DNA of 64,000 nucleotides. Source: a virus. Lineage: Duplodnaviria > Heunggongvirae > Uroviricota > Caudoviricetes. The notes under the pieces were generated by a model that saw only the letters and a program-made list of their open reading frames with translations, did not search any database and was not told the origin of the DNA. The stretch is taken from the IMG/VR virus record IMGVR_UViG_2541047715_000004. The stretch is one strand, 5' to 3'. Below are positions 1 through 64,000 of this stretch, piece by piece. The stretch's first letter is position 1, and every line of letters begins with the position of its first letter. Both the position numbers and the translations under genes were made by a program.

Positions 1-233
1 AACTAGCGAAGAATGCCTTCAACGAGAAAACAGGCTGTCGAATGCTCGAAGCGTTCAAGAGAAACATCACGCTAATGAACCTGATTGAGACGAAGTTTCC
101 GCCTACCGAAATCGAAACAATCAAAGGCAATCGTGACGTGAAAGCATTCGAGCAACTGTGCTACGAGCTGAATTTCCGTTCGTTCCTTGAAGACCTTGAA
201 GTGTTTGTTCTTCCATTCGAAAGGTATTGCTAA
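1..233 (+). CDS. hypothetical protein, 5' end probably outside window
   Basis: Listed ORF 42-233; same frame stays open back to position 3. Confidence 0.35.
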   Translation, partial: LAKNAFNEKTGCRMLEAFKRNITLMNLIETKFPPTEIETIKGNRDVKAFEQLCYELNFRSFLEDLEVFVLPFERYC

Positions 234-499
234 TGCTTAAATCGATTATTAATGGCGCTACAACCACCCCCACCCAACTGGCAAAAGAGATTGTCTTTTA
301 TCACGGTGAGTACGCTGTCATCGCACTGCCGTCAATTCTAGGCGCTGCCGGAATGAAAGCGACAGATCGCGAGTTTGGATTAGTCAGCGAGCAGGTCGTA
401 AAAATCCTCGCTCGTGTATCCAGACTCCTTAATCACGATGCGATTGTATTCGACGAATCCGCCGCTTTAAAACGAATCAACGAAACAAAAGGAGCCTGA
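227..499 (+). CDS. hypothetical protein
   Basis: 90-aa ORF, 4-bp overlap with upstream ORF, same strand as neighbours. Confidence 0.4.
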   Translation: MLMLKSIINGATTTPTQLAKEIVFYHGEYAVIALPSILGAAGMKATDREFGLVSEQVVKILARVSRLLNHDAIVFDESAALKRINETKGA

Positions 500-501
500 T
501 C

Positions 502-2841
502 ATGGCAAAAGGAAAATCCGCACTGGCACTTGCTCTGAAAAAGAAAATCGGTAGCAACGACGAAATTCAGAAAGTAACTCATTGGATTGACACAGGCTTT
601 CCTCCGTTAAACAAAGCTATTTCCGGTCGTTACGATGGCGGTTTCCCATGTGGTCGTATCGTAGAAGTATTCGGGCCACCAAGCGCGGGGAAATGTGTTA
701 CCGCAGACACCATGCTGCTGACGGAGCGTGGAATGGTAACAGTGAAAGAGTTGTTTGAGATTGAAGGGTACAAAGCGACATGCACTACTCGCGATGTAGA
801 GCATAACGTTGGACTCATCAATGAAAATGGCGTGATAGAGAAGACCTCACACCTGACATGGAACAACCGTCGCAAATTCAAGCGTATTAAGCTGGCATCA
901 GGCGGTTATATCGAGGCTACGTTCCGTCACCCAATCCGTGTGGTTGACGACTTAGGTAATGTCGTCTGGCGACATGCTGAAAAAATCAGTGTAGGCGACA
1001 CGATTCCTTCAATGGTTGGCACACATCAATTCGGCGATCAGCACCTGGATGCCAATATCGCAAAACTGATGGGCTATTTAATTGCTGACGGATACGTGGC
1101 CTCTGAAAATTCAGTGAATTTTTCTAACACAGATCCTTTCATCAAGGATGAGTACTACCGCCTCATTTCGCTGGTATCAGACAAGATGCCAGTTACGAGA
1201 AAACATAACGGCTCGGAAGACCATGTGCTGTTTAGCAAAGAGGTGCGTTCGCTGCTTTTTAAAGAATATGGTCTGGAGTATGAGAAAGCTGCTGGCAAGC
1301 AGGTTCCGTTGAGTGTGCGTCGCGCCAATAGCGAGGCTCAAATTGCATTCCTTCGCGGCTACTTTGAGCTGGAATGCCACGTCAATGATGGTCGCTGCAT
1401 TGAGGTTGTGAGCGCGAGTGGGCTGCTGCTACAGCAAATTCGCCTCATGCTCCTGAATCTGGGGATTACGTCAACTATCTCTGAAAAACACGTCGCGGGT
1501 TATGAAAATACATATTACCGGCTGTCATTCAGTGGCTCTAATTACGACCTTTTTCTGTCAACGATTGGTTTCGAATCTCCGGCACGTTTATCAGTGGCAA
1601 CCAAACGGGACATTGGTTTTGACCGCACTTACTCAGGCTATGTTCCGCACATCAGCGGCTTAGTGAAATCACTCTACGAGTCGCTCACCAAGACCACCCG
1701 TGAAGACTACGCTCTGGTAGACCACGTTATTGGCCGCGGCGATCGTGTCGGAATAGACAAACTGCGAGAAATCTATGTCTCCTTCATTGGCAGAAAGAAT
1801 CGTTTTAACGAGCATCTGTTTGCACAACTGGCAGCGGTAATTGGCTCTAACTTGTTCTACGACGAAGTCGTGGCTATTGAGGAAGGTGAAGCACCAACGT
1901 TCGACGTAGCGATGCCGGAAACACACTCTTTCTGGTCTAACGGGATTATCAGCCACAACACATTCCTTGCAACAGCAGCGATGATCTCCGCTCAAAAACA
2001 AGATGGTCTGGCGGTATTCCTCGATCATGAAAACAGTTTTGACGTTGGCCTGGCTGTAGCCAATGGCCTGAACGCAGATGAGGATGACGGTCAGTGGGTA
2101 TACAAGCAGCCAGATACCTTCGAAGACTCTGTAGAGTTGATCGGCACAATACTTAAATTGGTTCGTGATGAAGAGCTTATCCCCGAATCAGCACCTATCT
2201 GTATCGTGGCTGACTCTCTTGCGTCTATGGTTCCGAACTCCAAAGCCGAGAAGTTCGAAAAGATGGCTGAAGGCACAGCCAAAGACAAAGATCAGCTAAA
2301 CATGAACGACAATACGGCACTGGCTCGTGCGACGAGTGCGAACTTCCCTACTCTGGCTTTGTGGGCACGCAAATACAACGCCTGCATCATCTTCTTGAAT
2401 CAGGTTCGCACAAAAATCGGTGTAATGTTTGGCGACCCTACTACGTCGCCAGGTGGAGATTCACCGAAGTTCTACGCTTCTGTACGTATCCGTCTTGGTG
2501 CATCGGTGATGAAGGATGGTAAAGAGAAGATCGGCCAGGACGTAGGCGCAGAATGCATCAAAAACAAAGTTGCACCACCGTATGGCAAATGCACCTGGAA
2601 ATTCTACTTCGATCCTACTCGTGGCCTCGACGTTATCGAATCGCTCGTCGAGTACATGCTGGAAGAAGGATACCTGCCAAAGAACGCCAGCGGGCGAGTT
2701 GAAATTGGTGACAAGAAATACACCAAATCGCAGATCGTCGAGATGTATCGGGAGAAGCCACTGGCTGAAATCATTGCGGCTTTGCAGGCAATCGACGACC
2801 GAAGAGCAAAAGACAACCCCACCGAGCCAGTAGAAGAGTAA
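502..2841 (+). CDS. recA: RecA-family recombinase interrupted by an intein
   Basis: Extein motifs GRIVEVFGPPSAGK..T and LNQVRTKIGVMFGDPTTSPGGDSPKFYASVRIRL closely parallel E. coli RecA P-loop and L2 region; 779 aa because of a 422-aa insertion. Confidence 0.85.
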   Translation: MAKGKSALALALKKKIGSNDEIQKVTHWIDTGFPPLNKAISGRYDGGFPCGRIVEVFGPPSAGKCVTADTMLLTERGMVTVKELFEIEGYKATCTTRDVEHNVGLINENGVIEKTSHLTWNNRRKFKRIKLASGGYIEATFRHPIRVVDDLGNVVWRHAEKISVGDTIPSMVGTHQFGDQHLDANIAKLMGYLIADGYVASENSVNFSNTDPFIKDEYYRLISLVSDKMPVTRKHNGSEDHVLFSKEVRSLLFKEYGLEYEKAAGKQVPLSVRRANSEAQIAFLRGYFELECHVNDGRCIEVVSASGLLLQQIRLMLLNLGITSTISEKHVAGYENTYYRLSFSGSNYDLFLSTIGFESPARLSVATKRDIGFDRTYSGYVPHISGLVKSLYESLTKTTREDYALVDHVIGRGDRVGIDKLREIYVSFIGRKNRFNEHLFAQLAAVIGSNLFYDEVVAIEEGEAPTFDVAMPETHSFWSNGIISHNTFLATAAMISAQKQDGLAVFLDHENSFDVGLAVANGLNADEDDGQWVYKQPDTFEDSVELIGTILKLVRDEELIPESAPICIVADSLASMVPNSKAEKFEKMAEGTAKDKDQLNMNDNTALARATSANFPTLALWARKYNACIIFLNQVRTKIGVMFGDPTTSPGGDSPKFYASVRIRLGASVMKDGKEKIGQDVGAECIKNKVAPPYGKCTWKFYFDPTRGLDVIESLVEYMLEEGYLPKNASGRVEIGDKKYTKSQIVEMYREKPLAEIIAALQAIDDRRAKDNPTEPVEE
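694..1959 (+). mobile_element. intein with LAGLIDADG homing-endonuclease domain inserted in RecA Walker A motif
   Basis: Starts with Cys (TGT at 694) right after GPPSAGK, ends with His-Asn (1954-1959), +1 extein residue Thr; internal LMGYLIADGYV and LRGYFELECH motifs. Confidence 0.8.
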
Positions 2842-2845
2842 ACAC

Positions 2846-2870
2846 AAGGCGTCCTGTGGACGCCTTTTTA
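2846..2870 (+). terminator. rho-independent terminator
   Basis: Hairpin aaggcgtcc-tgtg-ggacgcctt followed by T-run. Confidence 0.6.
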
Positions 2871-2932
2871 TCTCTTGAAAATATATAAGTACTTACTTAT
2901 TATTTTCGCATAAAAACCACATAGGAAAACAC

Positions 2933-3133
2933 ATGATCAAAATCTATCTATTGGCAGTAGCCACAGGCCTTTCAGTGGCTCTCATCTACGGTTTACTGGT
3001 TCCGTCGCTGATTTCTACCAAGAGTGATTTAGCCGTCATGTTTGGAGTTGTCGTTGGTTTTGGTGCTCCTGTAATCGGTCTTATTGCTGGTCGTAAGTTT
3101 ATCAACTCATTAATCAAAGCAAAGGGGAAATAA
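2933..3133 (+). CDS. small hydrophobic membrane protein
   Basis: 66 aa, two predicted hydrophobic segments; directly upstream of SPFH gene. Confidence 0.45.
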   Translation: MIKIYLLAVATGLSVALIYGLLVPSLISTKSDLAVMFGVVVGFGAPVIGLIAGRKFINSLIKAKGK

Positions 3134-3136
3134 GTA

Positions 3137-3967
3137 ATGAAGAAAGGTTTACTTGCAGTTGCTCTGGCGGCTATTTGCACAATGGGTCTTACTGGCTGTG
3201 ATCGCGTGGAGCCTGGATACGTTGGCATCAAAGTAAACAAATTAGGTGAAGACAAAGGGATTGGTGAAGTGGTTGGCGTTGGTCGCCAATGGACAGGTCT
3301 TAACACCGAACTTTACGTATTCCCGACCTTCAAACAAATGAAGACCTACGACGAGCCGTTCACATTCCAGATGAGTGACGGTACTGCTATTGGTCACAAA
3401 ATTGGCGTTGCGTATCTGGTTAATCGTGACAAGGTAACGACGGTGTTCCAGACCTATCGCAAAGGCGTAGACGATATCACCGAATCAGATCTGCGTCAGA
3501 AAATTGCCGACTCTCTAAACCGTTTGGCCAGCCGTATGACCACTGACTCATTTATCGACGGTGGTAAGGCACAATTGCTGGACAACGCACTGAAAGATAT
3601 TCAGAAAGAGATGTCTCCGGTTGGTATTGAGGTACTGAGCCTGTCATGGGTTGGAAAGCCTGATTACCCAAAAACTGTCATTGAATCTATTAACGCCAAA
3701 GTAACGGCTAACCAGCGTACTCTGCAACGTCAGCAGGAAGTTGAACAACGTAAAGCTGAGGCGAATATGCTACGTGAACAGGCTAATGGTGAAGCTGATG
3801 CTATCCGTGCTCGTGCGCAAGCAGAAGCAGACGCCATTCGTCTGCGCGGTGAAGCTCTGCGTCAAAACCCGAACGTTATGGAACTGGAAGCCATCAATAA
3901 ATGGAATGGCCAGTTACCGCAGTACATGACTCAAGGGGCTAACACTCCTTTCATTACAGTGAAATAA
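3137..3967 (+). CDS. SPFH/band-7 domain lipoprotein
   Basis: Signal peptide with lipobox LTGC; central region and C-terminal coiled-coil (EADAIRARAQAEADAIRLRGEA) typical of SPFH family. Confidence 0.65.
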   Translation: MKKGLLAVALAAICTMGLTGCDRVEPGYVGIKVNKLGEDKGIGEVVGVGRQWTGLNTELYVFPTFKQMKTYDEPFTFQMSDGTAIGHKIGVAYLVNRDKVTTVFQTYRKGVDDITESDLRQKIADSLNRLASRMTTDSFIDGGKAQLLDNALKDIQKEMSPVGIEVLSLSWVGKPDYPKTVIESINAKVTANQRTLQRQQEVEQRKAEANMLREQANGEADAIRARAQAEADAIRLRGEALRQNPNVMELEAINKWNGQLPQYMTQGANTPFITVK

Positions 3968-3983
3968 CTCCCCTAAAAAGTTC

Positions 3984-4008
3984 AGGCGTCCAGTTGGACG
4001 CCTTTTTT
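3984..4008 (+). terminator. rho-independent terminator
   Basis: Hairpin ggcgtcc-agtt-ggacgcc followed by TTTTTT. Confidence 0.65.
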
Positions 4009-4058
4009 ATCGCAATTATCTTATTAAGAAAACAATTTGTTTAAAAGGATAAGAAAAC

Positions 4059-4484
4059 ATGGCAGCTATTAAGAAACTCTACGATGCCGCAAACGTGGCT
4101 CTGGATGTTATTGATGATGAAGTAGCAAAAGGCTTTCCTGAACCTGATTGGGCGCATCAGCTACGAAACGCTATCGCAGAAATGACCCCACCAGATCCAA
4201 CCCCCGACGAGACAGACTGGCAGCGATTCATCCGTATGTACGCTCAGGAAATAGGTCCAACGCCAACGGCAGAGCAGGCAATGCTGCTGAAATACTTCAA
4301 AGAGGCGGGAGAGGATTTACCAATTGATGACTCAGCATATTGGTTCCACTGCGCATGGCGTAAGTATGACGTGATATTCACACAAGGCATGGGAAGCAAA
4401 GATATGGTTGTGTGGCATCTACTCCATATAGACACAGCCGTTGACAGAGTTATTGAACAGTTTTTCCCTAAACAAGAAGATTGA
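4059..4484 (+). CDS. hypothetical protein
   Basis: 141-aa ORF preceded by GAAAACAATTTGTTT motif and RBS. Confidence 0.5.
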   Translation: MAAIKKLYDAANVALDVIDDEVAKGFPEPDWAHQLRNAIAEMTPPDPTPDETDWQRFIRMYAQEIGPTPTAEQAMLLKYFKEAGEDLPIDDSAYWFHCAWRKYDVIFTQGMGSKDMVVWHLLHIDTAVDRVIEQFFPKQED

Positions 4485-4539
4485 TCGCCTATTCATAACT
4501 AACAAAATAAGTAAACACTAACCACAAAAGGAAAAACAC

Positions 4540-4815
4540 ATGAGAGTTTTAGTTCGAATCGTTACCAGCACTGTCTATGACGTGTTTCCGCTTTTTATGG
4601 TCAAAGCCGATGGCCTTAACGACGAAGAAACTGACGCGCTGATCCAGCGTATTCTCGTTGAATATACAGGTCATGACGCTGATTCAGTGATGGTTGATGA
4701 TGATGGTGTTTGTTGGCATAACGGCAACTGTTGGTACGTAGAAGAGACTCAACAAATCAGTGATGAAGATGCCGAACATCTTGAGCGTATTTTAAGCATC
4801 AGCACTTTTGAGTGA
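4540..4815 (+). CDS. hypothetical protein
   Basis: 91-aa ORF with conserved AGGAAAAACACATG start context. Confidence 0.5.
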   Translation: MRVLVRIVTSTVYDVFPLFMVKADGLNDEETDALIQRILVEYTGHDADSVMVDDDGVCWHNGNCWYVEETQQISDEDAEHLERILSISTFE

Positions 4816-5030
4816 GTTTACAGTAAAATTTATATAAGTTAGTATCTACCTATCATGAAGATTTTTATTGAATACTTGTTACTCATCGTTTCAATAGCTT
4901 TTGTCATCGACTGCATTTTCACTGGTGTCATTCGTAAAGTCTTTTCCCCGGTGCACGACGTAGTCATAAACGCTTTGGCTATCGTGCTCGTATTTAATTC
5001 AGCATTTGATGTAATCAAAGAGGTGGCAGC

Positions 5031-5366
5031 ATGAAGGCCATCCCATTCGCGCTGTTGTTCCTTTCTTCGATCGTTGTGGCCGACACCACTGTTTATCAGT
5101 GTGAAATGTCTGTAGCCGACGTTAAGAATGGCGCTCTTACCGACGTCATAAAAGCACCATATGGAGCGATGGTCGTAGACAGCGGCGACCAGTTCTATGT
5201 TGTGCGTGACGATCGAGTGTTGTCATCCCCATATCTCACAAATCGTAATGGCAAATTAACCGGCGTCGGAGAAGACCACTTCGTATACAACAAATACAAG
5301 GGCTTCTATGGCGTTCACGCTTCTCAGCAAAGCTACCTTTTCGATGACTGCAAGGAGGTTGGATAA
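5031..5366 (+). CDS. hypothetical secreted protein
   Basis: N-terminal signal-peptide-like segment MKAIPFALLFLSSIVVA. Confidence 0.45.
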   Translation: MKAIPFALLFLSSIVVADTTVYQCEMSVADVKNGALTDVIKAPYGAMVVDSGDQFYVVRDDRVLSSPYLTNRNGKLTGVGEDHFVYNKYKGFYGVHASQQSYLFDDCKEVG

Positions 5367-5578
5367 TGGCATTAACACTGGCAGGTCTGGAAATCGAGAA
5401 AACAAGCGGATACTGGCGTGCTAAGGGTTTCAAGCAGCCTGGCATTCTTGAGCGTCTGGAACGTGAAGATGGGTATATCGTCCACCAGCGGCGTGAATGG
5501 CGTATGTACGATCCAGAAACAGGAAAACTGACTACAAAAGCCGGAACACTTTGGGGTCTGTTGAAGAAAATACACTAA
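5366..5578 (+). CDS. hypothetical protein
   Basis: 70-aa ORF, start overlaps upstream stop. Confidence 0.4.
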   Translation: MALTLAGLEIEKTSGYWRAKGFKQPGILERLEREDGYIVHQRREWRMYDPETGKLTTKAGTLWGLLKKIH

Positions 5579-5625
5579 ATGCAAACTGACTGCGGCACGT
5601 TCCGCAGTCATATTTCATAGTCGTC

Positions 5626-6158
5626 ACCGCTGACAGCATACACAATCAACTGCCGCTGATAGCATATCGAGAGTCTATCTCACCGCTCACAGCATACTTT
5701 ACTCGATTTTTTACCGCTGACAGCATACTTAAGACATTGCATGAATAATGTGTACCGGTATGGGTATAACCAGAACAAAATTACCGCTGGCAGCATACGA
5801 AGGTCTGACATATGCCATTAATTACCGCTGATAGCATATCCAAACAAAAATTCCTCAATAAAACACCGCTGACAGCATACGTTCTATCAGGGAGCAGCAG
5901 GCAATAAATACCTTTCACTACAAGTAATCAGCGCAATGGGAATAGAATGTTAGTGAGCGCAAACCTATATGGAATGCACTCTTCGAGGTTAGTAACCACT
6001 GGGGAGGTATAAAAGAGCATTGAGTGGTGATAGATGATTTACCGCTCACAGCATACGTTTATCTCACTATACCGCTGGTAGCATATCTTTAACCGTTCAC
6101 AGCATACTTTTCAGAAAAATAGCCGCTGATAGCATACATTTCACCGCTGACAGCATAT
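5626..6158. repeat. iteron array (about 12 copies of ACCGCTGACAGCATAC-like 16-mer) downstream of rep
   Basis: Copies starting near 5626, 5653, 5682, 5713, 5783, 5824, 5865, 6041, 6071, 6092, 6122, 6143. Confidence 0.85.
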
Positions 6159-7252
6159 CAAAGCAGTTTGAGACTATTGGAAAGGATCTCAATCATCTTG
6201 ATATTTTCAGGCGTCAAATTCTGCGAAAGTTCGGTTATCTTATTGATAATGTTCTGTTTGGCATCAATTTCCCCGGCTTTCTCATCTGGTTTTTTGGGTT
6301 CGATGTCTTCAGGTTTTGGCGGTGCGACTTTGAGTTTTGGATTGCGGCTGTGAATCTGGATATAGATCGACCGCCCACGCTTAATCTCGCTGTATTCGAG
6401 ATAGCCCAAATCTTGGAGAGCTTTTAAGCCGTTACGTATAGTCTGATTCTGCGAGCTGACATTCCTGCTACTCAAATTGAGTCGCGCACGCAATCGAGCA
6501 AGCGATACCGGCGCAGGCTTGGTTGGAAGACTTTCGATGAAGGTGTACAGAGCCTGTGCTGTTTCTTTGCGTGGTAGCTTATTGATAACCTTTAACTGCA
6601 AAAGAACCTTATGGTCAAAGCGATATAGTTCGGCCAGCTTCGGTTCTGCATAGAACACCACCGTATCTTTCTGCTCGTTGTAGTCCACGCTATTGATGAG
6701 GTGCACCATCAGAAGCGAGATCTTGTTAGAGCCGTCGACGTTCTTTTCTTCATACGTTCTCTGGAAAGACAGAGTTGTACGCATGATCTTCAAAAGACTG
6801 TTTGTAAGCCGGTCGCGGAGTGTTTTGCGGATCTGTGACGATGGATAGCCACAAAACTTCGCAAATTTCGTGATGCTTAACTCGACACGACCATTAGGTT
6901 CGCCGTATTCTGCCAGCGAACGCACAACGCCCACCCACGTTTTGAAATCATGATCCATGTCCAGGCGAGGACCGGTTATCTTGATATCGGAATAGCCTTC
7001 AGAACGGGCTACTTCGAGCTGGACAAGCTCCTTTGAAGCATCGATCTCATTTGGCTTGTTACGTTTACTGTATTTTGTTCCCTTAAGCGTGGGGACGAAC
7101 AACCCCAGTCGCATCAACGCAATTGGTTGGACTGTATTGTTGCTATTAGGGACAAGTTCCCCTGTGTACAATTCAAGGGAACCTTCTTCAAAGTTGTCGA
7201 TGTTATCTTCTACTTCTTTGTTATTTTTACCTTTTTTATTTTTTGTGGACAT
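6158..7252 (-). CDS. repA: iteron-binding plasmid replication initiator (RepA-like)
   Basis: Flanked on both sides by iterons; start taken at internal Met (MSTKNKK...) because the first 40 codons of the listed ORF are just translated iterons. Confidence 0.65.
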   Translation of the reverse strand: MSTKNKKGKNNKEVEDNIDNFEEGSLELYTGELVPNSNNTVQPIALMRLGLFVPTLKGTKYSKRNKPNEIDASKELVQLEVARSEGYSDIKITGPRLDMDHDFKTWVGVVRSLAEYGEPNGRVELSITKFAKFCGYPSSQIRKTLRDRLTNSLLKIMRTTLSFQRTYEEKNVDGSNKISLLMVHLINSVDYNEQKDTVVFYAEPKLAELYRFDHKVLLQLKVINKLPRKETAQALYTFIESLPTKPAPVSLARLRARLNLSSRNVSSQNQTIRNGLKALQDLGYLEYSEIKRGRSIYIQIHSRNPKLKVAPPKPEDIEPKKPDEKAGEIDAKQNIINKITELSQNLTPENIKMIEILSNSLKLL

Positions 7253-7272
7253 GTGGACACCTTTGTCATTCA

Positions 7273-7374
7273 ACCGCTGACAGCATACTTGATTTGCCGC
7301 TGACAGAATACTAAAAACAGTTGGCAGCATACGGTGAACCGCTGACAGACTATCAATTACCGCTGACAGCATAC
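7273..7374. repeat. iteron array upstream of rep (4-5 copies)
   Basis: ACCGCTGACAGCATAC at 7273 and 7359, variants at 7296, 7338, partial at 7321. Confidence 0.8.
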
Positions 7375-7409
7375 ATGAACATGACTTCAGACCAGTCGTG
7401 GCGCGGCTT

Positions 7410-7495
7410 ACAGCGATCGGGGATCTTATTTGATCTATATAAGGATCTATCTATGGATCTCTTTATTAGGATCTATCCTGTGGATATGTGAATAA
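7410..7495. promoter_or_regulatory. putative plasmid origin core: GATC cluster plus DnaA box
   Basis: Six GATC sites within 7415-7473; TGTGGATAT (reverse complement ATATCCACA, one mismatch to TTATCCACA) at 7480-7488; AT-rich. Confidence 0.55.
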
Positions 7496-7573
7496 TTAAA
7501 ACAGGCATTTACTACCTTCGGCGCACCTGGTGGGTTATCGTTGCCTCGGCTAACAATCACAGAAAAATGACAT

Positions 7574-8218
7574 ATGGATCTAAAACGCACGCGCTGGGTT
7601 CGTCGTCTTGAAGACGGCTCCTACACTATCGAATCAAATTCCAACCTGAATAAGCAGAAGTTGCTTTGTGACATCTGCGGTATAGCGGCGAAGTGCCCGA
7701 TCTACGAAACCAGAATTAAACTTGATAAGGCTGGTGTGAATTTTCATTTAAACAGTTGCATCAGGTACGTTCCATTACTCGCATTTCGTAAACCGATCAT
7801 CGGATTGGATGCTCCCTACTTCAACACACTCCGTTCAGGTGTGACGTGGCGAGATCGTTTATCACCAGACAAGCTGATTTGCCTCGTATCCGCAGACACA
7901 GGGAAAATCATCCGTTTTGGGAAAGTAGACAAGGTTTACTCAGGCCCAGTAGACGAAATGTTGCGGAAACACAGCCGGTTTAATCATCTCTGTATGGGTG
8001 GTGAGAAAATCGAGAAAGTAGAAGAAGTGATCCGCAAATCCTACGGACACTTTCTGACCAAAGATAGCCTGCTCACCGCAATCTACATCAGACATGTAAA
8101 ACGTGAGTTCGACCTCGAATACCACAGCGAAGAAGAGCTTAACCTTGTTGACCCACGTCCAAAAGCTGGCGTCATAAGCATAAACGCAGCGCGTAAAAAG
8201 CCCACTGACGCGCTGTAA
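7574..8218 (+). CDS. hypothetical protein
   Basis: 214-aa ORF next to origin region. Confidence 0.45.
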   Translation: MDLKRTRWVRRLEDGSYTIESNSNLNKQKLLCDICGIAAKCPIYETRIKLDKAGVNFHLNSCIRYVPLLAFRKPIIGLDAPYFNTLRSGVTWRDRLSPDKLICLVSADTGKIIRFGKVDKVYSGPVDEMLRKHSRFNHLCMGGEKIEKVEEVIRKSYGHFLTKDSLLTAIYIRHVKREFDLEYHSEEELNLVDPRPKAGVISINAARKKPTDAL

Positions 8219-8472
8219 CCCTCCAGATCGTATATTGGCGTAGATAGAATCTACGCCCCCTCAAAATAGCTCTCATAGCGTTCTACAGTGATCCTGTCTT
8301 ATTTTTAGTCATACAGACAAGCAAAGTTGCGCCACGATAAATAGGTATATACTTACTTATAAATTTTGTATATTAAGGCGCTCGTTTCATTCCTAATATA
8401 CCGTTATGCATAGTTGTTTACCTCCTCATTGCTCTTAGAATTTGTATCAAAATAACCACAAAGGAAAAATAC

Positions 8473-9558
8473 ATGACTTTGCCATACGGCGTCATTTCTG
8501 ACTGCCACTACCACAAATGGGATGCGTTCTCCACGACGAACGCTGAGGGGCTTAACTCCAGACTTGAAATACAGTTGGAAGCAACGAAAGAAGCAGCCAT
8601 CGCCATGAAGAAGGCCGGTTGTAAGTACATGTTGGTTGCCGGTGATACATTTCACGTCCGAGGAACTGTGTCCCCTTCTGTTTTGCATTACGTAACTGAA
8701 ACGTACAAGTGGATTATCAACGAGCTTGATCTGACAGTAGTAATGCTGGCCGGTAATCACGATCTTGAAACCAACGATTCAGTATATAGCGCCAACGCAG
8801 CAGCATCGCTGAGTTCTATCGGCGTGGTAATCGTATGTGGCAAGCGCCCACACTCAATAAAAATTGGTGATGTGACTGTCCACCTGATTAGCTGGCGTAA
8901 CAATCATGCGGAGCTTATCAGCGATCTGAAAGCATTACGTAAGAGCGTAGAAGGTGATAATCATGACGTTGTTATCCATACATCCATTAACAAAGCCATT
9001 CCAACAATGCCTGACGTCGGTATCGATGCGCAGGAGTTAAAGGATATCGGCTTTCGTCTCGTGCTTAGTGGGCATTACCACAACCACAAAGAGGTCATTC
9101 CTGGAGTTATCAGTGTCGGTGCACTGACTCATCAAAATTGGGGAGATGTTGGATCTCTGGCTGGCTACATGATCGTAAACCCGGACGGCAGTTTCAGTCA
9201 CTACGAAACCAGTGCGCCTAAATTCATTAACCTGGAAGATGATGTTGCTGATGACCAAATTCGCGGCAACTACGTGCGTTTCCGCGCCGTAATTGAGAAC
9301 GATGAAGAAGGCATTAAGTACCAGAACATCCTCAAAACAATGGGTGCAAAAGGTGTCGTGTGCAACTTCATCCGTAAGTCATCAATGATGGAAGGGACAG
9401 CCAGCACAACTGAAACCAGCAAAATCGATAGCCTGGGAGAGTCGGTATCTGCTTATTGCAAGATTGTCCACGATACTGACGGCGGATTTGATCTGAGCAA
9501 ATTGGATATTTTGTGTCAGGAAATCCTCACCGAAGCGGAGAGTTCGGAGGCTGTGTGA
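8473..9558 (+). CDS. SbcD/Mre11-like calcineurin-fold nuclease
   Basis: Phosphoesterase motifs VAGDTFHV, LAGNHDLE, SGHYH; followed by Rad50-like ATPase. Confidence 0.7.
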   Translation: MTLPYGVISDCHYHKWDAFSTTNAEGLNSRLEIQLEATKEAAIAMKKAGCKYMLVAGDTFHVRGTVSPSVLHYVTETYKWIINELDLTVVMLAGNHDLETNDSVYSANAAASLSSIGVVIVCGKRPHSIKIGDVTVHLISWRNNHAELISDLKALRKSVEGDNHDVVIHTSINKAIPTMPDVGIDAQELKDIGFRLVLSGHYHNHKEVIPGVISVGALTHQNWGDVGSLAGYMIVNPDGSFSHYETSAPKFINLEDDVADDQIRGNYVRFRAVIENDEEGIKYQNILKTMGAKGVVCNFIRKSSMMEGTASTTETSKIDSLGESVSAYCKIVHDTDGGFDLSKLDILCQEILTEAESSEAV

Positions 9559-9791
9559 AGCAAAGTCGTTATGGGAGCTTTCGAGACTTTGCCATCACGA
9601 TGAAAAGACTTGAACGAGGCCAGACGGTGATGTTTCACAAGCCCTACCCGCCACAAGGAAATCCCGTAGCGTTTTATCTTGGAAGGTTAACAAGAAAAGG
9701 CGTATTGAGGCGCAGATCCTTCCCGGCGCATACGGAGTTCAGATTGAAAGAAGGCCAAAAGCTAACACACGGTATCAGAGGTGTTATATGA
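9513..9791 (+). CDS. small basic ORF bridging nuclease and ATPase genes (uncertain)
   Basis: 92-aa ORF overlapping both neighbours. Confidence 0.2.
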   Translation: MSGNPHRSGEFGGCVKQSRYGSFRDFAITMKRLERGQTVMFHKPYPPQGNPVAFYLGRLTRKGVLRRRSFPAHTEFRLKEGQKLTHGIRGVI

Positions 9792-11704
9792 AGTTTTTAA
9801 AGCTCCAGGTTGAGAATTTTATGGCTATCGCCAGCGCGGAGGTCGAGTTAGATCAGCGTGGTTTAGTGCTTATTCAGGGTGTTAATAGTGATGATAGTTC
9901 CGCATCAAGTAATGGCTCAGGAAAGTCAACTCTAATGAATAGCCTGATGTGGTGTCTTTATGGCGAAACAGCTCATGGTGTGAAGGGTGACGATGTGTTG
10001 TCTACCGACCATGAAAAGAACTGTCGTGTTGCAGTAACCATCGAGGATGAAGGCAAGAGATACGCAATCATTCGTCACCGTAAACACAAAGAGTTCAAAA
10101 ATCGTCTTATCGTTCGTGGTGAAGATGGCGATATGACGAAAGGCAAAGATGCGCTGACGCAGGAGTTCGTCGAGCGTCTGATCGGTGCATCTAAAGAGGT
10201 TTTCATGGCTTCCATCTATGCGAGCCAAGAAGCTATGCCAGATTTACCTGGAATGTCCGACAAAAACCTCAAAACCATCGTAGAAGAAGCCGCTGGCGTT
10301 GACAGACTGACACGCGCCTACGCTATTGCTCGTGAGCGAGCTAATGCAGCTGCCGCACGTATGGATGTGGTTAAAACCAAATTGGAGTCGACAATCTCGA
10401 CCATTGAGGCAACACAGTCAGAAATTGAGTCAGCGAAAGCCTCCTCTGAATCATGGGAGCAAGAGCGTTCTAAACGTTATGACGATGCCCTGGCTGGGCT
10501 GGCCAGTGCCGAAGTTGAGTTAACGGAAGTTGAACTTGAGATCCGCACTCTTCCCGAACAGATACGTGATACCGAGAAGGCAATCGAAAGTGAGCGCAAA
10601 AAGTTAGCCTCAAAAGAAGAACATGACGCCAAGTTGCTCAAAGTTCGTGGTGCGATAACTGATATTCGGGCAAGCATCAAAGCTACAGAAAATAGTCAGG
10701 CTGATGCAATGAGCCGCGCGCGCAATTTTAAGACCAAAGCAGAAGAGGTTGGTACTAAAGTAGGATCACCATGCCCTACTTGTGGCAAAGCCTACTGCGA
10801 AGAAGATCTATCAACGGTGAAGGAGAATTTCATTGAACAAGCACGTCAGGAAATTGGTCAGGCGAAGACACTTGCAGAGGCAATGGCTAAACACAAAACG
10901 AATCTTGAGAAAGCGTTAAGCATTGAGTCTGCCCTTGTTAAAACGACACCTGATGTAACGGCTATCATTGCCCGGATTGAAGAGCTTACGAAACAACTCT
11001 CATCTTTGCGTCATCGTGAGAAGGAGGTTGTTGCTATTGAGTCTCTTGTGACTCGTGCTCGTACTGAGGTCGATCGTATATCAAAAGAGATTAATCCGTT
11101 TATTGCTCTTATCGCCAGACACGAAGATAACTTGGTATCCAGTAAGTCTACCTTCAAGTCCTTAAAAGATGAGTTGAAGGCTATTCAGGAACAAACGTTG
11201 CTATTGGAAAAAGCTCGTCAGGTCTACTCTCCTGCCGGGGTGCGTTCTCATATTTTGACGTCTGTTACGCCTTTCCTGAATACACGCACTGCCGAGTATC
11301 TCAATACGTTGTCTGACGGGAATATTACTGCTGAGTGGTCGACGATGGATGTCACTAAAAAAGGTGAGTATCGCGACAAATTCAACATTAGTGTGCAGAA
11401 GAAAGGTTCAAGTAAGTCGTTCCAGACCCTCTCTGGTGGTGAGAAGCGGAAGGTTCGCATTGCGTGTTCTTTGGCATTGCAGGATCTGGTTAGTAACCGG
11501 GCGAGTAAAAACATCGATTTGTTTATCGGCGACGAAATTGACGATGCACTCGATACAGCCGGTCTTGAACGCCTCATGGGTATTCTGGAGTCCAAAGCTC
11601 GCGAGCGAGGTACTGTGCTGATTATCTCCCATAAAGAGATGAAGTCATGGTTCCGGGAAACTATTACGCTGGAAGTTAAAGAGGGGCGCAGCTATGTCGT
11701 TTAA
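9788..11704 (+). CDS. SbcC/Rad50-like SMC ATPase
   Basis: N-terminal Walker A GSGKST, central coiled coil with CPTCG zinc-hook-like motif, C-terminal LSGGEKRK signature and DEID Walker B. Confidence 0.8.
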   Translation: MKFLKLQVENFMAIASAEVELDQRGLVLIQGVNSDDSSASSNGSGKSTLMNSLMWCLYGETAHGVKGDDVLSTDHEKNCRVAVTIEDEGKRYAIIRHRKHKEFKNRLIVRGEDGDMTKGKDALTQEFVERLIGASKEVFMASIYASQEAMPDLPGMSDKNLKTIVEEAAGVDRLTRAYAIARERANAAAARMDVVKTKLESTISTIEATQSEIESAKASSESWEQERSKRYDDALAGLASAEVELTEVELEIRTLPEQIRDTEKAIESERKKLASKEEHDAKLLKVRGAITDIRASIKATENSQADAMSRARNFKTKAEEVGTKVGSPCPTCGKAYCEEDLSTVKENFIEQARQEIGQAKTLAEAMAKHKTNLEKALSIESALVKTTPDVTAIIARIEELTKQLSSLRHREKEVVAIESLVTRARTEVDRISKEINPFIALIARHEDNLVSSKSTFKSLKDELKAIQEQTLLLEKARQVYSPAGVRSHILTSVTPFLNTRTAEYLNTLSDGNITAEWSTMDVTKKGEYRDKFNISVQKKGSSKSFQTLSGGEKRKVRIACSLALQDLVSNRASKNIDLFIGDEIDDALDTAGLERLMGILESKARERGTVLIISHKEMKSWFRETITLEVKEGRSYVV

Positions 11705-12437
11705 ATTAAGCCGCTCGCAGTTTTTGCAGGTATTTGCAGTGATGCAGTCGATAAAACTGATCAATGGGCATACTTCCAATGGTGCGGCTCCACGTATTCT
11801 GTGGGGCAGCAACAATATTGACGGAGTACAATTCGCCGCGTTGCTTGGTCTAATATCCGAGACGCCATTGATGCAAAGTTTGAAATCACTACCACCTGGA
11901 TGTATTGCGCCGATCCTGATTAATCCTTTTGTTGAGGGGGGATATCTTCCCAACGTCGGGCCTGGGTTTATTGCATCCCATGAAACTGAAGATCTTAACA
12001 TTAATAGCGAAGGGTTCTTTGGGGGAATGGGTGCGCATCACTGTATGGCTTTCACGAACCTTATTCGACTTGCCAATAAGCGGGTGGATAGTTTGGCATC
12101 GCCAGGTGATGCTTTTACTGGTTTCCTTATCCAAAGGAGGGATAAAAAGTACAGTGCGGACAAACTACAGTTTGTTGGTAAGTATGGAGAAATGGTAGAA
12201 ATCGAACTTCAGCTCCCTCATGTTTTAGCAAACGATAGTGCAGACAGTCGGAGGCTATTGGGCATCATGCGTCATTTCATAGCAAGTGGTGTTAAACATG
12301 CCGCAGATAAACGTGTCACGCAGGAAAATGAGTATTCAGACTTTGCAAACTATCCCCAACCAACGTTGCAAACGGCAATAGTAGCCAATTCGTTGGAGGC
12401 GAGATTATTGGAAAACCCTATATGGGGAACATGGTAA
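11694..12437 (+). CDS. hypothetical protein
   Basis: 247-aa ORF, start overlaps upstream stop. Confidence 0.45.
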   Translation: MSFKLSRSQFLQVFAVMQSIKLINGHTSNGAAPRILWGSNNIDGVQFAALLGLISETPLMQSLKSLPPGCIAPILINPFVEGGYLPNVGPGFIASHETEDLNINSEGFFGGMGAHHCMAFTNLIRLANKRVDSLASPGDAFTGFLIQRRDKKYSADKLQFVGKYGEMVEIELQLPHVLANDSADSRRLLGIMRHFIASGVKHAADKRVTQENEYSDFANYPQPTLQTAIVANSLEARLLENPIWGTW

Positions 12438-12446
12438 GGAGACTAT

Positions 12447-13016
12447 ATGAGTAAAAAAATCAGCGTAGTTGGTGTTGATCCCTCTATGAGCAACTTTGGG
12501 CTTGCTGTGGGCACTTTAGACCTTGAAACGGACGAACTTGAGATTCACGGCCTTACTCTTGTTGAGACTAAAGCGGGGAGTAACAAAAAGACCGTTCGTG
12601 TGAACAGTGACGATCTGCGCCGCGCCAGTGAAATATGGCGTGTTGCGAAGCCAATCATTGATAAGGCAAATATGGTTTTTTGTGAGCTACCGGTTGGGAG
12701 CCAAAACTCTCGTTCGCAGACGTCTTACGGTATTTGTATCGGTGTACTTGCGTGTGTGGATAAGCCATTGATCCAGGTTACTCCAAACGAAATCAAGCAT
12801 TTTGTCGGCAATAAACTTACTACATCGAAAGAAGAGATTATCCAGTGGGCTACGAAAAAACACCCTAAAGCACCGTGGCTGCGTCGTAAGCAATCTGGAC
12901 AGGATGTTCTCGTGAACAAAAACGAACATTTGGCTGATGCGGTGGCTGCCATCCATACCGGTATGCAAACAGATCAGTTCCGCCAGGTGCGCGATGTTCT
13001 TAAGTCTCTCATTTGA
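12447..13016 (+). CDS. RuvC-like Holliday-junction resolvase
   Basis: N-terminal VVGVDPSMSNFGLAV and C-terminal ADAVAA resemble RuvC catalytic motifs. Confidence 0.5.
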   Translation: MSKKISVVGVDPSMSNFGLAVGTLDLETDELEIHGLTLVETKAGSNKKTVRVNSDDLRRASEIWRVAKPIIDKANMVFCELPVGSQNSRSQTSYGICIGVLACVDKPLIQVTPNEIKHFVGNKLTTSKEEIIQWATKKHPKAPWLRRKQSGQDVLVNKNEHLADAVAAIHTGMQTDQFRQVRDVLKSLI

Positions 13017-13050
13017 TTTCATTGATAGGTAAGTGCTTATCTATTAACAT

Positions 13051-13080
13051 GGGCCACTATATTTAGTGGCCCTCTTTATT
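13051..13080 (+). terminator. rho-independent terminator
   Basis: Hairpin gggccactatatttagtggccc followed by T-rich run. Confidence 0.5.
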
Positions 13081-13089
13081 TGGTGATAC

Positions 13090-15405
13090 ATGATAAGCAT
13101 CGTAAAACGTAACGGCCAAACAGAGCCGTTATCCGAAGAAAAATACAACCGCGTCGTAATGTATGGCGTAGAAGGCATTCGTGGTGTAAGCGCATCCGCT
13201 GTAGCAATGGGAGCTGCGGCCAGCATTTTTGATGGGATTACCACCAGCCAGTTGCATGAGGCTTTGGTTAAATCTGCCGCTGATTTGATCTCACCAGAAG
13301 CACCAAATTACTCACAGGTGGCTGCCCGCCTGAACATTTTTAAAATCCGCAAAGATGCCTTCGGTCGTTACGACTATCCGAACTTCTACCAACACATTGT
13401 CAAGAACGTTAACAAGGGCGTTTATGACAAGGATTTGCTGACACATTATTCGTTTGAAGAGATCGAAGAACTCGGCAATTACATTAAGCCGAAACGTGAC
13501 GATCTTTTTGGCTATGCAGCTACGGTGCAGTTGCAAAGCAAATACCTCGTTCAAAACCGTGTTACTGGTGAGATTCACGAAGGCCCGCAACATATCTATA
13601 TGCTGGTGGGCATGTGTCTGTTCCAGAATTGGGAAGACGACTGCGCGGGCAAAACACGTATGGAGATGGTCAAAGGTTTCTATGACGTTACAAGTACGTT
13701 CAAACTGTCTCTGCCCACACCAATCATGGCTGGCGTCCGTACTCCAACCCGTCAGTTCTCCAGTTGTGTGCTGATTGAGTCTGGCGATAGTCTGAAAGGG
13801 ATTAGTGCAGCTTCAGCCGCAATTATCGACTACGTTTCACGTCGTGCTGGAATTGGTATTGGTTTTGGCCGTATCCGTGCGCTGGGCAGTGAGATCCGCA
13901 ATGGTGAAGCCACCCATACCGGAGTTATTCCATTCCTGAAGCATTTCCAGACTGCTGTTAAATCTTGCTCGCAAGGTGGTGTTCGTGGTGGCGCAGCAAC
14001 AGCGTTTTACCCGATCTGGCATCTTGAAGTTGAAAGTCTGCTGGTGGTGAAAAATAACCGTGGTATTGATGAAAACCGCGTTCGCCATCTTGATTACGGC
14101 GTCATGAGTAACCGTCTAATGTACCGTCGACTCGTCAGAAGCGAGAACATCACTCTGTTCAGCCCGCATGATGTGCCTGATATGTACGAAGCCTTCTTCA
14201 CAGACCAGGATCTGTTTGAAAAGCTGTACCATAAATACGAAGCCGATGATTCAATTCGCAAGAAGTCAGTACCTGCCATTGAGCTGTTCTCATCTCTGAT
14301 GCAGGAACGAGCGTCCACGGGCCGAATTTATATTGCGAACGTCGATCATATTAATGAGCATGGCGCTTTCATTCCTGCTCTTGCACCTGTCCGCCAGTCA
14401 AACCTGTGCATGGAGATCACTCTACCCACTCGTCCACTGGCATTTACCGACGACCCGAACGGTGAGATCGCGCTATGCACTTTATCCGCTTTTAACCTCG
14501 GAGCCATCCGTTCACTGGAGTCTCTTAAAGAGGTGGCGTTCTATGCCGTTGCTGCACTGGATTCGTTACTGGATTATCAAGACTATCCGATGGAGGCAGC
14601 CGAAGTGCCTGCCAAAGCTCGTCGTAGCTTGGGAATTGGTGTAACCAACTTTGCTTATTACCTGGCAAAGAATGGCGTTCGTTATTCTGATACCGCTGGC
14701 AATAAACTGGTGCATGAAACGTTCGAAGCTATCCAGTATTACCTTCTTGATGCCAGCTGCCGACTTGCTGAAGCAAAAGGTGAGTGTGACTGGTTTGAGC
14801 AGACCAAGTACGCAATTGGTCAGTTGCCGATCGACCATTACCGTTCTTCATTAGACGAAAGTGGCGAAACCAACTTTGAGTTAAAGATGCCGTGGGAAGA
14901 ACTGCGTGAACGTATTGCAAAATACGGCCTTCGCAACTCCACACTGACGGCACAAATGCCATGCGAGACTTCCAGCCAGATCACTAATTCCACCAACGGC
15001 ATCGAACCGCCTCGTGGCCCGGTGTCGGTGAAATCTTCTAAGGACGGCATCGTTAAGATGGTCGTGCCTGAGTTTGAAAAACTGAAGGAACAGTATGAAT
15101 ACCTGTGGGATATGCCGGACAACCGCGGCTATCTGACAAAGGTGGCGATCATCCAGAAGTTCTTTGACCAGGCTATTTCAGCCAATACCAACTATGACCC
15201 TTCTCGCTTTGAAGGCGATAAAGTCCCAATGATGACGCTACTGTCAGATTTGCTTCTCGCCTACAAGATGGGAGTTAAAACGCTTTACTACCACAACACC
15301 AGAGATGGGGCAGGAAAGCGTGATGACGACGAACCGCAGAATCCACTGACGCAAGCTGTAGCCGTCGAGCCAGAAGATGAGTGCGACGGAGCCTGCAAAA
15401 TCTGA
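13090..15405 (+). CDS. nrdA: ribonucleotide reductase class Ia large subunit
   Basis: Collinear with E. coli NrdA along its length, e.g. TPTRQFSSCVLIE, CSQGGVRGGAAT, NLCMEI, C-terminal CDGACKI. Confidence 0.92.
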   Translation: MISIVKRNGQTEPLSEEKYNRVVMYGVEGIRGVSASAVAMGAAASIFDGITTSQLHEALVKSAADLISPEAPNYSQVAARLNIFKIRKDAFGRYDYPNFYQHIVKNVNKGVYDKDLLTHYSFEEIEELGNYIKPKRDDLFGYAATVQLQSKYLVQNRVTGEIHEGPQHIYMLVGMCLFQNWEDDCAGKTRMEMVKGFYDVTSTFKLSLPTPIMAGVRTPTRQFSSCVLIESGDSLKGISAASAAIIDYVSRRAGIGIGFGRIRALGSEIRNGEATHTGVIPFLKHFQTAVKSCSQGGVRGGAATAFYPIWHLEVESLLVVKNNRGIDENRVRHLDYGVMSNRLMYRRLVRSENITLFSPHDVPDMYEAFFTDQDLFEKLYHKYEADDSIRKKSVPAIELFSSLMQERASTGRIYIANVDHINEHGAFIPALAPVRQSNLCMEITLPTRPLAFTDDPNGEIALCTLSAFNLGAIRSLESLKEVAFYAVAALDSLLDYQDYPMEAAEVPAKARRSLGIGVTNFAYYLAKNGVRYSDTAGNKLVHETFEAIQYYLLDASCRLAEAKGECDWFEQTKYAIGQLPIDHYRSSLDESGETNFELKMPWEELRERIAKYGLRNSTLTAQMPCETSSQITNSTNGIEPPRGPVSVKSSKDGIVKMVVPEFEKLKEQYEYLWDMPDNRGYLTKVAIIQKFFDQAISANTNYDPSRFEGDKVPMMTLLSDLLLAYKMGVKTLYYHNTRDGAGKRDDDEPQNPLTQAVAVEPEDECDGACKI

Positions 15406-15410
15406 CATAT

Positions 15411-15442
15411 GGTGGGGGATATCCCCACCTTCTCTTTGATTT
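15411..15442 (+). terminator. rho-independent terminator
   Basis: Hairpin ggtggggg-atat-ccccacc followed by T-rich run. Confidence 0.5.
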
Positions 15443-15511
15443 GTAAGCCTTGTTTAAACACATAAGATAACAACTTGTTTAAACGCACCAAAAAAGAAAA
15501 AGGAAAAACAC

Positions 15512-16654
15512 ATGTCATATTCAACGTTCCGTTTGGGTGCTAATGATGCAACCAAAGAGCCTATGTTCCTCGGACAATCTGTCAACGTGGCACGTTACGA
15601 TCAGCAAAAATACCGTGATTTTGAAAAGTTGATTGAACGTCAATTGTCTTTCTTCTGGCGGCCGGAAGAAGTTGATATTTCGAGTGATCGTATCGACTTC
15701 AACACGAAGCTGCGGGACCACGAACGTCACATTTTTCTGAGCAATCTCCGTTATCAAACGTTACTCGATTCAGTTCAGGGACGTAGCCCAAATGCAACGC
15801 TTCTGCCGCTTATCTCTATTCCTGAACTGGAAACGTGGGTTGAAACATGGTCTTTCTCTGAGACTATCCATAGCCGCAGCTACACCCACATTATTCGTGG
15901 CATGGTGGACGATCCGAGTATTGTTTTTGACGGTATTGTTACGGATGAAGAAATCATCAACCGAGCGATCAGTATCTCTGCTGAATATGACAGGCTTTAT
16001 GGGATGACCTGCGAGCGCCAGTCGTTAGGTGAGAAAGAGTTTGAACGTCTGTACGTAAATGAATATGGCTGGGAGCCATACCCTTTGCACCGTCAGCTTT
16101 TCCGCACGTTGGTGTCCATTAATGCGCTTGAGGCGATCCGTTTCTATGTAAGTTTTGCATGTACGTTTGCCTTTGGCGAACGGAAGTTGCTTGAGGGTAA
16201 CACCAAAATTATGCGCTTTATTGCCCGTGATGAAGCTCTGCATTGCGAAGGAACTGAACGCATGATCCGCTTCATGCGTACCGGTCGCGAAGGCTTATTG
16301 TGGAAAGAGATTGCTGCTGATGAAGAAAACGTCATTTACGACACCATGAAATCAGTCGCCGAACAAGAAATGAACTGGGCAGACTATCTCTTCAAAGACG
16401 GTTCGATGATTGGTTTAAACGCGGATATTCTGAAGACCTATGTAAAATACCGCACCAATCTGGCTATGAATCGTCTTGGCCTGAAGGCTTTATTTCCAGA
16501 AGTTACCACAGATCCGCTGGTCTGGATGAACAAGTGGTTGTTAACCGACACACTGCAAATTGCACCACAAGAGGCAGAGCAAAGCACATATCTGGTAGGT
16601 CAGATCGATTCTACCGTGGATAAGGCTTCTCTAAGCCAGTTTGCAGACCTGTAA
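15512..16654 (+). CDS. nrdB: ribonucleotide reductase class Ia small subunit
   Basis: Strong similarity to E. coli NrdB ([43 protein letters not shown]). Confidence 0.92.
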
Positions 16655-16731
16655 ACCGATACAAAGCATTATGTGGCCTGGCAACGCTGGGCCACAATGG
16701 ATCACAAGAATTAAGAAGGAACAAAACTAGT

Positions 16732-17601
16732 ATGAACTTTACCAAACTGACTGACCACCTGAAACTTGCCACCGATCGACTCATTGGATTTAAGCCAGAA
16801 CCATATGAGTTGCATGAAGGCCATGGTGTAGCCACTGAAAGTATTTACAAGATGGTCGATCAGTTTCATGAACTCTTCCAGCATCCGAGACGCGTTATGC
16901 CGACACCAGAGCTGCTTCGTCTCCGTGCAAGCCTGATTCATGAAGAAGCTGTAGTGGAAGGTATTCCAGCCGCAATGAATGGGGATATTGAGCAACTGCT
17001 GGATGCAATGGCCGACTTTTTATACGTTGGTGTTGGTACGATGGTCGCCATCAAAGGTGGTATTTCTACCGGCATGACCTATTACACGCAGGAACAGAGC
17101 ATTGATCGCTTTATGCAGACAATTTTTGTGCCCGGTAACACTGTTTTCGATGATATGGCAATGCCATTTCAGGAAGCTCGTGAGGCGTCATGTATGCTCG
17201 AAGAGCTGGCAGATAAACTTGAGAACAAGACTGTTAAGGATTCTGAGCTGATTCAGGAACTGCGCCGTGTCATGAACAAAATCTATGTGGCGTGCATGAT
17301 GACCTATCGACTGGCTGATTTCCTCGGTATCAATGTAGTCGAGCTGGTTGGCGAAATTCATCGGTCTAACATGACAAAATTATGGCCTGCTGATGTAGAG
17401 GAACGTCGCCAGGCTGTGGCCAACTGCAAATACGACTCTTCAGACCTGGGATTTCGCCATGCTGATGGTACCGATAAGATGATCGGTTTTCGAATTTCCG
17501 ATGGAAAGATTCTGAAGTCTCCAACCTATAGTGATGTCGATTTATCCTCCTTTGTTGAGCAAGCTAAAGCCTCAGCAATGTACGGAATGATCAAAAAATA
17601 A
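16732..17601 (+). CDS. putative MazG-like all-alpha NTP pyrophosphohydrolase
   Basis: Two EExxE...D-like acidic helix motifs (LIHEEAVVEG...DIEQLLDAMAD; QEAREASCMLEELADKLE). Confidence 0.35.
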   Translation: MNFTKLTDHLKLATDRLIGFKPEPYELHEGHGVATESIYKMVDQFHELFQHPRRVMPTPELLRLRASLIHEEAVVEGIPAAMNGDIEQLLDAMADFLYVGVGTMVAIKGGISTGMTYYTQEQSIDRFMQTIFVPGNTVFDDMAMPFQEAREASCMLEELADKLENKTVKDSELIQELRRVMNKIYVACMMTYRLADFLGINVVELVGEIHRSNMTKLWPADVEERRQAVANCKYDSSDLGFRHADGTDKMIGFRISDGKILKSPTYSDVDLSSFVEQAKASAMYGMIKK

Positions 17602-17669
17602 TTGTAGGTAGTTATCTATCTGTGTATATTTAACATGCGTAATAAAACTCTGGAATGACTATTCGTTTT

Positions 17670-17696
17670 GGTGGCCTATGGCCACCATTTTTTTAT
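17670..17696 (+). terminator. rho-independent terminator
   Basis: Hairpin ggtggcc-tat-ggccacc followed by TTTTTTT. Confidence 0.65.
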
Positions 17697-17771
17697 CTGT
17701 CTGGTCTTGTTCTCTCAATGAATGTAAACTCACACGATGAATAAGTAATTACTTATATTTGTGAGGTTTTT

Positions 17772-18875
17772 GTGTCACTCCTTTTGAATCGAGAGCATAC
17801 GAACGGTCAGGTAACAAACGCATCGTATGCAAAAGTTATTGAGACGGTGCTTAAAAGCGGCGTGCAGGCTGATGATCGCACAGGCACTGGTACTTTAAGC
17901 ACCTGCTACGTTCCCTCTTACTACATGCTTACTGGTGGGACTGTGCCGCTTATTTCTGGAAAGGCGGTAAATCTTAAGCCACTACTTGTCGAACTTGAGT
18001 GGTATCTGAAAGGCACGGGCAACATCCAATTTCTCAAGGATAACGGCGTTAAGATTTGGGATGCATGGGCCGATGAGAATGGCGATTTGGGGCCGGTTTA
18101 CGGTAAGCAGTGGCGTCGATGGGAAGATACCCGCATCGTGAGCCATAGTGAATATCTGAGCAAGATCGCTACTTTCCGTGAACGCGGGTACAAAGTCGAG
18201 GGATACCTGGGTATCAGTGAAGATCGCGTAGTGCTGTCCCGTGAAATCGATCAGCTACAGCGTATTGTCGATACACTGCGCACGAACCCTACCGATCGTC
18301 GCATCATGCTTAACGCATGGAACGTAGGCGAGCTTGAGGATATGAAACTGCCACCTTGCCACTTTGTCTTCTCTTTGTGGAGTCGTGAGCTGGATTTTGA
18401 AACCCGTTTAACGATGGCAACTGACATTGGTCTTCAACACAGTCGCCTCGGTTACGAGTCTATCTACACCAAGATGCTATACGATCTGGAGATGGACGGC
18501 AGTGTTACTGAAGCTGAACTGGATGAACTTGGAATCCCCAAACGCATCCTCAACTCCTGCCTCGTACAGCGTAGCGTAGACACTTTTGTTGGTATGCCAT
18601 TCAATATTGCTGGCTATGGCATTCTCACTCATTTTCTCGCGAAGATTACGGGTCACATGGCCGGTGCATTTGTGCATTTTGGCTTTGACGTGCATTTGTA
18701 CAACAACCACATGGAAGGTGTGTGTGAGCTAATGAAACGACAGGCTCCAGAGCATTCAGATCCGGTCGTTATTTTCCCTCATGAATGGTCAGAGTTGGAT
18801 GATTTCAAATGGGACGAGGTTTTAATTCTTGGCTATGACCCTCTACCGTGGATCAAGGTTCCAGTGGCGGTGTGA
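17772..18875 (+). CDS. thyA: thymidylate synthase homolog (ThyA fold, long variant, GTG start)
   Basis: ThyA motifs DRTGTGT, LxELxWYLKG, IWDAWA, GPVYGKQWRRW, PPCHFVF, QRSVDTFVGMPFNIAGY; about 60 extra residues between the PPCH and QRS motifs. Confidence 0.75.
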   Translation: MSLLLNREHTNGQVTNASYAKVIETVLKSGVQADDRTGTGTLSTCYVPSYYMLTGGTVPLISGKAVNLKPLLVELEWYLKGTGNIQFLKDNGVKIWDAWADENGDLGPVYGKQWRRWEDTRIVSHSEYLSKIATFRERGYKVEGYLGISEDRVVLSREIDQLQRIVDTLRTNPTDRRIMLNAWNVGELEDMKLPPCHFVFSLWSRELDFETRLTMATDIGLQHSRLGYESIYTKMLYDLEMDGSVTEAELDELGIPKRILNSCLVQRSVDTFVGMPFNIAGYGILTHFLAKITGHMAGAFVHFGFDVHLYNNHMEGVCELMKRQAPEHSDPVVIFPHEWSELDDFKWDEVLILGYDPLPWIKVPVAV

Positions 18876-18876
18876 T

Positions 18877-19290
18877 ATGGCAAGAGGTATGTATGTCTTA
18901 TGCGAAATTGAAGGTGTGCTGGCAAATGCCAGCCATCGTAAATCAGTATCTGACGCGGATGCAGGCCAGCTCATTGCCGGTGATGAACTCATTTTCCCCA
19001 CCAGCCGTATGTTGCGTGGTTTTGCTCGCTCAGGGGCTGAAGTGGTGCTTATCAGTAGCCGCTCTGAAACTCTTGAAGCGCCAACTAAACGATGGCTGAA
19101 AGATTTTGGCGTTGATTATGACTGGCTTCATCTTGTACCGAATGGCACCAGTTATGAGAAGCATATTAAGCGCACATTAGCGGAGCATAAAGGCGATCTG
19201 CTTATCGCTGCGCTGGTGCACGATCCTCGACTCCGTGCCGCTTTAGCCGACTCTCACCATCGACCGGTCATCTATGAGGTGAGCAAATGA
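18877..19290 (+). CDS. hypothetical protein, possibly degenerate HAD-like
   Basis: Start taken at ATG 18877 just after thyA stop; N-terminal CEIEGVLA resembles HAD motif I with Asp residues replaced. Confidence 0.35.
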   Translation: MARGMYVLCEIEGVLANASHRKSVSDADAGQLIAGDELIFPTSRMLRGFARSGAEVVLISSRSETLEAPTKRWLKDFGVDYDWLHLVPNGTSYEKHIKRTLAEHKGDLLIAALVHDPRLRAALADSHHRPVIYEVSK

Positions 19291-19763
19291 AGATGATCGC
19301 TGCTGTTGGCCGTAACTATGAGATCGGCATAGCGAATGAACTCCCCTGGCGTTGTTCTACCGATCTGAAGCTATTTAAGAGACTCACCAAAAACGCCACT
19401 GTCGTTATGGGGCGTAAAACGATGGAAAGTCTCAAACGCCCTCTTCCAGAGCGTCATAACCTCGTTTTGACGCGCTCTCATGGCTTTGTACCAAATGGAT
19501 TCTACCCTGCTGGTGTGGATGATGTGTTGCGATTACCAGAGCCTGTGTGGGTGATTGGCGGGGAACAAATTTACTCGCTATTCATGCCGCATGTTGAAGA
19601 GATTTGGCTCTCCCACATCGGCGTTGATGTACCAAACGCCGATGCATTCTTCCCGGCAAGCATGATGCGTAACTTAGGCTTTGTGCCTGTTGAAACAGCT
19701 TATACCCAACGAGCCAGCGAGGAAGAGCCTGGCTTTTCGCAGATCGTATACAGAAGGTCGTAA
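19287..19763 (+). CDS. folA: dihydrofolate reductase
   Basis: MIAAVGRNYEIGIANELPWR...VVMGRKT pattern typical of DHFR; follows thyA homolog. Confidence 0.8.
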   Translation: MKMIAAVGRNYEIGIANELPWRCSTDLKLFKRLTKNATVVMGRKTMESLKRPLPERHNLVLTRSHGFVPNGFYPAGVDDVLRLPEPVWVIGGEQIYSLFMPHVEEIWLSHIGVDVPNADAFFPASMMRNLGFVPVETAYTQRASEEEPGFSQIVYRRS

Positions 19764-20407
19764 TGGATTACCGGATTGGGATCACTGGTGCTCAGGGCAG
19801 TGGGAAAACAACCCTGGCAAAATATATCGACAAACATTACGGAATCCCTTACGTGGATGCTGGTGTCGGAAGTTTGATGAGCCGCCTCGGTGTTCGAGTA
19901 GGTGAGTCTATGCCTCTATATGAGCGGCTTCAGATTCAAATGGAAATAGCAAAGCATATAGAGCTACTTACGCGTGGTGTTGAAGGCTTTGTTATCGATC
20001 GCACACCTGCTGATGTTATGGCCTACACGTTGGATTTGGTCGGCCATACCAATGAAGATCGATGTATTGAGTTAGCCCTCGATATCGAAAAGTTTTGCCA
20101 CAAAACTGCTATTTCAAACTTTAACGCCATTGCTGGCTTACGCCCGGGAGTCGCTCTCTCAGAGCGAGATTACTTGCGATCACAACGAGCATCATTAGAC
20201 CGTCTGTATGTCGCTCGTATTGATGCGTTGATGTGCGGGGAACTGACAAAAATTCACCTGCATCCGCAAAGGGGGGATCTGCAAACCTTCGTCGTTTCCA
20301 ACCGATATCGCACGGTTGAAGCAAGAGCCAGATCAGTGATGAGAATGCTAGATAACGCTGTAGAAAAGATAGAAAACCGGTTCTGTGGCCGAGTGACCGT
20401 TCATTAG
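19763..20407 (+). CDS. P-loop nucleotide/nucleoside kinase
   Basis: Walker A GAQGSGKTT near N-terminus, small size; exact substrate unknown. Confidence 0.55.
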   Translation: MDYRIGITGAQGSGKTTLAKYIDKHYGIPYVDAGVGSLMSRLGVRVGESMPLYERLQIQMEIAKHIELLTRGVEGFVIDRTPADVMAYTLDLVGHTNEDRCIELALDIEKFCHKTAISNFNAIAGLRPGVALSERDYLRSQRASLDRLYVARIDALMCGELTKIHLHPQRGDLQTFVVSNRYRTVEARARSVMRMLDNAVEKIENRFCGRVTVH

Positions 20408-20468
20408 AAATTGTTCGCCTCTTCGACATTGCGACAATAAAACTCTCAAAATGGGTTAAGGATAAAAA

Positions 20469-20888
20469 ATGTTTAGTGAAATGTTGCTTGAAGATGAACT
20501 GGATCGGAAAACAACAGAGGCTTTGATTCGTGTAGCGGACGAACATTCCCGGTCGCTTATGAGCGATCGAGAGGCTCGTCTGGCTATTCGTGCCATATTC
20601 GAAACTGCGCAGGGGCTTGTTGGCGCACAAGTAGGTGAAGCCATTAACATCGCCATGTCTCAGTTCAGTGAAGACAGTAAAAAGCCTCTGTTTCCTATGC
20701 ATTTGATGCTGGCTGGTGGCACGGTGCTTTATATCTCTGTTTGTCTGGATAGCAACCAAATCAATATTCTCAACACTGCGTCAGGTAAGTGGAAAGATCC
20801 GATTGTCTGTGAAACCAGTGAAGAAACTTTGAAAAAAGCGGCTCAATTTGTACGTAGCGCACTACTTAAGGGCGCTAAGAAGTTGTAA
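20469..20888 (+). CDS. hypothetical protein
   Basis: 139-aa ORF with RBS. Confidence 0.45.
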   Translation: MFSEMLLEDELDRKTTEALIRVADEHSRSLMSDREARLAIRAIFETAQGLVGAQVGEAINIAMSQFSEDSKKPLFPMHLMLAGGTVLYISVCLDSNQINILNTASGKWKDPIVCETSEETLKKAAQFVRSALLKGAKKL

Positions 20889-20897
20889 GGAGTTCTG

Positions 20898-21455
20898 ATG
20901 ACAACGATTGTTGCAGGCATCGATATCGAGTCTACGGGACTGGATTTCCTTGCTGGTCATAAAATTATTGAAATCGCAATTACCCGCTATGAACTGGAGA
21001 CACAGAGACATATTGATAGTCTGGAGATGCGTTTTAACCCTCGCAGAAACATAGATCCGAAAGCTCAAGCCGTTCATGGCATTTCATTAGAACAGCTCGC
21101 AGCTGAACCTTTGTTGTCAAATCATGCCAGCGAAATTGGCGCTTATATGGGGGCATGTAGTGCGTGGATTGCTCATAACGGCGAAGCGTTTGATATACCA
21201 TTTATTCGACACGAGTTTTCAGGGTATGGAGTAAGACTGCCAGACGTTCCCGTTATAGATACTATGTTATCGGGATTGTGGGCCACAGAAGACGGTAAAC
21301 GTCCTCGCCTTGAAGAGTTGGCCTTCTCTCTTGGCTTTATATACGATCATGCCAAAGCACATAGTGCCTTATATGACACAAACTTAATGATGCAATGCTT
21401 CTTTAAGGCACGTAATAAGTACGGATTTTTTAAATTACCCTCTGAAATTGTGTAA
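20898..21455 (+). CDS. DnaQ-like DEDDh 3'-5' exonuclease
   Basis: Exo motifs GIDIESTG, HNGEAFDIPF, HSALYD. Confidence 0.7.
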   Translation: MTTIVAGIDIESTGLDFLAGHKIIEIAITRYELETQRHIDSLEMRFNPRRNIDPKAQAVHGISLEQLAAEPLLSNHASEIGAYMGACSAWIAHNGEAFDIPFIRHEFSGYGVRLPDVPVIDTMLSGLWATEDGKRPRLEELAFSLGFIYDHAKAHSALYDTNLMMQCFFKARNKYGFFKLPSEIV

Positions 21456-21460
21456 AACAA

Positions 21461-21500
21461 AAGCCTACTTTAAAGAGAGTTTAAAGTAGGCTTTCTTTTA
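21461..21500 (+). terminator. rho-independent terminator
   Basis: Hairpin aagcctactttaaa...tttaaagtaggctt followed by T-rich run. Confidence 0.6.
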
Positions 21501-21615
21501 AAGAACAGCCGCCTTTCAATCATTTCCTGCCTGTATTTAATACTTTTCCGCCTGATAGGTTTAGTCAAAATGTAGCTATCGAAACGCAAATGTAACCAAG
21601 CAGAAGGAGACTTAC

Positions 21616-22425
21616 ATGAGTTCGGTTGAAAATGTAATGACAAATGATGATCTGGACGAGCTGACAGCCATGTTGCAATCACTTGATGAACCAGTAAAAA
21701 AAGCCGCACAGGTTGAAAATACTGATGATATTGACGATCTGCTGCTCGGCCTCGATGCTGGCGTAGCCATGAGTTCTGATGATGTTGCCGAAGAACTGTT
21801 CAATGAAGAAAAAGCAGGTGATTTCAGCTCTGCTTTAAATGAGTTGGAGTTAGCGCATGAGCCTATAAACGTAATTAACGCTGAAAGTGTTGAATCTGCC
21901 GAAAACGAGCCAGAACAATTGGGATTGATTGAGGTTGAAGAGTGTGTTGATGTTAATGATGAATTAAAAGTTCAACAGTCAAATGATAGCAACACAAATA
22001 AAAAAGCGCGTACTGCAAGAGGTCCTCGTTTTACTTTAAGTGATAAAGATGATTCGTTTTTCAATAAAGCAGGCTTAGAAACAGATATTTTCTTAGACGC
22101 TTACGAAAACGCGCCTGTCAAAGCAAAGGATAAGATATTAAACCTTCTTAATTGGTTTAGCGGAGGTCCAGATATTAGTGTTTACACGGTAATTTCCATG
22201 AGACACCTTCTCACAGAAAAGAAGGCTACAAGTAATAGTATTAAGATTGCTTTAATGAGCAATCCAGAAAAACCGTATCCGCTTAACACTGCGTCAACTC
22301 AGGCTGGGCAAATGATGGCTGTATTTCCAGCGACAGGAATTGCCGTTAGAGACGGTGGAAATCTAACATTGAACGAAGAATCACCGATCGTTAAGAAGTT
22401 TGTAGCGGAGTACACTATTGGATGA
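21616..22425 (+). CDS. acidic hypothetical protein
   Basis: 269-aa ORF rich in Asp/Glu. Confidence 0.45.
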   Translation: MSSVENVMTNDDLDELTAMLQSLDEPVKKAAQVENTDDIDDLLLGLDAGVAMSSDDVAEELFNEEKAGDFSSALNELELAHEPINVINAESVESAENEPEQLGLIEVEECVDVNDELKVQQSNDSNTNKKARTARGPRFTLSDKDDSFFNKAGLETDIFLDAYENAPVKAKDKILNLLNWFSGGPDISVYTVISMRHLLTEKKATSNSIKIALMSNPEKPYPLNTASTQAGQMMAVFPATGIAVRDGGNLTLNEESPIVKKFVAEYTIG

Positions 22426-22502
22426 CGTCCCCCTACTGAAAATAAAGCCCATAGAGAGCTTTATAGTGCTGGGTAAGCCAATCACATATCCAGCACCACA
22501 AA

Positions 22503-22549
22503 AACGCGCCAGAGAGCTTCTCGTTTGCATTTCTGGCGCGTTTTATTTG
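22503..22549 (+). terminator. rho-independent terminator
   Basis: Hairpin acgcgccaga...tctggcgcgt followed by TTTATTT. Confidence 0.55.
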
Positions 22550-22608
22550 ATTGCCAGACATAAAATCAAATGCAAAAATAGGTAATCACTTACCTATCGA
22601 GAAAGACG

Positions 22609-23202
22609 ATGATTGCAGCCGAAAAAATCAAACAGCGAAAGCGCGACAACTCTCTTCGTGACCTCTGGAGAACACCTGACTGGCTGTTTTCTGCCATTCA
22701 ACGTTATCTTGGAGTGACATTTGATGTTGACGTTGCCTGCAACAAGGACAATGCGAAGCTGCCTAATTTCATAGGCGTTGAGCGTGATGCTTTGAAATCT
22801 GAATGGGGACAGCCAGGTACAATTGCCTTCCTCAATCCACCCTACTCCAAAATCTCCCCCTGGATTGATGCGGCTATACGTGAGCAGGCTCGCGGAGTTA
22901 CAACAGTGATGCTAATTCCTCAATCCCTCGATACAAAGTGGTATGAGCGTGCAACAGAGTGTGCGAATGAGACGATTATTCTGTCTGGTGGCCGCGTAGC
23001 GTTTGTCGAGCCTGACGTCAATTTGGGTCAGGTAGAAGTAAACATCAACCCCGGTGGCAGTATGCTCGTTGTTTTTCGAGGATTCTGTCAGGACGCTGGG
23101 CACTCTATAAGCAAGATCCCTTTGGACGTCATGAAAAGTCTGGGAGGGTATGATCCTGCGAATGTGATCAGGAAAAAAAGACAATCAAAGAAGGCTGCTT
23201 AG
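22609..23202 (+). CDS. phage-type DNA N6-adenine methyltransferase (Dam-like, NPPY family)
   Basis: LWRTPDWLF near N-terminus and FLNPPYS catalytic motif. Confidence 0.65.
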   Translation: MIAAEKIKQRKRDNSLRDLWRTPDWLFSAIQRYLGVTFDVDVACNKDNAKLPNFIGVERDALKSEWGQPGTIAFLNPPYSKISPWIDAAIREQARGVTTVMLIPQSLDTKWYERATECANETIILSGGRVAFVEPDVNLGQVEVNINPGGSMLVVFRGFCQDAGHSISKIPLDVMKSLGGYDPANVIRKKRQSKKAA

Positions 23203-23223
23203 TTTGTTCTGGCGTCTGTAATT

Positions 23224-23282
23224 AGCCTGCTTCTGTATATATAAATAACTACATATTAATTATTAATATACGGAAGCAGGCT
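23224..23282. repeat. palindromic element CCTGCTTCTGTATATA...TATACGGAAGCAGG (copy 1)
   Basis: 16-bp arms around an AT-rich loop; near-identical arms recur at 52944-52999. Confidence 0.6.
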
Positions 23283-23388
23283 GTTTTATATCAGAGACTC
23301 CCAGACCTGAACACCACTACAGAATCCACTAGAACCCCTTCCCAGACGCTTTAAAATCGATTTTATGAACCACTTTAAGGAAACCAAC

Positions 23389-23619
23389 ATGTCATACCCG
23401 ACTAATGTCGTTGCGCTCGTAGAGAGCGATTTTCTGGCCCAGGCTCGTGAAATGATGAAAGATCGTGAGCAGGCTTTCAACTTGTACGAATGGGCAATTA
23501 AGTGCTTGCATCTTGGGGAGCATCGCGAACTTGTTGAACAGCTTTTAGGTGAGTTGATCAACGAGGTGTTTGCCTTGAATGTTCAACTACATGGTCGAAA
23601 AAATAATCAATCGAAATGA
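23389..23619 (+). CDS. hypothetical protein
   Basis: Start taken at MSYPTN Met with AAGGAAA RBS. Confidence 0.4.
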   Translation: MSYPTNVVALVESDFLAQAREMMKDREQAFNLYEWAIKCLHLGEHRELVEQLLGELINEVFALNVQLHGRKNNQSK

Positions 23620-24205
23620 TAGATAAGTACAAACTATTCATAAAGTGAATTGTAAGTGCTAAGATCTGATAGTTTCCAGTCGTAGACTGGAGGCTCGACC
23701 TGATGGGTGGGGGTAAGCGTCACTGGCGTCAGGTTTAAAAAAGCTCACTACCAGCGTAGAACCGGCACCGTTTAGGGGTTGGGGAAGGGGGAACCAAAGT
23801 GAGCAGAGACAAGGGTCACTTTATGATTGTCGAGTCTGGGGTGTTTCGAGAGGTTGAATCCAGTACTCCCCTTCATAAAGTGTGGGAAGATCTCGGTTCT
23901 GGGGTGCTGTCATCCATAACTTCCCAAGCCTAAGCTGGCAGTAGACTTAGGTCATAACTTTTCAGGTTATGAAACGACCAGGTTGGTGAGGAAATTTTGT
24001 ACTCACCTCCCTGGGAGAGTATTACCTGAAAAGACAACCTCTCACTTCGTTCGAGGTGAACTTCACTCACTTCGTTCGTTCAGTTCAGGTTTATAAAAAC
24101 CTGTTCTGGGAAGTAATTTGTTTATTTTAATAATTATTAACACGCACGCGTGTGCGCACGCGCGAGGAAAAAAAAATCGGCGCGGCGCTTGATTCAGGAG
24201 TTTAT

Positions 24206-24796
24206 ATGACGACGAAGACACCAGCCCGATCGCAAGCAAAAACTCGCAAAAATGACAAAAACAAAAATTCTCCCCGCACCAATTCCACAACGCCTGTCGT
24301 AGAGTTCAATCCCCAGCTTAAAACCGTGAAAATCTTCAGTGATGGCTCTTGCCTTAAAAATCCGGGTGGCCCGGGCGGTTACGGTATAGTTCTCCAGTAT
24401 GGTGGTGAGGAACGCGAGTTCTCAGATGGTTTTCATAGCACCACCAATAACCGCATGGAGATGATGGGGGCACTTATCGGGCTGGAGCGTTTGAAATATC
24501 CATGCAACGTTATTTTGTACTCTGATAGCCAGTATCTGAAAAACGGCATGACACAGTGGATGAAATGGTGGAAACGCAATGGATGGATGACTTCTGACAA
24601 AAAACCGGTAAAGAATGTTGATCTGTGGAAGCGTCTGGATGAGGCCGCAAGTCGACATAATGTTCGCTGGAAGTGGGTTAAAGGTCACGCCGGGCATCGT
24701 GAAAATGAAATATGTGATCGACTCGCGAAGATCGCAGCTTTTTCAGCAGCAGATATGCCTCACAAGAAAGATATTGGTTTTGTTTATAACAAGTAG
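24206..24796 (+). CDS. rnhA: ribonuclease HI with N-terminal basic extension
   Basis: Core [21 protein letters not shown]...NNRMEMM...SDSQYL...[19 protein letters not shown] parallels E. coli RnhA; start taken at ATG 24206 with AGGAG RBS. Confidence 0.85.
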
Positions 24797-24944
24797 TAAG
24801 TAAGTGTTTACCTATCATTTTAAATCATGTATCTTATCAGCGTCAGGATGACAATGTGTCGGTAAGACACAGTTCCAGGATGGAACGAGAAAGGCGGCTG
24901 GCGATCGCCAGCCGCAACTCTTTCTGACACTGGATGGAGTCCAC

Positions 24945-25439
24945 ATGGCACGTCAAACCTATTTCACTTCTGCAACTAAACGTCCTCGTTCTTTACGTCA
25001 AATTTTGGCCGAATTGTTTAGCGGTCGTGTTATGTCACGTCTTGATGAACTAGAGACTACCGTTCGGTTGCTGAATGAACGTTTAGATAATCAAGCGTCA
25101 GTTGTTGCGAACGTGGGGGCGATTGTTGCCTCTGGTTCTTCACGCGAAGCGAAAAGTACACGGCCTTTAGTGAAGGAGAAAAACAACAAGGACAGTTCGA
25201 ATGGAAAATTTTCAAAGAAAGAGGCTGAAACCAATGGCCTACGTTCTCATTATAGTTTCACTGGCGACGGTAGCCGTTCCAGCCGGCCAGAGCCTTTTGA
25301 TGCCGGGTTCATCCATCACCACACCTCCGTCGACGACAATTACCACCACTCCAGTAGAGCGTCCTGTCACTCTGGATGGGATGACGGTGGATGCGATACC
25401 TCAAGTTCATCCAGTTACTCAGGATCATGTTGTGACTAA
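24945..25439 (+). CDS. hypothetical protein (3' extent uncertain)
   Basis: 164-aa ORF with low-complexity C-terminal half, overlapped out of frame by ORF 25201-25452 that encodes a hydrophobic segment. Confidence 0.3.
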   Translation: MARQTYFTSATKRPRSLRQILAELFSGRVMSRLDELETTVRLLNERLDNQASVVANVGAIVASGSSREAKSTRPLVKEKNNKDSSNGKFSKKEAETNGLRSHYSFTGDGSRSSRPEPFDAGFIHHHTSVDDNYHHSSRASCHSGWDDGGCDTSSSSSYSGSCCD

Positions 25440-25448
25440 GGTGGTTGT

Positions 25449-25637
25449 ATGAACTGGCTTTCAAATCACTTTGGGAAAATTTGGCTGGCAATTCTGGCTC
25501 TCATGGCCGCCGGTTGGGTATCCAACATTATAAAACTCGTTTGCTCAGGTGATCTCCAGTTTCAGGCTGGCATGACCTTGGCTCGTGTAGTTGGGATTTT
25601 TATTTTTCCAGTCGGTTCGGTACTTGGTTATTTCTGA
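25449..25637 (+). CDS. small membrane protein
   Basis: 62 aa, two hydrophobic helices. Confidence 0.4.
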   Translation: MNWLSNHFGKIWLAILALMAAGWVSNIIKLVCSGDLQFQAGMTLARVVGIFIFPVGSVLGYF

Positions 25638-25730
25638 CGGTTGTTAGTGCATATGCATTGACCGTCTTTGCGTAAGCAATTTATGTAACCAGAAAACAAT
25701 TTGTTTTGACAAATAGCAAAAGGAAAACAC

Positions 25731-26156
25731 ATGTTAGGTTTCTTCAAAAAGAAAACTCGTAAAGCTGTTATCGAAGTCAAAAAAATGGAGAACCGTGATG
25801 CGGTTGAAGCCACCGTGTGGGGCGGGTACATGATCTCCTATGCCAACGGTACATGCGATGCAAAAGAAATTTCCATTCTTGAGAAAACAATTGCAGCTCT
25901 GCCTGCATTTTCTCCTTTTGCTGGTGAGATTGCCCAGATGAGCGCCAATATCCGCGCTCAATACGAAGCCTCACCGCGCCGTGCTAATGCCCAGGCTTTA
26001 CGTGAGCTGGCGGATGTGGCCGGGACTGATGATGCAGTAGATGTACTGTGTCTGTGCCTTGATATTGCCGACCAGGACGGCATTGATGAACCAGAAGAGC
26101 AGGCGCTGAAAAAGATCGCCCAGGCGCTTCAGTTGTCACTGGATGCTTATCTCTAA
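25731..26156 (+). CDS. hypothetical protein
   Basis: 141-aa ORF with GAAAACAATTTGTTTT motif and conserved RBS upstream. Confidence 0.5.
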   Translation: MLGFFKKKTRKAVIEVKKMENRDAVEATVWGGYMISYANGTCDAKEISILEKTIAALPAFSPFAGEIAQMSANIRAQYEASPRRANAQALRELADVAGTDDAVDVLCLCLDIADQDGIDEPEEQALKKIAQALQLSLDAYL

Positions 26157-26315
26157 TGCTTGAGAGATTCCGGCTTGTGACCGTCATTGCTCTTCTGGTG
26201 ATAGCGGTGTTGGTGGATTTTACGGGAAAGATGATGTCTGTCATTTCTGATGGCGTCCTCATTGGTCTGGCGATCTACTTCGCTTATCCGCTAGTCCGTA
26301 AAGCAACGTGTTAAT
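26157..26315 (+). CDS. small membrane protein (below 60-aa ORF cutoff)
   Basis: 52 codons MLERFRLVTVIALLVIAVLV..., start overlaps upstream stop, followed by terminator. Confidence 0.3.
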
Positions 26316-26316
26316 G

Positions 26317-26346
26317 ACAAGGGCCAAATGGCCCTTGTGTTTCGTT
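26317..26346 (+). terminator. rho-independent terminator
   Basis: Hairpin acaagggcc-aaat-ggcccttgt followed by T-rich run. Confidence 0.55.
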
Positions 26347-26453
26347 GACCGAAATAGAGAGTTTGCACCTTTACGTTTAGCTTGCTCCCCTTTTATGCCA
26401 CATCACAATAAAGCCAATAAGAAAACAACTTGTTTAAGCATTAGGAAAAACAC

Positions 26454-27023
26454 ATGTGCAAGAAATGCAAAGCGATAGCTGATGAACAAAACGCCTTATT
26501 CGAAGAAATGGATGCTAATGAACTGGTCAAAATGTTAGCCATTCTTCGAGGAATAGAAGACGTTTCCATATTTGAGAGAGTGGTTACAGCACTTAATTTT
26601 GAGTCCACCTTTGAAGAGCCAACTCAGGTTGTAGCTTTAGCACATCATTTCGGTGTTCATTATCTTGCTGAAAAAGAGCGCGCTGATAAGTTGCAGGCGA
26701 CTTTGGATATGGTGAGCGAGACTCAACGAACTGATGACACTAACAAGAGTGAGGCGATTATTGCCAGCAAAGATCGTGAAATTGCTGGGCTTAAATCCTC
26801 TCTAACGATGTTGATGTCTGCGTTCAATCTTATGTCTTCTCAGGCGGGTTATAAAATGCCATCACTAAACAGCGATGATCCGATGGCCGTTCGTCAGCTT
26901 TTGGGAGCAATGGCCGACCAACTCGACGACACAAAGAGTCGCCTTGAAGACATGATGCGTGAGTTAAGCCATCGACATAACCTCGCAACACAACCACACA
27001 AAGTCTTTCAAAGCTCTAATTGA
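26454..27023 (+). CDS. hypothetical protein
   Basis: 189-aa ORF, motif and RBS upstream. Confidence 0.5.
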   Translation: MCKKCKAIADEQNALFEEMDANELVKMLAILRGIEDVSIFERVVTALNFESTFEEPTQVVALAHHFGVHYLAEKERADKLQATLDMVSETQRTDDTNKSEAIIASKDREIAGLKSSLTMLMSAFNLMSSQAGYKMPSLNSDDPMAVRQLLGAMADQLDDTKSRLEDMMRELSHRHNLATQPHKVFQSSN

Positions 27024-27027
27024 TCTG

Positions 27028-27058
27028 ATATGGCCGCATGATCGGCCATATTGTGTTG
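27028..27058 (+). terminator. rho-independent terminator
   Basis: Hairpin atatggccg-catga-tcggccatat followed by T-rich run. Confidence 0.5.
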
Positions 27059-27077
27059 ATAAAAACAAGGGTGAAAA

Positions 27078-27359
27078 ATGGCATACGGTACAGGGATTTA
27101 CAACAATAAAGGAATTAACGTTACTGGCTTCCTTACACCTATTTTTTTTCTTGATCGATTTACGGCGTCATCAGGCTCTAAGACGTACTCTAATCCGCCA
27201 CCGGGTAAATCACTACATGCCGTGTGGTCATTAATGCCTCTTAACAACGACAACTACATCAATTTACCTGTTCCAAATGTTACTATTAATGGAAATACGG
27301 TTAGTTGGTCAAATTTATATACGGGGCTTGGTTCTTACATATACACATACTGGGGATAA
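27078..27359 (+). CDS. hypothetical protein
   Basis: 93-aa ORF in AT-rich stretch. Confidence 0.35.
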   Translation: MAYGTGIYNNKGINVTGFLTPIFFLDRFTASSGSKTYSNPPPGKSLHAVWSLMPLNNDNYINLPVPNVTINGNTVSWSNLYTGLGSYIYTYWG

Positions 27360-27361
27360 TT

Positions 27362-27976
27362 ATGTTCGGGATGTCAATTACTCAATCAGATGGAAGTTTG
27401 TGGATGAGTCCTGAATTTACTCCGCAAAATCTGATTAATAAAGGGACAATGTCTACATCTAAAGGTTCTGTTTTTCAAACATCAATCCCATCAAACAAAT
27501 CATGCTTTTTCTTCATAAAAAGCAGCAATAAGGCGAACATGATGTTTATTCATGAACATAGTAACGGATACAATGCTCTCAGATTGCATCAGGTAAATGG
27601 TAGCCCCGGAACAATAACAGTTTATGCTTTTTCTGATATGGTGTTACCACATTCTGGCTATGGCATTGCCATGTATAACAGCGCAGGCGCAATGGTGTAT
27701 CACGGTGAGATGATGCCCCTTGATGCAAAACTTATCACTATTACTGACCCACAATTTACAATAGATATGGGGTATCCGTGCGCAGTAATGCCTGCTATGG
27801 TTGGGGTTTATAACTATAGACGAACCGATTACGACAGACCTGTCTATGTAACTATGACCGGTGCAACTGGAAACCAAGTATATAACGGTCAATGGTATTC
27901 CGGTAATGTCACATGGGATATTAAGAAGATTTATACAAACAAAATCCTGGTTATAAATACCTCAAAGTATGATTAG
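27362..27976 (+). CDS. hypothetical protein
   Basis: Start taken at internal Met MFGMSITQ after upstream stop. Confidence 0.4.
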   Translation: MFGMSITQSDGSLWMSPEFTPQNLINKGTMSTSKGSVFQTSIPSNKSCFFFIKSSNKANMMFIHEHSNGYNALRLHQVNGSPGTITVYAFSDMVLPHSGYGIAMYNSAGAMVYHGEMMPLDAKLITITDPQFTIDMGYPCAVMPAMVGVYNYRRTDYDRPVYVTMTGATGNQVYNGQWYSGNVTWDIKKIYTNKILVINTSKYD

Positions 27977-28079
27977 CAAATACCTTTATTTAAAGGATTG
28001 CCTGTTAATTTCTATTTAGCACCTTTTCATTTTTGAAATAATTGCACTATTAAACAAATCTTTTCTTAATGGTGCAATT

Positions 28080-28556
28080 ATGAATACAGCTCTTTCCATC
28101 ATCGACGATACCAACTCAAACACTGCTATCGATTATCGTCAGGAAATGAACGTCATCCACGAAATCGTAGCCGAGTGCGAGAAAGAGATCGCCTTCATGT
28201 ATCAGGTTCACGACTTCGTTTATGGCGACGAACGCCACAACATGATTAATCGCCTGCTGCAACTGAACCATCGACCAGATGAAGAACGCTCACGTTTGAA
28301 TCGAGCTTGGCTGGATAAAGTCGATCTGGAATGGGTGAAACAGAATATTTGGGCCGAGTACTGGAGGAAGGTCACGGATATGACTAACGTTTTGCTGATC
28401 ATGCCAGCTTCCCGTCGCGACGAGTGGCGTGAGCAGTTTATAGAGGGCAAACAGGAAGTCATCAAAACTGACAGAACCGGCTACCAGATGAAGGTTAAAG
28501 AGTTCGTTGGTGTACCTGAGTTCAAAGTGGATACAAACATCCCTACGATGGTTTGA
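28080..28556 (+). CDS. hypothetical protein
   Basis: 158-aa ORF preceded by inverted repeat TAATTGCAC...GTGCAATTA. Confidence 0.45.
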   Translation: MNTALSIIDDTNSNTAIDYRQEMNVIHEIVAECEKEIAFMYQVHDFVYGDERHNMINRLLQLNHRPDEERSRLNRAWLDKVDLEWVKQNIWAEYWRKVTDMTNVLLIMPASRRDEWREQFIEGKQEVIKTDRTGYQMKVKEFVGVPEFKVDTNIPTMV

Positions 28557-28614
28557 TCTGACAGCTATCTGCAATTTGCACAGATGTCTGCCAGATCTGG
28601 TTCAGATTAATACA

Positions 28615-31600
28615 CTATATCTGCCCACCTACTCCTTTGAACTTTTCAATAAACGTGACGATTTTCTGGAAAACGGTCTGTTTTTTCGTTTTATATTGCG
28701 GGTTTAACGGACTAAGTTTTGGTAATGTCTCGTTTAATTCTGTGCCATTTTCGGTGGCGTATTCGCGTTTTAAAGACGTGCGAATATAGCGTTTCGCCGC
28801 CTCTTCATTGAGATTTTCTTCTTTTATCAATGCTTCTGCTTCACGTTGCTGTTCGCGTTGAGCAAACGTAAAGAATGCCTCAATGATACTGGCTTTGTCT
28901 GGTAAATCATCCAGGTTCGTTTGCTGAATAAAATCGACCACCAGGCCCTCTTTCGCCCGGTTCCCCAGGCTTGAACGAATTAAGCGTTTGACCTCTTCGA
29001 TCATTTCGCCCTTGCCTTTATTTTGTCTGTTGTGTTCGAAAATCAGTCCAAGGATATAATCCAGGTTTATTTCCTGAGACTTCAGCAAATCGACCTCAAA
29101 AACTACGTCATCCCAGTCAGTGGTTGATTTCTCTTTTTTCTCAGCTTCTTTCTCACGGCGCTGCCAGTCGCGAATATCGTTATAGGCAGAACGATAATCC
29201 TGAATCTTGCGTTCAGCAGGGAGACGAATTGTTTGCAATTCAGCGAACTTTTCATCATCCACATAATGTTCTGCTTTGAATTTTTCTACCGCAACAGGAT
29301 CGCTAAGATCGATTTGTTGCAGGGCTTTCAGCGTGGCAAATTCATCATAGTTTTGCAGGATGTTCTCGGCACGCAGGTATTCACCAAACAGTTTTACGAA
29401 GTCTTTCTTCTCTTTTTCACTTTCAATACTGGCAGGGTCAGGGAACCGTTGTTCCAGTTCTGAAACTACTGCCATAAAGCCGCGTTTAGCTTCACCAGTG
29501 GCAGCATCTGTAAAGCCTTCCATATACTCAGCATAACTCTTTTCTAACACCACATTTTTAGTATTTTTATCACCAAACAGCGTTATGGCATCAATGGTTG
29601 AGCGTTCCAGATCCCGAAAAGTGACGATGTTACCGAAGGTTTTAGTAGCGTCATAAATGCGGTTGGTACGGGAGAATGCCTGCATCAGGCCGTGAAAACG
29701 CAAGTTTTTATCGACGAATAGCGTGTTCAATGTTGGAGCGTCGAAGCCGGTTAAAAACATCCCAACGACAATTAACAGATCGATATCCTGATTTTTAACC
29801 CGTTGGGCTAAATCACGATAGTAGTTCTGAAAACCGTTACTGTCGGTGCTGAAGTTAGTTTTAAAATAGCTGTTATACTCACGAATTGCAGCGTCAAGAA
29901 ACTCTTTAGCACTGCTGTCCATTGCGCTGGTATCAAAAGTTTCATCGGAAATTTCACCAATGGCATTTTGTTCTTCATTGGCGGCAAAGGAGAAGATTGT
30001 TGCAACACGCAGCGGTTTATAGGTAGCCGATTTATTAGCTGCTTCCTCTTGTAACCGTTTAAACGTCGCGTAATAGGCTTTCGCGGCATCCACGCTACTC
30101 ACTGCCAGCATGGCATTAAAGCCTTTGGAACCTGGGAAAGTACGGTGGGTCTTCTGGCGGAAGTTATTCAGAATATATTGCGTAATTTCCTGTATACGCA
30201 TGGGATGAAGAAATGCCTGCTGATTTTCAGCCGCACTCAGTTTTTTCTCGTCGGTTTCTGTCTCTAAAGATTTAAACTGTGGCCGCACATCGTTGTAGTC
30301 CACCTTGAATTTGAGCACTTTTTCATCACGAATCGCATCGGTAATTACATACGAATGCAATTCACGACCAAATACGCTGGCGGTCGTTTCTGAGCCTAAG
30401 GCGTTTTCCGGGAAAATAGGTGTGCCGGTAAAACCAAACTGATAATAGCGTTTGAATTTCTTCTTCAGGTTTTTCTGCGCTTCTCCAAACTGGCTGCGGT
30501 GACATTCATCAAATATAAACACCACTTGCTGATTGTATACAGGCAGGTCGCTTTCTGCTTTCATCAGGTTATTAAGTTTCTGAATAGTGGTGACGATAAT
30601 TTTGTTATCGTCCTTATCCAGATTGCGTTTAAGACCTGCGGTATTTTCCGAGCCGTTGACGCTGTCTGGCGAAAAACGCTTATATTCATTCATGGTCTGG
30701 TAATCGAGGTCTTTCCTGTCGACCACGAAGAAGACTTTATCAATAAAGTCCAGCTCTGTTGCCAGACGCGCGGCTTTAAAGCTGGTGAGGGTTTTACCTG
30801 AACCGGTAGTGTGCCAGATATACCCACCGCTTTCCGGTTTTGACCAGTTCTTCGCTGTAAAGGAACTCTTAATTTTCCACAGAATGCGCTCAGTGGCGGC
30901 AATCTGGTACGGTCGCATCACCAGTAGCGTTTGGCTAACATCGAATACGCTGTAGTTCACTAAGACATTAAGCAGGGTATGTTTCTGGAAAAAGGTGGCG
31001 GTAAAGTCTTTGAGGTCTTTAATCAGCGTGTTGTCTGATTTCGCCCAATTCATGGTGAAGTCAAAACTGTTTTTATCGCGCTTTGTCGTGTTGGCAAAGT
31101 AACGGGTATCGGTGCCGTTGGAAATGACAAACAGTTGCAGATACTTAAACAGAGAATTTTCGCTGTTAAAACTCTCTTTGCTGTAACGATGTATCTGGTT
31201 AAAGGCCTCACGAATCGCCACGCCGCGCTTTTTCAGTTCGATTTGTACCAGCGGTAAGCCATTAACCAGGATCGTGACGTCATAACGGTTAGCATGAGAA
31301 CCCGTCTGTTCAAACTGCTGGATAATCTGCACCTTGTTGCGCATGAGATTCTTTTTATCTATCAAATAGATGTTCTCAAGACGCTCGTCATCAAAAATAA
31401 AGTCGCAAATATAGTCGATATGGATTTTACGGGTCTTATCCAGGATGCCATCGCTCGGGTTATCCAGATACTGCTCCGTGAAACGCCGCCATTCGCTGTC
31501 ATTAAACACCACACCATTGAGGTTCTGAAGCTGTTCCCGAACGTTGGCCAGCATCGCCGACTGAGATTTTACGGAAATAAATTCATAGCCCTGATTCCGC

Positions 31601-31731
31601 AGATCCTGAATCAGTTCACGTTCCAGGTCCGATTCGCTCTGGTAGCTGTCGCCTGTTTGCTCGGCTTTGATGTACTTATCAAGAACGATAAAGTTATTGG
31701 ATTCAGCAATGGTGTGTGTCTGATGAGTCAT
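28615..31731 (-). CDS. hsdR: type I restriction enzyme R subunit (type IC, EcoR124-like)
   Basis: 1038 aa; N-terminus [22 protein letters not shown] matches my recollection of EcoR124I HsdR; helicase motifs [16 protein letters not shown]. Confidence 0.9.
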
Positions 31732-31852
31732 AGCGCATCCTTTGTGCCGTCTGGCAAGGGCCGGAAGGGCTTTAAGGGCGACTTCCGGCGTGTAAAAAAT
31801 AGTCTCTATATAGACCGGATGTTAAGGTGATCCGGTCGGTAGCAATGGTCAA

Positions 31853-33100
31853 TTAGTTACTGATAGTTTCAGGTTTGGGAAAACTGAACAGTAAATCACG
31901 ATAGTACTCGTATTGTTTCTGGCGCAACTCGATTTCACGCGGAAGACCTTCGGTGATGGAATTGGTCAAAGCATCAAATTTATCCAGTAATTTCACTATT
32001 TTTTGTTGTTCAACTAGCGATCTTTCAGGAGAATCAGGAAATGGTACTGGTATCATAAGTTTTCTTAAGTTATCATTATAAAGTCTTTTAATAGTTCCAC
32101 CTTCAGATATTCCCCATTTTGCTATTTTATAGAAATAGAATAAATATTTATTTAAAACTATTTTTTCATTATTTTCAATCCAGACAATATTGCTATCCTG
32201 GAAATATGATTCCCTACCATCAAATATAACAGTCCTGCCGATGGTCCCACTGGCAGAAATCAATACTTCGCCAACTTTAGGATAACTATATTTTTCTTTA
32301 AATTCATTAAATAGTTTTCTAGATATATAGGAATCGGGTTCCTTACCAAATGTCCCAATTTTATAAAATGGAATCTCTCCCTCAGAAGATGTTTGTGATT
32401 TTAGGATTCGTTTACACATACGAACTTCACCAATTTCCCCCAAAGCTTTCCACTCAACCTCACCCTCTTTAAAACTCAACAACTGGTCGCGATAGTAGTT
32501 GTATTGTTTTTTACGCATGCTAAGCTCAGCGGTAAGCTCAGCGGTAAGTGCAGTAAATTTATCCAGAATCCTGACGATTTCAGACTGGATAGCCAGCGAC
32601 TTTTCCGGGTTGTTGGGGCAAGGGATGGGGATAAGTAATTTACCTATATCTTTAGCATACAAATGATAAACAGTAGAACCTTTAACCATTTGCAATATCT
32701 TTTTTTTGTTATTTATTATGAAATTACTTAGATATCTACCATCAACACCAGAGCATCTAATAATCAAAATATCGCCGCCTAAAATAACGCCACTTTCTTG
32801 AATGCAACTAGCTGTAGCCAAACCTCTTGGTGTAACGTCTGACGTTGGCATTAGAACATCATTTTTTTCAGATAGAATTGACTCATTGATTGCTTGGTTT
32901 GTTTTTGAGCATACTTTGTCAATTATGGGACCATAATGAGTGAAAAGCTCACCGTAATGAATACAATATCTATTGCCATCTGGAGTTATTTTTTCTTTAG
33001 GTAAAGACTTCCCTTTTAAAAAAGTTGCTAATTTATTTAATGCTACCCACTCAACCTCAGCCCCATCCAGCAGTTTTTCCAGATAACTCAGCTCGCTCAT
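31853..33100 (-). CDS. hsdS: type I restriction-modification specificity subunit (type IC)
   Basis: Two target-recognition domains separated by conserved central region containing TAELTAEL; conserved C-terminal [22 protein letters not shown]. Confidence 0.9.
32522..32545 (-). repeat. 2 x 12-bp tandem repeat encoding TAEL-TAEL in hsdS central conserved region
   Basis: aagctcagcggt repeated twice on + strand (ACCGCTGAGCTT on coding strand). Confidence 0.85.
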
Positions 33101-34659
33101 GCCTGTACCTCGCTACCTTCAATCTCAGCAACAATCGCATCAATATCTTTACGCAACTGGTCGATTTTGCTGACCGTGGTTTTCAGCTCAGCATTCAGCT
33201 CAGCGATATCGATAATTTCGCGAGTATCTTTCGCTTCCACATAGCTGCTCACCGACAGGTTATAGTCATTCGCGACAACAGTCTCAAACGCAACAGATTT
33301 CGCCAGATGAGCAACATCTTCCTTGCTGGCAAATACCTGCATAATCTGTTCGATATGAGCATCGGTCAGAATGTTGTTGTTAGTCTCTTTTTTGAACAGT
33401 TCGCTGGCATCAATAAACTGAACTTTGGTATCCGTTTTATGTTTAGACAGCACCAGAATATTGACGGCAATAGTGGTGCCAAAGAACAGATTCGGTGCCA
33501 GTGAAATCACGGTTTCGACATAGTTATTGTCGACCAGATACTGACGGATTTTCTGCTCCGCGCCGCCACGGTAAAAAATGCCTGGGAAGCAGACAATCGC
33601 AGCGCGACCTTTGGCCGAAAGATAGTTCAGCGCATGTAATACAAACGCAAAGTCAGCTTTGGATTTGGGGGCCAGAACGCCAGCCGGGGCAAAACGTTCA
33701 TCGTTAATCAGCGTCGGGTCATCGCTGCCAATCCATTTCACCGAATACGGCGGGTTAGAAACGATGGCATCAAACGGTTTTTCATCTCTGAAGTGCGGCT
33801 CAGTCAGTGTATTACCCAGCTTGATATCAAACTTGTCGTAGTTGATGTTGTGCAAAAACATGTTCATACGCGCCAGGTTATAGGTCGTATGGTTGATTTC
33901 CTGACCAAAAAAACCTTCTTCGATGATATGGTCATCAAACTGTTTTTTCGCCTGCAACAACAGCGAACCGGAGCCTGCTGCCGGGTCGTAGATTTTGTTA
34001 ACGTGGGTCTGCCCGTGCATAGCCAGTTGTGCAATCAGCTTAGAGACGTGCTGCGGTGTAAAGAACTCGCCGCCGGACTTACCGGCATTCGCCGCATAGT
34101 TAGAAATCAGGAACTCATAGGCGTCACCGAACAGGTCAATCTGATGTTCATGGAAGTCACCAAGTTTTAGCCCTTCAACCCCTTTCAGAACCGCAGCCAA
34201 GCGGGCATTTTTATCTTTAACGGTGTTACCCAGGCGGTTACTGGTGGTATCGAAATCAGCAAACAAACCTTTGATGTCAGCTTCTGAAGGATAACCGTAA
34301 GCAGAACTTTCGATAGCAACGAAGATGCTGTTTAAATCTGCATTCAGTCTGTCATTAGTATTTGCTTTCGCAGCTACGTTGCAGAAAAGCTGACTGGGGT
34401 AGATGAAGTAGCCTTTAGTTTTGATGGCATCGTCTTTAATGTCATCAGTAATTACGCTGTCATCCAGTTTCGCATAACAGATACTGTCATCACCGGCTTC
34501 AATATAACTGGAAAAATTTTCGCTGATAAAACGGTAAAAAAGCGCGCCCAAAACGTACTGCTTAAAATCCCATCCATCGACTGAACCCCTGACATCGTTA
34601 GCAATTTGCCAGATCTGGCGATGAAGCTCTGCACGTTGTTGAATACTTGTCATTTTCAT
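33097..34659 (-). CDS. hsdM: type I restriction-modification methyltransferase subunit
   Basis: N6-adenine MTase motifs including NPPYS; stop overlaps hsdS start (ATGA). Confidence 0.9.
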
Positions 34660-34744
34660 CCACTTATTTCAGGTTTAAGTAATTGGATGTGATTCTACAG
34701 CAACTTGGATGCTTTAGCAGTTCGGACATTAGGTAACGAATGAC

Positions 34745-35009
34745 CTAATTAGAGCTTTTTGGAAAAGCGGTATTGTCGGTGCGATTTTAGCTATGTCTGG
34801 GTGTGCGATGGTGCAATACAATGACGGTGAAAAGGTTAGCATCCAGTTCGATGGCTGGTATTGGCTTGGATAGCCTGCCAAAAAACGCAGATAAAGCCTG
34901 TCAGCAATACGGAAAGTCTAAAGCTGTATATCTGCATAGCGCGAACGCTAACCCTCATCTTGCGCCTGGTACGGGTGTTCAGAATACCATCTGGAAATGT
35001 GAGCCTTAA
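34745..35009 (+). pseudogene. possible frameshifted small lipoprotein gene remnant
   Basis: Lipobox-like LAMSGC in one frame (ending at about 34866) continues in another frame as ORF 34803-35009; weak. Confidence 0.2.
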
Positions 35010-35011
35010 AC

Positions 35012-35263
35012 ATGAGCAACTGGAACATAGCAGCCAAAAGCCAGGAAGAAAGGAATAAAGTTAACGTTGACCTGGCTGCCAGGGGGGTTGCCTACAAAGA
35101 GCGATTGAACATACCCGTCATAGCGGAACAGGTAGCCCGTGAGCAACCTGAGAACCTGCGCACCTATTTCATGGAACGGCTACGGCACTACCGGCAGTTA
35201 AGCCTCCTGCTGCCAAAAGGAAACGATCCGGTATATCAGAAAGAAGATATAGCCAAAAAATAA
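35012..35263 (+). CDS. hypothetical protein
   Basis: 83-aa ORF upstream of the LexA box. Confidence 0.35.
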
Positions 35264-35323
35264 CGCGCCACCAGACGAGCGCAAAGCATCGCGCTATTGC
35301 ACACTTCAAGCATCTTTAATGTA

Positions 35324-35343
35324 TACTGTATGGATAAACAGTA
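35324..35343 (+). promoter_or_regulatory. LexA (SOS) box
   Basis: TACTGTATGGATAAACAGTA fits CTGT-N8-ACAG consensus, 19 bp upstream of the umuD-like start. Confidence 0.8.
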
Positions 35344-35361
35344 CTCTGAGGTGAAAACGCT

Positions 35362-35751
35362 ATGGGCTTCCCTTCTCCTGCGGCGGATTATGCTGAGAGC
35401 CGTATTTCTCTTGATCAGCAGATAATTAGACATCCTTCAGCGACCTACTTCATGAGGGCAGCTGATAGTCATCATCGTGAGGGAATATTACAGGGTGCAT
35501 TGCTGGTGGTCGATTCCTCACTTACCCCGGTTGATGGTTCTCTGCTTGTATGCGCTCTGGATGGGGAATATCGCGTAAAAAGATACCGGAAGTACCCACG
35601 TCAGCATCTGGAGGATTTAAGAACCGGTAAGAAGGAAGCATTGCCAAAGGATGACGATGGATGCACGGGCAGCAATGCCGTGTTTGGTGTGATCACTCAC
35701 ATTATCAACGACGCAAGAAGTGGCGAGTTTGATGATTGTCCCGTGATGTAG
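35362..35751 (+). CDS. UmuD'/HumD-like S24 peptidase-fold protein lacking the N-terminal arm
   Basis: Begins MGFPSPAADYAE, equivalent to E. coli UmuD residues right after the Cys24-Gly25 autocleavage site; no umuC partner follows. Confidence 0.65.
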   Translation: MGFPSPAADYAESRISLDQQIIRHPSATYFMRAADSHHREGILQGALLVVDSSLTPVDGSLLVCALDGEYRVKRYRKYPRQHLEDLRTGKKEALPKDDDGCTGSNAVFGVITHIINDARSGEFDDCPVM

Positions 35752-35762
35752 GAGAACTGATT

Positions 35763-35788
35763 AGGCGGTGCAATGCACCGCCTTTTAT
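35763..35788. terminator. bidirectional terminator hairpin
   Basis: Hairpin aggcggtgc-aat-gcaccgcct with T-run, between convergent umuD-like and mrp genes. Confidence 0.55.
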
Positions 35789-36888
35789 CACACTGCGCGG
35801 AATGCGATTTCGCCAGGTATTACTTCACCTTGCCAATACATTTGGGCGGCAACGCGATCTGCGAGGTCACGATAAATAGCCGTAAATTCGCTATCTGGAC
35901 GACTAATAACGGTTGGTGTTCCGTTATCCAGATCTTCACGAAGAGAGATATGAAGTGGCATTTGGCCTAACAACTGCGTGTTGTATTTCTCGGCCAGTTT
36001 CTGTGCGCCACCGGTGCCAAAAATTGGCTCGTGATGACCGCAGTTACTGCAAATATGCACACTCATGTTTTCGACGATACCCAGTACCGGCACTTCGACT
36101 TTTTCGAACATCACAATGCCTTTCTTCGCATCGATCAGCGCGATGTCTTGCGGCGTAGTTACCACAACCGCACCAGTTACAGGAATGTTCTGCGCCAGCG
36201 TCAACTGAATATCACCAGTGCCCGGCGGCATATCGAGAACGAGATAGTCCAGATCAGGCCATAGAGTTTCCTGCAACATCTGCATCAGCGCCTTGCTGGC
36301 CATCGGTCCACGCCACACCATTGCATTGTCGTCGGTGACCAGATAACCAATAGAGTTGGTTGCCAGGCCATGAGACATGATAGGTGCCATGTGAGTACCG
36401 TCAGGTGAGGTTGGACGTTGGTTTTCCGCGCCCAGCATGGTTGGAATTGATGGACCATAGATATCGGCATCCAAAATACCAACTTTCGCACCTTCAGCAG
36501 CCAACGCCAGTGCCAGGTTTACCGCCGTGGAGGATTTACCCACGCCGCCCTTGCCTGAGCTGACGGCGATAATGTTCTTAACGCCATTAATGCCTGGTTG
36601 GTTTTTGACGCGCTTAAGCGTGGCAATGTTGTACGACAGCTTCCAGTCAATAGCCTTTGCGCCAGTGATACGGAGCAGATCACCACTACATTGCTCTTTC
36701 AGGTCTTCAAAAGGCTTATTCCACACGAAAGGCATGATTAGTTCGACATGCAGTGTGTCATCCATCAACGCAACATGGTGTAACGCTTTAAGCGTAGTCA
36801 GGTTGTGTTTCAGGGTTGGGTGCTGAAAATTAGCCAGCGTACCGGCTACCATTGCTCTCAGGGCATCCGGCGATTTGGACTCGCTCAT
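35788..36888 (-). CDS. apbC: iron-sulfur cluster carrier ATPase Mrp/ApbC
   Basis: Deviant Walker A SGKGGVGKSS, CxxC motif ICSNCGHH; divergent from metG as in E. coli. Confidence 0.9.
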   Translation of the reverse strand: MSESKSPDALRAMVAGTLANFQHPTLKHNLTTLKALHHVALMDDTLHVELIMPFVWNKPFEDLKEQCSGDLLRITGAKAIDWKLSYNIATLKRVKNQPGINGVKNIIAVSSGKGGVGKSSTAVNLALALAAEGAKVGILDADIYGPSIPTMLGAENQRPTSPDGTHMAPIMSHGLATNSIGYLVTDDNAMVWRGPMASKALMQMLQETLWPDLDYLVLDMPPGTGDIQLTLAQNIPVTGAVVVTTPQDIALIDAKKGIVMFEKVEVPVLGIVENMSVHICSNCGHHEPIFGTGGAQKLAEKYNTQLLGQMPLHISLREDLDNGTPTVISRPDSEFTAIYRDLADRVAAQMYWQGEVIPGEIAFRAV

Positions 36889-37045
36889 CCCGTCTCCTTT
36901 ATTTTAATTTGCGCAATTGTCGCCTTGTAGTGTACTCCAGCTACGACATTTAATCATTTATGAGAAATGCTGTTATCACATGGCAGACATAAGGCCATTT
37001 TGTTACTATCAAGCCCCTTTTCACTACAAAGAAGTAATGCCTACT

Positions 37046-39079
37046 ATGACCCAAGTCGCGAAGAAAATTCTGGTGACGTGCGCGCTGCCGTACGCTAACG
37101 GCTCAATCCACCTCGGCCATATGCTGGAGCACATCCAGGCTGATGTCTGGGTTCGTTACCAGCGAATGCGCGGCCACGAGGTTAATTTCATCTGTGCCGA
37201 CGATGCCCACGGTACGCCGATCATGCTGAAAGCACAGCAGCTTGGTATCACACCGGAGCAGATGATTGGCGAAATGAGTCAGGAACACCAGACTGATTTC
37301 GCAGGCTTTAACATCAGCTATGACAACTATCACTCGACGCACAGCGAAGAGAACCGCCAGCTGTCTGAGCTTATCTATACTCGCCTGAAAGAGAACGGTT
37401 TTATTAAAAACCGCACTATCTCTCAGTTGTACGACCCGGAAAAAGGCATGTTCCTGCCGGATCGTTTTGTGAAAGGCACCTGCCCGAAATGTAAAGCGCC
37501 AGATCAATACGGCGATAACTGTGAAGTCTGCGGCGCAACATATAGCCCGACTGAATTGATCGAGCCGAAATCGGTGGTTTCTGGCGCTACCCCGGTAATG
37601 CGTGATTCCGAACACTTCTTCTTTGATCTGCCTTCTTTCAGCGAAATGTTGCAGGCATGGACCCGCAGCGGCGCGTTGCAGGAGCAGGTGGCGAACAAAA
37701 TGCAGGAATGGTTTGAATCCGGCCTGCAACAGTGGGATATCTCCCGAGATGCGCCTTACTTCGGTTTTGAAATTCCGAACGCGCCGGGCAAATATTTCTA
37801 CGTCTGGCTGGACGCGCCGATTGGCTACATGGGTTCCTTCAAGAATCTGTGCGACAAACGCGGCGACACTACCAGCTTCGACGAATACTGGAAGAAAGAC
37901 TCCACCGCCGAGCTGTACCACTTCATCGGTAAAGATATCGTTTACTTCCACAGCCTGTTCTGGCCTGCCATGCTGGAAGGCAGCAACTTCCGCAAGCCGA
38001 CCAACCTGTTTGTTCACGGCTATGTGACGGTGAACGGCGCGAAGATGTCCAAGTCTCGCGGCACCTTTATTAAAGCCAGCACCTGGCTGAATCATTTTGA
38101 CGCCGACAGCCTGCGTTACTACTACACTGCGAAACTCTCTTCGCGCATTGATGATATCGATCTCAACCTGGAAGATTTTGTTCAGCGCGTGAATGCCGAT
38201 ATCGTGAACAAAGTGGTTAACCTGGCCTCCCGTAATGCAGGTTTTATCAACAAACGTTTTGACGGCGTGCTGGCAAGCGAACTGGCTGACCCGCAACTGT
38301 ACAAAACCTTCACTGATGCCGCTGAAGTGATTGGTGAAGCGTGGGAAAGCCGCGAATTTGGCAAAGCTATCCGTGAAATCATGTCACTGGCTGACCTGGC
38401 TAACCGCTATGTTGATGAACAGGCTCCGTGGGTGGTGGCGAAGCAGGAAGGCCGCGATGCCGACCTGCAGGCGATTTGCTCTATGGGCATTAACCTGTTC
38501 CGCGTGCTGATGACGTACCTGAAACCGGTACTGCCGAAACTGACTGAACGTGCAGAAGCATTCCTGAATACAGAACTGACCTGGGATGGTATCCAGCAAC
38601 CGCTGCTGGGCCATAAAGTGAATCCGTTCAAGGCACTGTATAACCGTATCGATATGAAACAGGTGGAAGCACTGGTGGAAGCATCCAAAGAAGAAGTGAA
38701 AGCCACAGCTGCACAGGTAACTGGCCCACTGGCTGACGACCCGATTCAGGAAACCATCACCTTTGACGACTTCGCCAAAGTTGACCTGCGTGTGGCGCTG
38801 ATTGAAAACGCGGAGTTTGTCGAAGGTTCTGACAAACTGCTGCGTCTGACACTGGATCTCGGTGGTGAAAAGCGTAATGTCTTCTCAGGCATCCGTTCTG
38901 CTTATCCAGACCCACAGGCACTGATTGGTCGTCACACCATTATGGTGGCTAACCTGGCTCCGCGTAAAATGCGCTTCGGTATCTCCGAAGGCATGGTGAT
39001 GGCTGCTGGCCCCGGCGGGAAAGATATCTTCCTGTTAAGCCCGGATGCTGGTGCTAAACCAGGCCACCAGGTTAAGTAA
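37046..39079 (+). CDS. metG: methionyl-tRNA synthetase
   Basis: 677 aa, near-identical in pattern to E. coli MetG (HIGH motif [13 protein letters not shown], zinc knuckles CPKC...CEVC); true start ATG 37046 inside the longer listed ORF. Confidence 0.95.
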
Positions 39080-39240
39080 TTAAACAACCTCTGTTCGCAA
39101 TGCCCGGCAACACGCTGGGCATTTTCATATAGACACAACCCCTTCTGACTTTAACAAACCCTAAAACAATTTGTTTTCTACCTTTTGTTGATTGAGATAA
39201 TAAGCCACATAAGAAAACAAATTGTTTCGGAGTTGTTGAA

Positions 39241-39540
39241 ATGTTGAACATTACCCAAGCCTACCAGGTGGCATTGATCAGTTCATCTCATACATCAGAG
39301 GAAGATGCTCGCCGATTCATGATCGCAAGCAATGAGCTGGATTGGGTTTCACAAATTGATGGCGGTTGTATTGTCCACGCCGGGTTACAGGATGATGTCT
39401 GGAAAGATGACTTGCGTCGATATGGTATATCCGAAGGCGCGATTGCTAACATTCAGAAAGTACTTGATGTAGGCTTTGACTCTGTACATTTTGATTGTGG
39501 TGCACCGGTCGTTGAAGGGCTAGAGTGCTGGCAATGGTAA
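39241..39540 (+). CDS. hypothetical protein
   Basis: 99-aa ORF preceded by two GAAAACAA(n)TTGTTT motifs. Confidence 0.45.
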   Translation: MLNITQAYQVALISSSHTSEEDARRFMIASNELDWVSQIDGGCIVHAGLQDDVWKDDLRRYGISEGAIANIQKVLDVGFDSVHFDCGAPVVEGLECWQW

Positions 39541-39576
39541 TCCGGCAATCGCTTCATACTAGATAACGGAGAATTT

Positions 39577-39762
39577 ATGCTTAAAGAAGACTCATATCTA
39601 CTAAAGGCGCTTGAAATGCGTGGCGTTGAACCTACAGTGAAAAACGCTCACGATATCTACCTTCAGTTTTCACCGGAGCTGAAACGGCTCATAAATCAAT
39701 ACGGGGTTAATGACTCAAGTGTTAAAGCAATGATAGATGATGAATTAGACCATCTCATCTAA
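39577..39762 (+). CDS. hypothetical protein
   Basis: 61-aa ORF with RBS. Confidence 0.35.
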   Translation: MLKEDSYLLKALEMRGVEPTVKNAHDIYLQFSPELKRLINQYGVNDSSVKAMIDDELDHLI

Positions 39763-39914
39763 TCGTTTCCTATGATAATGGTTTTCACTTTGAGATTGTT
39801 ATTTTTCATAGCTAAAGCTGATGTTTGTGGAAGGTGGATTGATAAACGGATGCGTATTTAGGTTATACAAGTGAGAAAATTGATAATATATAAACGCGAT
39901 TTTTATGTGATGGA

Positions 39915-40484
39915 ATGGATGTGATGGAAACCCAGAACCAACAAACAAAACCTCTGAATAACATTTATGCGTGGATTCTAGCGTTCATGCCTTTCTTCTT
40001 TGGAGTATCGCCGGAAGAGTATACCAATTACGCTATTATAATTGGGGGTGTAACTACCATCGGTTTGTTAGTAGCTGACAGAATGGCTCTATCGGAGTCT
40101 GGCTGTGAACCACCTTCAATTCTATGGGGGGTATTCCTCCTGCCTGTCTATCTCTGGAAGCGCGCGACTATTACAAAAGGCAGCAGAGTGCCATTTATCA
40201 TAATCGTTGCGTCGCTGGCTTGGATTATCTTCATCGGCATCCCACACAAGGACGAGGTTGCTCTTGAAGAAGCAGCCTGCCCTCTCGTGACAACTATTCT
40301 GAAAGAGAATAACGGTTCGACTGCACCAAAATGTATGAAGGTGACAATAGAGGACAAGGTGACGGATAAGTTCTATAGAGCAACGGCTACACTAGACAAT
40401 GGTAATGACATTAACATTACTCTGGAACTTACCGGCGACAGGAACTTCTACGTCCGTGTTCCAAATGTTTATCTGAACAACTAA
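39915..40484 (+). CDS. hypothetical membrane protein
   Basis: Several hydrophobic segments; exact start uncertain. Confidence 0.4.
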   Translation: MDVMETQNQQTKPLNNIYAWILAFMPFFFGVSPEEYTNYAIIIGGVTTIGLLVADRMALSESGCEPPSILWGVFLLPVYLWKRATITKGSRVPFIIIVASLAWIIFIGIPHKDEVALEEAACPLVTTILKENNGSTAPKCMKVTIEDKVTDKFYRATATLDNGNDINITLELTGDRNFYVRVPNVYLNN

Positions 40485-40699
40485 CGGTTGTAACTTATTG
40501 ATAATGGCGGTCACAATTTGATTCTTTTCTATAAGAATCCGTTGATCGCCACTACTCCCCTACCATGCCCGCAATCACATCCTTAAATATCAATAAGTTA
40601 TAGTTGTTTATACAATCAAGAAAACAACTGAATAACAGATCAACGAAACATCAACGCTTTCACCCGATTTGGTCTAAAAAATTGACGTTTTCACACATC

Positions 40700-41340
40700 A
40701 CTGCTTATACCCGTAATTCTACACAGCAGACAGCGCCACAGCGTCCAATTTTCACCACAGACGACCCAACACACTACCAACAAAAACACATGCTCAAAAT
40801 CGTTCCCGTTGCGTTACATAACCATATAAACAACTTATTTTCAGGCATAACAAAACAACTAAATAACACATATGCCATTCCCAAAACAACCAACCTCGTT
40901 ATGGCAGGCTACCGAAAAGACCCACCTCTTCTTCCCAGGCTACCGGACAACCAACCTAACTTTCACAGGCAATCCGAAAACATTCATACGCGCGATACCC
41001 ACGACACGCCATTACCCAAACAGCGAAGAAACACCAGAATCACTGAAACCCCAACGAAGCCTGTAACCGCAAGGTTTCTCTCAATCCCAAAAGACACGAA
41101 GCATAACAATCACGGGAAACGCCATTACCCAATACACGAATAACTACAAAAGCCTTTCACACACTCCAGACAAACAACTCAAACACAATAACGAAAGGAA
41201 TCGCCCACCTGCCATTACTCCATACACGGAGAAGAACAATCACCAAAACGACGAGAACACCCCATAGAAGAACCACCGCAAAACTAACGAAACCACATAC
41301 ACCGACAGAGAAAACAACACACCCAATTCACCAACAGAAA
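40700..41340 (+). other. C+A-rich, G- and T-depleted tract (approximate bounds)
   Basis: Long runs such as caccacagacgacccaacacactaccaacaaaaacaca; ORF 40604-41143 translates to low-complexity T/P/N/K/H/Q-rich sequence. Confidence 0.6.
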
Positions 41341-41467
41341 TAGTCGCCGTATAGAACGTTCTGGAAGGAGTGAGCATTAACGCCTATAGAGAGGTTGAGA
41401 CAGATAAAACACGAAGAAAACACAACATGTATAGCGAAGAAGCCAGGTATGTATAAGTGGGGAGGGA

Positions 41468-41490
41468 AGGAGGGGTGTCGCCTCCTTTTT
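41468..41490 (+). terminator. putative terminator after CA-rich tract
   Basis: Hairpin ggagg-ggtgtcg-cctcc followed by TTTTT. Confidence 0.4.
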
Positions 41491-41553
41491 CGTATTTATT
41501 CAACTCCTGATTTTATCCCCCGTAAAACCCCTACGGTCAGCCTTCGGTCCATA

Positions 41554-41700
41554 CAGGGAAAAGGTTGCATCCCGCTACAGAAACGGCTGGGTTGCCTTCG
41601 GGGAACGGCTGGAGGTTTTCAGGGAAACGGTCGAGTTGCCTGTGTGGATTTCGGGAGAAGGCTCGATGCCGGTTCAGGAACGGTGGAGTACCGGTATAGC
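41554..41700. repeat. array of GGGAAACGG-like repeats at about 22-25 bp spacing
   Basis: cagggaaaagg, cagaaacggctgg, ggggaacggctgg, gggaaacggtcg, gggagaaggctcg, ggaacggtgg. Confidence 0.55.
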
Positions 41701-42047
41701 GAGAGGGAGAGTTGCGGCTATCCACCTGTAATCTGCGGGAAGAAGAGTGGCGCTCACGTGCAGGCGGACTAACTTACCGTTGGACTCCCTCTGAATGCCC
41801 AGTTACAGCGTAATTGTGCCAGACAGCCAACGGGTCACAATCGATTTCAGTAGGTTTTCGGGGAGATGATTATTCTGCCCACCAGCCACCTTCGGCCACT
41901 AAATCAGAATAATGTAAAAAGTGTTCTCGGTACTGAACCTGAAAACTCACTGCCAAAACCACATTCACCGGAATAAAATCCTTTTTCGCCTGTGCGTTAT
42001 TGCGATAATAACACCATCAAGAAAACATGTTGTTTAAGGATTGCTTT

Positions 42048-42377
42048 ATGTTTGCAAATATCGACATCAACCAAATCAAGAAATTGACTCAAAAAGAGTT
42101 TGACCAGTTCTATGAGCTGGAAGGTTGGTCTTCCACTCTGATCAATTCGCGGTGGGTGCTTGAGCTGATGACTCGTGATGACGCACCTGCTTTGATGATT
42201 TGCGACATGGGTGAAGATGCTGACTTTATGGATATGAGCGAATTTTGTGTGGACACATACAACCGCAGCCAGAAGTACTACTTCACATGCGATAGCGAGA
42301 ATGACGTGATTTCTAAGGTCTATCTTCACCTTGTCCAGCATTGGGACGTTCAGGAGTTTCTTGAAGTATTCGAGTAA
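42048..42377 (+). CDS. hypothetical protein
   Basis: Start taken at second ATG (MFANIDINQ); first ATG lies inside the upstream motif. Confidence 0.45.
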   Translation: MFANIDINQIKKLTQKEFDQFYELEGWSSTLINSRWVLELMTRDDAPALMICDMGEDADFMDMSEFCVDTYNRSQKYYFTCDSENDVISKVYLHLVQHWDVQEFLEVFE

Positions 42378-42530
42378 ACCTAACCAAAGCCAGCATTGCT
42401 GGCTTAATTTCTCTATAGCCGCAGGGAAGAACCTGCATATCGCTCATGCACCTGATCATTATGCTTTGTAGCCGTTTTCTTACTGGTATTATTTACGCCA
42501 TTGAGAAAACAAGTTGTTTACGGAGTTGTG

Positions 42531-42842
42531 ATGAAAAAATCATTGGTTCTTGGTCTGGACAAAGACCAGAAGAGAAAAGAGAAGCCTGCGCTGGTTGCTC
42601 AATTAACTTTGCTGGACATCGTTGCCAATGGAACCTCTATTCGTCTGTTCCGTGAAACAGCGGTGTCTTTCGATAAAAACACCTTTACTCGTTATGTAAT
42701 GAATGTTCGTCGCCAGCGTGGAAAAGGCTGGATGGCATTTCAAAGAATGTGGCCGGAACATCAGCTCGAACTGGCTTTGATGGAAGTTAACCGCGTGGCC
42801 CAGCAAGAAATTCAGAGAGCATCAGTGATGGCAATAGCCTGA
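42531..42842 (+). CDS. hypothetical protein
   Basis: Start taken at MKKSLVLG with GGAG RBS. Confidence 0.45.
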   Translation: MKKSLVLGLDKDQKRKEKPALVAQLTLLDIVANGTSIRLFRETAVSFDKNTFTRYVMNVRRQRGKGWMAFQRMWPEHQLELALMEVNRVAQQEIQRASVMAIA

Positions 42843-42877
42843 TAATGTGCAAGTGGTAATTAGTCGACAGTACGACA

Positions 42878-42907
42878 GCCCCGCCATCCTTACGGGGCTT
42901 TTTTGTA
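42878..42907 (+). terminator. rho-independent terminator
   Basis: Hairpin agccccg-ccatccttac-ggggct followed by TTTTTT. Confidence 0.65.
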
Positions 42908-42968
42908 TTGTAAGTACATACTTACGATCATAGAATATAAAAATAACCAATACACTACGGAGAGTGAA

Positions 42969-43364
42969 ATGACCGTTAAACGCGAAAAACTGACTGTTGA
43001 TGTTTACTATGCCTCTGAAACCGCCGAAGGTAAGAATGTGGCAAAAATCACCGTTGTTACGTACAACACCGAAACTGGTGCCGAAGTACAGGCCAGTACG
43101 ATCGTGCGTAAAGGTGATGCCTCCGGCGGCGAGTACGCGACTCAATACCAGTCCATTCTCGATGCAACTGACCCGCTGCTGCTGAAAATCGAGAACTACT
43201 TCCGCCAGGTTGATGAAGAGGTGTTTGAAACCATGATGAATATGGTTAACACCGTATTCGCCTCCAACCTGAATACCAACACTACCTGGATTGGTCAGTA
43301 CGGCCTGCGCATTACCTCTGGCATTCCTGCCGACACCTTAATCCCTGAAAGCGTATTCGCTTAA
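42969..43364 (+). CDS. hypothetical protein
   Basis: Start taken at MTVKREKLT with GGAGAG RBS. Confidence 0.45.
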   Translation: MTVKREKLTVDVYYASETAEGKNVAKITVVTYNTETGAEVQASTIVRKGDASGGEYATQYQSILDATDPLLLKIENYFRQVDEEVFETMMNMVNTVFASNLNTNTTWIGQYGLRITSGIPADTLIPESVFA

Positions 43365-43373
43365 TCCTCTTTA

Positions 43374-43400
43374 AATGGCGCGTAAACCGCGCCATTTTAT
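43374..43400 (+). terminator. rho-independent terminator
   Basis: Hairpin aatggcgcg-taaa-ccgcgccatt followed by T-rich run. Confidence 0.6.
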
Positions 43401-43481
43401 TAAGCCCGATAACAATTTGTTTTCTGCCTTATCTGATTTGTGAAAATGATTTCACTGAAGCAACTTAATAAGGAAACCATC

Positions 43482-43856
43482 ATGGGACTTGATATCTATA
43501 TCGAGACACAGCCTAAAAACGATCTGAATAACGAGGCATCCAGAAAGCAGGTTGCTTACTTCCGTAAGTTCAATGCGCTCGTTGGGTGGATGGAGCGCAA
43601 CGTAGGTGAAGTCGAAAATTGTGAGCTTTTAGAATTAACGATGAATGACATTTGTTTTCTGAAGGCTCATTTGATGCACATAAACGAAAGCAATTGCGAA
43701 GAGTACTTGCCTACCCGGGAAGGTTTTTTCTTCGGCAGTCAGGAGTACGATGAAGGTTACTGGCATGACGTGGATAAGCTGAAAAAACTTGTGGAAGACC
43801 TGATCAGGAACCACGACTTTCACAATAACAGACTGACCTTCTGCGCCTGGTGGTAA
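43482..43856 (+). CDS. hypothetical protein
   Basis: Start taken at MGLDIYIET with AAGGAAA RBS. Confidence 0.45.
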   Translation: MGLDIYIETQPKNDLNNEASRKQVAYFRKFNALVGWMERNVGEVENCELLELTMNDICFLKAHLMHINESNCEEYLPTREGFFFGSQEYDEGYWHDVDKLKKLVEDLIRNHDFHNNRLTFCAWW

Positions 43857-43858
43857 AT

Positions 43859-44002
43859 ATGGGCGATTTCAAGAAACGCCTGAAGGAAAGAGCCGAGATG
43901 GTCAGAAAGCAAAACGCCTCTTCTGTCATCAGATACGCAAGGCAGTTTAGTCGCAACAACAAATCAGTTGAGGAAAAGATCCTTAGCGTAATCGTGCGAT
44001 AA
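43859..44002 (+). CDS. small basic ORF (below 60-aa cutoff, uncertain)
   Basis: 47 codons MGDFKKRLKERAEMVRKQ..., followed by hairpin aaggccatcagcattggtggcctt. Confidence 0.2.
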   Translation: MGDFKKRLKERAEMVRKQNASSVIRYARQFSRNNKSVEEKILSVIVR

Positions 44003-44206
44003 TTATTAAGGCCATCAGCATTGGTGGCCTTAAATGACCATCTTGTTTCCCGCAGGCTAAAAACACCAACCTCTTACCTCCAGGCAACCGACAAACCCAC
44101 CTGTTCCCGTCCGGCTACCGCAACTTTCCACTTTGACGCCTTATTCGTACAACGATAATTAACGCCAACAAGAAAACAATTTGTTATTTACGATAAGGAA
44201 TTAATC

Positions 44207-44689
44207 ATGAATTTTATCGCTACTGTAAACGCACCCGCACATGGCAATATCGCTGTAACGTTCTCTGACATTGAAAAACGAGTACTTGGTGCATGGCGCG
44301 ACAATGAGACGGTAGAACTGTCAGCACAAGAAAAATGCATTATTGCACGCGACATCATTGGCAATCGTCGTTACTCGCGGGTATTTGAGAAAGCGTATGT
44401 GGTAAATTCTGGATTCGGAACGTTCGTCTTTCCGGTGCGCTCCGGGCGATTCTGCCAGTCCAAGCTGATTGAGTTCGCTACGCAGATTTCTGTCTGGATT
44501 AAAACTCAATCGTCGTTCAAATTTTCCGACGATGAAGCAGTATCGCAGGGGATGCGGATCGCCAACAATGCGATTAAATGCAAAAACATTACGTATACCG
44601 CTGGCGTTGATACATGGAAACTGTTTTGCGCTAACTTTATGCTGAATGTATACGCAAGCAACCGCATCCACATCCTTGATGGCGTGTAA
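44207..44689 (+). CDS. hypothetical protein
   Basis: 160-aa ORF with GAAAACAATTTGTT motif upstream. Confidence 0.5.
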   Translation: MNFIATVNAPAHGNIAVTFSDIEKRVLGAWRDNETVELSAQEKCIIARDIIGNRRYSRVFEKAYVVNSGFGTFVFPVRSGRFCQSKLIEFATQISVWIKTQSSFKFSDDEAVSQGMRIANNAIKCKNITYTAGVDTWKLFCANFMLNVYASNRIHILDGV

Positions 44690-44691
44690 CT

Positions 44692-44722
44692 GAGAAGAGG
44701 GCCAGAAACGGCCCTTTCTCTA
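44692..44722 (+). terminator. rho-independent terminator
   Basis: Hairpin gagaagagggcc-agaaac-ggccctttctc. Confidence 0.5.
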
Positions 44723-44741
44723 TAGCCACCAGCTGCCGCAG

Positions 44742-44830
44742 GGAAATTTTCAGAAACGGCGAGGAACGTATTCATGAGCCGACGGGGAACGGCCAGGATT
44801 TTTTCGGGAAACGGCTGCATTCGCCTTTAT
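44742..44830. repeat. second GGGAAACGG-like repeat cluster
   Basis: cagaaacggcgagg, ggggaacggccagg, gggaaacggctgc at about 22-bp spacing. Confidence 0.5.
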
Positions 44831-44939
44831 GTAGAAAAAACATCGGGAAGCTGGTGGAATCCAACCAGCGGTTGTCGGACAGGTGAGCGGGGAAAATTAT
44901 GATGACTTTCGTCGCCTGAGACATCCAGATTTCTTTCGT

Positions 44940-45065
44940 AGCGTAATCACATATGTGATTAAGTGGTGTGATTATGTGAAAAATCACGCGCACATAATAC
45001 GAGAGCGGATACGGAACAAAACAAAATGCCGATCCGCGCCGACAATTAAACGCGGATCACATAGC
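44940..45065. promoter_or_regulatory. cluster of palindromes (putative operator region)
   Basis: Perfect 16-bp palindrome AATCACATATGTGATT; ATTATGTG...CACATAAT; GATCCGCG...CGCGGATC. Confidence 0.35.
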
Positions 45066-45281
45066 AAGAATAAAAGCCAATGATTAACCATACACCATAA
45101 CGCAATATAACGCGATTTAAGCGCGTTAATGCGCTAAGTAATGGGTATGTACTGGTAAGGATATAAAAGCGCGTCTATGGCGTTATTTTGGCGCTTATTT
45201 TTATGTTGTTGGTGTGAGTCAAAGACAATAAAAAAAGCGCCATCATTGGCGCGTTATGGTGGAAGTATTGGAAACGAAAAA

Positions 45282-45300
45282 AGCGCCCATAGTGGGCGCT
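45282..45300 (-). terminator. terminator hairpin for minus-strand operon (repeated hairpin family)
   Basis: agcgccca-tag-tgggcgct with T-run on minus strand; the same 20-mer aaagcgcccatagtgggcgc recurs at 45549-45568. Confidence 0.5.
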
Positions 45301-45305
45301 CGATT

Positions 45306-45536
45306 TTATTTATGTAAACTGATTTCAAATCCCATTTCTACAAACGCTTTTAACATTAAAAATATATCAGCGTCATTCATGTCTGCTTTTTTTCGCTCCT
45401 GGTCGCTCAATAAGTCAATTTTGCGCGTCGTTTCATCTATAAGCTCGACTGCGCGCCCAGCGTAACCAGCGATCCCAGCGATGCGATTAACAAAATATTC
45501 ATTACGTACGTTAACGCCAGCGATAAGAATAAACAT
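45306..45536 (-). CDS. small hypothetical protein
   Basis: Start taken at MFILIAGV with AAGGAG RBS; second gene of a two-gene minus-strand operon. Confidence 0.4.
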   Translation of the reverse strand: MFILIAGVNVRNEYFVNRIAGIAGYAGRAVELIDETTRKIDLLSDQERKKADMNDADIFLMLKAFVEMGFEISLHK

Positions 45537-45583
45537 GATTAAGCTCCTTAAAAGCGCCCATAGTGGGCGCAAGATTCCATTAA

Positions 45584-46234
45584 TTACGCTTTGAAAGCAT
45601 CAGCCAGATAGTTATAGAAATCATTTTTAATGAAGCGATATTGCTGCGTACCAGCTTTTGCGCTTCCCATTCCTTTGACTTTCTCAACAAGTCCAAGACG
45701 TTCGCAAAGATTGATCAACTGGTTGGCTTGAGTATAGCCAGCGTCCAATTTAATTTCGCACGCTTTTTTAGCTTCATTCATTAAATCGAAAACAGCGCCA
45801 TTGGTGAACGTGTCGATCTCGTCGTTAATCATATCGATTAAAGCGAATACACGAGATCCTGACATATCAGCGATGGAATAAACGCATTTACCAGCTTTAA
45901 TTGATTTAACCAGATAGACCAGTTTTTCCAGTGAATAACTATTAGTCATTGCATCACGGAAAAATACTTCTGGCGCTTGTTTACTTGCTTTGATCGCATA
46001 GTAGAAAACAGAGCATAATTTTTCGTCTTCTACTGCGTTCACAACGTTGTTGATGAAGTAAGCAAGTTTAGTGGTCGCAGCTTGCATGTTTGCTTTGTCT
46101 GCTTTTGTGTGCGTACCATTTTTATAATGTTCGTTATATGTTTGAGTTGCCAGATCTGCTTTTTCGCGCAGCTCGTCGGATACAATGGCAGCAGCTTCAA
46201 TGATGGATTTTTTAGAAATGATAATGTTAGCCAT
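45584..46234 (-). CDS. hypothetical protein
   Basis: 216-aa ORF in AT-rich block with AT-rich upstream region 46235-46480. Confidence 0.5.
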   Translation of the reverse strand: MANIIISKKSIIEAAAIVSDELREKADLATQTYNEHYKNGTHTKADKANMQAATTKLAYFINNVVNAVEDEKLCSVFYYAIKASKQAPEVFFRDAMTNSYSLEKLVYLVKSIKAGKCVYSIADMSGSRVFALIDMINDEIDTFTNGAVFDLMNEAKKACEIKLDAGYTQANQLINLCERLGLVEKVKGMGSAKAGTQQYRFIKNDFYNYLADAFKA

Positions 46235-46531
46235 GATTTTATTCCTTAGTATAAATATTAAAATTTAACTCAAGAAAGAAAGTGTTTTGCACTCGTTCCT
46301 GATGCGTTCAATTATCGATACGCGAAAAAAGATTGCAAGTGTTTTTTTAAGTTTTTTTGCAGGGATGAAAGTCTTAGAAATAAAAGCGAGATCGTCGAAG
46401 GTGTTCCCTAAATAAATAATAAATTCCGGCTTTTGACCTTATATATTTATACGGGGGAGAATTGAATGAGTGTTAAACGAATGGCATGTAAAATAATAAC
46501 CGGACTTAGCCGGTTATTACCCTTATAGAAA

Positions 46532-47053
46532 TTAAAACGGAAGGATTCGTTCAACCCAATCGAAGAAAATAAGTATTTTTCTACCGTCTTCCAACTTAAG
46601 TGTGACTAGACAGGCGTCAACGCCATCTGACGTTCCCTCAATTTCGCGACCGTCTGCCATGTAGACCCTTATAGATTTGCCGTTTTGGTAAGCCTGACGA
46701 CATATCTTAAAAAAGTCACGACGTGATGGCTGATTAACCATCTGTTCATTGTTTAGCGTTAGTCGACCTGTGAATGAAGTGTCAACCTCTTCTATGCCCG
46801 ACTCAATTGTGCTAATGCGCTCAAGAGGGAGCCTTATACGATTTGTGTTGCTAAGCGGATCTGGTGTGAGGTTCAGCTTATTTCTTGCGCTCAATAGCCC
46901 GTAGACATACATGCAAAACACTTGGCCGTCTTCGAGAGTGACTCTTACAGGAAATTTTGCACTCCGCCAGAAGAGCAAGGTGCGCTCAGCATGTTCGTAG
47001 TCTCGCGGCCAGACTTCAGCCGGTATGCCGTAGGTGATGTCCAATGTTCTCAT
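46532..47053 (-). CDS. hypothetical protein
   Basis: 173-aa ORF overlapping upstream gene by ATGA; terminator hairpin aataaccggacttagccggttatt downstream. Confidence 0.5.
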   Translation of the reverse strand: MRTLDITYGIPAEVWPRDYEHAERTLLFWRSAKFPVRVTLEDGQVFCMYVYGLLSARNKLNLTPDPLSNTNRIRLPLERISTIESGIEEVDTSFTGRLTLNNEQMVNQPSRRDFFKICRQAYQNGKSIRVYMADGREIEGTSDGVDACLVTLKLEDGRKILIFFDWVERILPF

Positions 47054-47643
47054 TCTGATACTCTTAGAGGTGTTTTCAGCAACCCAAATTTAAATTCTTT
47101 GTTACCAACGACAAAGAAGGGAACCTCAACATAGATTTTTTTATCGACGGATTTAGAGTTAGCTGTTTTATGTATGTCACGAACGATACGTTTTGAGATA
47201 TTTTCATCGATAAACAATACCTTTCCACTTGTATTCCCTTCAGCCTTGGCGTAAGTAACGATAGGCTCTTCATTGCCAACCCTAATGTTTACTTGGCAAC
47301 CTGTTGTAGCCATTTCATCACAGTAAAGTGTGCCGTCTTGAACTTCCAAAACAATTCCAGATGGCTTCATGGCTTCGTCAGAGCTTACATTAACGTTTTC
47401 TGGTACAGCGGTCCCGTTAATTTGCAACCGTAATCTTTCTTTTCCTGCATTAAGTATTGTTTCTTCTGCGTTATCTGAGAATCTGAACCAGACTGGTTGA
47501 ATCAGACCTCGTGATTCGTATTTTAGTACGTCTTCAGAAGTATACATGCTGTACGTTTTTTGCATGTCGGAGACGATATCTGACAACGCATTTGCGGAAA
47601 ATGACGAGAGGTATATACAAGCAAGAAGTAACGAACGTTTCAT
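47050..47643 (-). CDS. hypothetical secreted protein
   Basis: N-terminal signal peptide MKRSLLLACIYLSSFSANA. Confidence 0.5.
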   Translation of the reverse strand: MKRSLLLACIYLSSFSANALSDIVSDMQKTYSMYTSEDVLKYESRGLIQPVWFRFSDNAEETILNAGKERLRLQINGTAVPENVNVSSDEAMKPSGIVLEVQDGTLYCDEMATTGCQVNIRVGNEEPIVTYAKAEGNTSGKVLFIDENISKRIVRDIHKTANSKSVDKKIYVEVPFFVVGNKEFKFGLLKTPLRVSE

Positions 47644-47823
47644 TTTTATACAGCGATTATTGCAAAGTAGAATTATAAATATCCAATAGTCTCAAACGAT
47701 AAGTTTTCAACTGTAAATAGCAGACGTGTTTCTCTAAAAGCTGTGCGGCAAAGGCGTTGTTGCCGCACTCTGTCTATTAGCTCTTCAAGTCTGGCAATTC
47801 TGAAATTGACTAAGAATCCAATA

Positions 47824-48102
47824 TTACGGCAGTTTGCTTAGAATTTGCTCTAAATCTTCCTTTGTCATATTAGAGTTCTCATAGATGCGCATGATTTTCT
47901 CACGAGCCTTAGCAGAGACTCCAACGGCAGATGAAACTTTGTCAAATTCAGCCATTGTCATCGCTTCCAGAATGGTATTGATAACTTCAGCCTTAGACAT
48001 TTTGATGTTTTTTTCTTTTAGTTTCATTTGAAACTTTCCAAGTTTGTCATTGGCCTTATCGGACAATGCCACCTGACAATAAGTTGTTTTCTTTTCGCTC
48101 AT
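47824..48102 (-). CDS. small hypothetical protein
   Basis: 92 aa, immediately downstream of helicase gene; terminator hairpin gtgcggcaa...ttgccgcac follows on minus strand. Confidence 0.45.
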   Translation of the reverse strand: MSEKKTTYCQVALSDKANDKLGKFQMKLKEKNIKMSKAEVINTILEAMTMAEFDKVSSAVGVSAKAREKIMRIYENSNMTKEDLEQILSKLP

Positions 48103-48104
48103 AA

Positions 48105-49664
48105 CTAATCTCGTTTCAGAACTCCAAAATCGAATGCGCCATCAATAGGCAATACACCTTCTGCAAAGCCAGGTGTGGTGTCGATGATGTGTTTTCGCTC
48201 ATAAGAGTGAGACAACAGGTATTTGTTGCTAATGTCAATGAAATCAGTGATAAAACACACGTTTGCCTGATTTTTTTTGGCTCGTAAGCCACGACCGACA
48301 CGCTGTCTCATTTCAACTTCTGCTTTCCCACCACCAGCAAGAATGACCGCACCAACGCTTGGCACATCAACACCGACATCCAGAATAGTCGAGCCTATTA
48401 AAACATCTATTTCTCCAGACGCTAAACTGTTCAGCTTTGCTTGCCTTGTCGCCTGGTTAGATTCCCCATAGATGAAGTCAACTCTAAGGCCGGACTCTTT
48501 CATCATTTCCATCAGGATTTGCCCGTGGCGTTTAAGACGAACCAGAGTCATACAATTGAGAGAATGTTGCTTATAGAGCAATGCTTCGCGAACAATGGCC
48601 TCGTTACGTCCCAAATTATACACGATCCCCAACTGATAAGCCTTTTGGTAGGCGGTGCTCATACCAACTCTAAAATTGAGGTGTTTGTTGGCAAGTTCGG
48701 CCTTGATTCTGGCCTCGTCTGGCTTGTAGGCAACTTTATGATAAAGGAAGTACGGCTTTGCCAGAATGCCTCGATCAATCAGGTACTTTTCTGTGACTTT
48801 AATTTCAATTCGCCCGGCCACCGCCATCAGGCGCATGTTGGCTTCCGTCGAATCCTTCATGAACGGCGTGGCTGTAAGCGCCAGACGATAGTCTGCGTTC
48901 ACACATAATCTGGCGATGTCATAGAAATTTGAGCCTGAAGACTCATGCGCCTCTTCCAGAATAAGAAGAGAGACACTTGAAAGGAAGCGTTTCACCAACT
49001 CCCGACGTTTGAGGTGGTAGCTCTTTTTATCTGGTGTTGCATCGCGTGGTGGTTCTTCGAGGAAACTTGCAAGAGTTTGAACTGTAGCGACGTTGATATG
49101 TCGTGATACCTGGAACTCACCCGAGCCAATGACTCCAACCTTTTGGTCTTTTAACCACGGTTCGCCATTTTCGGCGCGGTAGTCGATGGATCTCTGGAAG
49201 TTTTCGGCCATTTGAAACATCAGAACAGAGCGGGTTGTTAAAAATAATGTCATTCGACCGATACGTGCAGCTGCTTTGCAGGCAACATTAGATTTCCCGC
49301 CACCAGTAGCGATCTGCGCAATCATCATTCCCTCTCGAACCAGTGTTTCCACAGTCTGATCCTGATACGCATAATCAGGATTGTATGGGAATGGGTTAAC
49401 CGCCGGATTTGGTTTTCCAAGCGCCGGGGCTTTGTCTTTGCGGATATGAACACATTTGATGCCCGCCTTGTTCAAGTTCGCCGCTACAGGCTTGGCAAAG
49501 CCAGCAGGGAACGAGTTTTTACTCCAGTTGAACATCGTGCTTGTGCCCTTCCAGTCGCCAGTCTCGACTTCGTAGCTCAACATTTGCTGCACCAGTTGCT
49601 TTACCTTGTCATCTGCGCCAGAAATAAGCGCATTTACTGCGTTAGATACAATCCGAACAGTCAT
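48105..49664 (-). CDS. superfamily 2 DEAD/DEAH-type helicase
   Basis: Motif I ATGGGKS, motif II LILEEAH, motif III LTATP, motif VI QRVGRGLR. Confidence 0.7.
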   Translation of the reverse strand: MTVRIVSNAVNALISGADDKVKQLVQQMLSYEVETGDWKGTSTMFNWSKNSFPAGFAKPVAANLNKAGIKCVHIRKDKAPALGKPNPAVNPFPYNPDYAYQDQTVETLVREGMMIAQIATGGGKSNVACKAAARIGRMTLFLTTRSVLMFQMAENFQRSIDYRAENGEPWLKDQKVGVIGSGEFQVSRHINVATVQTLASFLEEPPRDATPDKKSYHLKRRELVKRFLSSVSLLILEEAHESSGSNFYDIARLCVNADYRLALTATPFMKDSTEANMRLMAVAGRIEIKVTEKYLIDRGILAKPYFLYHKVAYKPDEARIKAELANKHLNFRVGMSTAYQKAYQLGIVYNLGRNEAIVREALLYKQHSLNCMTLVRLKRHGQILMEMMKESGLRVDFIYGESNQATRQAKLNSLASGEIDVLIGSTILDVGVDVPSVGAVILAGGGKAEVEMRQRVGRGLRAKKNQANVCFITDFIDISNKYLLSHSYERKHIIDTTPGFAEGVLPIDGAFDFGVLKRD

Positions 49665-49746
49665 AAACCTCTTTCCTTAGTGCCTTTTGTATGTTATTTG
49701 GCTATTATAATAAGTAAGTGATTACTTAGTGGATTGTAGCAATAAA

Positions 49747-50427
49747 ATGGATGTAAAAATCACGATTTTGCAGGTTGATGTTGCCAACCTTCGCCCGAAT
49801 ACCTGGAACACCAATTCGGTTGGTGCGCAGAATTTTGAAAAACTGAAAGGTTCTATCGAAAAATTGGGCTTTTTTAAGCCAATTTTGGCTCGTGAACTTG
49901 AAGATGGATTTTTTGAAATCCTAGGCGGCGAACATCGCTGGCGTGCTGCTATTGAGCAAGGAATTTCAACGGTTCCGGTGCTTTCTGTGGGCAAAATTAG
50001 CGATGTCGTAGCTAAACAGATGTCACTGGTGGACAACGAGCGATACGGTGAAGACGACCAAATCGCATTGCAACGCTTCATTGAAGAAATTCAGTCAGAA
50101 CTTGACTATCAACTGTCTGAAATCGCCCCGTATGACGACGAAATCTCGATGGTTTTAGCAAAAGAGGCGGCAATCGACCTTGAAGCACTGGAGGCGTTGT
50201 CTCGTGGTAGTGATGAGCCTGTCGATACCGACAAACGAGAGAAAACCGAACGTGTGGGGGCGGAACATCAGACCATGCGCTTCAAAGTAACTTTCGATGC
50301 GTCAGATCGTGTTGCAGAAACCATAAAAAACATCATCAAAGAGCAGGCTATTAACACCGGTAATGAAATGGAGAACGCTGGTGAGGCTCTGGTGTGGCTG
50401 GTCGACTACTACAAGGAGCGTATGTAA
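49747..50427 (+). CDS. ParB/Srx-fold nuclease-domain protein
   Basis: ILGGEHRWRAA matches ParB box II type motif; start taken at MDVKITIL. Confidence 0.55.
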   Translation: MDVKITILQVDVANLRPNTWNTNSVGAQNFEKLKGSIEKLGFFKPILARELEDGFFEILGGEHRWRAAIEQGISTVPVLSVGKISDVVAKQMSLVDNERYGEDDQIALQRFIEEIQSELDYQLSEIAPYDDEISMVLAKEAAIDLEALEALSRGSDEPVDTDKREKTERVGAEHQTMRFKVTFDASDRVAETIKNIIKEQAINTGNEMENAGEALVWLVDYYKERM

Positions 50428-51095
50428 TGACCAAAAAGTTTGAAATCGTATATCGCGACCCGGCAGATCTTATTCCCTATGAGATGAATGCCAAAAAGCA
50501 TGATGAACAGCAGATCCGAGATCTGGCCGCAGCCATTAAAAAGCGCGGATTTGACCAGCCAATTACGGTCGATAAGAACGACGTAATTATTACTGGCCAC
50601 GGCCGCCGTGAGGCTGCAATTTTTGCTGGACTTGAGCGCGTGCCGGTTATTGTTCGCGATGATCTGAGTGATGACGAGGTACGTGCAAAGCGCCTTGAAG
50701 ATAACCGACTTGCCAGCATTGATTACGATGCAATTAAGCTACAGAAAGAGCTTGAGTCGCTTGTTCTGGACGATATCGAGGTTTTCGGCTTCGAAGAGCG
50801 TGAGTTGAATGTTCTCGTTGGCAGTATGACAGAAGAAATGGACACCGACTCGCTAGTTATCGATCTTGGCGAAGAAACTAAACGACAGAAGGATGAACAC
50901 ACCGAGATCAGTCGTGAAGTTGCAGCGGAAGAAGTACGTGTTGTCGACGTATTGGGCTTTAAAACGCTCCCTGCTGGCTCTGCCATTGTTGTTGGTGATT
51001 TGCTTGCCCATATGGAAGAAATGACGGGAGAAAGCGGGGTAGACGCATTTGTGGCATATGCGGAGAAGATCTCTTCCGGGGAGATGGCTGCATGA
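50427..51095 (+). CDS. second ParB/Srx-fold domain protein
   Basis: IITGHGRREAA motif; start taken at MTKKFEIVY, overlapping upstream stop. Confidence 0.55.
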   Translation: MTKKFEIVYRDPADLIPYEMNAKKHDEQQIRDLAAAIKKRGFDQPITVDKNDVIITGHGRREAAIFAGLERVPVIVRDDLSDDEVRAKRLEDNRLASIDYDAIKLQKELESLVLDDIEVFGFEERELNVLVGSMTEEMDTDSLVIDLGEETKRQKDEHTEISREVAAEEVRVVDVLGFKTLPAGSAIVVGDLLAHMEEMTGESGVDAFVAYAEKISSGEMAA

Positions 51096-51757
51096 GCAAA
51101 TACATCATCAACGTATCGTTTCAGACACGCGTAAATAAAACCACGCGCACGTTGGAAATCGCTGAGTCGTTCGGGCTTGGCCTGGACGAAAAAGAGTGGA
51201 CGCTTTACGACAATCTGGAGCTGGAAGTGAAGCAGGGCGATGTGGTGTACATCACCGGCCAATCCGGTTCCGGCAAATCCGTTGTGCTGCGCGAGTTGCA
51301 ACGACAGATGAAGGATGAAGGGCTGTCTGTAGCCTCCATCGATGATTTTACCTTCGATAATGAGGTTAACGTCATCGATCAGTTGGGCAAAACGACCAGT
51401 GATGCGCTTGGGTTGTTATCTATGGCTGGTCTGAACGATGCATATCTGTTTGTTCGCAAGCCTTCTGAAATGTCAGACGGCCAGAAATATCGTCTCAAGA
51501 TTGCCAAACTGATTGAGTCAGGCGCTAAAGTATGGGCTGCTGACGAGTTCGGCGCTGTTCTCGACCGTGTAACCGCTCAGGTTGTGGCGTCTAACCTCCA
51601 GCGTGCCGCTCGAAAGGTTGGTGCGACGGTAATGGTGGCGACGACTCACGAAGACCTGAAGAACGCGCTGCGCCCTGATATGCAGATCACCAAGCACTAC
51701 AAAGAACGCGTGAAGGTGGAATATCACAATGGTAGTCATGATGAGGTCCATTCATGA
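51092..51757 (+). CDS. small ABC-type P-loop ATPase
   Basis: Walker A GQSGSGKS, signature-like SDGQKYRL, Walker B VWAADEF, H-loop-like ATTHED. Confidence 0.55.
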   Translation: MSKYIINVSFQTRVNKTTRTLEIAESFGLGLDEKEWTLYDNLELEVKQGDVVYITGQSGSGKSVVLRELQRQMKDEGLSVASIDDFTFDNEVNVIDQLGKTTSDALGLLSMAGLNDAYLFVRKPSEMSDGQKYRLKIAKLIESGAKVWAADEFGAVLDRVTAQVVASNLQRAARKVGATVMVATTHEDLKNALRPDMQITKHYKERVKVEYHNGSHDEVHS

Positions 51758-52644
51758 CGGACATCATCATTAAACGCTACCGCCCTGAAGAGTTTCCGCG
51801 TCATCTGGACTTTCTGGAGCGAATGACTGTTACAAAGGGAACTGTAGAGGACTGGCACGCTCTTAAATCGCTTCACTACAAAACAGACGGCAAACCTTTC
51901 GCGCCAACATACTATCGCTGCGAACTGGATGACCGTCTGGTGGGCGTCGTGGTTATGGCTTACCCGAAACTTCTGCTGGCACCTCGCCATCGCATGTTTC
52001 CTAAGTTGAAACCAACTACCAATACCACCGTGGCTAACCAGTACTGGGGTCGGTACGTGAATAACAACTTTGCGGTGATCAGCCGCTCAGTTGTGGATAC
52101 TCAGTACCGTGGCGTAGGCGTCTCTTATCGAATGATTAACCTGGTTAGCAGGATGCATGACCGGCCAATCATTGAGATCCAGTCATCGATGAGCAAATAC
52201 AATCCCTTCGCCATGAAAGCAGGGTTTAAGTTCATCCGCCCTGAGCGACCGAAGAGCTATGAAAGTGCACTGCGTGTATTCCAGCGCCATTTCCGTTCCG
52301 ACCCGGGTGATAACGAGGCGATCGTCAAAGAGTTGTTCGCAATGAGCGAGTCTCGTCGTCGCCGTGCACTGCGTGATCTGGTGGCGGACTACCACAAGAA
52401 CAGTTCCCTGGCAAAAGCTGGGCGGAATCGTGGCACGACGATTCAGGACATTGCCGACAGTCTGGTGGACGAGGCCAGCATTGTGAAGCTGCTCAAGGAC
52501 ATTCACAACCTGAGCTTTACGTCTCCGTTGTATGGTGTGTACCGAAACCCTGACTTTGGCCGTCGACTGCCTGACACGCTGCCACTGCTGGCATTCGACA
52601 AACAACCTTTGGATAAACCGTTAGAAATTGCTTTACCGGCATAA
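51754..52644 (+). CDS. hypothetical protein, possibly GNAT-fold
   Basis: YRGVGVSYRM resembles acetyl-CoA binding motif R/QxxGxG/A; weak. Confidence 0.3.
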   Translation: MTDIIIKRYRPEEFPRHLDFLERMTVTKGTVEDWHALKSLHYKTDGKPFAPTYYRCELDDRLVGVVVMAYPKLLLAPRHRMFPKLKPTTNTTVANQYWGRYVNNNFAVISRSVVDTQYRGVGVSYRMINLVSRMHDRPIIEIQSSMSKYNPFAMKAGFKFIRPERPKSYESALRVFQRHFRSDPGDNEAIVKELFAMSESRRRRALRDLVADYHKNSSLAKAGRNRGTTIQDIADSLVDEASIVKLLKDIHNLSFTSPLYGVYRNPDFGRRLPDTLPLLAFDKQPLDKPLEIALPA

Positions 52645-52653
52645 GGATTTGCC

Positions 52654-52920
52654 ATGACGTTAACCGATAAACAAAAGGACATCATCAAAACGCTCAATCT
52701 CGGTTATGAGCGAGGTCATCTACTTGACCTGGACGAATTGCTTGAAGTTTTGCCGTACAAGACAACCAAGCAAAGTATCCAGTTCTCAATTCGCGCTCTG
52801 ATAAAAAAGGGGCTGGTGGAGAAAGGGCATACGCGCCAACGCAGTGACAATCGCTATCACCGCCGGACTCTTGGGTTAACCACTTTAGGTCGAGCCAAAG
52901 CGAAGTTACTGGTGATGTAA
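52654..52920 (+). CDS. small putative DNA-binding protein
   Basis: 88 aa, basic C-terminus; helix-turn-helix-like segment. Confidence 0.35.
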   Translation: MTLTDKQKDIIKTLNLGYERGHLLDLDELLEVLPYKTTKQSIQFSIRALIKKGLVEKGHTRQRSDNRYHRRTLGLTTLGRAKAKLLVM

Positions 52921-52943
52921 TCGGTCTGGGAGCTTATTTAAAG

Positions 52944-52999
52944 ACCTGCTTCTGTATATAAATAATAAGTAACTTATTAAATATATACGGAAGCAGGCT
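52944..52999. repeat. palindromic element CCTGCTTCTGTATATA...TATACGGAAGCAGG (copy 2)
   Basis: Near-identical arms to 23224-23282. Confidence 0.6.
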
Positions 53000-53113
53000 T
53001 CGTAAGACATGCCAGACCTAATTAAACACCCCAGAAAACAAGTTGGTTAGCAGATGCAGTAAACAAGTTGTTTTAGAGCGCATGGACGCGCTCTGTGTGT
53101 TTTAGAGGGATCT

Positions 53114-53746
53114 ATGACGGTCGAAAAAGACGAGGTAAAAACTCGCCTGACACCAGCGGAGTGGGCCGAAGCTGAAGCCAAATGGACGTCAGGCGAATAT
53201 ACACTCTCAAAGCTGGAGGAAGAGTACGGCATTCGTCGTGAAACACTCTCCAGACATTTCAAAAAGCGAGGATTAGAGAAAGGCGCGGACTCTGTTGGGA
53301 AGATGGTTCGTGAGTCTCTTAAATCTGACGCAGAGCTTCGCGCTAAAGCCCGTGCGGAAAAGATAGAAGAACGTCGTACACGTTATGACGGCTGGGCGTA
53401 TGCGTTGGGGCAGATGGTGATGGTCGAAGTCACTACGGCCAAACGTGAGGGTAAGCCTTTAGGGGCGATTGAGGATTCTCTCAAGAGCTTACAGAGAGCC
53501 AGTAATACCCTTGCAAAATGCTTTGAAGTTTCGTCCAAAGCATTGGGCATGGATCATGCGGAAAATGACGAGGAAGAAATTCCGAACCTGGTATTTGGTG
53601 AGCTTACGCCTTCCCAGGTGGCGAAATTACGTCAGGAAGACGACGAGCCTGAAATCATCGATGACGAATTGCTTGAGACGTTGGAAGAAGAAGCTCTAAG
53701 CGAATTTGATGCGACAGATGATGGAATTGAAGGGGAGGACGAATAA
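53114..53746 (+). CDS. putative terminase small subunit
   Basis: Position directly upstream of large terminase; N-terminal HTH-like segment, acidic C-terminus. Confidence 0.5.
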   Translation: MTVEKDEVKTRLTPAEWAEAEAKWTSGEYTLSKLEEEYGIRRETLSRHFKKRGLEKGADSVGKMVRESLKSDAELRAKARAEKIEERRTRYDGWAYALGQMVMVEVTTAKREGKPLGAIEDSLKSLQRASNTLAKCFEVSSKALGMDHAENDEEEIPNLVFGELTPSQVAKLRQEDDEPEIIDDELLETLEEEALSEFDATDDGIEGEDE

Positions 53747-55002
53747 TGGCAATCCCGTCCTCGCTCAGTCTTGTGCAACTGCATTCTGGACAGATGAAAG
53801 TCTTCCAGTCTCCGCATCGATTTAAAGTTGTTTGTGCTGGTCGACGCTGGGGAAAATCCCGGTTGTCGATCTCCACTATTATTCGTGCGGCGGCAAAGGA
53901 AAAAAAGCAAAGAGTCTGGTATGTCGCTCCTACTTACCAGATGGCTCGCCAGATTTTGTGGGACGATCTACAGGAAGTTCTGCCTCGTAAGTGGGTTAGG
54001 AAAAAGAACGACACCACGATGACAATCGTGTTGAAGAACGGTTCGGAGATCGCCCTCAAAGGTGCTGATAAGCCTGACACTCTGCGCGGCGTAGCGTTGC
54101 ATTTTGTAGTGCTTGATGAATTTCAGGATATGAAGGCTGACACCTGGTACAAGGTGTTACGACCTACTCTTTCATCGACACGCGGCGGTGCACTGATCAT
54201 TGGTACGCCAAAAGGCTTCTCGGAATTTCACAAACTGTGGACTATAGGCCAGAACGTAGAGCTGCAAAGAAAGGGACAGTGGAAGAGCTGGCAGTTTGTA
54301 ACTGCCGATTCTCCGTTTGTACCTACGGCGGAAATTGAAGCTGCTAAGAACGATATGGACCCGAAATCGTTCGCTCAGGAGTACCTGGCGAGCTTTGAGA
54401 ACATGTCCGGGCGCGTTTACTACCCGTTCGATCGTAACGTGCATGTAAAACCGCTTCAGTTCAACCCTCGGTTGCCTATATGGGTAGGGCAGGACTTCAA
54501 CATTGACCCGATGTCTTCAGTAATTTTGCAACCTCAGCCAAATGGTGAGCTATGGGCAATTGATGAATTGGTGCTCTTTTCCTCTAACACGGCAGAGGTT
54601 TGTGATGAGCTTGAGAGACGCTTCTGGCGCTGGAAATCACAGATAACGGTATTTCCAGATCCGGCAGGTGCTTATCGCCAACATGCTCGCGGGGAGTCTG
54701 ACGTCGACATATTCAAAGAGAAGGGATTCTTACGTGTCGATTATTCGAAAAAGCACCCGCCAATTGCGGATCGTGTTAATGCTGTTAACCGAATGCTGAT
54801 GTCCGCATCTGGAGATATCCGGCTGTATATCGATCCGAAGTGCAAGCATTTGATTGATTCACTGGAAAAAGTCATCTACAAGCCTGGAACACGAGATATG
54901 GATAAGACAGGTGGCATTGAGCATAGTGCAGACGCATTGGGCTATCCAGTACATCGTAGGTATCCAGTCAAAAACCGTGTTATTCTTGGTGGTTCTCGAT
55001 AG
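53746..55002 (+). CDS. terminase large subunit
   Basis: Walker A-like VVCAGRRWGKS, Walker B VVLDEF, C-terminal nuclease-like region with conserved Asp residues. Confidence 0.75.
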   Translation: MAIPSSLSLVQLHSGQMKVFQSPHRFKVVCAGRRWGKSRLSISTIIRAAAKEKKQRVWYVAPTYQMARQILWDDLQEVLPRKWVRKKNDTTMTIVLKNGSEIALKGADKPDTLRGVALHFVVLDEFQDMKADTWYKVLRPTLSSTRGGALIIGTPKGFSEFHKLWTIGQNVELQRKGQWKSWQFVTADSPFVPTAEIEAAKNDMDPKSFAQEYLASFENMSGRVYYPFDRNVHVKPLQFNPRLPIWVGQDFNIDPMSSVILQPQPNGELWAIDELVLFSSNTAEVCDELERRFWRWKSQITVFPDPAGAYRQHARGESDVDIFKEKGFLRVDYSKKHPPIADRVNAVNRMLMSASGDIRLYIDPKCKHLIDSLEKVIYKPGTRDMDKTGGIEHSADALGYPVHRRYPVKNRVILGGSR

Positions 55003-55028
55003 GTAAGTAATTATCTAAGGTTATTCAA

Positions 55029-56603
55029 ATGGAATTGAACGACAAACAAATTAAGGATCTGGTGGCGCGACGCCACCCGGAATACGAAAAGAAAAAAGAA
55101 CATTGGGACTTCCTCGCCAGCACTTACGCTGGCGGGCGTGGTTGGTTTACAGACAATATCTTTCGTTACTTTAAAGAGGGAGATCAGGAGTTTAAGGAGC
55201 GAGTTGAACGTGCTTATCGCTTCAACCACACTCGTGAGGTGGTAAACCTCATCAACAAATATCTCTTTAAAGAAGACATTCATAGAAATATCGAAGAGGC
55301 ACCAGAGCAGATCCGCAATTTCTGGAAACGTGCGACTCGCCAGAATGCCTCTATTGACTCATTTATGGCCGCTATTGATTTGCAGTCGTCTATTTACGGT
55401 CGCATATGGGTTGTTGTCGATAGCACGATGAGTGGTGATGTTGAGTCAGTAGCTGACGAGAAAAAGAAAGATGCTCGCGCCTACGCCTACTGGATTTCAC
55501 CTCAGCAAATGCTGGATGTGGCATGGGACGACGACGGGAATATGTTGTGGGCGTTAATTGTGGAAGTCGCTCGTGATGACGCAGATCCTTTTACTTCTAC
55601 AGGTCAGGAATACCAACGTTATCGTCTGTGGACACAAAACGAGTGGTATCTGTTCCGTGAGGAAGTGAAGAAGGGCGCTGGTGGAGCAGGTCGCCGTCAG
55701 GCAAAAGTTATTTTAGAGGATAGCGGTGAGCATAATCTCGGCGTAGTTCCTGTGTTTCCTGTTGATTGTATTGGAGAAAGTGAATCACCGTATTTCAGCC
55801 CATCGTTGATCGATGATATCGCTTATCTTGATCGTGCGGTTGCAAACTATCTGTCAAACCTTGATGCCATTATTCAGGATCAGACATTTAGCCAGTTGGC
55901 TATACCGGTACAGTCGCTTTTACCTGGTGATGAAAACCACACTAAAGTGCTTGAAATGGGCACAAAGCGAGTCTTCACCTACGATTCTGAAGGTGGAAAC
56001 CAGCCGTTTTATCTGTCACCAGACCCGAAACAAGCTCAGATGATCATCACTACGATTAAGACGGTGATTAACGAAATCTACCATTCAGTTGGTGTAGCTG
56101 GTGAGCGAACGAAGCAGGACAACGCACAGGGAATCGATAACTCATCTGGTGCCGCAAAAATGTATGACTTCCAGCGTGTAAATAGCTTGCTTGTCACAAA
56201 AGCAGAGCGTCTGGAAAGGGCTGAACGCCAAATCATGCTACTGGTTGCGAAATGGATGGGGGTAGATCTGGACGAAGACCACTCATTAATTGCGTATCCA
56301 GAAAGTTTCGATATTCGTGGCCTTACTGATGAATTTTCTGTTGCCGAGAAACTGTCGTTACTTCAGGCACCGGACTCTGTACGTCGTCACCAGATGGAAA
56401 TGCTGATTGAGAAGATTTTCCCGAACATCACTGAGGCGATGAAGAAGGAATTTGATAAAGATCTCTTGAATTTTCCGCCAAAAAATGATCTAAATACTCT
56501 TGAAAATAAGTCAGTACTTACTTATGATCAAGGCGCAGCCCAAGAAAGCGGGCAAGATCAACCCCGAGGGAATGGGGACTCATCTACTCAAGAGAACGAG
56601 TGA
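55029..56603 (+). CDS. portal protein
   Basis: 524 aa, immediately after terminase, before scaffold and capsid genes. Confidence 0.6.
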   Translation: MELNDKQIKDLVARRHPEYEKKKEHWDFLASTYAGGRGWFTDNIFRYFKEGDQEFKERVERAYRFNHTREVVNLINKYLFKEDIHRNIEEAPEQIRNFWKRATRQNASIDSFMAAIDLQSSIYGRIWVVVDSTMSGDVESVADEKKKDARAYAYWISPQQMLDVAWDDDGNMLWALIVEVARDDADPFTSTGQEYQRYRLWTQNEWYLFREEVKKGAGGAGRRQAKVILEDSGEHNLGVVPVFPVDCIGESESPYFSPSLIDDIAYLDRAVANYLSNLDAIIQDQTFSQLAIPVQSLLPGDENHTKVLEMGTKRVFTYDSEGGNQPFYLSPDPKQAQMIITTIKTVINEIYHSVGVAGERTKQDNAQGIDNSSGAAKMYDFQRVNSLLVTKAERLERAERQIMLLVAKWMGVDLDEDHSLIAYPESFDIRGLTDEFSVAEKLSLLQAPDSVRRHQMEMLIEKIFPNITEAMKKEFDKDLLNFPPKNDLNTLENKSVLTYDQGAAQESGQDQPRGNGDSSTQENE

Positions 56604-56624
56604 TAAGTAACAAAGGGAATTTTT

Positions 56625-57512
56625 ATGCAACTGTGGCAAATGCTTTTGGCCCGTCGTGGTCTGATGGGTGTTGCTGAAGCGCATGAGCGTGGAGGCGCTG
56701 GCGGTGTAGCTGCTGATAATGAGCAGAGTACACAAGATCCTGACAAACAGGGTGAACAAAAAGAGCAGCCGAAGGGCGATGACGAATACGCTGGCATGAC
56801 TCAGGAAGAGTTACTGGCCGAACTTCGTAAAACCAAGAAAGCTGGTGCTGAACTGCTGAAGGAGAACATGAAGCGCAAAGAGAAAGAGCGCACATTGGCC
56901 GATCAGCTTGCTCAGTACGGTGATATCGATCCGGCTCGTGCTCGCCAGCTTTTAGAAGCTGAACAGGCCGCAGAAAACGCACGTCGTGAGGCGGAGCAAG
57001 CTGAACTGGAGCGTCGTGGTGAGTTCGATGCTGTTAAAAAACAGATGATCGAAGCACACCAGGCAGAGCTGGCACAGCGTGACGAACGTTATGCAGCACT
57101 GGAAAGTGAAAACGCATCACTGAAATCTCAATTAGTCGAGATGACCGTGGGCGCTTCCTTCAGTAACTCTCTCTTCCTACGTGACAAAGTTCTGATGACC
57201 CCGGCAAAAGCCCGCGTGATCTACGGTTCTCATTTTGAAGTGGGTGAAGACGGTAGCGTAGTGGGTTATGACAAACCGGCAGGTCACAAAGAACGAGCTG
57301 TTCTGGTTGACGGTGAAGGTAAGCCGTTGCCGTTTGAATCCGCGATTGAACGCATTGTGCGGGCAGATCCGGAAGCTGACGCATTGATGCGTAGCGAAGC
57401 CAAGCAGGGTGTAGGCTCACATTCCAAATCGACCTACACAATATCCCAACCGAAGAACAAGTCGACTATGGATAAGTTGGCCTCCGGTCTGGGGAAAATT
57501 GGACTTAAGTAA
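56625..57512 (+). CDS. scaffolding protein
   Basis: Coiled-coil-rich, charged, between portal and capsid genes. Confidence 0.5.
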   Translation: MQLWQMLLARRGLMGVAEAHERGGAGGVAADNEQSTQDPDKQGEQKEQPKGDDEYAGMTQEELLAELRKTKKAGAELLKENMKRKEKERTLADQLAQYGDIDPARARQLLEAEQAAENARREAEQAELERRGEFDAVKKQMIEAHQAELAQRDERYAALESENASLKSQLVEMTVGASFSNSLFLRDKVLMTPAKARVIYGSHFEVGEDGSVVGYDKPAGHKERAVLVDGEGKPLPFESAIERIVRADPEADALMRSEAKQGVGSHSKSTYTISQPKNKSTMDKLASGLGKIGLK

Positions 57513-57537
57513 CATCTAAATCAAAGGGAATTGATAG

Positions 57538-58413
57538 ATGCCATTACTGCGTGAAGAAGCTGAAAAGCTGTCTAACAACGAACTTGAACAGGGTGTGATC
57601 GAAACTATCATCGATCGCGATGACCTGTTTGCCATCCTGCCTTTTATGAAAATTAATTCAAAGGCATATCTGTACAACCGTGAAAAAACGCTGAGTGAAG
57701 CTACCTTCATCGACGTTAACGACACCATCCCTGAAGGTGCAGCAACCTTCGAAGAATGCGTTGCGAAACTGCGTATTCTGGCTGGTGACGTAGACGTTGA
57801 TAAATTCCTGGCGACCACTATGGCCGACACCAACAACCAGTTGGCTATTCAGGTTCGTCAGAAAGTTAAAGGTCTGGCTCGTGCGTTCCGTCGCAACCTG
57901 ATTTTGGGTGACTCCAGCTCCAACAACAAGGCGTTTGACGGCATTCCACGCCTGATGCACGCAGATCAGAAGATCGATATCGCCGGTGCATCTATGACTT
58001 TCTCTATGTTCGACGAACTGGTCGATGCGGTGAAAGATCTTGGTGCTGACTGCATCATGATGCGTTCAGAGCACCTGCGTGCTTACCGTGCGCTGCTGCG
58101 TACAGTAAACGTAGGCCCGTCTGAAATCATGATGGAGAACTTCGGTCGTCCGATGCTGTGTCATAACGGCGTTCCGTTCATCATCAACGACTTCATCCCG
58201 ACCGATTCTGGCAAAGCAAGCATCTACTGCCTGCATCTGTCAGAAGAGAACGGCGTTACTGGTCTGTATGGCGGCGACAACGCAGGTATCGTTGTTGAAA
58301 ACATTGGCACTGTACAGAACAAAGACGCAGTACGTACCCGTGTGAAGTGGTACTGCTCTCTGGCGAATAAGCACGATAAGGCTATCGCTGCACTGACCAA
58401 TGTAAAAATTTAA
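57538..58413 (+). CDS. major capsid protein
   Basis: Position after scaffold, size 291 aa, followed by strong terminator. Confidence 0.55.
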   Translation: MPLLREEAEKLSNNELEQGVIETIIDRDDLFAILPFMKINSKAYLYNREKTLSEATFIDVNDTIPEGAATFEECVAKLRILAGDVDVDKFLATTMADTNNQLAIQVRQKVKGLARAFRRNLILGDSSSNNKAFDGIPRLMHADQKIDIAGASMTFSMFDELVDAVKDLGADCIMMRSEHLRAYRALLRTVNVGPSEIMMENFGRPMLCHNGVPFIINDFIPTDSGKASIYCLHLSEENGVTGLYGGDNAGIVVENIGTVQNKDAVRTRVKWYCSLANKHDKAIAALTNVKI

Positions 58414-58445
58414 TCAGTGCAGTAGATAAGTAATTATCTATGTTA

Positions 58446-58475
58446 AAGGGTGGGCTATACGCCCACCCTTTTTGT
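58446..58475 (+). terminator. rho-independent terminator
   Basis: Hairpin aagggtgggc-tata-cgcccaccctt followed by TTTTT. Confidence 0.7.
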
Positions 58476-58486
58476 AGGAGCAAGAA

Positions 58487-59407
58487 ATGCCAGAACAAAA
58501 GATGAAGATTACGGAAGAAGCATTTTCGGATTTTACGGGGCATATGTGCCGCGCCGGATTTACCAATTCTATCTCCGATGAACCTTTAACCGAGCGGCAA
58601 CAAAGTCAGCTATCTGCTTGTTTGCAGGCGGTTCCCCTCTCCCAATCCGTAAACATAACCCCGGCTTCACCGTCAGTTTTGGTTGGGAAAACTGTTCAAC
58701 TTAGTGCAGGTATTAGTATGGGTAAGAGTGCCAGTTCATTCACCTGGAAGTCAGCGAATGATCAAATTGCAACCGTTAACGGCACTGGATTAGTAACTGG
58801 TGTAGCACCAGGCAAAGTAAAAATTACTGCAACTGATCAGGAAACCCAGCTTTCCGCGTCAGTGGAAGTCACCGTAAATCCGGTAGCCGTTCAATCCGTA
58901 ACGGTAACGCCAGACTCAACCTCTGTTGAGAAAGGGAAATCAGTCAGTCTGAAAGCGAATGTTCAGCCGTCAAATGCGACGAATAAGGCTGTTACCTGGT
59001 CTTCAAAAAATGAAGATAAGGCAACGGTAGACCAGAGCGGGAACGTTACTGGTGTAGAAGTTGGCACTGCGACGATTGAGATCGTTTCCCAAGATGGCAG
59101 CAAAAAGGCAACTGCAACGGTGGAAGTAACTGCGCCTGTTGTGGCTGTTACCGCCGTCGAAATCGACCCAAATAGCACAACCGTTGAGGCAAACAAAACT
59201 GTTCAGCTGACCGCAAATGTCGAGCCGGCAGGAGCCACAAATAAAACCGTTACTTGGGAATCCAAAAATACCGAGTTTGCAACGGTTGACAGCGAAACCG
59301 GTGTTGTAACTGGTGTTGCGGCTGGTACTGCCACAATCGAGGTTACTACCCAAGATGGTAGCCACAAAGCGACAGCAACTGTAGAAGTTACTGCCGCACA
59401 GGAATAA
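58487..59407 (+). CDS. Ig-like (Big_2-type) repeat protein, likely capsid decoration
   Basis: Three repeats of VT..P.S..V...K.V.L.A.V.P..ATNK.VTW.S....ATVD..G.VTGV..GTATI. Confidence 0.55.
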   Translation: MPEQKMKITEEAFSDFTGHMCRAGFTNSISDEPLTERQQSQLSACLQAVPLSQSVNITPASPSVLVGKTVQLSAGISMGKSASSFTWKSANDQIATVNGTGLVTGVAPGKVKITATDQETQLSASVEVTVNPVAVQSVTVTPDSTSVEKGKSVSLKANVQPSNATNKAVTWSSKNEDKATVDQSGNVTGVEVGTATIEIVSQDGSKKATATVEVTAPVVAVTAVEIDPNSTTVEANKTVQLTANVEPAGATNKTVTWESKNTEFATVDSETGVVTGVAAGTATIEVTTQDGSHKATATVEVTAAQE

Positions 59408-59451
59408 CCGATATTGGGCGGCTTTCGCCGCCAAAGTGGAGAGAAAGCGTT

Positions 59452-59886
59452 ATGAAACCAGCAAAAATTGTTTTATTAGAACCGCAATTTTCCGGTTATT
59501 CGGGAATGTTGTGCGGCGTTCAGTTCGAGAACGGGGTGTCCGTAGCGGAGTTGCCTTTTATCGATCAGCAAAGGATTTGTGCCTCAATGCGAGCATCAAC
59601 AGTAGAGGGCAAAAATGTTTCTCCGTCTGCCGCATACAGTGATCGTGGTGGATTGACAGCAGACCTGATTACCGAGCCAGCAGCGCCTGACATTGTGCCA
59701 ATGAAACGTGGGACACCAGATGAACCGGCCAAACAGATCCAGACTTTCACACGAGAAGAACTGGAGTCAATTGCAGACAACGAAGGTATTGCCGGTCTAC
59801 GAGTTATTGGTAATCAGGTTGGTGTCAAAGCGAAAGGAATTGTCGAAATGATTGACGGCATCCTGAAAGCACAAGGTGGTGAGTAA
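59452..59886 (+). CDS. hypothetical structural protein
   Basis: 144-aa ORF in head/tail module. Confidence 0.4.
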   Translation: MKPAKIVLLEPQFSGYSGMLCGVQFENGVSVAELPFIDQQRICASMRASTVEGKNVSPSAAYSDRGGLTADLITEPAAPDIVPMKRGTPDEPAKQIQTFTREELESIADNEGIAGLRVIGNQVGVKAKGIVEMIDGILKAQGGE

Positions 59887-60719
59887 TGGCGCAGATCGAC
59901 TCGTATCGTAGCGGTGAAGCTGTTTCCCTTTCATTTGCCTTCAACGTGCTGGATATCGAATCTGCTACCTACACAGTAAAGGACAGCACCGGGGCTATTC
60001 TCGTTGATGGCGAGCCGCTAGAAATTACCAGCGGTCAAATGTCGATTCCGGTTGTCGTGTCGGCTGAATATAACCAGCTCTCTGAGAAAGAGCGAGATCT
60101 GCGGTACGTCATTGTGAAGGCTGTTGCATCGGGTCTGACGCATGAAGAGCGGCAAATGTATGTTCTGCTGAATAGTTTTGAACTGTCGATACCAGAACAG
60201 TCGTTTGCAACTGTCGCTGATGCTCAAATGCAGGCGATCGATATGCTGAATGGGGACACTTTGCTGTCGGATGGTGAAGGCTTAATGCGCAAGCGTCTCA
60301 TTGAGGCTACCAGACGAATTAAAACTTTACCGTTCTCAATCCGCAAAATTCTACGTATCGACTTTGACCGATACGATCGCCCTCAAAATATGCTGAATGT
60401 GTATGATATTCCGTGGGGAGCAGATGGAGCGTACCGGCATGATTTAGTCGATTGGGAAAAGATGACGCAGGAGAAGTTTGAAGAGTTCCCTGACTACTTC
60501 AAAGAAGCGTTGATGCTTGCCGTTGTCAACGAAGCGTGTGAGATCGCAAATGGCAATGATGTAGCCGCAGCACGAGAGGATGGCATTTTGTCAGAGTCCA
60601 TCGGTGAAACAACCAACATGTACCGTACCGGTAAAGCTGCAAACGTGCATGTGGCTCGTAGCACCTGGCGCTTGCTGGTCAGTTACATCAACAACCGTAT
60701 GATTGTTCGCCGTGCGTAA
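59886..60719 (+). CDS. hypothetical structural protein
   Basis: 277-aa ORF, start overlaps upstream stop. Confidence 0.45.
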   Translation: MAQIDSYRSGEAVSLSFAFNVLDIESATYTVKDSTGAILVDGEPLEITSGQMSIPVVVSAEYNQLSEKERDLRYVIVKAVASGLTHEERQMYVLLNSFELSIPEQSFATVADAQMQAIDMLNGDTLLSDGEGLMRKRLIEATRRIKTLPFSIRKILRIDFDRYDRPQNMLNVYDIPWGADGAYRHDLVDWEKMTQEKFEEFPDYFKEALMLAVVNEACEIANGNDVAAAREDGILSESIGETTNMYRTGKAANVHVARSTWRLLVSYINNRMIVRRA

Positions 60720-60798
60720 CGCCAGTCGCATTATTTACTTTTGGTCTAAAGGGTTTTTGGCCAGTAATGAGAGCGACCGACAACAACAGGGAGAGAGC

Positions 60799-61143
60799 AT
60801 GAATATTTCATGGCAAACAGAAATTGCGATCTACCGCTTTGGCGCAAAGAACGTTTACGGTGAGGCGCAATTACAATTCGTCAGGAAGACGAATGTCGGC
60901 GTGGTTAAGTTCGAACAGAGTAATGAGAAATCGTCAGTTCGTGCTGATAGCTCTGGTAGTCGTGGTAAGGCGAGTCTGGAGCTGTTTGATGCTGTGTTAG
61001 TTGTCCCTTTAGAAGCGGCTGTACAACTTGATGATGTACTGATCCTTGAAGGTCAAAAATTAAAGGTGTCCAGTGTTCATCGCCGCTGGGGGCTACGAGG
61101 AAGACCTGGGCATCTTGAAGTAGGGGCGAATATATGGGTCTGA
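60799..61143 (+). CDS. hypothetical structural protein
   Basis: Start taken at MNISWQTEIA with GGAGAGAG RBS. Confidence 0.4.
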   Translation: MNISWQTEIAIYRFGAKNVYGEAQLQFVRKTNVGVVKFEQSNEKSSVRADSSGSRGKASLELFDAVLVVPLEAAVQLDDVLILEGQKLKVSSVHRRWGLRGRPGHLEVGANIWV

Positions 61144-61607
61144 AATACGATGCGCATCAGTTCAAACGTGCGGGGAATAGACTCAACAACAGCCAGAAAG
61201 CATTTAAGCGATATCTTATTCGGGACATGGAAAAGCTGGCGCGTTTGGTTGAGCGCCTCAGCCGTGCAATGGCCCCGCTGGAAACCGGATCTCTGGAGAC
61301 AGCTATCTTTGCCAGGGTGATTAAAGAAGGTTATTCAGGGCTGCGCATTGAGCTTTCTGTGTCTGGAGCAAAACCACGTCAGGGGCATCCGGGTGTAGAA
61401 GTAGGTGACTATGCTAAGTACATGGAGCTGGGTAAATACCGACTCGGTTATCTTTCTCGAATGAAGAACGTGACAAACCCACCAATTGCCGGTGTTAAAC
61501 CCCGTGTTGGGCCACACTTTCTGGAAAGAGCGGTGGAAATTAGCGAGAAGCAGTTCTCAGAAGCGATTCTTGAGGCTGCCAGAAAAGCCGGATTTACGAG
61601 AGGTTAA
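61134..61607 (+). CDS. hypothetical structural protein
   Basis: 157-aa ORF overlapping upstream gene end. Confidence 0.4.
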   Translation: MGLKYDAHQFKRAGNRLNNSQKAFKRYLIRDMEKLARLVERLSRAMAPLETGSLETAIFARVIKEGYSGLRIELSVSGAKPRQGHPGVEVGDYAKYMELGKYRLGYLSRMKNVTNPPIAGVKPRVGPHFLERAVEISEKQFSEAILEAARKAGFTRG

Positions 61608-61608
61608 T

Positions 61609-61992
61609 GTGTTTATTGAAGCGTTTGCAAGTTTGATGCAGAAGGCAAAGATTGGCACGGTCGGGACTGACATTTTCTGTCACTACTTGCCTGCCAATGT
61701 GAAATCTGGCGTCCTGCTTATTAATCCAAATACCGGCATCAGCATCGATCATGAGCTACAGGGCTTTTATCACGAATCATTCACAATCATTGTGCGTGGT
61801 TCGTCAATTACTACGACGGTTGAGAAAGCCAATAAAATCATTGAGATGTTTCCAGTAGAGGAAACGGAATCTGGTGGTGTGTATTTTCGACTTGTACGAC
61901 CGATGGCGATGCCAATCATTTATCCCAAAAATGATGGGGCATTAATAGAAGCAGGCATTCCTGTTGAATTTGCTGGCTATTTATTGAATTAA
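61609..61992 (+). CDS. hypothetical structural protein (GTG start)
   Basis: GAGAGG RBS then GTG at 61609; alternative start ATG 61633. Confidence 0.35.
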   Translation: MFIEAFASLMQKAKIGTVGTDIFCHYLPANVKSGVLLINPNTGISIDHELQGFYHESFTIIVRGSSITTTVEKANKIIEMFPVEETESGGVYFRLVRPMAMPIIYPKNDGALIEAGIPVEFAGYLLN

Positions 61993-62066
61993 CTCAATTG
62001 GTAAGTATATACTTACTATTAGCGCAATGAATGCGTAGAATTAACGGAAAAAGGAGTTTTCCATCA

Positions 62067-62813
62067 ATGTCTAATACCCATGTAAAAAACATCAAACTTG
62101 GTGCCTGTAAGGTGTCGTTTGGTGGTGTGGATTTGGGTTACACCAAAGGTGGTGTTCAGGTTGAAATCGCAACCGAAACGCTGAAAGTGACCGTAGACCA
62201 GCTGGGCCAGACCACGATCTCCGAGCTGATCCAGGGCCGCAACATCACCATTACTGCGCCGCTGGCTGAATCCGTGTTGAAAAACATGGTCGATCTGATG
62301 CCAGGTTCCACGCTGAGTTCTGGCGAAGATACCGTAACCATCACGTCTGCGCAGGGAGTGAACCTGATCGACGTTGCGAAAGAGTTGGTGCTGACCCCGC
62401 AGGATGCGACGGATTATGTTCTGACCATCCCTAAAGCAGCAACCGCGGGTAACTTCACCATGACCTACCAGTCTGACGACGTTCGCGTGTTCTCAGTTGA
62501 GTTTTCCGCTTACCCGGACGACGCTGGCGTGTTGGGGAAAATGAGCCTCCCAAAGCCGGTTGAGAGCGTCACGCTGACCCCGTCTTCACCGACCGTAAAA
62601 GTGGGCACTAAAGTTCAATTGAGCGCAACCTTCACCCCGGCCGATGCAACCAATAAGACTGGCGTGTGGAGCTCTGATGCGACTGATAAAGCGACCGTAG
62701 ATCAGAACGGACTGGTAACTGGTAAAGCTGTCGGTTCAGCCAATATCACCTTCACAACTAATGACGGTGCCAAGAAGGCGACCAAAGCCGTCTCTGTAAC
62801 TGCCGCAAGCTAA
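62067..62813 (+). CDS. putative major tail protein with C-terminal Ig-like domain
   Basis: Start at MSNTHVKN with AAGGAG RBS; C-terminal Big_2-like repeat; followed by chaperone and tape-measure genes. Confidence 0.5.
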   Translation: MSNTHVKNIKLGACKVSFGGVDLGYTKGGVQVEIATETLKVTVDQLGQTTISELIQGRNITITAPLAESVLKNMVDLMPGSTLSSGEDTVTITSAQGVNLIDVAKELVLTPQDATDYVLTIPKAATAGNFTMTYQSDDVRVFSVEFSAYPDDAGVLGKMSLPKPVESVTLTPSSPTVKVGTKVQLSATFTPADATNKTGVWSSDATDKATVDQNGLVTGKAVGSANITFTTNDGAKKATKAVSVTAAS

Positions 62814-62826
62814 ATTGTGATAACCC

Positions 62827-62858
62827 AAGAGGCCCATGGATGGGCCTCTGTATGAGTT
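62827..62858 (+). terminator. terminator-like hairpin
   Basis: Hairpin aagaggccca-tgga-tgggcctct. Confidence 0.45.
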
Positions 62859-62874
62859 TAAAAGGATTTAAACC

Positions 62875-63192
62875 ATGACCAAATTACTCGATCTCGACTC
62901 CATTCTGCCGCCGAAAAAAAGCATCAAATTTGGTGGCAAAGAATATCCCATCGTTGAAATGACCGTCGGCCTCTTTGTTTCCATCAAGCAGATGGAAGGC
63001 AAAGATCTCATGAACATGTCTCCTGTTGAGCAAGTGACAGCTTATGCAGATCTGGTTCGTAAGGTTATCCCTTCAGTACCTGACGAAGTTCTTGAAAAAC
63101 TGACTGTTCCGCAACTCCAGCAGATCTTCACCTTCGCTATGGAAGTGATTGATGAAGAAAACGAAAAAGCGGCTGGCGAAGGGGCAAAGTAA
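62875..63192 (+). CDS. putative tail assembly chaperone
   Basis: 105-aa acidic protein directly upstream of tape-measure gene; overlapping -1 frame open downstream. Confidence 0.45.
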   Translation: MTKLLDLDSILPPKKSIKFGGKEYPIVEMTVGLFVSIKQMEGKDLMNMSPVEQVTAYADLVRKVIPSVPDEVLEKLTVPQLQQIFTFAMEVIDEENEKAAGEGAK

Positions 63193-63272
63193 TTTCCCGC
63201 GATGAATCCGGGACAAGGACCGTCTCAATAGATCTCGGATTCTATTTCAGTCGTGTAGTTGCTCACTACGCC

Positions 63273-63542
63273 GTGTCGCCATTAGAGCTACTGAACGTTC
63301 CTCTCACGATGTTCTGGATGCTCAGTCGCAATATAGACCGTCTGCGTGCGGAAGAGGATGTCCGCAACTTACAAGTCGCTCGTGCGTCCCAGGCGGATGG
63401 CGAGGCTGTGAAGGCGTTCATGGAGGGTTTGCAACTCAGGATTGGAAGACCAGTCGTAACAGATAAAGTCTACGATCCAAGCCAGGATAAGGCAGACCCT
63501 GACGCCAAAGAGCAACTGATGCAAATATTTGGCAGAGGATGA
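63273..63542 (+). CDS. putative frameshift extension of tail assembly chaperone
   Basis: -1 frame relative to 62875 ORF, open from 63156 through 63542. Confidence 0.3.
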   Translation: MSPLELLNVPLTMFWMLSRNIDRLRAEEDVRNLQVARASQADGEAVKAFMEGLQLRIGRPVVTDKVYDPSQDKADPDAKEQLMQIFGRG

Positions 63543-63549
63543 CAAGGGA

Positions 63550-64000
63550 ATGTCACAAAACGTAGAGTTTATCCTGTCGCTGGAAGACAAACAGTTTACA
63601 GCGTCAATCGATCGTGCGGGGAAACTGCTTACTCGATTTGGTGAGCAGGTAACAAAGCCTGCTCAAAAAATCCAAACCTTTGAACGCTCTTTGGGTTCGG
63701 TCGCCCGTATCATTGGCGTTCTGGAAAGCAAGCTCGATTCTACGGCAGATAAACTACAGGATGTAGCTGCCGGTTTTGAGCTTGCTTCAGATGCTACGCG
63801 TAAAATGCGTGGCAACATCACCAGCCTCAATTCTGGTCTTAAAGCCCTGATTGAGCGCGTCGATACGACAGCTTCTTCAGTAGATAAACTCACCGCGTCA
63901 TTACGTAAAGTGCAATCAGAGCTAAATGATTTCTCTGATTGGGCGACCTATGCAAGCAAAAGCGCAAGCCGCTTTGGTACGGAGGTCAAAGAAGCCTCTG
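63550..64000 (+). CDS. tape measure protein, N-terminal part (runs past window end)
   Basis: ATG 63550 (MSQNVEFILSLEDKQF...), alpha-helical, no stop before position 64000. Confidence 0.5.
   Translation, partial: MSQNVEFILSLEDKQFTASIDRAGKLLTRFGEQVTKPAQKIQTFERSLGSVARIIGVLESKLDSTADKLQDVAAGFELASDATRKMRGNITSLNSGLKALIERVDTTASSVDKLTASLRKVQSELNDFSDWATYASKSASRFGTEVKEAS

Follow-up and report, generated by a model that had tools for sequence, protein, structure and literature searches.

A three-copy family of composite palindromes at the module junctions of SSU5-like phage-plasmids: possible operon-boundary hairpins

The window, that is, the whole 64,000-nt stretch of DNA analyzed here, belongs to an SSU5-like phage-plasmid and shares 99% identity with Escherichia phage Cyrano (pLF82). 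The phage encodes a DnaB-like helicase, a primase, Pol III alpha, a ligase and a gp32-like SSB as well as UvsY, UvsW, an intein-containing RecA and SbcCD-like and RuvC-like proteins. No lytic origin was identified; the iterons in the genome belong to the plasmid RepA, and a tyrosine recombinase is encoded in the SSU5-like family. Two palindromic elements, here called B and C, lie in the window. Element B begins 22 nt downstream of the stop codon (23200-23202) of a Dam methylase gene (Pfam PF05869), where a replication and nucleotide-metabolism block ends and an accessory region follows. Element C is preceded by an 88-aa gene (52654-52920, + strand) at the end of a ParB-like/ATPase operon and lies 115 nt upstream of a gene annotated in relatives as small terminase or DNA-binding protein, with which the terminase and late genes begin. 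This is the gene setting which an earlier note on this DNA had described, and its figure of about 29.7 kb between the loci agrees with the start-to-start spacing of 29,719 bp. Directly before the start codon of terS (53114) there is in addition a hairpin rich in G and C, TAGAGCGC..GCGCTCTG, followed by a U-rich tail (53074..53105, + strand). This terminator-like hairpin in the late-operon leader is separate from the repeat; it is kept in all C-site relatives, and the Acinetobacter plasmid pORAB01-1 has an equivalent hairpin followed by T8 upstream of terS.

The inner palindrome of B (AGCCTGCTTCTGTATATATAAATAACTACATATTAATTATTAATATACGGAAGCAGGCT; 23224..23282, + strand) has the core CCTGC...GCAGG at 23226-23280 and consists of a left arm (23224-23240), an AT-rich centre (23241-23265) and a right arm (23266-23282); an inverted-repeat search reports 17-nt arms which are 94% complementary. 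In C (GACCTGCTTCTGTATATAAATAATAAGTAACTTATTAAATATATACGGAAGCAGGCT; 52943..52999, + strand) the core is found at 52945-52997, and the hairpin has 26-nt arms with a 1-nt gap and 88% complementarity. The arms common to B and C are 16 nt long, CCTGCTTC(T/C)GTATATA, and are placed around the AT-rich centre. Direct reading confirms the palindromes at both loci. With up to three mismatches the 16-mer arm has four matches in the window, two per site, whereas shuffled sequences give 0.32 matches on average and none of 100 reaches four. At up to four mismatches no arm copies besides those of B and C are present in the window. The description of the two elements as near-identical holds for the arms, as the left arms are identical and the right arms differ at one base, but not for the centres, which differ and bring the ungapped identity down to 78% over 45 nt.

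The palindrome extends further than the earlier note had described: each copy is nested in an outer inverted repeat, GGTCTGGGAG/CTCCCAGACC. At B the inner hairpin is followed by the U-rich tail GTTTTATAT (23283..23291, + strand; in other lineages U4-U6 right after GCAGGC) and by the downstream box CTCCCAGAC (23298..23306, + strand), the reverse complement of GTCTGGGAG. The upstream box of B is degenerate (GTTCTGGCG; 23206-23214, + strand), and a second box-like copy, TTCCCAGAC, is found nearby (23339-23347, + strand). At C the upstream box GGTCTGGGAG (52923..52932, + strand) stands 3 nt past the stop codon of the 88-aa gene, and the downstream box is partial (CCAGACC; 53012..53018, + strand), other E. 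coli relatives having CCCAGACC. From box to hairpin there is a spacer of 10-13 nt. The GGTCTGGGAG box occurs in most C-site lineages and is altered or partly lost in L126-L128, L131, L132, L141 and L157. The distance of the right-hand box varies from 15 to 30 bp among lineages, and slippage of the TA repeats shifts the arm spacing by 2-4 bp, the arms being separated by 19-27 nt of AT-rich sequence.

The earlier note had advised a search for further copies. Outside the window we found a third one, A, between the end of a ParA-type operon and the replication genes, in front of the helicase/primase block. All three copies are present in IMGVR_UViG_2880329822_000001, IMGVR_UViG_2718218304_000001 and Cyrano, among others; two of the three lie 30 and 31 kb from terS. 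Every copy is located just past a stop codon between co-directional genes of the + strand and starts 22-24 nt from the stop. The 88 exact-arm copies in IMG/VR are without exception located at A, B or C and have collinear flanks, and the orthologous B site is present in 67 of the 77 IMG/VR loci downstream of Dam. Escherichia albertii p2014EL-1348-1 has an additional copy, adjoining a toxin-antitoxin cassette which has been inserted there, and pFra/pMT1 has lost both A and B, though it is perhaps not active as a phage. According to the earlier note the pair brackets a segment with a host-type block and accessory genes. This is incidental, as there are three copies at family-fixed positions with any cargo between them; Cyrano has the same B and C without the type I R-M block in the segment between. 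The note had further held that many copies without structural variation between them would indicate ordinary terminators, and three fixed collinear sites come essentially to that.

Both elements form long hairpins when folded. As RNA, on either strand, the minimum free energies range from -28 to -30 kcal/mol and the z scores from -6.2 to -7.7 (-30 kcal/mol for B and C, z = -6.7 and -7.7), the z scores as single-stranded DNA are -8.2 and -9.3, and in neither case does any shuffle fold equally well. The inner hairpin comprises 50-60 nt and is mostly A-U. Around it an 8-bp outer helix is recovered in the RNAalifold consensus of nine B-site lineages. This predicted helix, GUCUGGGA/UCCCAGAC, also appears in extended folds, and the extended DNA or RNA fold of C pairs 52923-52929 with 53012-53018. 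A search of the elements against Rfam gave no match.

In the alignment 92.9% of the cells are paired and six pairs show double changes; the covariation score lies above 500 of 500 shuffles and above all slid controls. Compensation is seen, for example, at arm position 6 (T-A to G-C), position 8 (C-G to T-A) and position 9 (C-G, U.G and U-A). The mismatch intermediates have no + strand G.U bias, C.A being about as common, and the covariation is therefore equally compatible with an RNA hairpin, a DNA hairpin or cruciform, and arm-to-arm gene conversion. Relatives with 61-64% Dam identity have different arms which are still complementary. All clades retain an AT-rich centre, though with differing sequence and orientation. 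In copy A of Cyrano it is flipped, which is expected if the centre is only the top of a hairpin. Between genera the arms are about 93% identical, compared with 70-85% for the mostly coding flanks. Such conservation exceeds what an element read by structure only would need and may reflect a sequence-specific partner or concerted evolution.

B and C belong to a family of composite palindromes which has three copies, one at each of the three major operon or module junctions of the SSU5-like phage-plasmids, and we tentatively suggest that they act as RNA-level hairpins which terminate or insulate. The expression data fit this picture. In gene-level RNA-seq of LF82 lysogens CYRAN_30 has a log2(FPKM+5) of 10.4 and CYRAN_31 of 2.3-4.2, so that expression falls about 100-fold across copy A, the copy to which these data refer, and element A is the sole predicted structure in the 194-nt gap between the two genes. 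Rho-dependent termination in the C-rich tract would explain this drop equally well. Further, relatives with 69-72% Dam identity and Klebsiella oxytoca pCAV1099-111 have canonical hairpin-plus-T5-T8 terminators at the B, A and C sites.

Of the functions proposed earlier, terminators come closest, considering the position after stop codons, the terminators of the relatives and the drop in LF82. The elements share with intrinsic terminators a stable hairpin directly past the stop codon between co-directional operons, and at A and B a U-rich tail. They do not, however, conform to the standard type of intrinsic terminator. Their hairpins are long and rich in A and U, and a U-tract after C is absent in all 37 distinct C sequences. 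B is followed by GUUUUAUAU (U4-U6 in other lineages) and A by (UC)UUUUAAA, with U4-U6 after A and B in most lineages. By the classical hairpin/U-tract discriminant every copy scores negative, at best about -3 to -8 for A and B and -26 to -73 for C; the E. coli-type B, with a tail score of 3.6 and a discriminant of about -8, is borderline. Moreover, ordinary terminators diverge freely, whereas here three copies share arms across genera. Nor does bidirectionality serve a purpose, since all neighbouring genes are on one strand. Ordinary short GC-rich terminators are used elsewhere in the genome, and when seven canonical terminators from other parts of the window were scored, two came out positive (13051-13073 and 35762-35783). 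Why the genome should keep a special class at three sites when it has ordinary terminators is left unexplained by the operon-boundary reading.

We suggest that the operon-boundary hairpins could work as follows. The element would form the 3′ untranslated end of the + strand transcript of the upstream operon, and the inner 50-60-nt hairpin would stop or destabilize read-through, at A and B by means of the U-rich tail together with a stretch rich in C and poor in G, and at C jointly with the canonical hairpin/U-tract 75 nt downstream. Each module would thus be insulated from its upstream neighbour. The 3′ half of the outer pair lies 15-30 nt past the U-rich tail, and therefore only transcripts which read through can form the longer duplex. 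In these, GGTCTGGGAG and CTCCCAGACC would pair to an extended duplex, a putative substrate of an RNase III-type enzyme. The RNA-level action, termination by B and C and any such processing are inferred. There is a likeness to the sib/tI retroregulator of phage lambda, in which the tI terminator is nested in sib and the RNase III hairpin forms only on read-through. Here too a terminator-like inner hairpin is enclosed by an outer pair, GGTCTGGGAG ... CTCCCAGACC, and in silico a duplex of about 20 bp or longer forms with sequence past the terminator. Possibly, then, read-through transcripts are processed in a sib-like manner, although the likeness is one of architecture only and lambda has one copy compared with three here. 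ERIC/IRU and REP/BIME elements are likewise imperfect palindromes (about 100-130 nt here with the outer boxes) which are transcribed within operons and can affect mRNA fate. The present elements differ in being confined to three orthologous sites of one phage-plasmid family instead of being dispersed, and no sequence similarity to those repeats was found.

A different reading, unlikely but the best of the alternatives, is that the palindromes are DNA-level sites for a phage protein, possibly extruded as cruciforms, the lead candidate being a lytic replication origin or a programmed entry point for recombination-dependent replication. Conserved inverted boxes would flank an easily melted AT-rich centre at which the phage replisome and the T4-like recombination set act, and the genome carries its own genes for both. 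This would account for the conservation of arms and outer boxes as sequence and for an AT-rich centre retained while its sequence and orientation change; the hairpin is a highly favourable fold of the single-stranded DNA (z = -8 to -9), and in pCAV-type relatives the same half sequence resembling the right arm persists at A, B and C even in cases where the left arm has gone. The herpes simplex origins oriS and oriL similarly have conserved inverted boxes, an AT-rich centre, about three copies per genome and an intergenic location. Their flanking genes are divergent, however, and those of our elements are co-directional. The elements always abut stop codons, and in some lineages plain terminators substitute for them, which fits transcription better than replication. 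The variable arm spacing and box distance would be poorly tolerated by a rigid symmetric protein complex, and pFra/pMT1 does without A and B. A variant in which the three palindromes are sites read by a phage-encoded protein, for example lytic origins or programmed cruciform or break sites for T4-style recombination-dependent replication, possibly doubling as operon boundaries, appears rather improbable to us. If it were true, the SSU5/pHCM2/pMT1/pKpn phage-plasmids would have a herpesvirus-like set of three palindromic origins.

Less probable still is processive antitermination of the nut or put type, or another protein-bound RNA signal, in which the GGTCTGGGAG box and the hairpin would load a phage factor onto RNA polymerase and let it pass downstream terminators such as the hairpin/U-tract before terS. 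The box-spacer-hairpin layout does head three modules of 30-47 kb with internal terminators, for example after the capsid gene, C lies upstream of such a hairpin in the late-operon leader, and conservation across copies and genera is expected for the site of a trans-acting factor. On the other hand, no N-, Q- or put-type factor was identified, the lower stem is conserved while the loop varies and flips, which is the opposite of boxB-type recognition, and the lysogen profile across A indicates a boundary and not read-through.

That C is a packaging signal (pac or cos), recognized or cut by terminase, is in our view very unlikely. C adjoins terS and terL, and both SSU5 (virion DNA) and Cyrano have GenBank records which start inside C (window position 52980/52981). 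However, the Cyrano sequence is that of plasmid pLF82, annotated anew, so that its start adds no independent evidence; a three-copy palindromic repeat is a natural break point in assembly; other phage records begin elsewhere; and the same arms are present at A and B far from the terminase. TerL matches Terminase_6N and Terminase_3, families which are more often found in headful packagers, phages without unique genome ends, and this speaks against a unique end at C. Record starts inside C should consequently not be taken as physical genome ends.

Site-specific or homologous recombination sites which delete, invert or exchange the segment between copies, another earlier proposal, are largely refuted and hardly credible. 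In many E. coli relatives copies A and C match at 55 of 55 positions, a pattern suggestive of gene conversion between them, a variable cassette forms the gene immediately upstream of A, the extra E. albertii copy adjoins an insertion and a tyrosine recombinase is available, but none of the 88 IMG/VR copies has chimeric flanks, among 705 plasmid records 682 keep their collinearity through B, in every relative the two flanks of B and of C have diverged to the same degree, with no deletion, inversion or identity jump at the elements, 16-nt arms around a variable spacer of about 23 nt do not fit lox, dif or res cores (6-8-bp crossover spacer), the GTT core of attC and GTTRRRY/RYYYAAC ends are absent, and three directly oriented recombination sites would be deleterious. 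The elements more probably mark transcript boundaries than recombination sites.

The SSU5-like phage-plasmids include pHCM2 of Salmonella Typhi, pMT1/pFra of Yersinia pestis, pLF82/Cyrano and many plasmids of Klebsiella and E. coli, some of which carry resistance genes. Should the elements be only insulating terminators, the finding would be useful but modest. The transcriptional programme and the lytic replication of this family are essentially uncharted, and the three fixed junction elements offer a handle for mapping operon boundaries, for following how lysogenic maintenance genes are separated from lytic genes and for finding the factor which holds the arm sequence constant across genera.

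The earlier note described a pair of near-identical palindromes, and direct reading of the sequence confirms both. Element B (23224-23282) lies 3′ of the Dam methylase gene (Pfam PF05869), and element C (52943-52999) between an 88-aa gene and the genes annotated in relatives as small and large terminase, the latter matching the Pfam families Terminase_6N and Terminase_3. The 16-nt arm CCTGCTTC(T/C)GTATATA has four matches in the window at up to three mismatches, two per site; shuffled windows give a mean of 0.32 matches and none of 100 shuffles attained four. No further copy was found within the window even when four mismatches were allowed. The left arms of B and C are identical, the right arms differ in one base, and the AT-rich centres are unlike each other. 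Both elements are predicted to fold into a long hairpin, as RNA of either strand (about -28 to -30 kcal/mol, z -6.2 to -7.7) as well as DNA (z -8.2 and -9.3). The inner palindrome is nested inside an outer inverted repeat with the boxes GGTCTGGGAG, 10-13 nt upstream of it, and CTCCCAGAC(C), 15-30 nt downstream. The exact 9-mer GTCTGGGAG occurs three times in the 64-kb window, in all three cases within 100 nt of B or C. With RNAalifold the 8-bp outer helix was recovered together with the inner helix from nine B-site lineages, and in some Salmonella-type B sites the pairing runs on through the spacers, with compensated differences between the lineages.

A third copy, element A, was found in the part of Escherichia phage Cyrano which extends beyond the window (OV696614, 31159-31211). 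Upstream of it is CYRAN_30, with which a ParA-type operon ends, and downstream is CYRAN_31, followed by the helicase and primase genes. Identity of the window to Cyrano (plasmid pLF82 of E. coli LF82) and to further SSU5-like phage-plasmids of E. coli amounts to 97-99%, and to Salmonella phage SSU5 and Klebsiella phage-plasmids to 76-80%. Scanning IMG/VR with a two-arm pattern retrieved 88 copies in 87 loci; by comparison of the flanks all 88 could be assigned to A, B or C, with cognate flanks and constant orientation. Complete contigs carry all three, for example a 101-kb contig with the loci L010, L036 and L078. Among loci picked regardless of the arms, 73 of 74 usable terS loci have the element upstream of the gene, and 67 of 77 Dam loci have it downstream. 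Matches in PLSDB comprise 705 plasmids for the B region and 792 for the C region, from Escherichia, Klebsiella, Enterobacter, Salmonella, Citrobacter, Cronobacter and Kluyvera, and for C only also from Yersinia. The Y. pestis plasmid pFra/pMT1 kept C alone; in pFra, A and B are gone in regions which now hold IS elements, and a lone arm-like 16-mer in a coding region (37692-37707) we take as coincidental. Searching the genome contigs for TerS yielded four loci only, and a search with the arms of the divergent lineage L251 returned just its own B site. The elements are without description in the searchable literature, where no account of them was found in work on SSU5 termini and on pHCM2/pMT1 palindromes, and they have no Rfam family: the whole window gave no match at gathering thresholds, and with permissive settings the surroundings of B and C returned only eukaryotic miRNA-precursor hairpins at chance level. 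No tRNAs were found in the window.

The three elements cut the genome of about 108 kb into a part of about 31 kb from C to A (late and lysis genes plus maintenance genes), one of about 47 kb from A to B (the replication, recombination and nucleotide-metabolism block) and one of about 30 kb from B to C (an accessory block with a ParB-like/ATPase operon at its end). The host-type block, which B and C had been thought to bracket, is a complete type I restriction-modification system, hsdR/S/M (28615-34659, minus strand; 1038, 415 and 520 aa), encoded on the strand opposite to that of almost every other gene. It is absent from Cyrano, where other accessory genes take its place; we therefore regard hsdR/S/M as cargo put into the variable B-C segment. 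As there are three copies at fixed sites, the pair is not a specific bracket of the cargo. Elsewhere in the window, the RecA-like protein (502-2841, plus strand, 779 aa) has an intein that carries a LAGLIDADG homing-endonuclease domain (Pfam Intein_splicing, LAGLIDADG_3, RecA). Downstream of the capsid gene, the open reading frame 58487-59407 carries an 89-nt direct repeat of 74% identity (59045-59133 and 59306-59394), probably a pair of tandem Ig-like domains, since relatives annotate an Ig domain protein there.

The arms of the elements show covariation. Of the cells counted over 52 distinct sequences of A, B and C, 92.9% are standard pairs; in six pairs both partners have changed, and the score for covariation is above that of 500 of 500 shuffles and of all slid controls. 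Arm position 6 changes from T-A to G-C with the intermediates G.A and U.C, position 8 from C-G to U-A, and position 9 is found as C-G, U.G, U-A and C.A. Relatives whose Dam is 61-64% identical have other but complementary arms (GCCTTGCTCCCATA...TATGGGAGCAAGGC and GCCGTGTTCCCATA...TATCGGAGCACGGC) around an unchanged AT-rich centre. Most arm positions are invariant, and in lineages outside E. coli the arms are 93% identical to those of the window, compared with 70-85% for the 400-800 nt flanks, which are mostly coding. When G.U and A.C intermediates were compared as a sign of selection at the RNA or the DNA level, the mismatches had no preference for G.U on the plus strand; the covariation thus fits an RNA hairpin, a DNA hairpin or arm-to-arm copying equally.

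Several other repeats and motifs are present. About ten palindromes share the consensus ATAGGTAAGTnnTTACCTAT(CAT) (2872-2903, 4835-4856, 8339-8372, 13024-13045, 22577-22598, 24797-24818, 49693-49724, 54984-55017, 56497-56528 and 61995-62028). At least two of them lie between the -35 and -10 boxes of a sigma-70-like promoter (TTGAAA-N17-TATTAT or TATGAT), and the family probably serves a phage regulator as promoters or operators. A kinship of these palindromes with the AT-rich centre of A, B and C was considered and set aside, because only a TAAGT/ACTTA core is common and the spacing is unlike; a T4-type late promoter (TATAAATA) is frequent in the centre, though not universal and on either strand. 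A recurrent palindrome analogous to the ATAGGTAAGTnnTTACCTAT family, TATTAGTAAGCGCTTACTAATA, is found in Acinetobacter pORAB01-1 (L098, e.g. 24447-24472 and 28842-28863). The motif AAGAAAACAAnTTGTTT(AA), a small palindrome (AAACAA n TTGTTT), recurs directly 5′ of the Shine-Dalgarno sequence of many plus strand genes (about 4026, 15449-15494, 25690, 26409, 39150-39241, 40603, 42009, 42493, 43396, 44170 and 53040-53075), with two copies between C and terS; a role as operator, promoter element or translational signal is conceivable. The Rep3/RepA-type initiator gene (6158-7372, minus strand, Pfam Rep3_N) has iterons on both sides (5620-6157 and 7267-7373), about 14 in all, which share the core ACCGCTGACAGCATA; from this arrangement we identify the plasmid maintenance origin of the phage-plasmid. 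The strongest C-over-G skew on the plus strand of the window, with (C-G)/(C+G) up to 0.58, is at 40690-41250 and 44030-44090, and 31-nt repeats CCAAAACAACCAACCTCGTTATGGCAGGCTA lie inside these regions at 40881, 40912 and 44057.

Every copy of the element starts about 20-25 nt 3′ of a stop codon, between plus strand genes. Values of log2(FPKM+5) tabulated from RNA-seq of LF82 (supplement of PMC9928086) are about 10 for CYRAN_28-30 and 2.3-4.2 for CYRAN_31. Gene-level expression thus falls roughly 100-fold across the 194-nt gap which spans A, the sole predicted structure therein. Across B there is a slight rise in the same table (Dam about 4.1, CYRAN_80 about 5.1), and across C and the next hairpin a 2- to 3-fold fall at low levels (PMC9928086). 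In most lineages U4-U6 comes after B and A, along with stretches rich in C and poor in G (32 C vs 12 G and 28 C vs 13 G per 100 nt). At C no U-tract was found in any lineage. A GC-rich hairpin with a U-rich tail (53074-53105) follows 75 nt after C, directly before the terS start codon, and its position is kept from E. coli to Acinetobacter phage-plasmids (L098 19880-19925; TerS 32% identical). As a terminator is thus present in the leader of the late operon, the sequence suggests control of the late genes by antitermination or attenuation. Where Dam identity is 69-72%, relatives have lost the left arm of B and carry, after a remnant of the right arm, a canonical terminator hairpin and GTTTTT. 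K. oxytoca pCAV1099-111 (TerS 64% identical) has at C a degenerate hairpin with T8 after it; its A and B have in common a half-element of about 55 nt, behind which lie canonical terminators enclosed by a further helix. Ordinary short GC-rich terminators are many in the window. A d'Aubenton-Carafa-type discriminant for hairpin and U-tract, whose values are approximate because current energy parameters were used, is negative for every A, B and C copy and positive for two of seven canonical terminators from other parts of the window.

We tentatively suggest, as the best-supported reading, that A, B and C are operon-boundary elements acting at the RNA level. The hairpins would end, or help to end, transcription of the preceding module and insulate the one that follows, and the outer repeat may lengthen the duplex in read-through RNA. 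In phage lambda the tI terminator is nested within the sib RNase III site. The likeness would be a formal one, an inner hairpin inside an outer duplex of read-through RNA. Simple termination leaves unexplained the strong conservation of arms and boxes, the missing U-tract at C and the restriction of this special class to exactly three junctions, and these three facts leave room for other readings. They would suit a sequence-specific partner acting on DNA, for example at a lytic origin or an entry site for the T4-like replication and recombination machinery of the phage, which we consider unlikely. A nut/put-like antitermination signal could also fit these facts and appears less probable still.

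A packaging signal, again compatible with these facts, is very improbable. The GenBank records of SSU5 (JQ965645) and Cyrano (OV696614) do begin inside C (window 52980/52981), so that the palindrome is split over the record ends. The Cyrano record, however, is plasmid pLF82 re-annotated, and a palindromic repeat in three copies is a natural break point for assembly; the record starts are thus probably an artefact of assembly or orientation and were not counted as evidence for a physical end. For these reasons, and because there are three copies, a cos or pac site was rejected as the main reading.

That the elements are recombination sites, as the earlier note had also considered, is hardly credible even with the conserved arms and boxes, since none of the 88 IMG/VR copies has chimeric flanks, 682 of the 705 plasmid records are collinear over the B region (401-nt query) and the identity to the window is alike on both sides of B and of C in every relative (e.g. 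76% vs 80%, 84% vs 80%). The equal divergence of the flanks likewise rules out breakpoints of module exchange at the elements, and the rearrangements of pMT1 noted in the literature are located elsewhere. In many E. coli relatives A and C are identical (55/55), and a variable cassette occupies the gene position next to A on its upstream side. Between the ParA-type operon and A, Cyrano has a gene for a DUF2971 protein (L092 19833-20659), most E. coli relatives have a different gene of about 0.9 kb and a Klebsiella-type contig has none (loci compared: L011, L075, L078), while A and its downstream flank stay constant. E. albertii p2014EL-1348-1 (L261, about 5969-6057) holds an extra copy in a fourth context, with outer boxes including the upstream GGTCTGGGAG, at the left end of an inserted 2.2-kb stretch with a RelE/ParE-type toxin-antitoxin pair (equivalent to window 43961/44008). 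As this copy adjoins the insertion, the element may be able to travel with, or attract, cassettes. Together, the identity of A and C, the variable cassette and the extra copy point to occasional gene conversion or cassette turnover and not to a dedicated recombination system.

If A, B and C are insulating terminators, they would be of moderate interest. They would be more interesting if the conserved arms are read by a phage factor or act in replication.

Follow-up and report, generated by a model that had tools for sequence, protein, structure and literature searches.

What does the interval between a small ORF and the RNase HI gene rnhA encode in this phage genome, if it encodes no protein? 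The window, i.e. the whole stretch of 64,000 nucleotides that was analysed, comes from an E. coli phage-plasmid of the SSU5/pHCM2 type: over the 1.2 kb that contain the locus it is 100% identical to several E. coli plasmids of ~110 kb and 98.6-98.8% identical to the phage-plasmid Cyrano (pLF82), and, flanking genes included, it shares 81-83% identity with Salmonella phage SSU5 and with Klebsiella phage-plasmids. The gap reaches from the stop codon of the small ORF (23619) to the ATG of rnhA (24206). The original prediction had described it as an ORF-free, structured region with duplicated segments, ending in an alternating purine/pyrimidine tract directly before an rnhA homolog, and had offered a non-coding RNA, an intron remnant, a recombination site or an origin as explanations. 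We could confirm that 23620-24205 holds only ORFs of 30-46 aa, none of which is conserved, that a 25-nt alternating tract is present at 24140-24164 and that the gene following it is an rnhA homolog.

23389-23619, + strand: ORF of 76 aa, PHROG 5343 (function unassigned), preceding the RNA described below in every case
24195-24200, + strand: Shine-Dalgarno sequence of rnhA
24206-24796, + strand: rnhA, encoding an RNase HI that has a basic extension at its N terminus; Pfam RNase_H (PF00075), E=2e-45

The locus lies within a nucleotide-metabolism and replication cluster comprising nrdAB, thyA, DHFR, a 3'-5' exonuclease, Dam and RNase HI, and its location beside rnhA would also suit a role in replication. 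A RepB-family plasmid initiator is encoded 17 kb away. ARAGORN detected no tRNA or tmRNA anywhere in the window, and the defence-system models of PADLOC gave no match on the neighbouring proteins. The 76-aa protein belongs to a family of only 29 clusters and has no Pfam match; its AlphaFold2 model shows three helices (pLDDT 78) and has no PDB match at E<=0.001. A Rop-like four-helix-bundle fold was considered for this protein and rejected on the basis of the three-helix model and the missing PDB match.

The most conspicuous property of the gap is its conservation, which is far stronger than that of the flanking genes and above chance expectation.

23693-24117, + strand: 425-nt conserved RNA core; identity in 50-nt bins 92-100%, compared to 53-82% in the flanks

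In 50-nt bins across 23700-24100 the identity amounts to 0.92-1.00, compared to 0.53-0.82 in the adjoining coding sequence, and the gap taken alone (23693 to ~24172) is 89-94% identical to the copies from Salmonella, Klebsiella, Enterobacter and Citrobacter. The block is present at full length and at the same position in all 83 loci collected first and in nearly all later IMG/VR loci carrying the small ORF or this rnhA, the exceptions being incomplete contigs and two loci (L161/L162) encoding an RNase H of 88% identity without the RNA. The reverse arrangement occurs in an Enterobacter plasmid (L006), in which a betT insertion replaces everything past ~24128, leaving the RNA intact at 97.7% identity and rnhA absent. 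The RNA is therefore separable from rnhA. We found the element in 687 of the 72,556 plasmid records of PLSDB (~1%) and in 12 phage records, restricted to phage-plasmids of the SSU5/pHCM2 type from E. coli, Salmonella and Klebsiella, with copies also in Enterobacter and Citrobacter. Because close relatives are near-invariant in the centre of the RNA, distant copies were sought, and two Logan contigs, L259 and L257 (small ORF 65% identical), were found to bear diverged copies; a metagenome scan added only five further loci. In the lineage L260/L261 synteny is kept and the gap is matched neither by nhmmer nor by our covariance models R1 and R2, and a search for plasmid relatives of the L257-like and L260-like sequences found none.

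The alignment of these lineages also shows how the RNA might be transcribed and where it might end.

23619-23638, unstranded: imperfect copy of a 20-bp palindrome (ATAGGTAAGTnnCTTAyCTAT family), abutting the -35 element of the RNA promoter
23637-23665, + strand: sigma-70-type promoter, -35 TTCATA (23637-42), 17-nt spacer, TG (23657-58), -10 TAAGAT (23660-65)
23675-23691, + strand: 5' terminal hairpin P0, CCAGUC-GUA-GACUGG in the window
24087-24129, + strand: 3' end, with hairpin AGGUUU-AUAA-AAACCU (24087-24102), UCUGGGAAGUAA (24105-24116) and a U-rich tract (24117-24129)

The promoter was found by eye in the aligned lineages, the consensus scan not listing the site. It is present in all lineages including L259 and L257, each having a -35-like hexamer, a spacer of 17-18 nt and a TGn extended -10 (in the other lineages TAAAAT, TAGAAT, TAACAT or TATGAT) at the same distance to the core and within variable surroundings. 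From this promoter of its own, we infer, the RNA starts at about 23672, which places the centre of the palindrome at about -43.5. The palindrome motif has 33 matches in the window compared to 0.97 expected, and a copy lies upstream of the RNA promoter in every lineage. Since this copy abuts the -35 element and 12 of the 13 sites in the window are intergenic or at gene boundaries, a common regulator may act here, i.e. the promoter may share control by a factor binding the palindrome at many transcription-unit boundaries. Downstream of the predicted start, nine lineages have nine different P0 sequences, each forming a hairpin immediately 5' of CUCG, with stems such as CUUCCGGA/UCCGGAAG, GAUUUCGA/UCGAAAUC, GCUGGCAGA/UCUGCCAGC and GUCUGGC/GCCAGAC, which suggests that a protective hairpin would form the 5' terminus of the RNA. 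On the 3' side, the invariant UCUGGGAAGUAA is the last conserved stretch, with conservation ending at 24117, and a U-rich run follows the core in most lineages, being weak in the Klebsiella lineage. The 3' end of the RNA probably lies in this tract, at ~24117-24129, a likely terminator region; the run is conserved in position and lies at least 13 nt beyond the last simple stem, and a terminator scan called no canonical intrinsic terminator at 24080-24130.

A transcript from this locus can be recognized in published RNA-seq data. The annotation of Cyrano (OV696614) assigns to it a CDS of 44 aa, CYRAN_81 (23799-23933, GTG start), which Misson et al. 2023 (PMC9928086) list among the genes whose expression in LB lysogens exceeds the prophage background 12-fold. 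Its log2(fpkm+5) values range from 6.8 to 10.35 in all 10 samples (S1 Table of PMC9928086; gene counts with strandedness unstated), with the peak in bacteria within macrophages at 6 h, and both neighbours are lower, the small ORF CYRAN_80 at 3.1-5.8 and rnhA (CYRAN_82) at 2.6-5.0. The signal exceeds that of both neighbours ~12-14-fold, in data on whose strand-specificity the paper is silent, and shows a discrete abundant transcript in lysogens.

The structured character of the region, likewise part of the original prediction, is borne out by folding and by covariation. For 23690-24125 the predicted folding energy is -155.5 kcal/mol on the + strand (z=-3.65), compared to -128.6 kcal/mol on the - strand. 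RNAalifold on 59 distinct copies predicts 128 pairs, with 99.8% of the cells paired and 78 cells changed on both sides, compared to 1-5 in slid controls in which the partners were moved by 1-3 columns. Covariance models of three domains recover the diverged copy L257 at 29, 62 and 39 bits (5', central and 3').

23697-23804, + strand: 5' domain, with helix 1 (23697-23735), an A-rich linker and helix 2 enclosing a G-rich arm
23743-48 with 23799-804, + strand: helix 2, GCUCAC paired with GUGAGC
23880-24034, + strand: central domain, with helix UGGGAAG/CUUCCCA, hairpins at 23902-23915 and 23928-23952 and a long arm at 23958-24033

In the 5' domain (model R2), 98.8% of the cells are paired and 9 of the 29 pairs show both-side changes, compared to 0-2 in the slid controls. 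The central domain (model R1) matches L257 at full length with 62 bits (E~1e-14), with 99.4% of cells paired and both-side changes at 20 of 46 pairs (0-2 slid), and the 3' module shows such changes at 16 of 22 pairs (2-6 slid); these figures come from domain alignments that were fitted to the models and so are biased in their favour, and covariation in the central domain and 3' module depends largely on the two divergent sequences L257 and L259, close relatives being mostly invariant there. In the diverged copies whole helices are swapped for other complementary sequences: six consecutive pairs of helix 1 are replaced by other pairs in L257 (ACCUGA/UCAGGU to GUUACG/CGUAAC), and an arm changes from CCAGGUUGGUGAG/CUCACCUCCCUGG to CCCUAUGGGAU/AUCCCAUAGGG. 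Covariation in these alignments supports the predicted fold in all three domains. A conserved G-quadruplex was also considered and was rejected, the first G-run of the RNA varying among lineages.

The same alignments suggest which strand is folded. Among the predicted pairs there are 797 G-U and 3 A-C cells, a raw count biased by prediction on the + strand; free of this bias is the pattern that every one-sided change at an otherwise Watson-Crick pair is a G-U intermediate. Because of these counts and this substitution pattern, we assign the RNA to the + strand, with which promoter orientation, the U-run and the folding energies are consistent.

The duplicated segments of the original prediction were both recovered, namely tctggggtg at 23835-23843 and 23898-23906 and the 13-mer ctcacttcgttcg at 24041-24053 and 24066-24078 (25-nt spacing), and both pairs are unchanged or almost so in the 59 distinct copies. 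Each of the two 13-mers lies in a predicted hairpin of the 3' module of the RNA.

24037-24057, + strand: hairpin a, in which the stem ACCU/AGGU encloses the first 13-mer, CUCACUUCGUUCG (24041-24053)
24058-24086, + strand: hairpin b, stem GAACU/AGUUC with a UC/UC internal mismatch, holding the second 13-mer (24066-24078)

The helices of hairpin b are 94.8-95.8% paired, with both-side changes present, and the following hairpin at 24087-24102 covaries as well (UA to GC in 8 copies). Hairpin a has CUCGCUUCGCUCG at the homologous place in L257, and hairpin b reads AAACC-UC-AACCGC-UUC-GCGGUU-UC-GGUUU in L257 and AGAGC-UUCGCUUCGCUCA-GCUCU in L259. The Y-shaped 3' fold proposed by RNAalifold (helix CGAGGUGA/UCACUUCG) was rejected, L257 and L259 being unable to form it and forming two separate hairpins instead. 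Within the 13-mer, positions 1-13, 4-10 and 5-9 covary, 2-12 and 3-11 are invariant as U-C and C-U, with UNC as the loop; 14 distinct variants, including CUCGCUUCGCUCG, UUCGCUUCGCUCA, CUCCCUUCGGUCG and CUCAUUUCAUUCG, have all three pairs Watson-Crick, and the compensations at the homologous places of the RNA in L257 and L259 match those of other instances of the 13-mer. Such instances are found well beyond this RNA. An exact search for two copies at 25-nt spacing returned SSU5-type elements together with unrelated phage and bacterial sequences, tandem 25-nt arrays occur in metagenome-assembled genomes of Saprospiraceae and Bacteroidales (Bacteroidota), Acidobacteriota, Deltaproteobacteria and Kryptoniota, and on a T4-like viral contig a T-run and a TTGACA...TATAAT promoter lie downstream of the double module. 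The best complementarity of the 13-mer to E. coli 16S, 23S and 5S rRNA is 10/13, i.e. at chance level, and we found no description of the motif in the literature or in Rfam. The 13-mer hairpin may be a separate, widespread motif of RNA (or of single-stranded DNA).

According to the original prediction, the alternating tract forms the end of the element.

24140-24164, unstranded: alternating purine/pyrimidine (CA/CG) tract ACACGCACGCGTGTGCGCACGCGCG, 25 nt of strict alternation, outside the RNA core
24154-24188, + strand: GC-rich hairpin with an A9 loop (GCGCACGCGCG...CGGCGCGGCGC), 7 nt 5' of the rnhA Shine-Dalgarno sequence

The tract itself is real, being the longest alternating run of the 64-kb window (the second longest has 15 nt, and across 200 mononucleotide shuffles the maxima averaged 16.2 and did not go beyond 23), but it sits ~10-20 nt past the conserved 3' boundary of the RNA and does not end the element. 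It follows the U-rich tract of the RNA and an AT-rich spacer, downstream of it come CGAGG, an A-run and a GC arm with which the tract can pair, and the 90 nt from 24118 to the start of rnhA vary in sequence and length. Relatives retain 15-27 nt of alternation in different sequences; the tract of lineage L071, ACACGCACACGCACACGCACACGCGCG, is not palindromic, and that of pHCM2 is shortened by a 10-nt deletion. Because the sequence changes and the alternation is kept, the conserved property is the alternation, combined with the CGCGCGAGG-A(n) motif. The hairpin with the A9 loop is predicted in most lineages, its 3' arm missing in L257. Tract and A-loop hairpin are part of the rnhA upstream region and lie outside the RNA. 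Judged by its long, CG/CA-rich alternation, the tract is of the Z-DNA-prone type; it may form Z-DNA or a hairpin in the 5' UTR, or may be a site for a protein.

The element is found neither in Rfam nor in the searchable literature, and we regard it as a new RNA class within the large structured phage-encoded RNAs. Rfam 15 gave no match in the whole window at gathering thresholds (including introns, RNase P, tmRNA, 6S, ROOL, GOLLD and sRNAs) and none on the divergent homologues; a permissive scan at E<=10 yielded nothing but hits well under the gathering scores, for the most part to microRNA precursors and none to an intron or ribozyme model. These covariance-model scans, like the tRNA search by ARAGORN, had been suggested as checks, and their outcome disfavours an intron remnant. 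For a recombination site or an origin we obtained no positive evidence either: neither DnaA boxes nor further repeated motifs in addition to the two 13-mers were found, and the G-U pattern points to a folded RNA. A literature search on non-coding RNAs of SSU5/pHCM2 phage-plasmids returned nothing relevant, a 2026 preprint on phage-plasmid copy number dealing with a different family. The non-coding RNA remains as the well-supported option, for the transcript, the conserved structure and the conservation among relatives, whose joint absence was to speak against the original prediction, are all present.

The locus combines the general features of a structured non-coding RNA, i.e. a conserved promoter, a transcript and a covarying fold, with predicted ends. 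We therefore consider it reasonably probable that the locus is a stand-alone gene for a structured non-coding RNA of ~455 nt on the + strand, for which a trans-acting, protein-binding role is our best guess. As no complementarity of at least 13 nt exists between the RNA and the rest of the 64-kb window, a simple antisense action is disfavoured. The 425-nt constraint, the promoter of its own and the expression in the carrier state fit a stable RNA, which most likely works through its three-dimensional structure and together with protein partners, a view we hold with modest confidence. We propose a model according to which the RNA would start at ~23672 from its own sigma-70-type promoter, end in the U-rich tract and act in trans during plasmid maintenance, as a stable RNA that binds proteins or serves as a scaffold. 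The near-invariant central domain would be its functional core, and the 3' module would consist of two mini-hairpins, each displaying CUCACUUCGUUCG, whose paired U-C/C-U mismatches might serve as a module for protein recognition and/or 3'-end protection. To our knowledge, phage or bacterial non-coding RNAs of more than 400 nt with near-total constraint are rare, and those that are understood are ribozymes or cores of ribonucleoproteins. A more far-reaching version of the model is possible, but we hold it only tentatively: the RNA would represent a new 'ornate' class that is expressed in the lysogenic state and highest in macrophages, would steer the plasmid/lytic decision or host physiology, either as a ribozyme or within a ribonucleoprotein whose core it forms, and would carry in its 3' module a new motif, with invariant tandem U-C/C-U and UNC triloop, common to phages and distant phyla.

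The main rival of the protein-binding RNA is a primer for a ColE1-like R-loop origin, which we regard as unlikely. The pre-primer, comparable to RNA II, would be read toward the AT-rich stretch at 24115-24139 and form a persistent hybrid there that is cut by the phage RNase HI to prime the leading strand, serving lytic or auxiliary replication, with the GC tract as clamp or barrier. The layout resembles ColE1, with a small helical protein gene, an RNA of ~450 nt, an AT-rich segment (80-93% A+T) and RNase HI, the locus is part of the cluster of replication and nucleotide-metabolism genes described above, and the + strand has six runs of at least four G. However, the R-loop of RNA II is anchored by a G-run in the RNA and a C-run in the template ~20 nt before the origin, whereas here the runs of at least four G lie at 23709-23901, the first of them unconserved, and only a GGG (24108-10) is found near the 3' end. 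RNA II also lacks near-total constraint of the kind seen in the 425-nt core. The element already has its RepB-family initiator for plasmid maintenance 17 kb away, the RNA is abundant in lysogens in which the adjoining replication genes are silent, RNA and rnhA each occur without the other, DnaA boxes are missing and the 76-aa protein is not Rop-like. Finally, the consensus promoter scan, weak evidence as such, predicts no RNA I-like promoter on the - strand within the RNA body, the only promoter-like site on that strand nearby (23678-23649) being upstream of the core and directed away from the RNA body.

Less probable again is a cis-acting leader or attenuator of rnhA, i.e. a long 5' UTR that mostly terminates and allows signal-dependent read-through. 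The RNA lies on the same strand directly 5' of rnhA and is ~14-fold more abundant, and a U-rich tract and GC hairpins separate the two. A leader is difficult to reconcile, however, with an RNA that stays 97.7% identical after the loss of rnhA (L006) and with close rnhA genes that have no such RNA (L161/L162); in addition, conservation stops at 24117 while the next 90 nt vary, and no riboswitch or leader family matches.

Slightly further down we place an element acting at the level of DNA, such as a protein-binding array, a packaging or recombination site or a single-strand hairpin, its transcription being incidental, which we consider improbable. On the - strand the purine-rich 13-mers would form mini-hairpins with tandem G-A pairs and a GNA triloop, a more conventional hairpin whose loop variation reads as GNA; hairpin b in this form (29 nt, GAACU-GA-AC-GA-AC[GAA]GU-GA-GU-GA-AGUUC) is predicted to be somewhat more stable than on the + strand, and a substitution in 15 copies (24079 T>C) gives A-C on the + strand and is tolerated as G-U/G-T on the - strand. 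Nearby UCUGGG and CCCAGAC boxes and the 20-bp palindromes suggest DNA-binding factors. Against this, the 797 G-U compared to 3 A-C cells and the compensatory pairs over ~100 bp indicate a folded + strand RNA, promoter and 5' hairpin are conserved and covarying, respectively, the transcript is discrete and abundant, and the folding energies as DNA are weak for both strands.

Very improbable, finally, is one or more small protein genes as annotated in Cyrano: CYRAN_81 is a CDS in OV696614 and is listed as an expressed 'moron', but its start codon is GTG, it has no Pfam or PHROG match, its frame is absent, shifted or cut short in four lineages (1-2-nt indels in the Klebsiella-type lineage and L071; absent in L259 and L257), and no ORF on either strand is common to all lineages.

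Reading the locus as an RNA gene corrects an annotation error, as it is at present unannotated or listed as a hypothetical protein, and existing expression data had treated it as a hypothetical protein 'moron'. The RNA is present in ~1% of the sequenced plasmids, its carriers are frequently found in clinical E. coli, Klebsiella, Salmonella and Enterobacter, and with tractable hosts and cultivable phage-plasmids (Cyrano, SSU5) its role is directly testable.

Several known systems share single features with the RNA. With type III toxin-antitoxin RNAs (ToxI-like) it has in common direct repeats and an abundant RNA 5' of a weakly expressed nuclease gene. It differs from ToxIN in having two 25-nt repeats only, within a 455-nt non-repetitive RNA, an ordinary RNase HI downstream and no PADLOC match; such a system was rejected, the downstream gene encoding a PF00075 RNase H and not a ToxN/AbiQ-type protein. 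REP-type 3' stabiliser hairpins of bacteria and the promoter-early stem-loops of T4-type phages are intergenic stem-loop cassettes, and the two-hairpin 13-mer module recurs intergenically in a similar manner; in contrast to these cassettes it has the signature N-UC-NN-UNC-NN-UC-N and forms only the 3' ~50 nt of a larger RNA here. The immunity RNAs c4 of P1 and CI of P4, antisense RNAs of ~70-80 nt with defined complementary targets, are likewise non-coding RNAs of temperate elements in the prophage or plasmid state, whereas the RNA described here is ~6 times longer and has no complementarity of at least 13 nt in the 64-kb window. The ColE1 system of RNA II, RNase H and Rop is similar in the RNA of ~450-550 nt transcribed toward an AT-rich region, the RNase H and the small helical protein gene nearby; it differs in the RNA I promoter, not predicted here, in the anchoring G/C runs and in the Rop protein, and the present element has a Rep initiator of its own and an RNA separable from rnhA. 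Closest are ROOL, GOLLD and similar 'ornate' RNAs, which are large structured RNAs of phages and prophages with function unassigned. Compared to these, the RNA is smaller (~455 nt), has no Rfam match and no tRNA neighbours, is confined to one enterobacterial lineage and is expressed in the lysogenic state; as in ROOL and GOLLD, it is a conserved, phage-borne RNA of hundreds of nucleotides that comprises many helices and is not the leader of the adjoining gene.

We identified short boxes of the CCCAGAC type upstream of the 76-aa ORF that precedes the RNA, with ACTCCCAGACC and CTTCCCAGACG as examples in the SSU5-type lineages examined, which are complementary to a UCUGGG sequence present three times in the RNA (23835, 23898 and 24105). 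Among these complementarities is a 9-nt perfect match of the boxes to the invariant 3' tail of the RNA. The box occurs as single degenerate copies in L259 and L257, two Logan contigs with diverged copies of the RNA, and in L260. Most lineages except the window's own also have an inverted GTCTGGGAG where the Dam gene ends. The hairpin that separates the Dam gene from the 76-aa ORF resembles a bidirectional terminator and is kept among the relatives examined, L257 excepted.

Sequence elements of the window and of other loci
23224-23282: long hairpin in the Dam/76-aa ORF intergenic region, 17-nt arms (94% complementary), 25-nt AT-rich loop
23300-23350: CCCAGAC-type boxes (two to four) preceding the 76-aa ORF; also at the corresponding position in L002, L003, L005, L041, L071 and L075
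2881, 4834, 8341, 13025, 17737, 22578, 23619, 24796, 49710, 54999, 56506, 58422 and 61997: 20-bp palindrome, 20 bp each
L084-L087, L089-L091 and L093-L098: 13-mer in MAGs of Saprospiraceae, Bacteroidales, Acidobacteriota, Deltaproteobacteria and Kryptoniota
L188:9007-9288 and L188:3006-3093: 13-mer in a T4-like viral contig

The 20-bp palindrome ATAGGTAAGTnnCTTAyCTAT matches the window 33 times on both strands at up to three mismatches, compared to 0.97 matches expected. Its sites are intergenic in 12 of 13 cases, usually lying directly 3' of a stop codon on the + strand, and some are placed between -35-like and -10-like hexamers. In an unrelated viral contig, the same palindrome precedes an rnhA-like gene (L161:2812-2831). 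It may be an operator for a phage regulator or else an intercistronic RNA hairpin. The phage RNase HI itself carries a basic, low-complexity N-terminal extension of ~40 residues (24206-24330) ahead of the Pfam RNase_H domain.

The lineage of L260 (2726-3437) and L261, from Logan SRR28417476 and SRR28417470, keeps the small ORF (70% identical) and the RNase H gene, together with a 700-nt gap lacking an ORF in which homology to the RNA was not detected. The + strand of this gap folds far better than shuffled sequences (z=-6.7), and it may be a counterpart of the RNA, either replaced or very diverged.

The 13-mer CUCACUUCGUUCG of the window, for which no match was found in Rfam or in the literature searched, is shared with bacteria of distant phyla and with an unrelated phage, arranged in tandem 25-nt arrays or double-hairpin modules. 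Across occurrences three internal pairs covary, while the U-C/C-U mismatches never change. The Bacteroidales arrays lie upstream of apparent lgt and pheS genes, named by eye from N-terminal translation, and one Saprospiraceae MAG has arrays at several contig ends.

In the related E. coli phage-plasmid Cyrano, CYRAN_43, annotated as 'hypothetical protein' (minus strand, 40822-40268), and CYRAN_40 are expressed ~700-fold and ~15-fold over background, respectively (PMC9928086 S1 Table, Cyrano sheet). Each of the two may be another mis-annotated RNA, or a lysogeny gene, of SSU5/pHCM2-type phage-plasmids.

Follow-up and report, generated by a model that had tools for sequence, protein, structure and literature searches.

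A palindrome repeated on the promoters of an SSU5-type phage-plasmid is a putative operator of a dispersed prophage regulon

The palindrome AAACAAnTTGTTT, 13-17 bp in length, is found on about a dozen promoters of a phage-plasmid, of which a stretch of 64,000 nucleotides (IMG/VR record IMGVR_UViG_2541047715_000004; hereafter the window) was analysed here. With a probability that we put at about 0.7, its symmetric 13-bp core, AAAACAAnTTGTTTT, is a putative DNA operator of one symmetric regulator encoded by the phage-plasmid, and we infer that binding of this regulator represses the promoters concerned. The protein would be a dimer or a dimer of dimers that reads some 17-20 promoters, with 11 promoter regions lying within the window, and in the plasmid state the occupied sites would silence genes of nucleotide metabolism and replication, many small early genes and the terminase operon.

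Judged by its sequence, the window is a single SSU5-type siphovirus phage-plasmid of E. coli. Bases 24000-28000 are 100% identical to several E. coli plasmids of ~110 kb, such as pEcoFMU073332c (NZ_CP017847.1), and show 97% identity to Escherichia phage Cyrano (pLF82), ~80% to Salmonella phage SSU5 and ~77% to Klebsiella phage-plasmids. The gene content of the element, read from the annotation of these relatives, comprises nucleotide metabolism, replication, a small-gene cluster, an accessory block and a helicase/FljA-like operon, together with two ParB-like genes and a terminase/head operon. Phage-plasmids of the SSU5-like group occur commonly in E. coli, Klebsiella, Salmonella and Enterobacter, ~700-800 records of PLSDB match parts of the phage-plasmid, and members of the group carry resistance genes, for example dfrA51. 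The palindrome sites flank the accessory block, and the proposal of the preliminary description that they tie both arms of the sequence to one element agrees with its being a single phage-plasmid.

Enrichment, on which that description had made its case depend, is pronounced (24 strand-hits against 1.4). When up to two mismatches are allowed, GAAAACAANTTGTTT has 24 strand-hits in the window, where 100 dinucleotide shuffles give an expectation of 1.39 +/- 1.37; the largest count in any shuffle was 6 and none reached 24. Every copy that had been listed was found at the gene start given for it (Table 1), and all of these lie between open reading frames, upstream of genes on the plus strand, while the accessory block holds zero copies even at up to three mismatches. 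Among the 18 core sites of Cyrano, 15 are in annotated intergenic DNA of a genome that is 87% coding (binomial P = 3e-11); at two of the three 'coding' exceptions the annotated start codon was probably placed too far upstream, in one case at an ATG within the palindrome itself, which puts 15-17 of the 18 sites between genes. In the window, the true start of the gene behind the 42021 site is probably 42048 and not the ATG within the palindrome. No clear promoter or downstream gene was found at the weaker extra copy at 40826. A palindrome-like copy at 48075-48091 lies inside a coding sequence and is not conserved in SSU5 or Klebsiella; it is therefore probably a chance occurrence. The translation-initiation context AAAGGAAAAACACATG, which many starts had been said to share, is enriched in the window (6 matches against 1.2 expected at up to three mismatches), but 'many' overstates the case, as five matches stand at gene starts (4540, 8473, 15512, 25731 and 26454). 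This shared Shine-Dalgarno/ATG context is a minor feature, separate from the palindrome.

Table 1. Palindrome sites and associated features of the window. Site coordinates are those of the 17-mer.
Feature	Position	Strand	Sequence and setting	Counterparts in relatives
Class A site	4028..4044	+	before DUF7238 gene (4059), directly 3' of terminator hairpin	Cyrano 58593, SSU5 56846
Class A site	15466..15482	+	GATAACAACTTGTTTAA; between nrdA and nrdB (gene start 15512)	Cyrano 70324, SSU5 70217, Klebsiella 7463
Class A site	25692..25708	+	GAAAACAATTTGTTTTG; 22 nt before ATG of TerB/TciA-like gene at 25731; -35-like TTGACC 25658-25663, weak -10-like TTATGT 25681-25686	Cyrano 80547, Klebsiella 17793
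Class A site	26421..26437	+	before 189-aa gene at 26454	Cyrano 81276, SSU5 81743, Klebsiella 18508
Accessory block	28.6-39.1 kb		type I R-M, S24 peptidase, apbC, metG	
Class B site	39162..39178	-	arm TTGTTTTC adjoins TACCTTTT, overlaps -35 region of promoter of 39241 gene; 51 bp upstream of class A 39213 site; ~37 nt after metG terminator	pair with 39213: Cyrano 93112/93163, SSU5 88326/88375
Class A site	39213..39229	+	GATAAT (-10) ends 11 nt upstream; GGAG (Shine-Dalgarno) directly after; gene 39241	
Weaker extra copy	40826..40842	-	ATAAACAACTTATTTTC; strongly A-skewed stretch	SSU5 90745, Klebsiella 25874, Cyrano 94619
Class A site	42021..42037	+	GAAAACATGTTGTTTAA; extended -10 TGCGATAAT upstream	
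Class A site	42505..42521	+	extended -10 TGGTATTAT upstream; then GGAG and ATG 42531	SSU5 92757, Klebsiella 27630
Class B site	43408..43424	-	~10 nt after terminator; TTGTTTTC adjoins TGCCTTAT, then GAAAAT (-10)	SSU5 93660, Klebsiella 28537, each with class A partner 51 bp downstream
Class A site	44172..44188	+	upstream TTGACG, 15 nt, GATAAT, 12 nt, palindrome; gene 44207	
51-bp pairs	39162/39213			SSU5 88326/88375 and 93667/93718; Klebsiella 28537/28588
FljA-family gene	46532..47053	-	PF03614; predicted tandem Sm/Hfq-like domains; candidate RNA-level reader	
92-aa protein gene	47824..48102	-	ribbon-helix-helix-like N-terminus; weaker candidate reader	
First of two sites	53034..53050	+	promoter of packaging/structural operon (terS 53114)	Cyrano 55, SSU5 54
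Second of two sites	53059..53075	+	25 bp downstream of 53034 site	Cyrano 80, SSU5 79, Klebsiella 38626
GC hairpin and T-run	53075-53105		terS leader, directly after 53059 site	

Alignment of all sites of four genomes defines two classes that differ in position and orientation. In class A, which holds about three quarters of the sites and whose coding-strand form is GAAAACAAnTTGTTT, a -10-like hexamer (GATAAT, TATTAT or CATAAT) ends 3-12 nt upstream of the palindrome, a weak -35-like TTGnnn lies 15-17 nt above this hexamer, and a Shine-Dalgarno sequence follows 0-15 nt after the palindrome, the sites ending 9-30 nt before the ATG. In class B, about a quarter of the sites, the palindrome is inverted, and its complete arm, which overlaps the -35 of the next promoter, adjoins a T(G/A)CCTT box. 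The outermost G and C of the palindrome are kept on the promoter-proximal side only. Taken from the hexamers and the predicted starts, the coverage would be ~+1 to +22 for class A and ~-46 to -30 for class B. Class B sites closely follow the preceding gene's terminator (39162 and 43408 in the window); being behind terminators and upstream of their own promoter, they are therefore not transcribed from it. The gene at 43482 has the 43408 site as the sole palindrome of its promoter, while sites of both classes that share one promoter are always 51 bp apart, in four independent cases. A protein bound at these positions would block RNA polymerase, at class A over the predicted start and the first ~20 transcribed bases and at class B over the -35, and the spacing of the pairs, which is ~five helical turns, may allow cooperative binding or a small loop.

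The other palindrome family of the element, GTAAGTnCTTAC, that is (A)TAGGTAAGTnCTTACCTA(T), is found at the corresponding position on promoters of the same type. The preliminary description had suggested a second regulon or promoter class; 'second regulon' is apt, given a distinct palindrome family that shares the promoter scaffold, but the palindrome marks a putative operator class on this common sigma70-like scaffold and not a new class of promoter.

The state of these promoters in a lysogen can be read from RNA-seq of the LF82/Cyrano lysogen, which covers all Cyrano genes (PMC9928086, S1 Table), Cyrano being 97% identical to the window. Genes directly behind the motif have values of 5.7-12.9 against a median of 9.8, 11 of 14 being at background (terS 7.1, CYRAN_58 5.7, nrdB 12.9, tciA 7.0, CYRAN_101 7.5), and higher values are seen for parA (49.8), the helicase (21.1) and CYRAN_111 (25.5) (PMC9928086). 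The low values of the downstream genes therefore indicate that the regulon is off in the plasmid state and that the par operon is its one clearly expressed member. Silence in the lysogen fits dependence on an absent activator equally well. The palindrome would then bind an activator that is produced upon induction and not before, or be a phage-specific promoter element, with class II-like action from ~-38 at class B sites, which do centre near -38. The weak -35 hexamers and spacers of 15-16 bp are in keeping with such positive control, as is the failure of a simple sigma70 consensus scan to call the palindrome-bearing promoters, and candidates exist in the ParB-like proteins of the element, which are not expressed in the lysogen (PMC9928086), and in an 88-aa protein encoded just upstream of terS, likewise off, all of them 84-90% conserved. 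We nevertheless consider positive control improbable, since three of every four sites are found past the -10, where they would cover the predicted start and the first transcribed bases. Such positions are usual for repressors and unusual for activators. The other palindrome family has the same post -10 position and also occurs at the own control region of a putative repressor gene, and parA carries the palindrome yet must be on in the plasmid state.

The location of class A near the ribosome-binding site also brings an RNA-level operator into consideration, in which the 5' ends of class A leaders, upstream of the Shine-Dalgarno sequence, would be bound by an FljA-family protein that blocks translation or destabilizes ~15 mRNAs, as Salmonella FljA does with fliC mRNA. 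The mechanism of FljA on fliC mRNA is reportedly dealt with by Yamamoto and Kutsukake in 2006 and by Aldridge in 2006. A 173-aa protein of the window matches PF03614 (repressor of phase-1 flagellin) over its full length with E = 1.4e-68, an FljA-like gene is present in every element with the motif, and the model of the protein is a tandem Sm/Hfq-like fold, which fits the reported action of FljA on fliC mRNA. FljA-type proteins stop translation of fliC mRNA (PMC2652032). Moreover, the fliC leader of Salmonella and Citrobacter contains the 8-mer CAAGTTGT, which matches the motif core, 7 nt before the Shine-Dalgarno sequence. The likeness to FljA and fliC thus comprises the family of the gene, the predicted place of class A in leaders and this common 8-mer, while the match of the whole motif is not significant, class B is unfit as an RNA operator and there is no RNA-structure signal. 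On the motif matrix the fliC leader scores -7 (shuffle p of 0.18) and true sites score 18-27; as the leaders of the Salmonella and Citrobacter genomes share one 8-mer with the motif and the matrix score is not significant, the link of the palindrome to fliC was rejected. The class B sites at 39162 and 43408 and their counterparts in relatives, lying behind terminators, cannot act as leader RNA, the FljA-like protein is 75-78% conserved where the motif is invariant, and little of its mRNA is present in the lysogen (18, the median being 9.8). Recognition of single-stranded RNA would also leave the perfect palindrome unexplained, the hairpin being marginal. We therefore regard an RNA-level operator as unlikely.

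The pattern of substitution bears on the same question. Among 478 unique sites, departures from the consensus are almost all one-sided (at pair 2/14, for example, 83 one-sided and 0 two-sided); no compensatory changes were found among these sites, nor any enrichment for G-U compatible changes. Folding of eight predicted leaders is no more stable than that of shuffled sequences (z about 0), with a palindrome hairpin of -0.7 kcal/mol or none formed, and an Rfam search of the window gave no match. An RNA hairpin or leader element as the main function was accordingly rejected, there being no covariation, stable fold or Rfam match, and class B being untranscribed. The one-sided changes, the absence of a fold, the untranscribed class B sites and the helical phasing together point to a symmetric protein on double-stranded DNA. 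We also give little credence to a dual reading, in which the palindrome is read as DNA by a partition-linked repressor and, as the 5' end of mRNA, by the FljA-family protein. If this were true, a 15-nt element would couple segregation, copy number and the silencing of ~17 lytic promoters, Salmonella FljA would be the domesticated descendant of a global translational repressor of phage-plasmids, and CAAGUUGU in the fliC leader would be the remnant of a phage operator.

The reading as a DNA operator gains from comparison across lineages. At orthologous promoters of Cyrano, SSU5 and Klebsiella pJN2-26 the palindrome stands before nrdB, tciA and the next gene, the small-gene cluster and terS, and outside the window it is also present on the parA, dnaB-type helicase and cobT-like promoters. 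In pJN2-26 there are 11 perfect copies of AAACAAnTTGTTT and at most one of any other 6+1+6 palindrome. Among 80 IMG/VR loci taken around the FljA-like gene, with 60-100% identity of the encoded protein, the motif ranks as top palindrome in 74; a scan of IMG/VR with the bare motif returned mostly single chance matches. Absence of the motif from relatives with the same genes had been named as a finding that would speak against it; examined on this point, the motif is kept at 77-81% DNA identity. In a six-lineage alignment of the dnaB-type helicase promoter the -35, the palindrome and the Shine-Dalgarno/ATG region are kept and the flanks have diverged. SSU5 keeps all sites together with the ParA-adjacent candidate gene discussed below, and as it grows lytically with both, any repression must be escapable.

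Two features, the A/T-richness of the palindrome and the resemblance among the promoters of the 42-44 kb cluster beyond it (GCGATAATnAcaCCAACAA), would suit a site for a host factor, whether nucleoid protein or transcription factor, or a non-regulatory passenger of duplicated promoter cassettes. We hold either to be very improbable: most sites share the 13-bp core but have unrelated flanks, this core has stayed unchanged in lineages with diverged intergenic DNA, the two orientation classes with their fixed geometry argue for function, and a distant relative from another host family has a different motif in its place. To our knowledge, no E. coli transcription-factor consensus matches the palindrome. 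The distant relative, Providencia pPROV236-2 (TerL 82% identical), was found to be without this palindrome and without the other family, and has instead six copies of TATAAATAtt-ATGGGAGCACGG; here the candidate regulators have all diverged along with the motif. Co-variation of regulator and motif was not obtainable from the sampled lineages, across which the motif is invariant, including those with a 48%-identical ParA-adjacent protein.

As the reader of the putative operator we tentatively prefer, at somewhat less than even odds and by inference, the 119-aa protein encoded after the small ParA ATPase (CYRAN_29 in Cyrano), at a locus outside the window where its open reading frame overlaps the stop of parA (CYRAN_28). 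CYRAN_28 is a small Walker ParA of 222 aa that matches AAA_31/MipZ/CbiA/ParA and is without an N-terminal DNA-binding domain. Residues 25-119 of the 119-aa protein are 99-100% identical across the E. coli, Salmonella and Klebsiella elements, and the protein ranks 8th of 81 shared proteins in conservation; in lineages where it is 48-70% identical, the segments RPQGRPTRGK..IKSRTMS.EDE and FTRSDVIRAAI are invariant and the motif is kept. The parA promoter carries the palindrome 34-40 nt before the ATG in Cyrano, SSU5, Klebsiella and three further lineages. Expression in the lysogen, 50 for parA and 89 for the 119-aa gene (PMC9928086), is as expected of an autoregulated repressor. Sequence searches gave no Pfam or PDB match for this protein, and an hhalign profile comparison with manually entered sequences of ParG and omega gave no match either. 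Its AlphaFold model is poor (pLDDT 62.6), with residues 1-47 disordered and helices at 48-60 and 70-84; the sequence pattern alone (SRTMSL ... TRSDVIRAAI) suggests a ribbon-helix-helix protein. If it is the reader, it would act as a partition adaptor of the ParG/omega kind, with autoregulation of parA, and its dispersed partition sites would double as operators.

Other proteins were considered for this role. CYRAN_45, an HTH_19 'putative repressor', is an unlikely reader, its own control region having the other palindrome, GGTAAGTGCTTACC, and not the motif; moreover, its gene is missing from SSU5, which keeps all sites. The 92-aa protein has a motif-like sequence at its start codon that is not conserved in SSU5 or Klebsiella, and it was rejected as an autoregulated reader; it is among the least conserved proteins of the element (52-58% identity) and is expressed in the Cyrano lysogen.

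In function, the best reading of the palindrome from this analysis is as a dispersed operator regulon of a plasmid-prophage, comparable to those of P1 C1 or RK2 KorA/KorB. In the plasmid-prophage P1, one repressor sequence on many promoters keeps separate lytic transcription units off, and the two elements are alike in that a phage living as a plasmid has operators, putative ones in the present element, dispersed over many promoters. The P1 operators are asymmetric 17-mers, ATTGCTCTAATAAATTT, read by C1, whereas here the site is a perfect palindrome with a candidate reader, and two palindrome families would share the task. On the IncP plasmid RK2, the palindromes of KorA (OA, 12 bp) and KorB (OB, 13 bp with a central base) define overlapping global regulons; again two families of short palindromes occur in many promoter copies on one replicon, but RK2 is a conjugative plasmid with other sequences and proteins, and in the phage-plasmid the ParB-like proteins are off in the lysogen.

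Partition systems offer a second set of parallels. The omega protein of pSM19035, a ribbon-helix-helix partition adaptor that is likewise a repressor, controls several promoters, and its operators double as centromeres. The type Ib centromeres described so far consist of repeat arrays adjoining par, in place of single palindromes that are dispersed. No repeat-array centromere was found next to the par genes of the element, where one palindrome lies upstream of parA, the others being dispersed singly or in pairs. ParG of TP228, a ribbon-helix-helix protein whose N-terminal tail is flexible, binds short repeats at the par promoter and represses parFG (PMC3130281). The par locus of the phage-plasmid resembles this arrangement in its small ParA, after which comes a small protein whose basic N-terminal tail is predicted to be disordered, and in the palindrome at the par promoter; the sites of ParG and omega, however, are clustered arrays of 4- or 7-bp repeats, in contrast to single palindromes of 13-17 bp over ~20 phage promoters. 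In the phage-plasmid N15, four dispersed palindromes, IR1-IR4, form the centromere bound by SopB (PMC7205306), and there too single palindromes are scattered through a phage-plasmid genome. N15 differs in having four sites, GTGCGACCnnGGTCGCAC, read by the type Ia SopB of the ParB family, where the present element has ~20 promoter sites and a type Ib-like ParA.

In the searchable literature we found no description of promoters or operators of SSU5-like phage-plasmids, and as far as that literature shows, the sequence of the palindrome, its two-position geometry and its pairing with a second palindrome family are undescribed. For the choice of these phage-plasmids between the plasmid state and lysis, the two invariant palindrome families map the regulatory circuit. 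The map of the palindrome defines which transcription units belong together and gives a short list of candidate regulators, and if the partition adaptor is indeed the reader, segregation and lysogenic silencing would be mechanistically coupled.

A second palindrome family, (A)TAGGTAAGTnCTTACCTA(T), differs from the main palindrome (the 13-17 bp operator-like motif) while marking the same kind of promoter, its copies lying 2-3 nt 3' of -10-like hexamers. It is represented by about 20 copies per genome in the Escherichia phage Cyrano, in the Salmonella phage SSU5 and in the Klebsiella relative, and one copy is found in the control region of the Cyrano gene CYRAN_45, which encodes an HTH_19 'putative repressor'. 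The family probably corresponds to the motif family listed first in the preliminary description and probably defines a separate regulon. Neither palindrome family is present in the Providencia plasmid CP096299.1, a distant SSU5-like element. This plasmid presents TATAAATAtt-ATGGGAGCACGG six times, 5' of genes that include terS (for example at 56804, 24813 and 89796), and the TATAAATA portion of this motif resembles, as a sequence, a promoter of the T4 late type.

Features discussed in the text and their positions
Feature	Sequence	Position	Strand
(A)TAGGTAAGTnCTTACCTA(T) copies	window	2885-2896, 13029-13040, 22582-22593, 24800-24811, 42910-42921, 49714-49725, 55003-55014, 56510-56521	
terS leader hairpin with GTGTGTTTTAG	window	53075-53105	
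779-aa ORF	window	502-2841	
Phage dihydrofolate reductase	window	19287-19763	
FljA-family protein (PF03614)	window	46532-47053	-
119-aa ORF 3' of parA	Cyrano (outside window)	29975-30334	
119-aa ORF 3' of parA	pEcoFMU073332c (outside window)	8901-9254	
CYRAN_43	Cyrano (outside window)	40268-40822	

In the terS leader, a 7-bp GC hairpin (AGAGCGC...GCGCTCT) followed by GTGTGTTTTAG separates the promoter palindromes from the start of terS, an arrangement kept in Cyrano, SSU5 and Klebsiella. Hairpin and GTGTGTTTTAG together look like a leader terminator, in which case antitermination control of the late operon would follow. Elsewhere in the window, the stretch 40600-41800 is strongly biased towards A over T and C over G (AT skew 0.19, GC skew -0.12) with repeated caaaacaac-like words, and an extra copy of the main palindrome, at 40826, falls within it.

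For CYRAN_105, CYRAN_110 and a window gene, the start codon given by the annotation or by the longest ORF lies either within the main palindrome, at the ATG contained in GAAAACATGTTG, or 5' of it; the ATG 3' of the AAGGA Shine-Dalgarno sequence (in the window 42048, not 42027) is the more likely start. The 779-aa ORF, a LAGLIDADG homing endonuclease in RefSeq and RecA in the Cyrano annotation, compares with an SSU5 recombinase of only 358 aa and looks like a recombinase gene with an intein or homing-endonuclease insertion. RefSeq annotates the phage dihydrofolate reductase as the trimethoprim-resistant DfrA51; dfrA50/dfrA51 in phage-plasmids are the subject of a 2025 paper (PMC12217456). The 119-aa ORF is annotated in Cyrano as a 'RelE/ParE putative toxin', but its sequence, with a putatively disordered basic tail, a putative SRTMSL strand and a putative TRSDVIRAAI helix, looks like that of a partition adaptor instead; its core is 99-100% identical between elements that are otherwise 77-81% identical. 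In the LF82/Cyrano lysogen, expression of the hypothetical gene CYRAN_43, which adjoins the integrase, far exceeds that of every other phage-plasmid gene (7084, the median being 9.8); CYRAN_43 gave no match in a Pfam search and is absent in SSU5.

The FljA-family gene is a core gene present in all SSU5-like elements, and the predicted structure of its product comprises two tandem Sm/Hfq-like domains without a helix-turn-helix. The core status of the gene and these predicted domains together suggest that the flagellar phase-1 repressor family may have originated in phage-plasmids as a family of Sm-like proteins that bind RNA.

Follow-up and report, generated by a model that had tools for sequence, protein, structure and literature searches.

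A four-module accessory region with type IC hsd, P1-type hot and humD, and a captured apbC–metG pair in an SSU5-like phage-plasmid of Escherichia coli

Introduction

Several components of the locus described here were known beforehand, namely phage-plasmid metG (pWPMR2), apbC on such elements, restriction–modification (R-M) systems in this phage-plasmid clade, and the association of P1 with type IC hsd genes; the P1 database record notes homology to the flanks of the EcoDXXI and R124/3 hsd genes. A 2025 survey reported R-M systems in clade J and no defence systems in clade K, to which pWPMR2 belongs. Phage Cyrano (pLF82) produces virions and is present at ~5.5 copies per cell; in LF82, its apbC (CYRAN_99) was transcribed 9-fold over the prophage background, and its metG (CYRAN_100) was not in the set of genes at ≥5-fold over background in LB (PMC9928086). 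A link between metG on phage-plasmids and the survival of antimicrobials has been reported (Tam et al. 2024, medRxiv 10.1101/2024.10.27.24316207, cited in PMC12452169); as summarised in PMC12452169, the tolerance phenotype is that of pWPMR2 of S. sonnei, another element than the one analysed here.

Results

The window is part of a circular phage-plasmid

The window, i.e. the whole 64-kb stretch of DNA analysed, is part of an E. coli SSU5-like phage-plasmid, and the accessory region at 28.6–39.1 kb is real and in wide circulation. The window as a whole was collinear with circular SSU5-like phage-plasmids of ~110 kb. Identity to CP056788.1 (circular 111-kb plasmid) was 99.5%. The region was covered to ≥80% in at least 41 independent plasmid records with the same arrangement, and at least 5 independent complete circular plasmids from various countries and hosts gave one unbroken alignment over 28000–40000, including all three junctions, at 98.9–99.5% identity. 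The segment humD-apbC-metG was found in ~190 PLSDB plasmids (E. coli, Shigella, E. albertii; nearly all 105–115 kb and non-mobilizable) and in phage Cyrano, with the same apbC–metG/backbone junctions recurring in each. The region is ordinary for this phage-plasmid lineage and already known: a cargo of metG and apbC, which the initial annotation had called unusual, is so in general terms, but it is the norm for this lineage and has been published.

Phage-type genes had been noted on both sides and were confirmed as phage-plasmid DNA, with RepB, nrdAB, thyA and recA on the left and terminase and portal on the right. The accessory zone is placed between DNA-metabolism genes and small early genes. 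One of the motif families noted in both flanks was recovered as the palindrome AAACAnnTTGTTT, with 8 sites against 0.12 expected, located to the left and to the right of the block and at no position inside it; two copies (39164..39227) mark the return to phage-plasmid-regulated early genes. These are followed by a DUF5983-type small ORF (39241..39540, plus strand; PF19419, 42.6 bits; phrog_5003), the last gene of a segment shared with Cyrano (35314–39540). GC content was 0.35 in hsdS (dip to 0.346 at 32–33 kb), 0.50–0.52 in apbC–metG and ~0.45 in the backbone.

The block itself consists of four modules: a type IC hsd cassette, a P1-like hot, a LexA-boxed humD and a captured apbC–metG pair (35792–39080). 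Only apbC–metG is host-derived; hsd, hot and humD are mobile-element or P1-type DNA. All genes named beforehand (hsdR, hsdS and hsdM of the EcoR124 family, humD, apbC, metG) were found intact at their places by profile matches, and the idea of a defence cassette next to captured host DNA, with apbC and metG divergent as in E. coli, held. Two features had been overlooked, namely hot (35012–35263) and a LexA box (35324–35343). The limits set at 28557 and 39130 fared differently. The left one is a true junction, as homology to Cyrano stops at 28553; position 39130 only marks where the DNA of chromosomal origin, together with a terminator, comes to an end, and is no junction relative to the sister phage-plasmids, to which 35314–39540 is common.

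The hsd cassette adjoins a truncated backbone methylase gene

The backbone gene for a DUF4942 DNA methyltransferase, which encodes 562 aa in SSU5 and Cyrano and is kept at full length in these and other sister phage-plasmids, is cut at the left junction (28553/28554) to an N-terminal remnant of 158 aa (28080..28556, plus strand; phrog_6263, profile positions 1–150 of 548). Homology to SSU5 ends at 28550, and that to Cyrano restarts at 35314. The 61 bp of filler (28554..28614) between the cut methylase and the hsdR stop codon matched nothing in Cyrano, SSU5, P1 or vB_EcoM-673R5.

The transferable unit of the cassette (28615..34758, minus strand) was delimited by the extent of homology to a P1-like phage. 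It comprises hsdR (28615..31731; restriction/translocase subunit of 1038 aa, intact, with HSDR_N, SWI2_SNF2, T1R_D3 and EcoR124_C domains, the last a Pfam domain), hsdS (31853..33100; specificity subunit of 415 aa) and hsdM (33097..34659; intact methyltransferase subunit of 520 aa, TIGR00497 650.8 bits), all on the minus strand. HsdR matched EcoR124I HsdR (2w00_A) over residues 1–1038 with 2274.5 bits and PADLOC REase_I with 1611.9 bits; HsdM matched the EcoR124II M protein (7bst_D) over residues 1–519 with 1150.9 bits. HsdS has the conserved N-terminal, central (TAELTAEL) and C-terminal regions of the family, but its two target-recognition domains do not resemble their EcoR124 counterparts; because both differ, a different recognition sequence is predicted. 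The Punavirus vB_EcoM-673R5 was 95–97% identical over 28615–31987 and 33047–34758, with divergence confined to the target-recognition part of HsdS, and carries the cassette adjoining phd-doc, at the hot-lxr-humD position of P1. On its own, the cassette occurred in P1-like phages and in >2000 plasmid records.

hot and humD are of P1 type

Downstream of a small phage-type ORF between hsdM and hot (34803..35009, plus strand; phrog_7757, E=2.4e-31), which is without annotation in CP056788.1, lies hot (35012..35263, plus strand; PF06440, 107.9 bits), a P1-type homologue of the DNA polymerase III theta subunit with 89.9% nucleotide identity to P1 hot. The LexA (SOS) box TACTGTATGGATAAACAGTA, read from sequence at 35324..35343, corresponds in position to the LexA site that is annotated for P1 humD. 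It precedes humD (35362..35751, plus strand; HumD equivalog NF051876, 219.8 bits, cutoff 120), which is 85.6% identical to P1 humD and encodes a pre-processed UmuD'-type protein whose N-terminus, MGFPSPAADY, matches the start of cleaved UmuD'. The closest P1-type hot/humD match was just 86–90% identical. P1-type humD is conserved in this phage-plasmid lineage.

Relatives lacking the block, with which a comparison had been envisaged, were found for part of it: hsd and hot are absent from Cyrano and the four other sister phage-plasmids compared, which do have humD-apbC-metG, and the SSU5 genome, likewise compared, lacks humD, apbC and metG altogether.

Chromosomal homology of the apbC–metG pair ends at its stop codons, and the pair is under purifying selection

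Homology to the E. coli chromosome is confined to 35792–39080, with the stop codons of apbC and metG as its limits, and neither of the chromosomal neighbours, yehE and DUF4132/yehI, lies beside the window pair. Terminator-like hairpins with T-runs, specific to the phage-plasmids, stand at both ends: a GC-rich one abutting the apbC stop codon (35764..35786, plus strand; not on the chromosome), and one 3' of metG (39100..39126, plus strand). The divergent control region (36889..37045) is chromosome-like in its gene-proximal parts, and in the alignment its middle is diverged, with insertions. The suspicion that metG and mrp are second copies proved right: a copy lies on the chromosome in every one of the 5426 complete E. 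coli genomes, and an extra one was found at 226 places on plasmids. Between the window copy and each chromosomal copy of E. coli the divergence is ~10%.

The apbC gene (mrp; 35788..36888, minus strand) encodes an Fe–S cluster carrier ATPase of 366 aa (NF008669, 759.3 bits, cutoff 348) with intact Walker A (GKGGVGKS) and CSNC motifs, and metG (37046..39079, plus strand) a methionine--tRNA ligase of 677 aa (NF001100, 1020.7 bits, cutoff 587) with intact HLGH, KMSKS and two zinc knuckles. Relative to K-12, apbC has 82% nucleotide and 94.8% amino-acid identity, and metG 93.6% and 98.5%, respectively. The phage-plasmid copies of apbC formed a monophyletic clade on a long branch, with E. coli plus E. 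albertii as its sister group, and their GC3 was 0.53 versus 0.62 on the chromosome; the length of the branch could in part reflect accelerated or compositional drift instead of age. The phage-plasmid metG alleles, on the other hand, were interleaved with chromosomal (K-12) ones. Some relatives carry conversion tracts, with stretches identical to K-12 of up to 344 nt (P ~3e-6) in the S. sonnei plasmid and of up to 237 nt in p7.2.1. For the window allele there was no significant conversion tract against K-12, which may not be its host (longest identical run 74 nt, P=0.62).

Purifying selection acts strongly on both genes. Among 7 phage-plasmid copies, polymorphic codons were synonymous-only versus amino-acid-changing in 62 versus 2 cases for apbC (2 distinct proteins; no internal stops or frameshifts) and in 199 versus 15 for metG (no internal stops). 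Pairwise dN/dS was 0.00–0.03 for both genes. One and the same ApbC protein (WP_000004356.1) occurs on plasmids of both E. coli and E. albertii.

Discussion

The 28.6–39.1 kb region is very probably the variable accessory zone, or 'moron' zone, of a phage-plasmid from the SSU5-like group of Escherichia (pLF82/Cyrano, pSLy3-group, rep_cluster_488), built stepwise from its four modules. In the order of events that we infer, the stem lineage of Escherichia would have donated exactly the chromosomal apbC–metG pair in a single old capture, cut back to both stop codons, bracketed by element-specific terminators and keeping its own promoter region. In this sub-lineage only, hot and the hsd cassette would have taken the place of the 3' 70% of the methylase gene along with some Ea-like genes. 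The metG gene, and hardly apbC, would keep swapping tracts with the host chromosomal copy; metG would look 'young' (94%) and apbC 'old' (82%) because gene conversion acts on the former and hardly on the latter. In the lysogen, the cassette would be predicted to restrict unmodified incoming DNA, and humD, under LexA control, would supply a ready-made UmuD' partner to the host UmuC in SOS.

The initial annotation had treated the block as a single 10.5-kb host-type unit and had offered an assembly chimera or an integrated junction among its explanations. That a chromosomal or plasmid contig was misjoined to phage-plasmid contigs near 28.56, 34.7 or 39.1 kb has next to no probability: the GC steps inside the block would suit such an error, but the unbroken circular plasmids and the junctions repeated in ~190 plasmids and Cyrano speak against it. 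The probability of a native chromosomal apbC–metG site between two unrelated prophages, or of a phage-plasmid integrated at metG, is virtually nil as well. The pair does have its native divergent order, and 2 kb at 94% identity could in principle allow homologous integration, yet the chromosomal neighbours are absent, homology ends at both stop codons, divergence from each E. coli chromosomal copy is ~10%, and the two flanks are parts of the same collinear, circular element. Both readings are refuted because at least 41 plasmid records share the arrangement and ~190 share humD-apbC-metG. One recent en-bloc capture of a host segment with hsd, umuD', mrp and metG is extremely unlikely. While its genes are contiguous and the whole stretch is free of the backbone palindrome, Cyrano, pMTY18530-3, pAVS0747-B, pEA26_1 and p7.2.1 carry humD-apbC-metG without hsd or hot, the cassette travels on its own, hot and humD are P1-type, and apbC and metG differ from the chromosome greatly and to unequal degrees.

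As to function, purifying selection and the retained promoter region suggest that the lysogen expresses both apbC and metG at plasmid dosage, and the extra metG would create an antimicrobial-surviving (tolerant) sub-population, to judge by what has been published on pWPMR2, a sister element. That both genes serve the lytic cycle as auxiliary metabolic genes (boosting Met-tRNA charging and Fe–S supply while phage proteins and DNA are made) instead of lysogenic conversion or tolerance is unlikely, although with a small but real chance. The element is rich in nucleotide-metabolism genes (nrdAB, thyA, dfrA), metG was not counted among the lysogen-expressed morons of LF82, and strong purifying selection is compatible with any function; against this, both genes have host-type promoter-proximal sequence and are without the operator-like backbone palindrome, apbC is expressed in the lysogen, and a lysogen phenotype has been reported for phage-plasmid metG. 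The lytic and lysogenic roles are not mutually exclusive. It is very unlikely that apbC is a non-functional hitch-hiker kept for the divergent promoter region it shares with a selected metG: literature attention has been on metG only, and no Fe–S-dependent gene of the element was identified, but the excess of synonymous codon changes, the identical protein on plasmids of both Escherichia species, the intact Walker A and CxxC motifs and the lack of frameshifts argue for a functional gene. What remains of interest are the role of apbC and gene conversion in metG.

Compared with the pWPMR2-type/pLF82 elements (Cyrano, PMC9928086), the window has the same backbone family and the same genome location, with flanks of the block 96.7–97.7% identical; the segment humD-apbC-metG-DUF5983 is shared with Cyrano at 97–98% and with the S. 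sonnei plasmid LR213459.1 at 97.3%, whereas that type has a full-length DUF4942 methylase and Ea-like genes where the window has hsd and hot. With regard to type IC systems (EcoR124I/II, EcoDXXI, EcoprrI), HsdR and HsdM are near-identical to the EcoR124 subunits over their full length, the order hsdM-hsdS-hsdR is the same, and HsdS has the TAELTAEL spacer repeat. The classical loci border P1-homologous DNA, and the window cassette likewise adjoins P1-type hot/humD, but their carriers are a conjugative plasmid or P1-like element, and here it is an SSU5-like siphovirus phage-plasmid. P1 hot-lxr-humD resembles the window in nucleotide identity (hot 90%, humD 86%), in the LexA box before humD and in the pre-cleaved UmuD' form of HumD; it differs in that the window lacks lxr, has hot and humD directly adjacent, and carries apbC downstream where P1 has phd-doc. 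The E. coli chromosomal apbC(mrp)–metG locus has the same divergent pair, with promoter-proximal sequence conserved, all catalytic motifs kept and a MetG of 677 aa in both, whereas the window ApbC is 3 residues shorter at its N-terminus, nucleotide divergence is ~6% for metG and ~18% for apbC, apbC GC3 is lower in the window, the intergenic region measures 157 bp instead of 131 bp in K-12, and the chromosomal flanking DNA is missing.

Integrity and identity of the element

The 12 kb around the accessory block (28557-39130) gave one unbroken alignment, at 99.5% identity, with pRHBSTW-00180_3 (CP056788.1), a circular plasmid of 111,310 bp, and further complete plasmids from human, pig, poultry and water sources matched at 98.9-99.3%; at least 80% of the region was covered in 41 plasmid records. 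The flanks (window 1-25000 and 40000-64000) matched the same ~110-kb circular non-mobilizable plasmids at 97-99.6% identity. RepB, nrdAB, thyA and recA were found in the left 25 kb, terminase, portal and Ig-like proteins in the right 24 kb. Since both flanks and the block are carried by the same plasmids, and the alignments to independent complete plasmids are unbroken, the two alternatives named in the initial annotation, an assembly chimera and a chromosomal locus between two prophages, are refuted. Neither an artefact nor a new kind of element, the block is the accessory zone normally found in a widespread phage-plasmid of E. coli and Shigella, and this zone was present in ~4% of complete E. 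coli genomes.

The flanks were 97% identical to phage Cyrano (pLF82) and also homologous to SSU5; a collinear backbone, a replication initiator, siphovirus structural and DNA-metabolism genes and a circle of ~100-115 kb place the element among the SSU5-like phage-plasmids, together with pHCM2, pLF82 and the pSLy3 group. Cyrano, itself SSU5-like, produces siphovirus particles, can be induced with ciprofloxacin and is maintained at ~5.5 copies per cell; virions were shown by experiment for this relative only (PMC9928086).

The 13-nt palindrome AAACAnnTTGTTT occurred at 8 sites in the window (15 strand matches), vs 0.12 expected, namely at 4030, 25694, 26423, 39164, 39215, 42023, 42507 and 53061, with none inside the accessory block. 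Sites inspected near the block lay upstream of small early genes, often within a longer common motif of ~30-50 nt, and the palindrome resembles an operator for a regulator encoded by the element. No tRNA genes, such as a tRNA-Met partner for the methionyl-tRNA synthetase, were detected in the 64-kb window; tRNA-Thr and tRNA-Asn were reported for the related pECOH89 (PMC3999498), and tRNA genes of the present element may lie outside the window.

Module structure of the accessory zone

An ORF map combined with Pfam and NCBIfam scans recovered all genes named in the initial annotation, and additionally hot, a LexA box and a truncated methyltransferase ORF (28080-28556), which had been overlooked. 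The single host-type block proposed there was, upon breakpoint mapping, separated into four modules: a type IC hsd cassette, hot, humD and apbC-metG. Host-DNA capture beside a defence cassette is retained for apbC-metG, the sole host-derived module; hsd, hot and humD are mobile-element DNA.

Backbone homology, assessed with Cyrano and four other sister plasmids, stops at 28553 within the methylase gene and restarts at 35309-35316, a short distance ahead of the LexA box. The remnant at 28080-28556 corresponds to the first 158 aa of the backbone DNA methyltransferase, which in SSU5, Cyrano and other relatives is a full-length protein of 562 aa with a DUF4942 domain. The suggested comparison with phage-plasmids lacking the full block was carried out: humD-apbC-metG is carried without hsd and hot by Cyrano, pMTY18530-3, pAVS0747-B, pEA26_1 (E. 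albertii), p7.2.1 (ST131) and an S. sonnei plasmid, in which the counterpart of hsd and hot consists of the full-length methylase and variable Ea22/Ead/DUF551/HD-domain genes. SSU5 is devoid of hot, humD, apbC and metG.

In relatives, the hsd slot is occupied by an RSH/HD-domain (alarmone-type) gene and Ea22/Ead/DUF551 genes (SSU5 17203-17844; 3670-4311 and 3349-3990 in the related elements L087 and L088, respectively), and the slot thus behaves as a hotspot for defence or counter-defence cargo. A second, smaller variable spot was located just downstream of the block at 39541-40496, containing ORFs at 39577-39762 (phrog_11467) and 39915-40484 (phrog_12486); its counterpart is the coiled-coil moron CYRAN_102 in Cyrano, and IS26 or other genes in further relatives. 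Between hsdM and hot, a stretch of 262 bp (34759-35020) had no DNA-level match in any compared element; it includes a small ORF (34803-35009, phrog_7757) that carries no annotation in the closest plasmid record.

A search of the junctions revealed no IS ends, target-site duplications or repeats, nor did the left junction match the P1 sequence "downstream of hsdR". For the uncharacterised ORFs on either side of the block, PADLOC returned no match. Promoter and terminator scans gave counts not above those of shuffled sequence and were therefore not used as evidence.

Type IC hsd cassette

The hsd set is complete with intact reading frames, all on the minus strand: hsdM (33097-34659, 520 aa) overlaps hsdS (31853-33100, 415 aa) by 4 nt, followed by a 121-nt gap before hsdR (28615-31731, 1038 aa, EcoR124_C domain). 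HsdR matched EcoR124I HsdR (2w00_A) over residues 1-1038 with 2274.5 bits, and HsdM matched the EcoR124II M protein (7bst_D) over residues 1-519 with 1150.9 bits, vs 68 bits for the type IA EcoKI M protein. What defines the type IC family is that its subunits complement one another and cross-hybridise. HsdS carries TAELTAEL at residues 186-193, in the central region, and can be aligned with EcoR124 HsdS in the conserved N-terminal, central and C-terminal parts, whereas both target-recognition domains differ. Judged by sequence, the cassette is a genuine member of type IC, with a predicted specificity differing from that of EcoR124. Over the target-recognition domains (32000-33000) the GC content falls to 0.346, and a 24-nt direct repeat lies inside hsdS at 32442/33039; its spacing of 597 nt would fit the duplicated architecture of HsdS with two target-recognition domains.

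The segment 28615-34758, bounded by the final base of the hsdR stop codon and by a point ~100 bp ahead of hsdM, was 95-97% identical to the cassette of the P1-like phage vB_EcoM-673R5, except for the target-recognition part of HsdS. There the cassette lies beside phd-doc and occupies the place of P1's hot-lxr-humD. The vB_EcoM-673R5 cassette (5090-11041) is annotated in pieces, with HsdR1 and HsdR2 as separate entries and the M protein split as well, and appears pseudogenised or mis-sequenced, whereas that of the window is intact. In the GenBank record of P1, phage DNA is already noted as homologous to the sequences flanking hsd of EcoDXXI and of R124/3; that type IC hsd and P1-type sequence go together is thus an old observation, of which the window is another instance. 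Restriction-modification systems were also listed for clade J of E. coli/Shigella SSU5-like phage-plasmids in a 2025 survey.

Given the intact genes and the family membership, an HsdM2S methylase would be expected to protect resident DNA, and an HsdR-containing complex to restrict unmodified incoming phages and plasmids, which would benefit lysogen and element alike. Restriction by systems of this family depends on ATP, and the methylated target is bipartite.

hot and humD

The product of hot (35012-35263) is homologous to the theta subunit of DNA polymerase III, with 107.9 bits to PF06440 (DNA_pol3_theta; threshold 34.6) and 97.6 bits to NF008207, barely over the cutoff of 97. By homology, Hot may substitute for theta. 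A consensus LexA box, TACTGTATGGATAAACAGTA, was located at 35324-35343, upstream of humD (35362-35751, plus strand). HumD matched NF051876 over residues 1-129/129 with 219.8 bits (cutoff 120); as expected of an S24-family protein without the cleaved UmuD segment, its first residues, MGFPSPAADY, are the exact UmuD' N-terminus. The P1 genes are 90% (hot) and 86% (humD) identical to those of the window, and P1 homology to humD begins at 35313, the point at which SSU5-like homology restarts. Upon SOS derepression of LexA, humD would supply host UmuC with a UmuD' partner already in processed form, as in P1; the LexA box and the homology point in this direction.

The apbC-metG module

The divergent pair consists of apbC/mrp (35788-36888, minus strand; NF008669, 759.3 bits vs cutoff 348) and metG (37046-39079, plus strand; NF001100, 1020.7 bits vs cutoff 587). 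ApbC has the deviant Walker A motif GKGGVGKS and the cluster-binding CxxC motif (CSNC) intact, as expected of an Fe-S carrier. In MetG, HLGH (residue 22), KMSKS (333) and the zinc knuckles CPKC (146) and CEVC (159) are intact, and matches to tRNA-synt_1g, Anticodon_3 and tRNA_bind identify a class I enzyme of the dimeric form with a C-terminal tRNA-binding domain. Homology to the E. coli chromosome is confined to 35792-39080, the stretch bounded by the two stop codons; the chromosomal neighbours yehE and the DUF4132 gene were both absent beside apbC-metG in the window, and element-specific hairpin/T-run terminators adjoin both ends (35764-35786 and 39100-39126).

The module was found at 95-99.4% identity in ~190 PLSDB plasmids, which came from E. 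coli, Shigella and E. albertii and, with few exceptions, were 105-115 kb in size and non-mobilizable. As the initial annotation had proposed, metG and mrp were checked for being second copies: a chromosomal copy, ~90% identical to that of the window, was present in 5426/5426 complete E. coli genomes, with an extra copy at 226 plasmid places, so the phage-plasmid copies are always second copies. Pairwise dN/dS was 0.00-0.03 for both genes. Among seven phage-plasmid copies, polymorphic codons were synonymous-only vs amino-acid-changing in 62 vs 2 cases for apbC, yielding two distinct proteins only, and in 199 vs 15 cases for metG.

The two genes differ in apparent age. Relative to K-12, apbC had 82% nucleotide identity and dS ~1.5 (GC3 0.53 on phage-plasmids vs 0.62 on the chromosome), and its phage-plasmid alleles formed a tight, monophyletic, long-branched group, sister to the chromosomal genes of E. 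coli and E. albertii. For metG, identity was 94% and dS 0.32 (GC3 0.62 vs 0.63), and the phage-plasmid alleles were interspersed with K-12 within the Escherichia clade. In metG, the S. sonnei plasmid was identical to K-12 over a run of 344 nt (P ~3e-6, uniform model) and p7.2.1 over one of 237 nt; at these positions the metG of the window was 93-95% identical. The window's own metG gave no significant conversion tract against K-12, which may not match the real host chromosome, and conversion is therefore claimed for the relatives only. The simplest reading would be that apbC-metG was captured once, long ago, from the stem lineage of Escherichia and that phage-plasmid metG has since undergone continuing gene conversion by host chromosomal copies, which would account for an "old" apbC beside a "young" metG.

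Separately, the apbC alleles of Cyrano and pAVS0747-B had a common 80-nt run identical to K-12 at nt ~520-600 (P ~3e-5), the runs in other phage-plasmid alleles being at most 29 nt; occasional conversion thus extends to apbC as well. A "99%" MetG match in E. albertii was an ordinary chromosomal copy of 93% nucleotide identity, the percent identity of the best segment being misleading in the MetG contig search. Among the matches listed, which in the MetG contig search did not include Salmonella, E. fergusonii and others, no chromosome was nearer than E. coli/E. albertii for metG or Citrobacter/E. coli for apbC.

Predicted expression and role of apbC-metG

Promoter-proximal sequence is kept for both genes and AAACAnnTTGTTT is absent from the block; expression of apbC-metG should therefore be autonomous, at plasmid dosage. 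In strain LF82, the apbC of Cyrano (CYRAN_99) was scored as a lysogen-expressed moron, whereas metG was not (PMC9928086). As relayed in PMC12452169, Tam et al. (medRxiv 10.1101/2024.10.27.24316207) linked multidrug resistance of S. sonnei to multiple, highly variable phage-plasmid metG copies, whose expression gives a sub-population prone to gain resistance, and tied phage-plasmid metG to antimicrobial survival in epidemic Shigella; this concerns a sister element of that in the window. The presence of apbC on a phage-plasmid has also been remarked on (PMC12429562). A lytic-cycle role of apbC-metG is still a live alternative and would be compatible with a role in the lysogen.

A joint reading, which we hold to be rather unlikely, is that the phage-plasmid serves as a shuttle for alleles of the essential gene metG and that apbC has an independent selected role. 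If so, metG would recombine repeatedly with the host chromosomal metG, the element would diversify its own tolerance-conferring allele and could carry metG tracts among Escherichia and Shigella lineages. The ApbC protein would then have been frozen since a stem-Escherichia capture and might, for example, supply Fe-S clusters under element-inducing stress or buffer the cost of excess methionyl-tRNA synthetase. To our knowledge, neither role has been described so far.

Comparison with known phage-plasmids

The main worth of the analysis is that the lead is closed. The separation of four modules and their exact breakpoints are still useful, as are, more modestly, the purifying selection on apbC as well as metG on the element, near-absolute for apbC, and the discordant ages of the two genes, which bear on the origin of the reported metG allele variability. 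The arrangement itself is real, is found in dozens of public plasmid records and is already known, and its components have each been described before: the phage-plasmid metG of pWPMR2, the apbC of the pSLy3 group, the restriction-modification systems of the clade, the linkage of P1 and type IC hsd, and hot and humD of P1.
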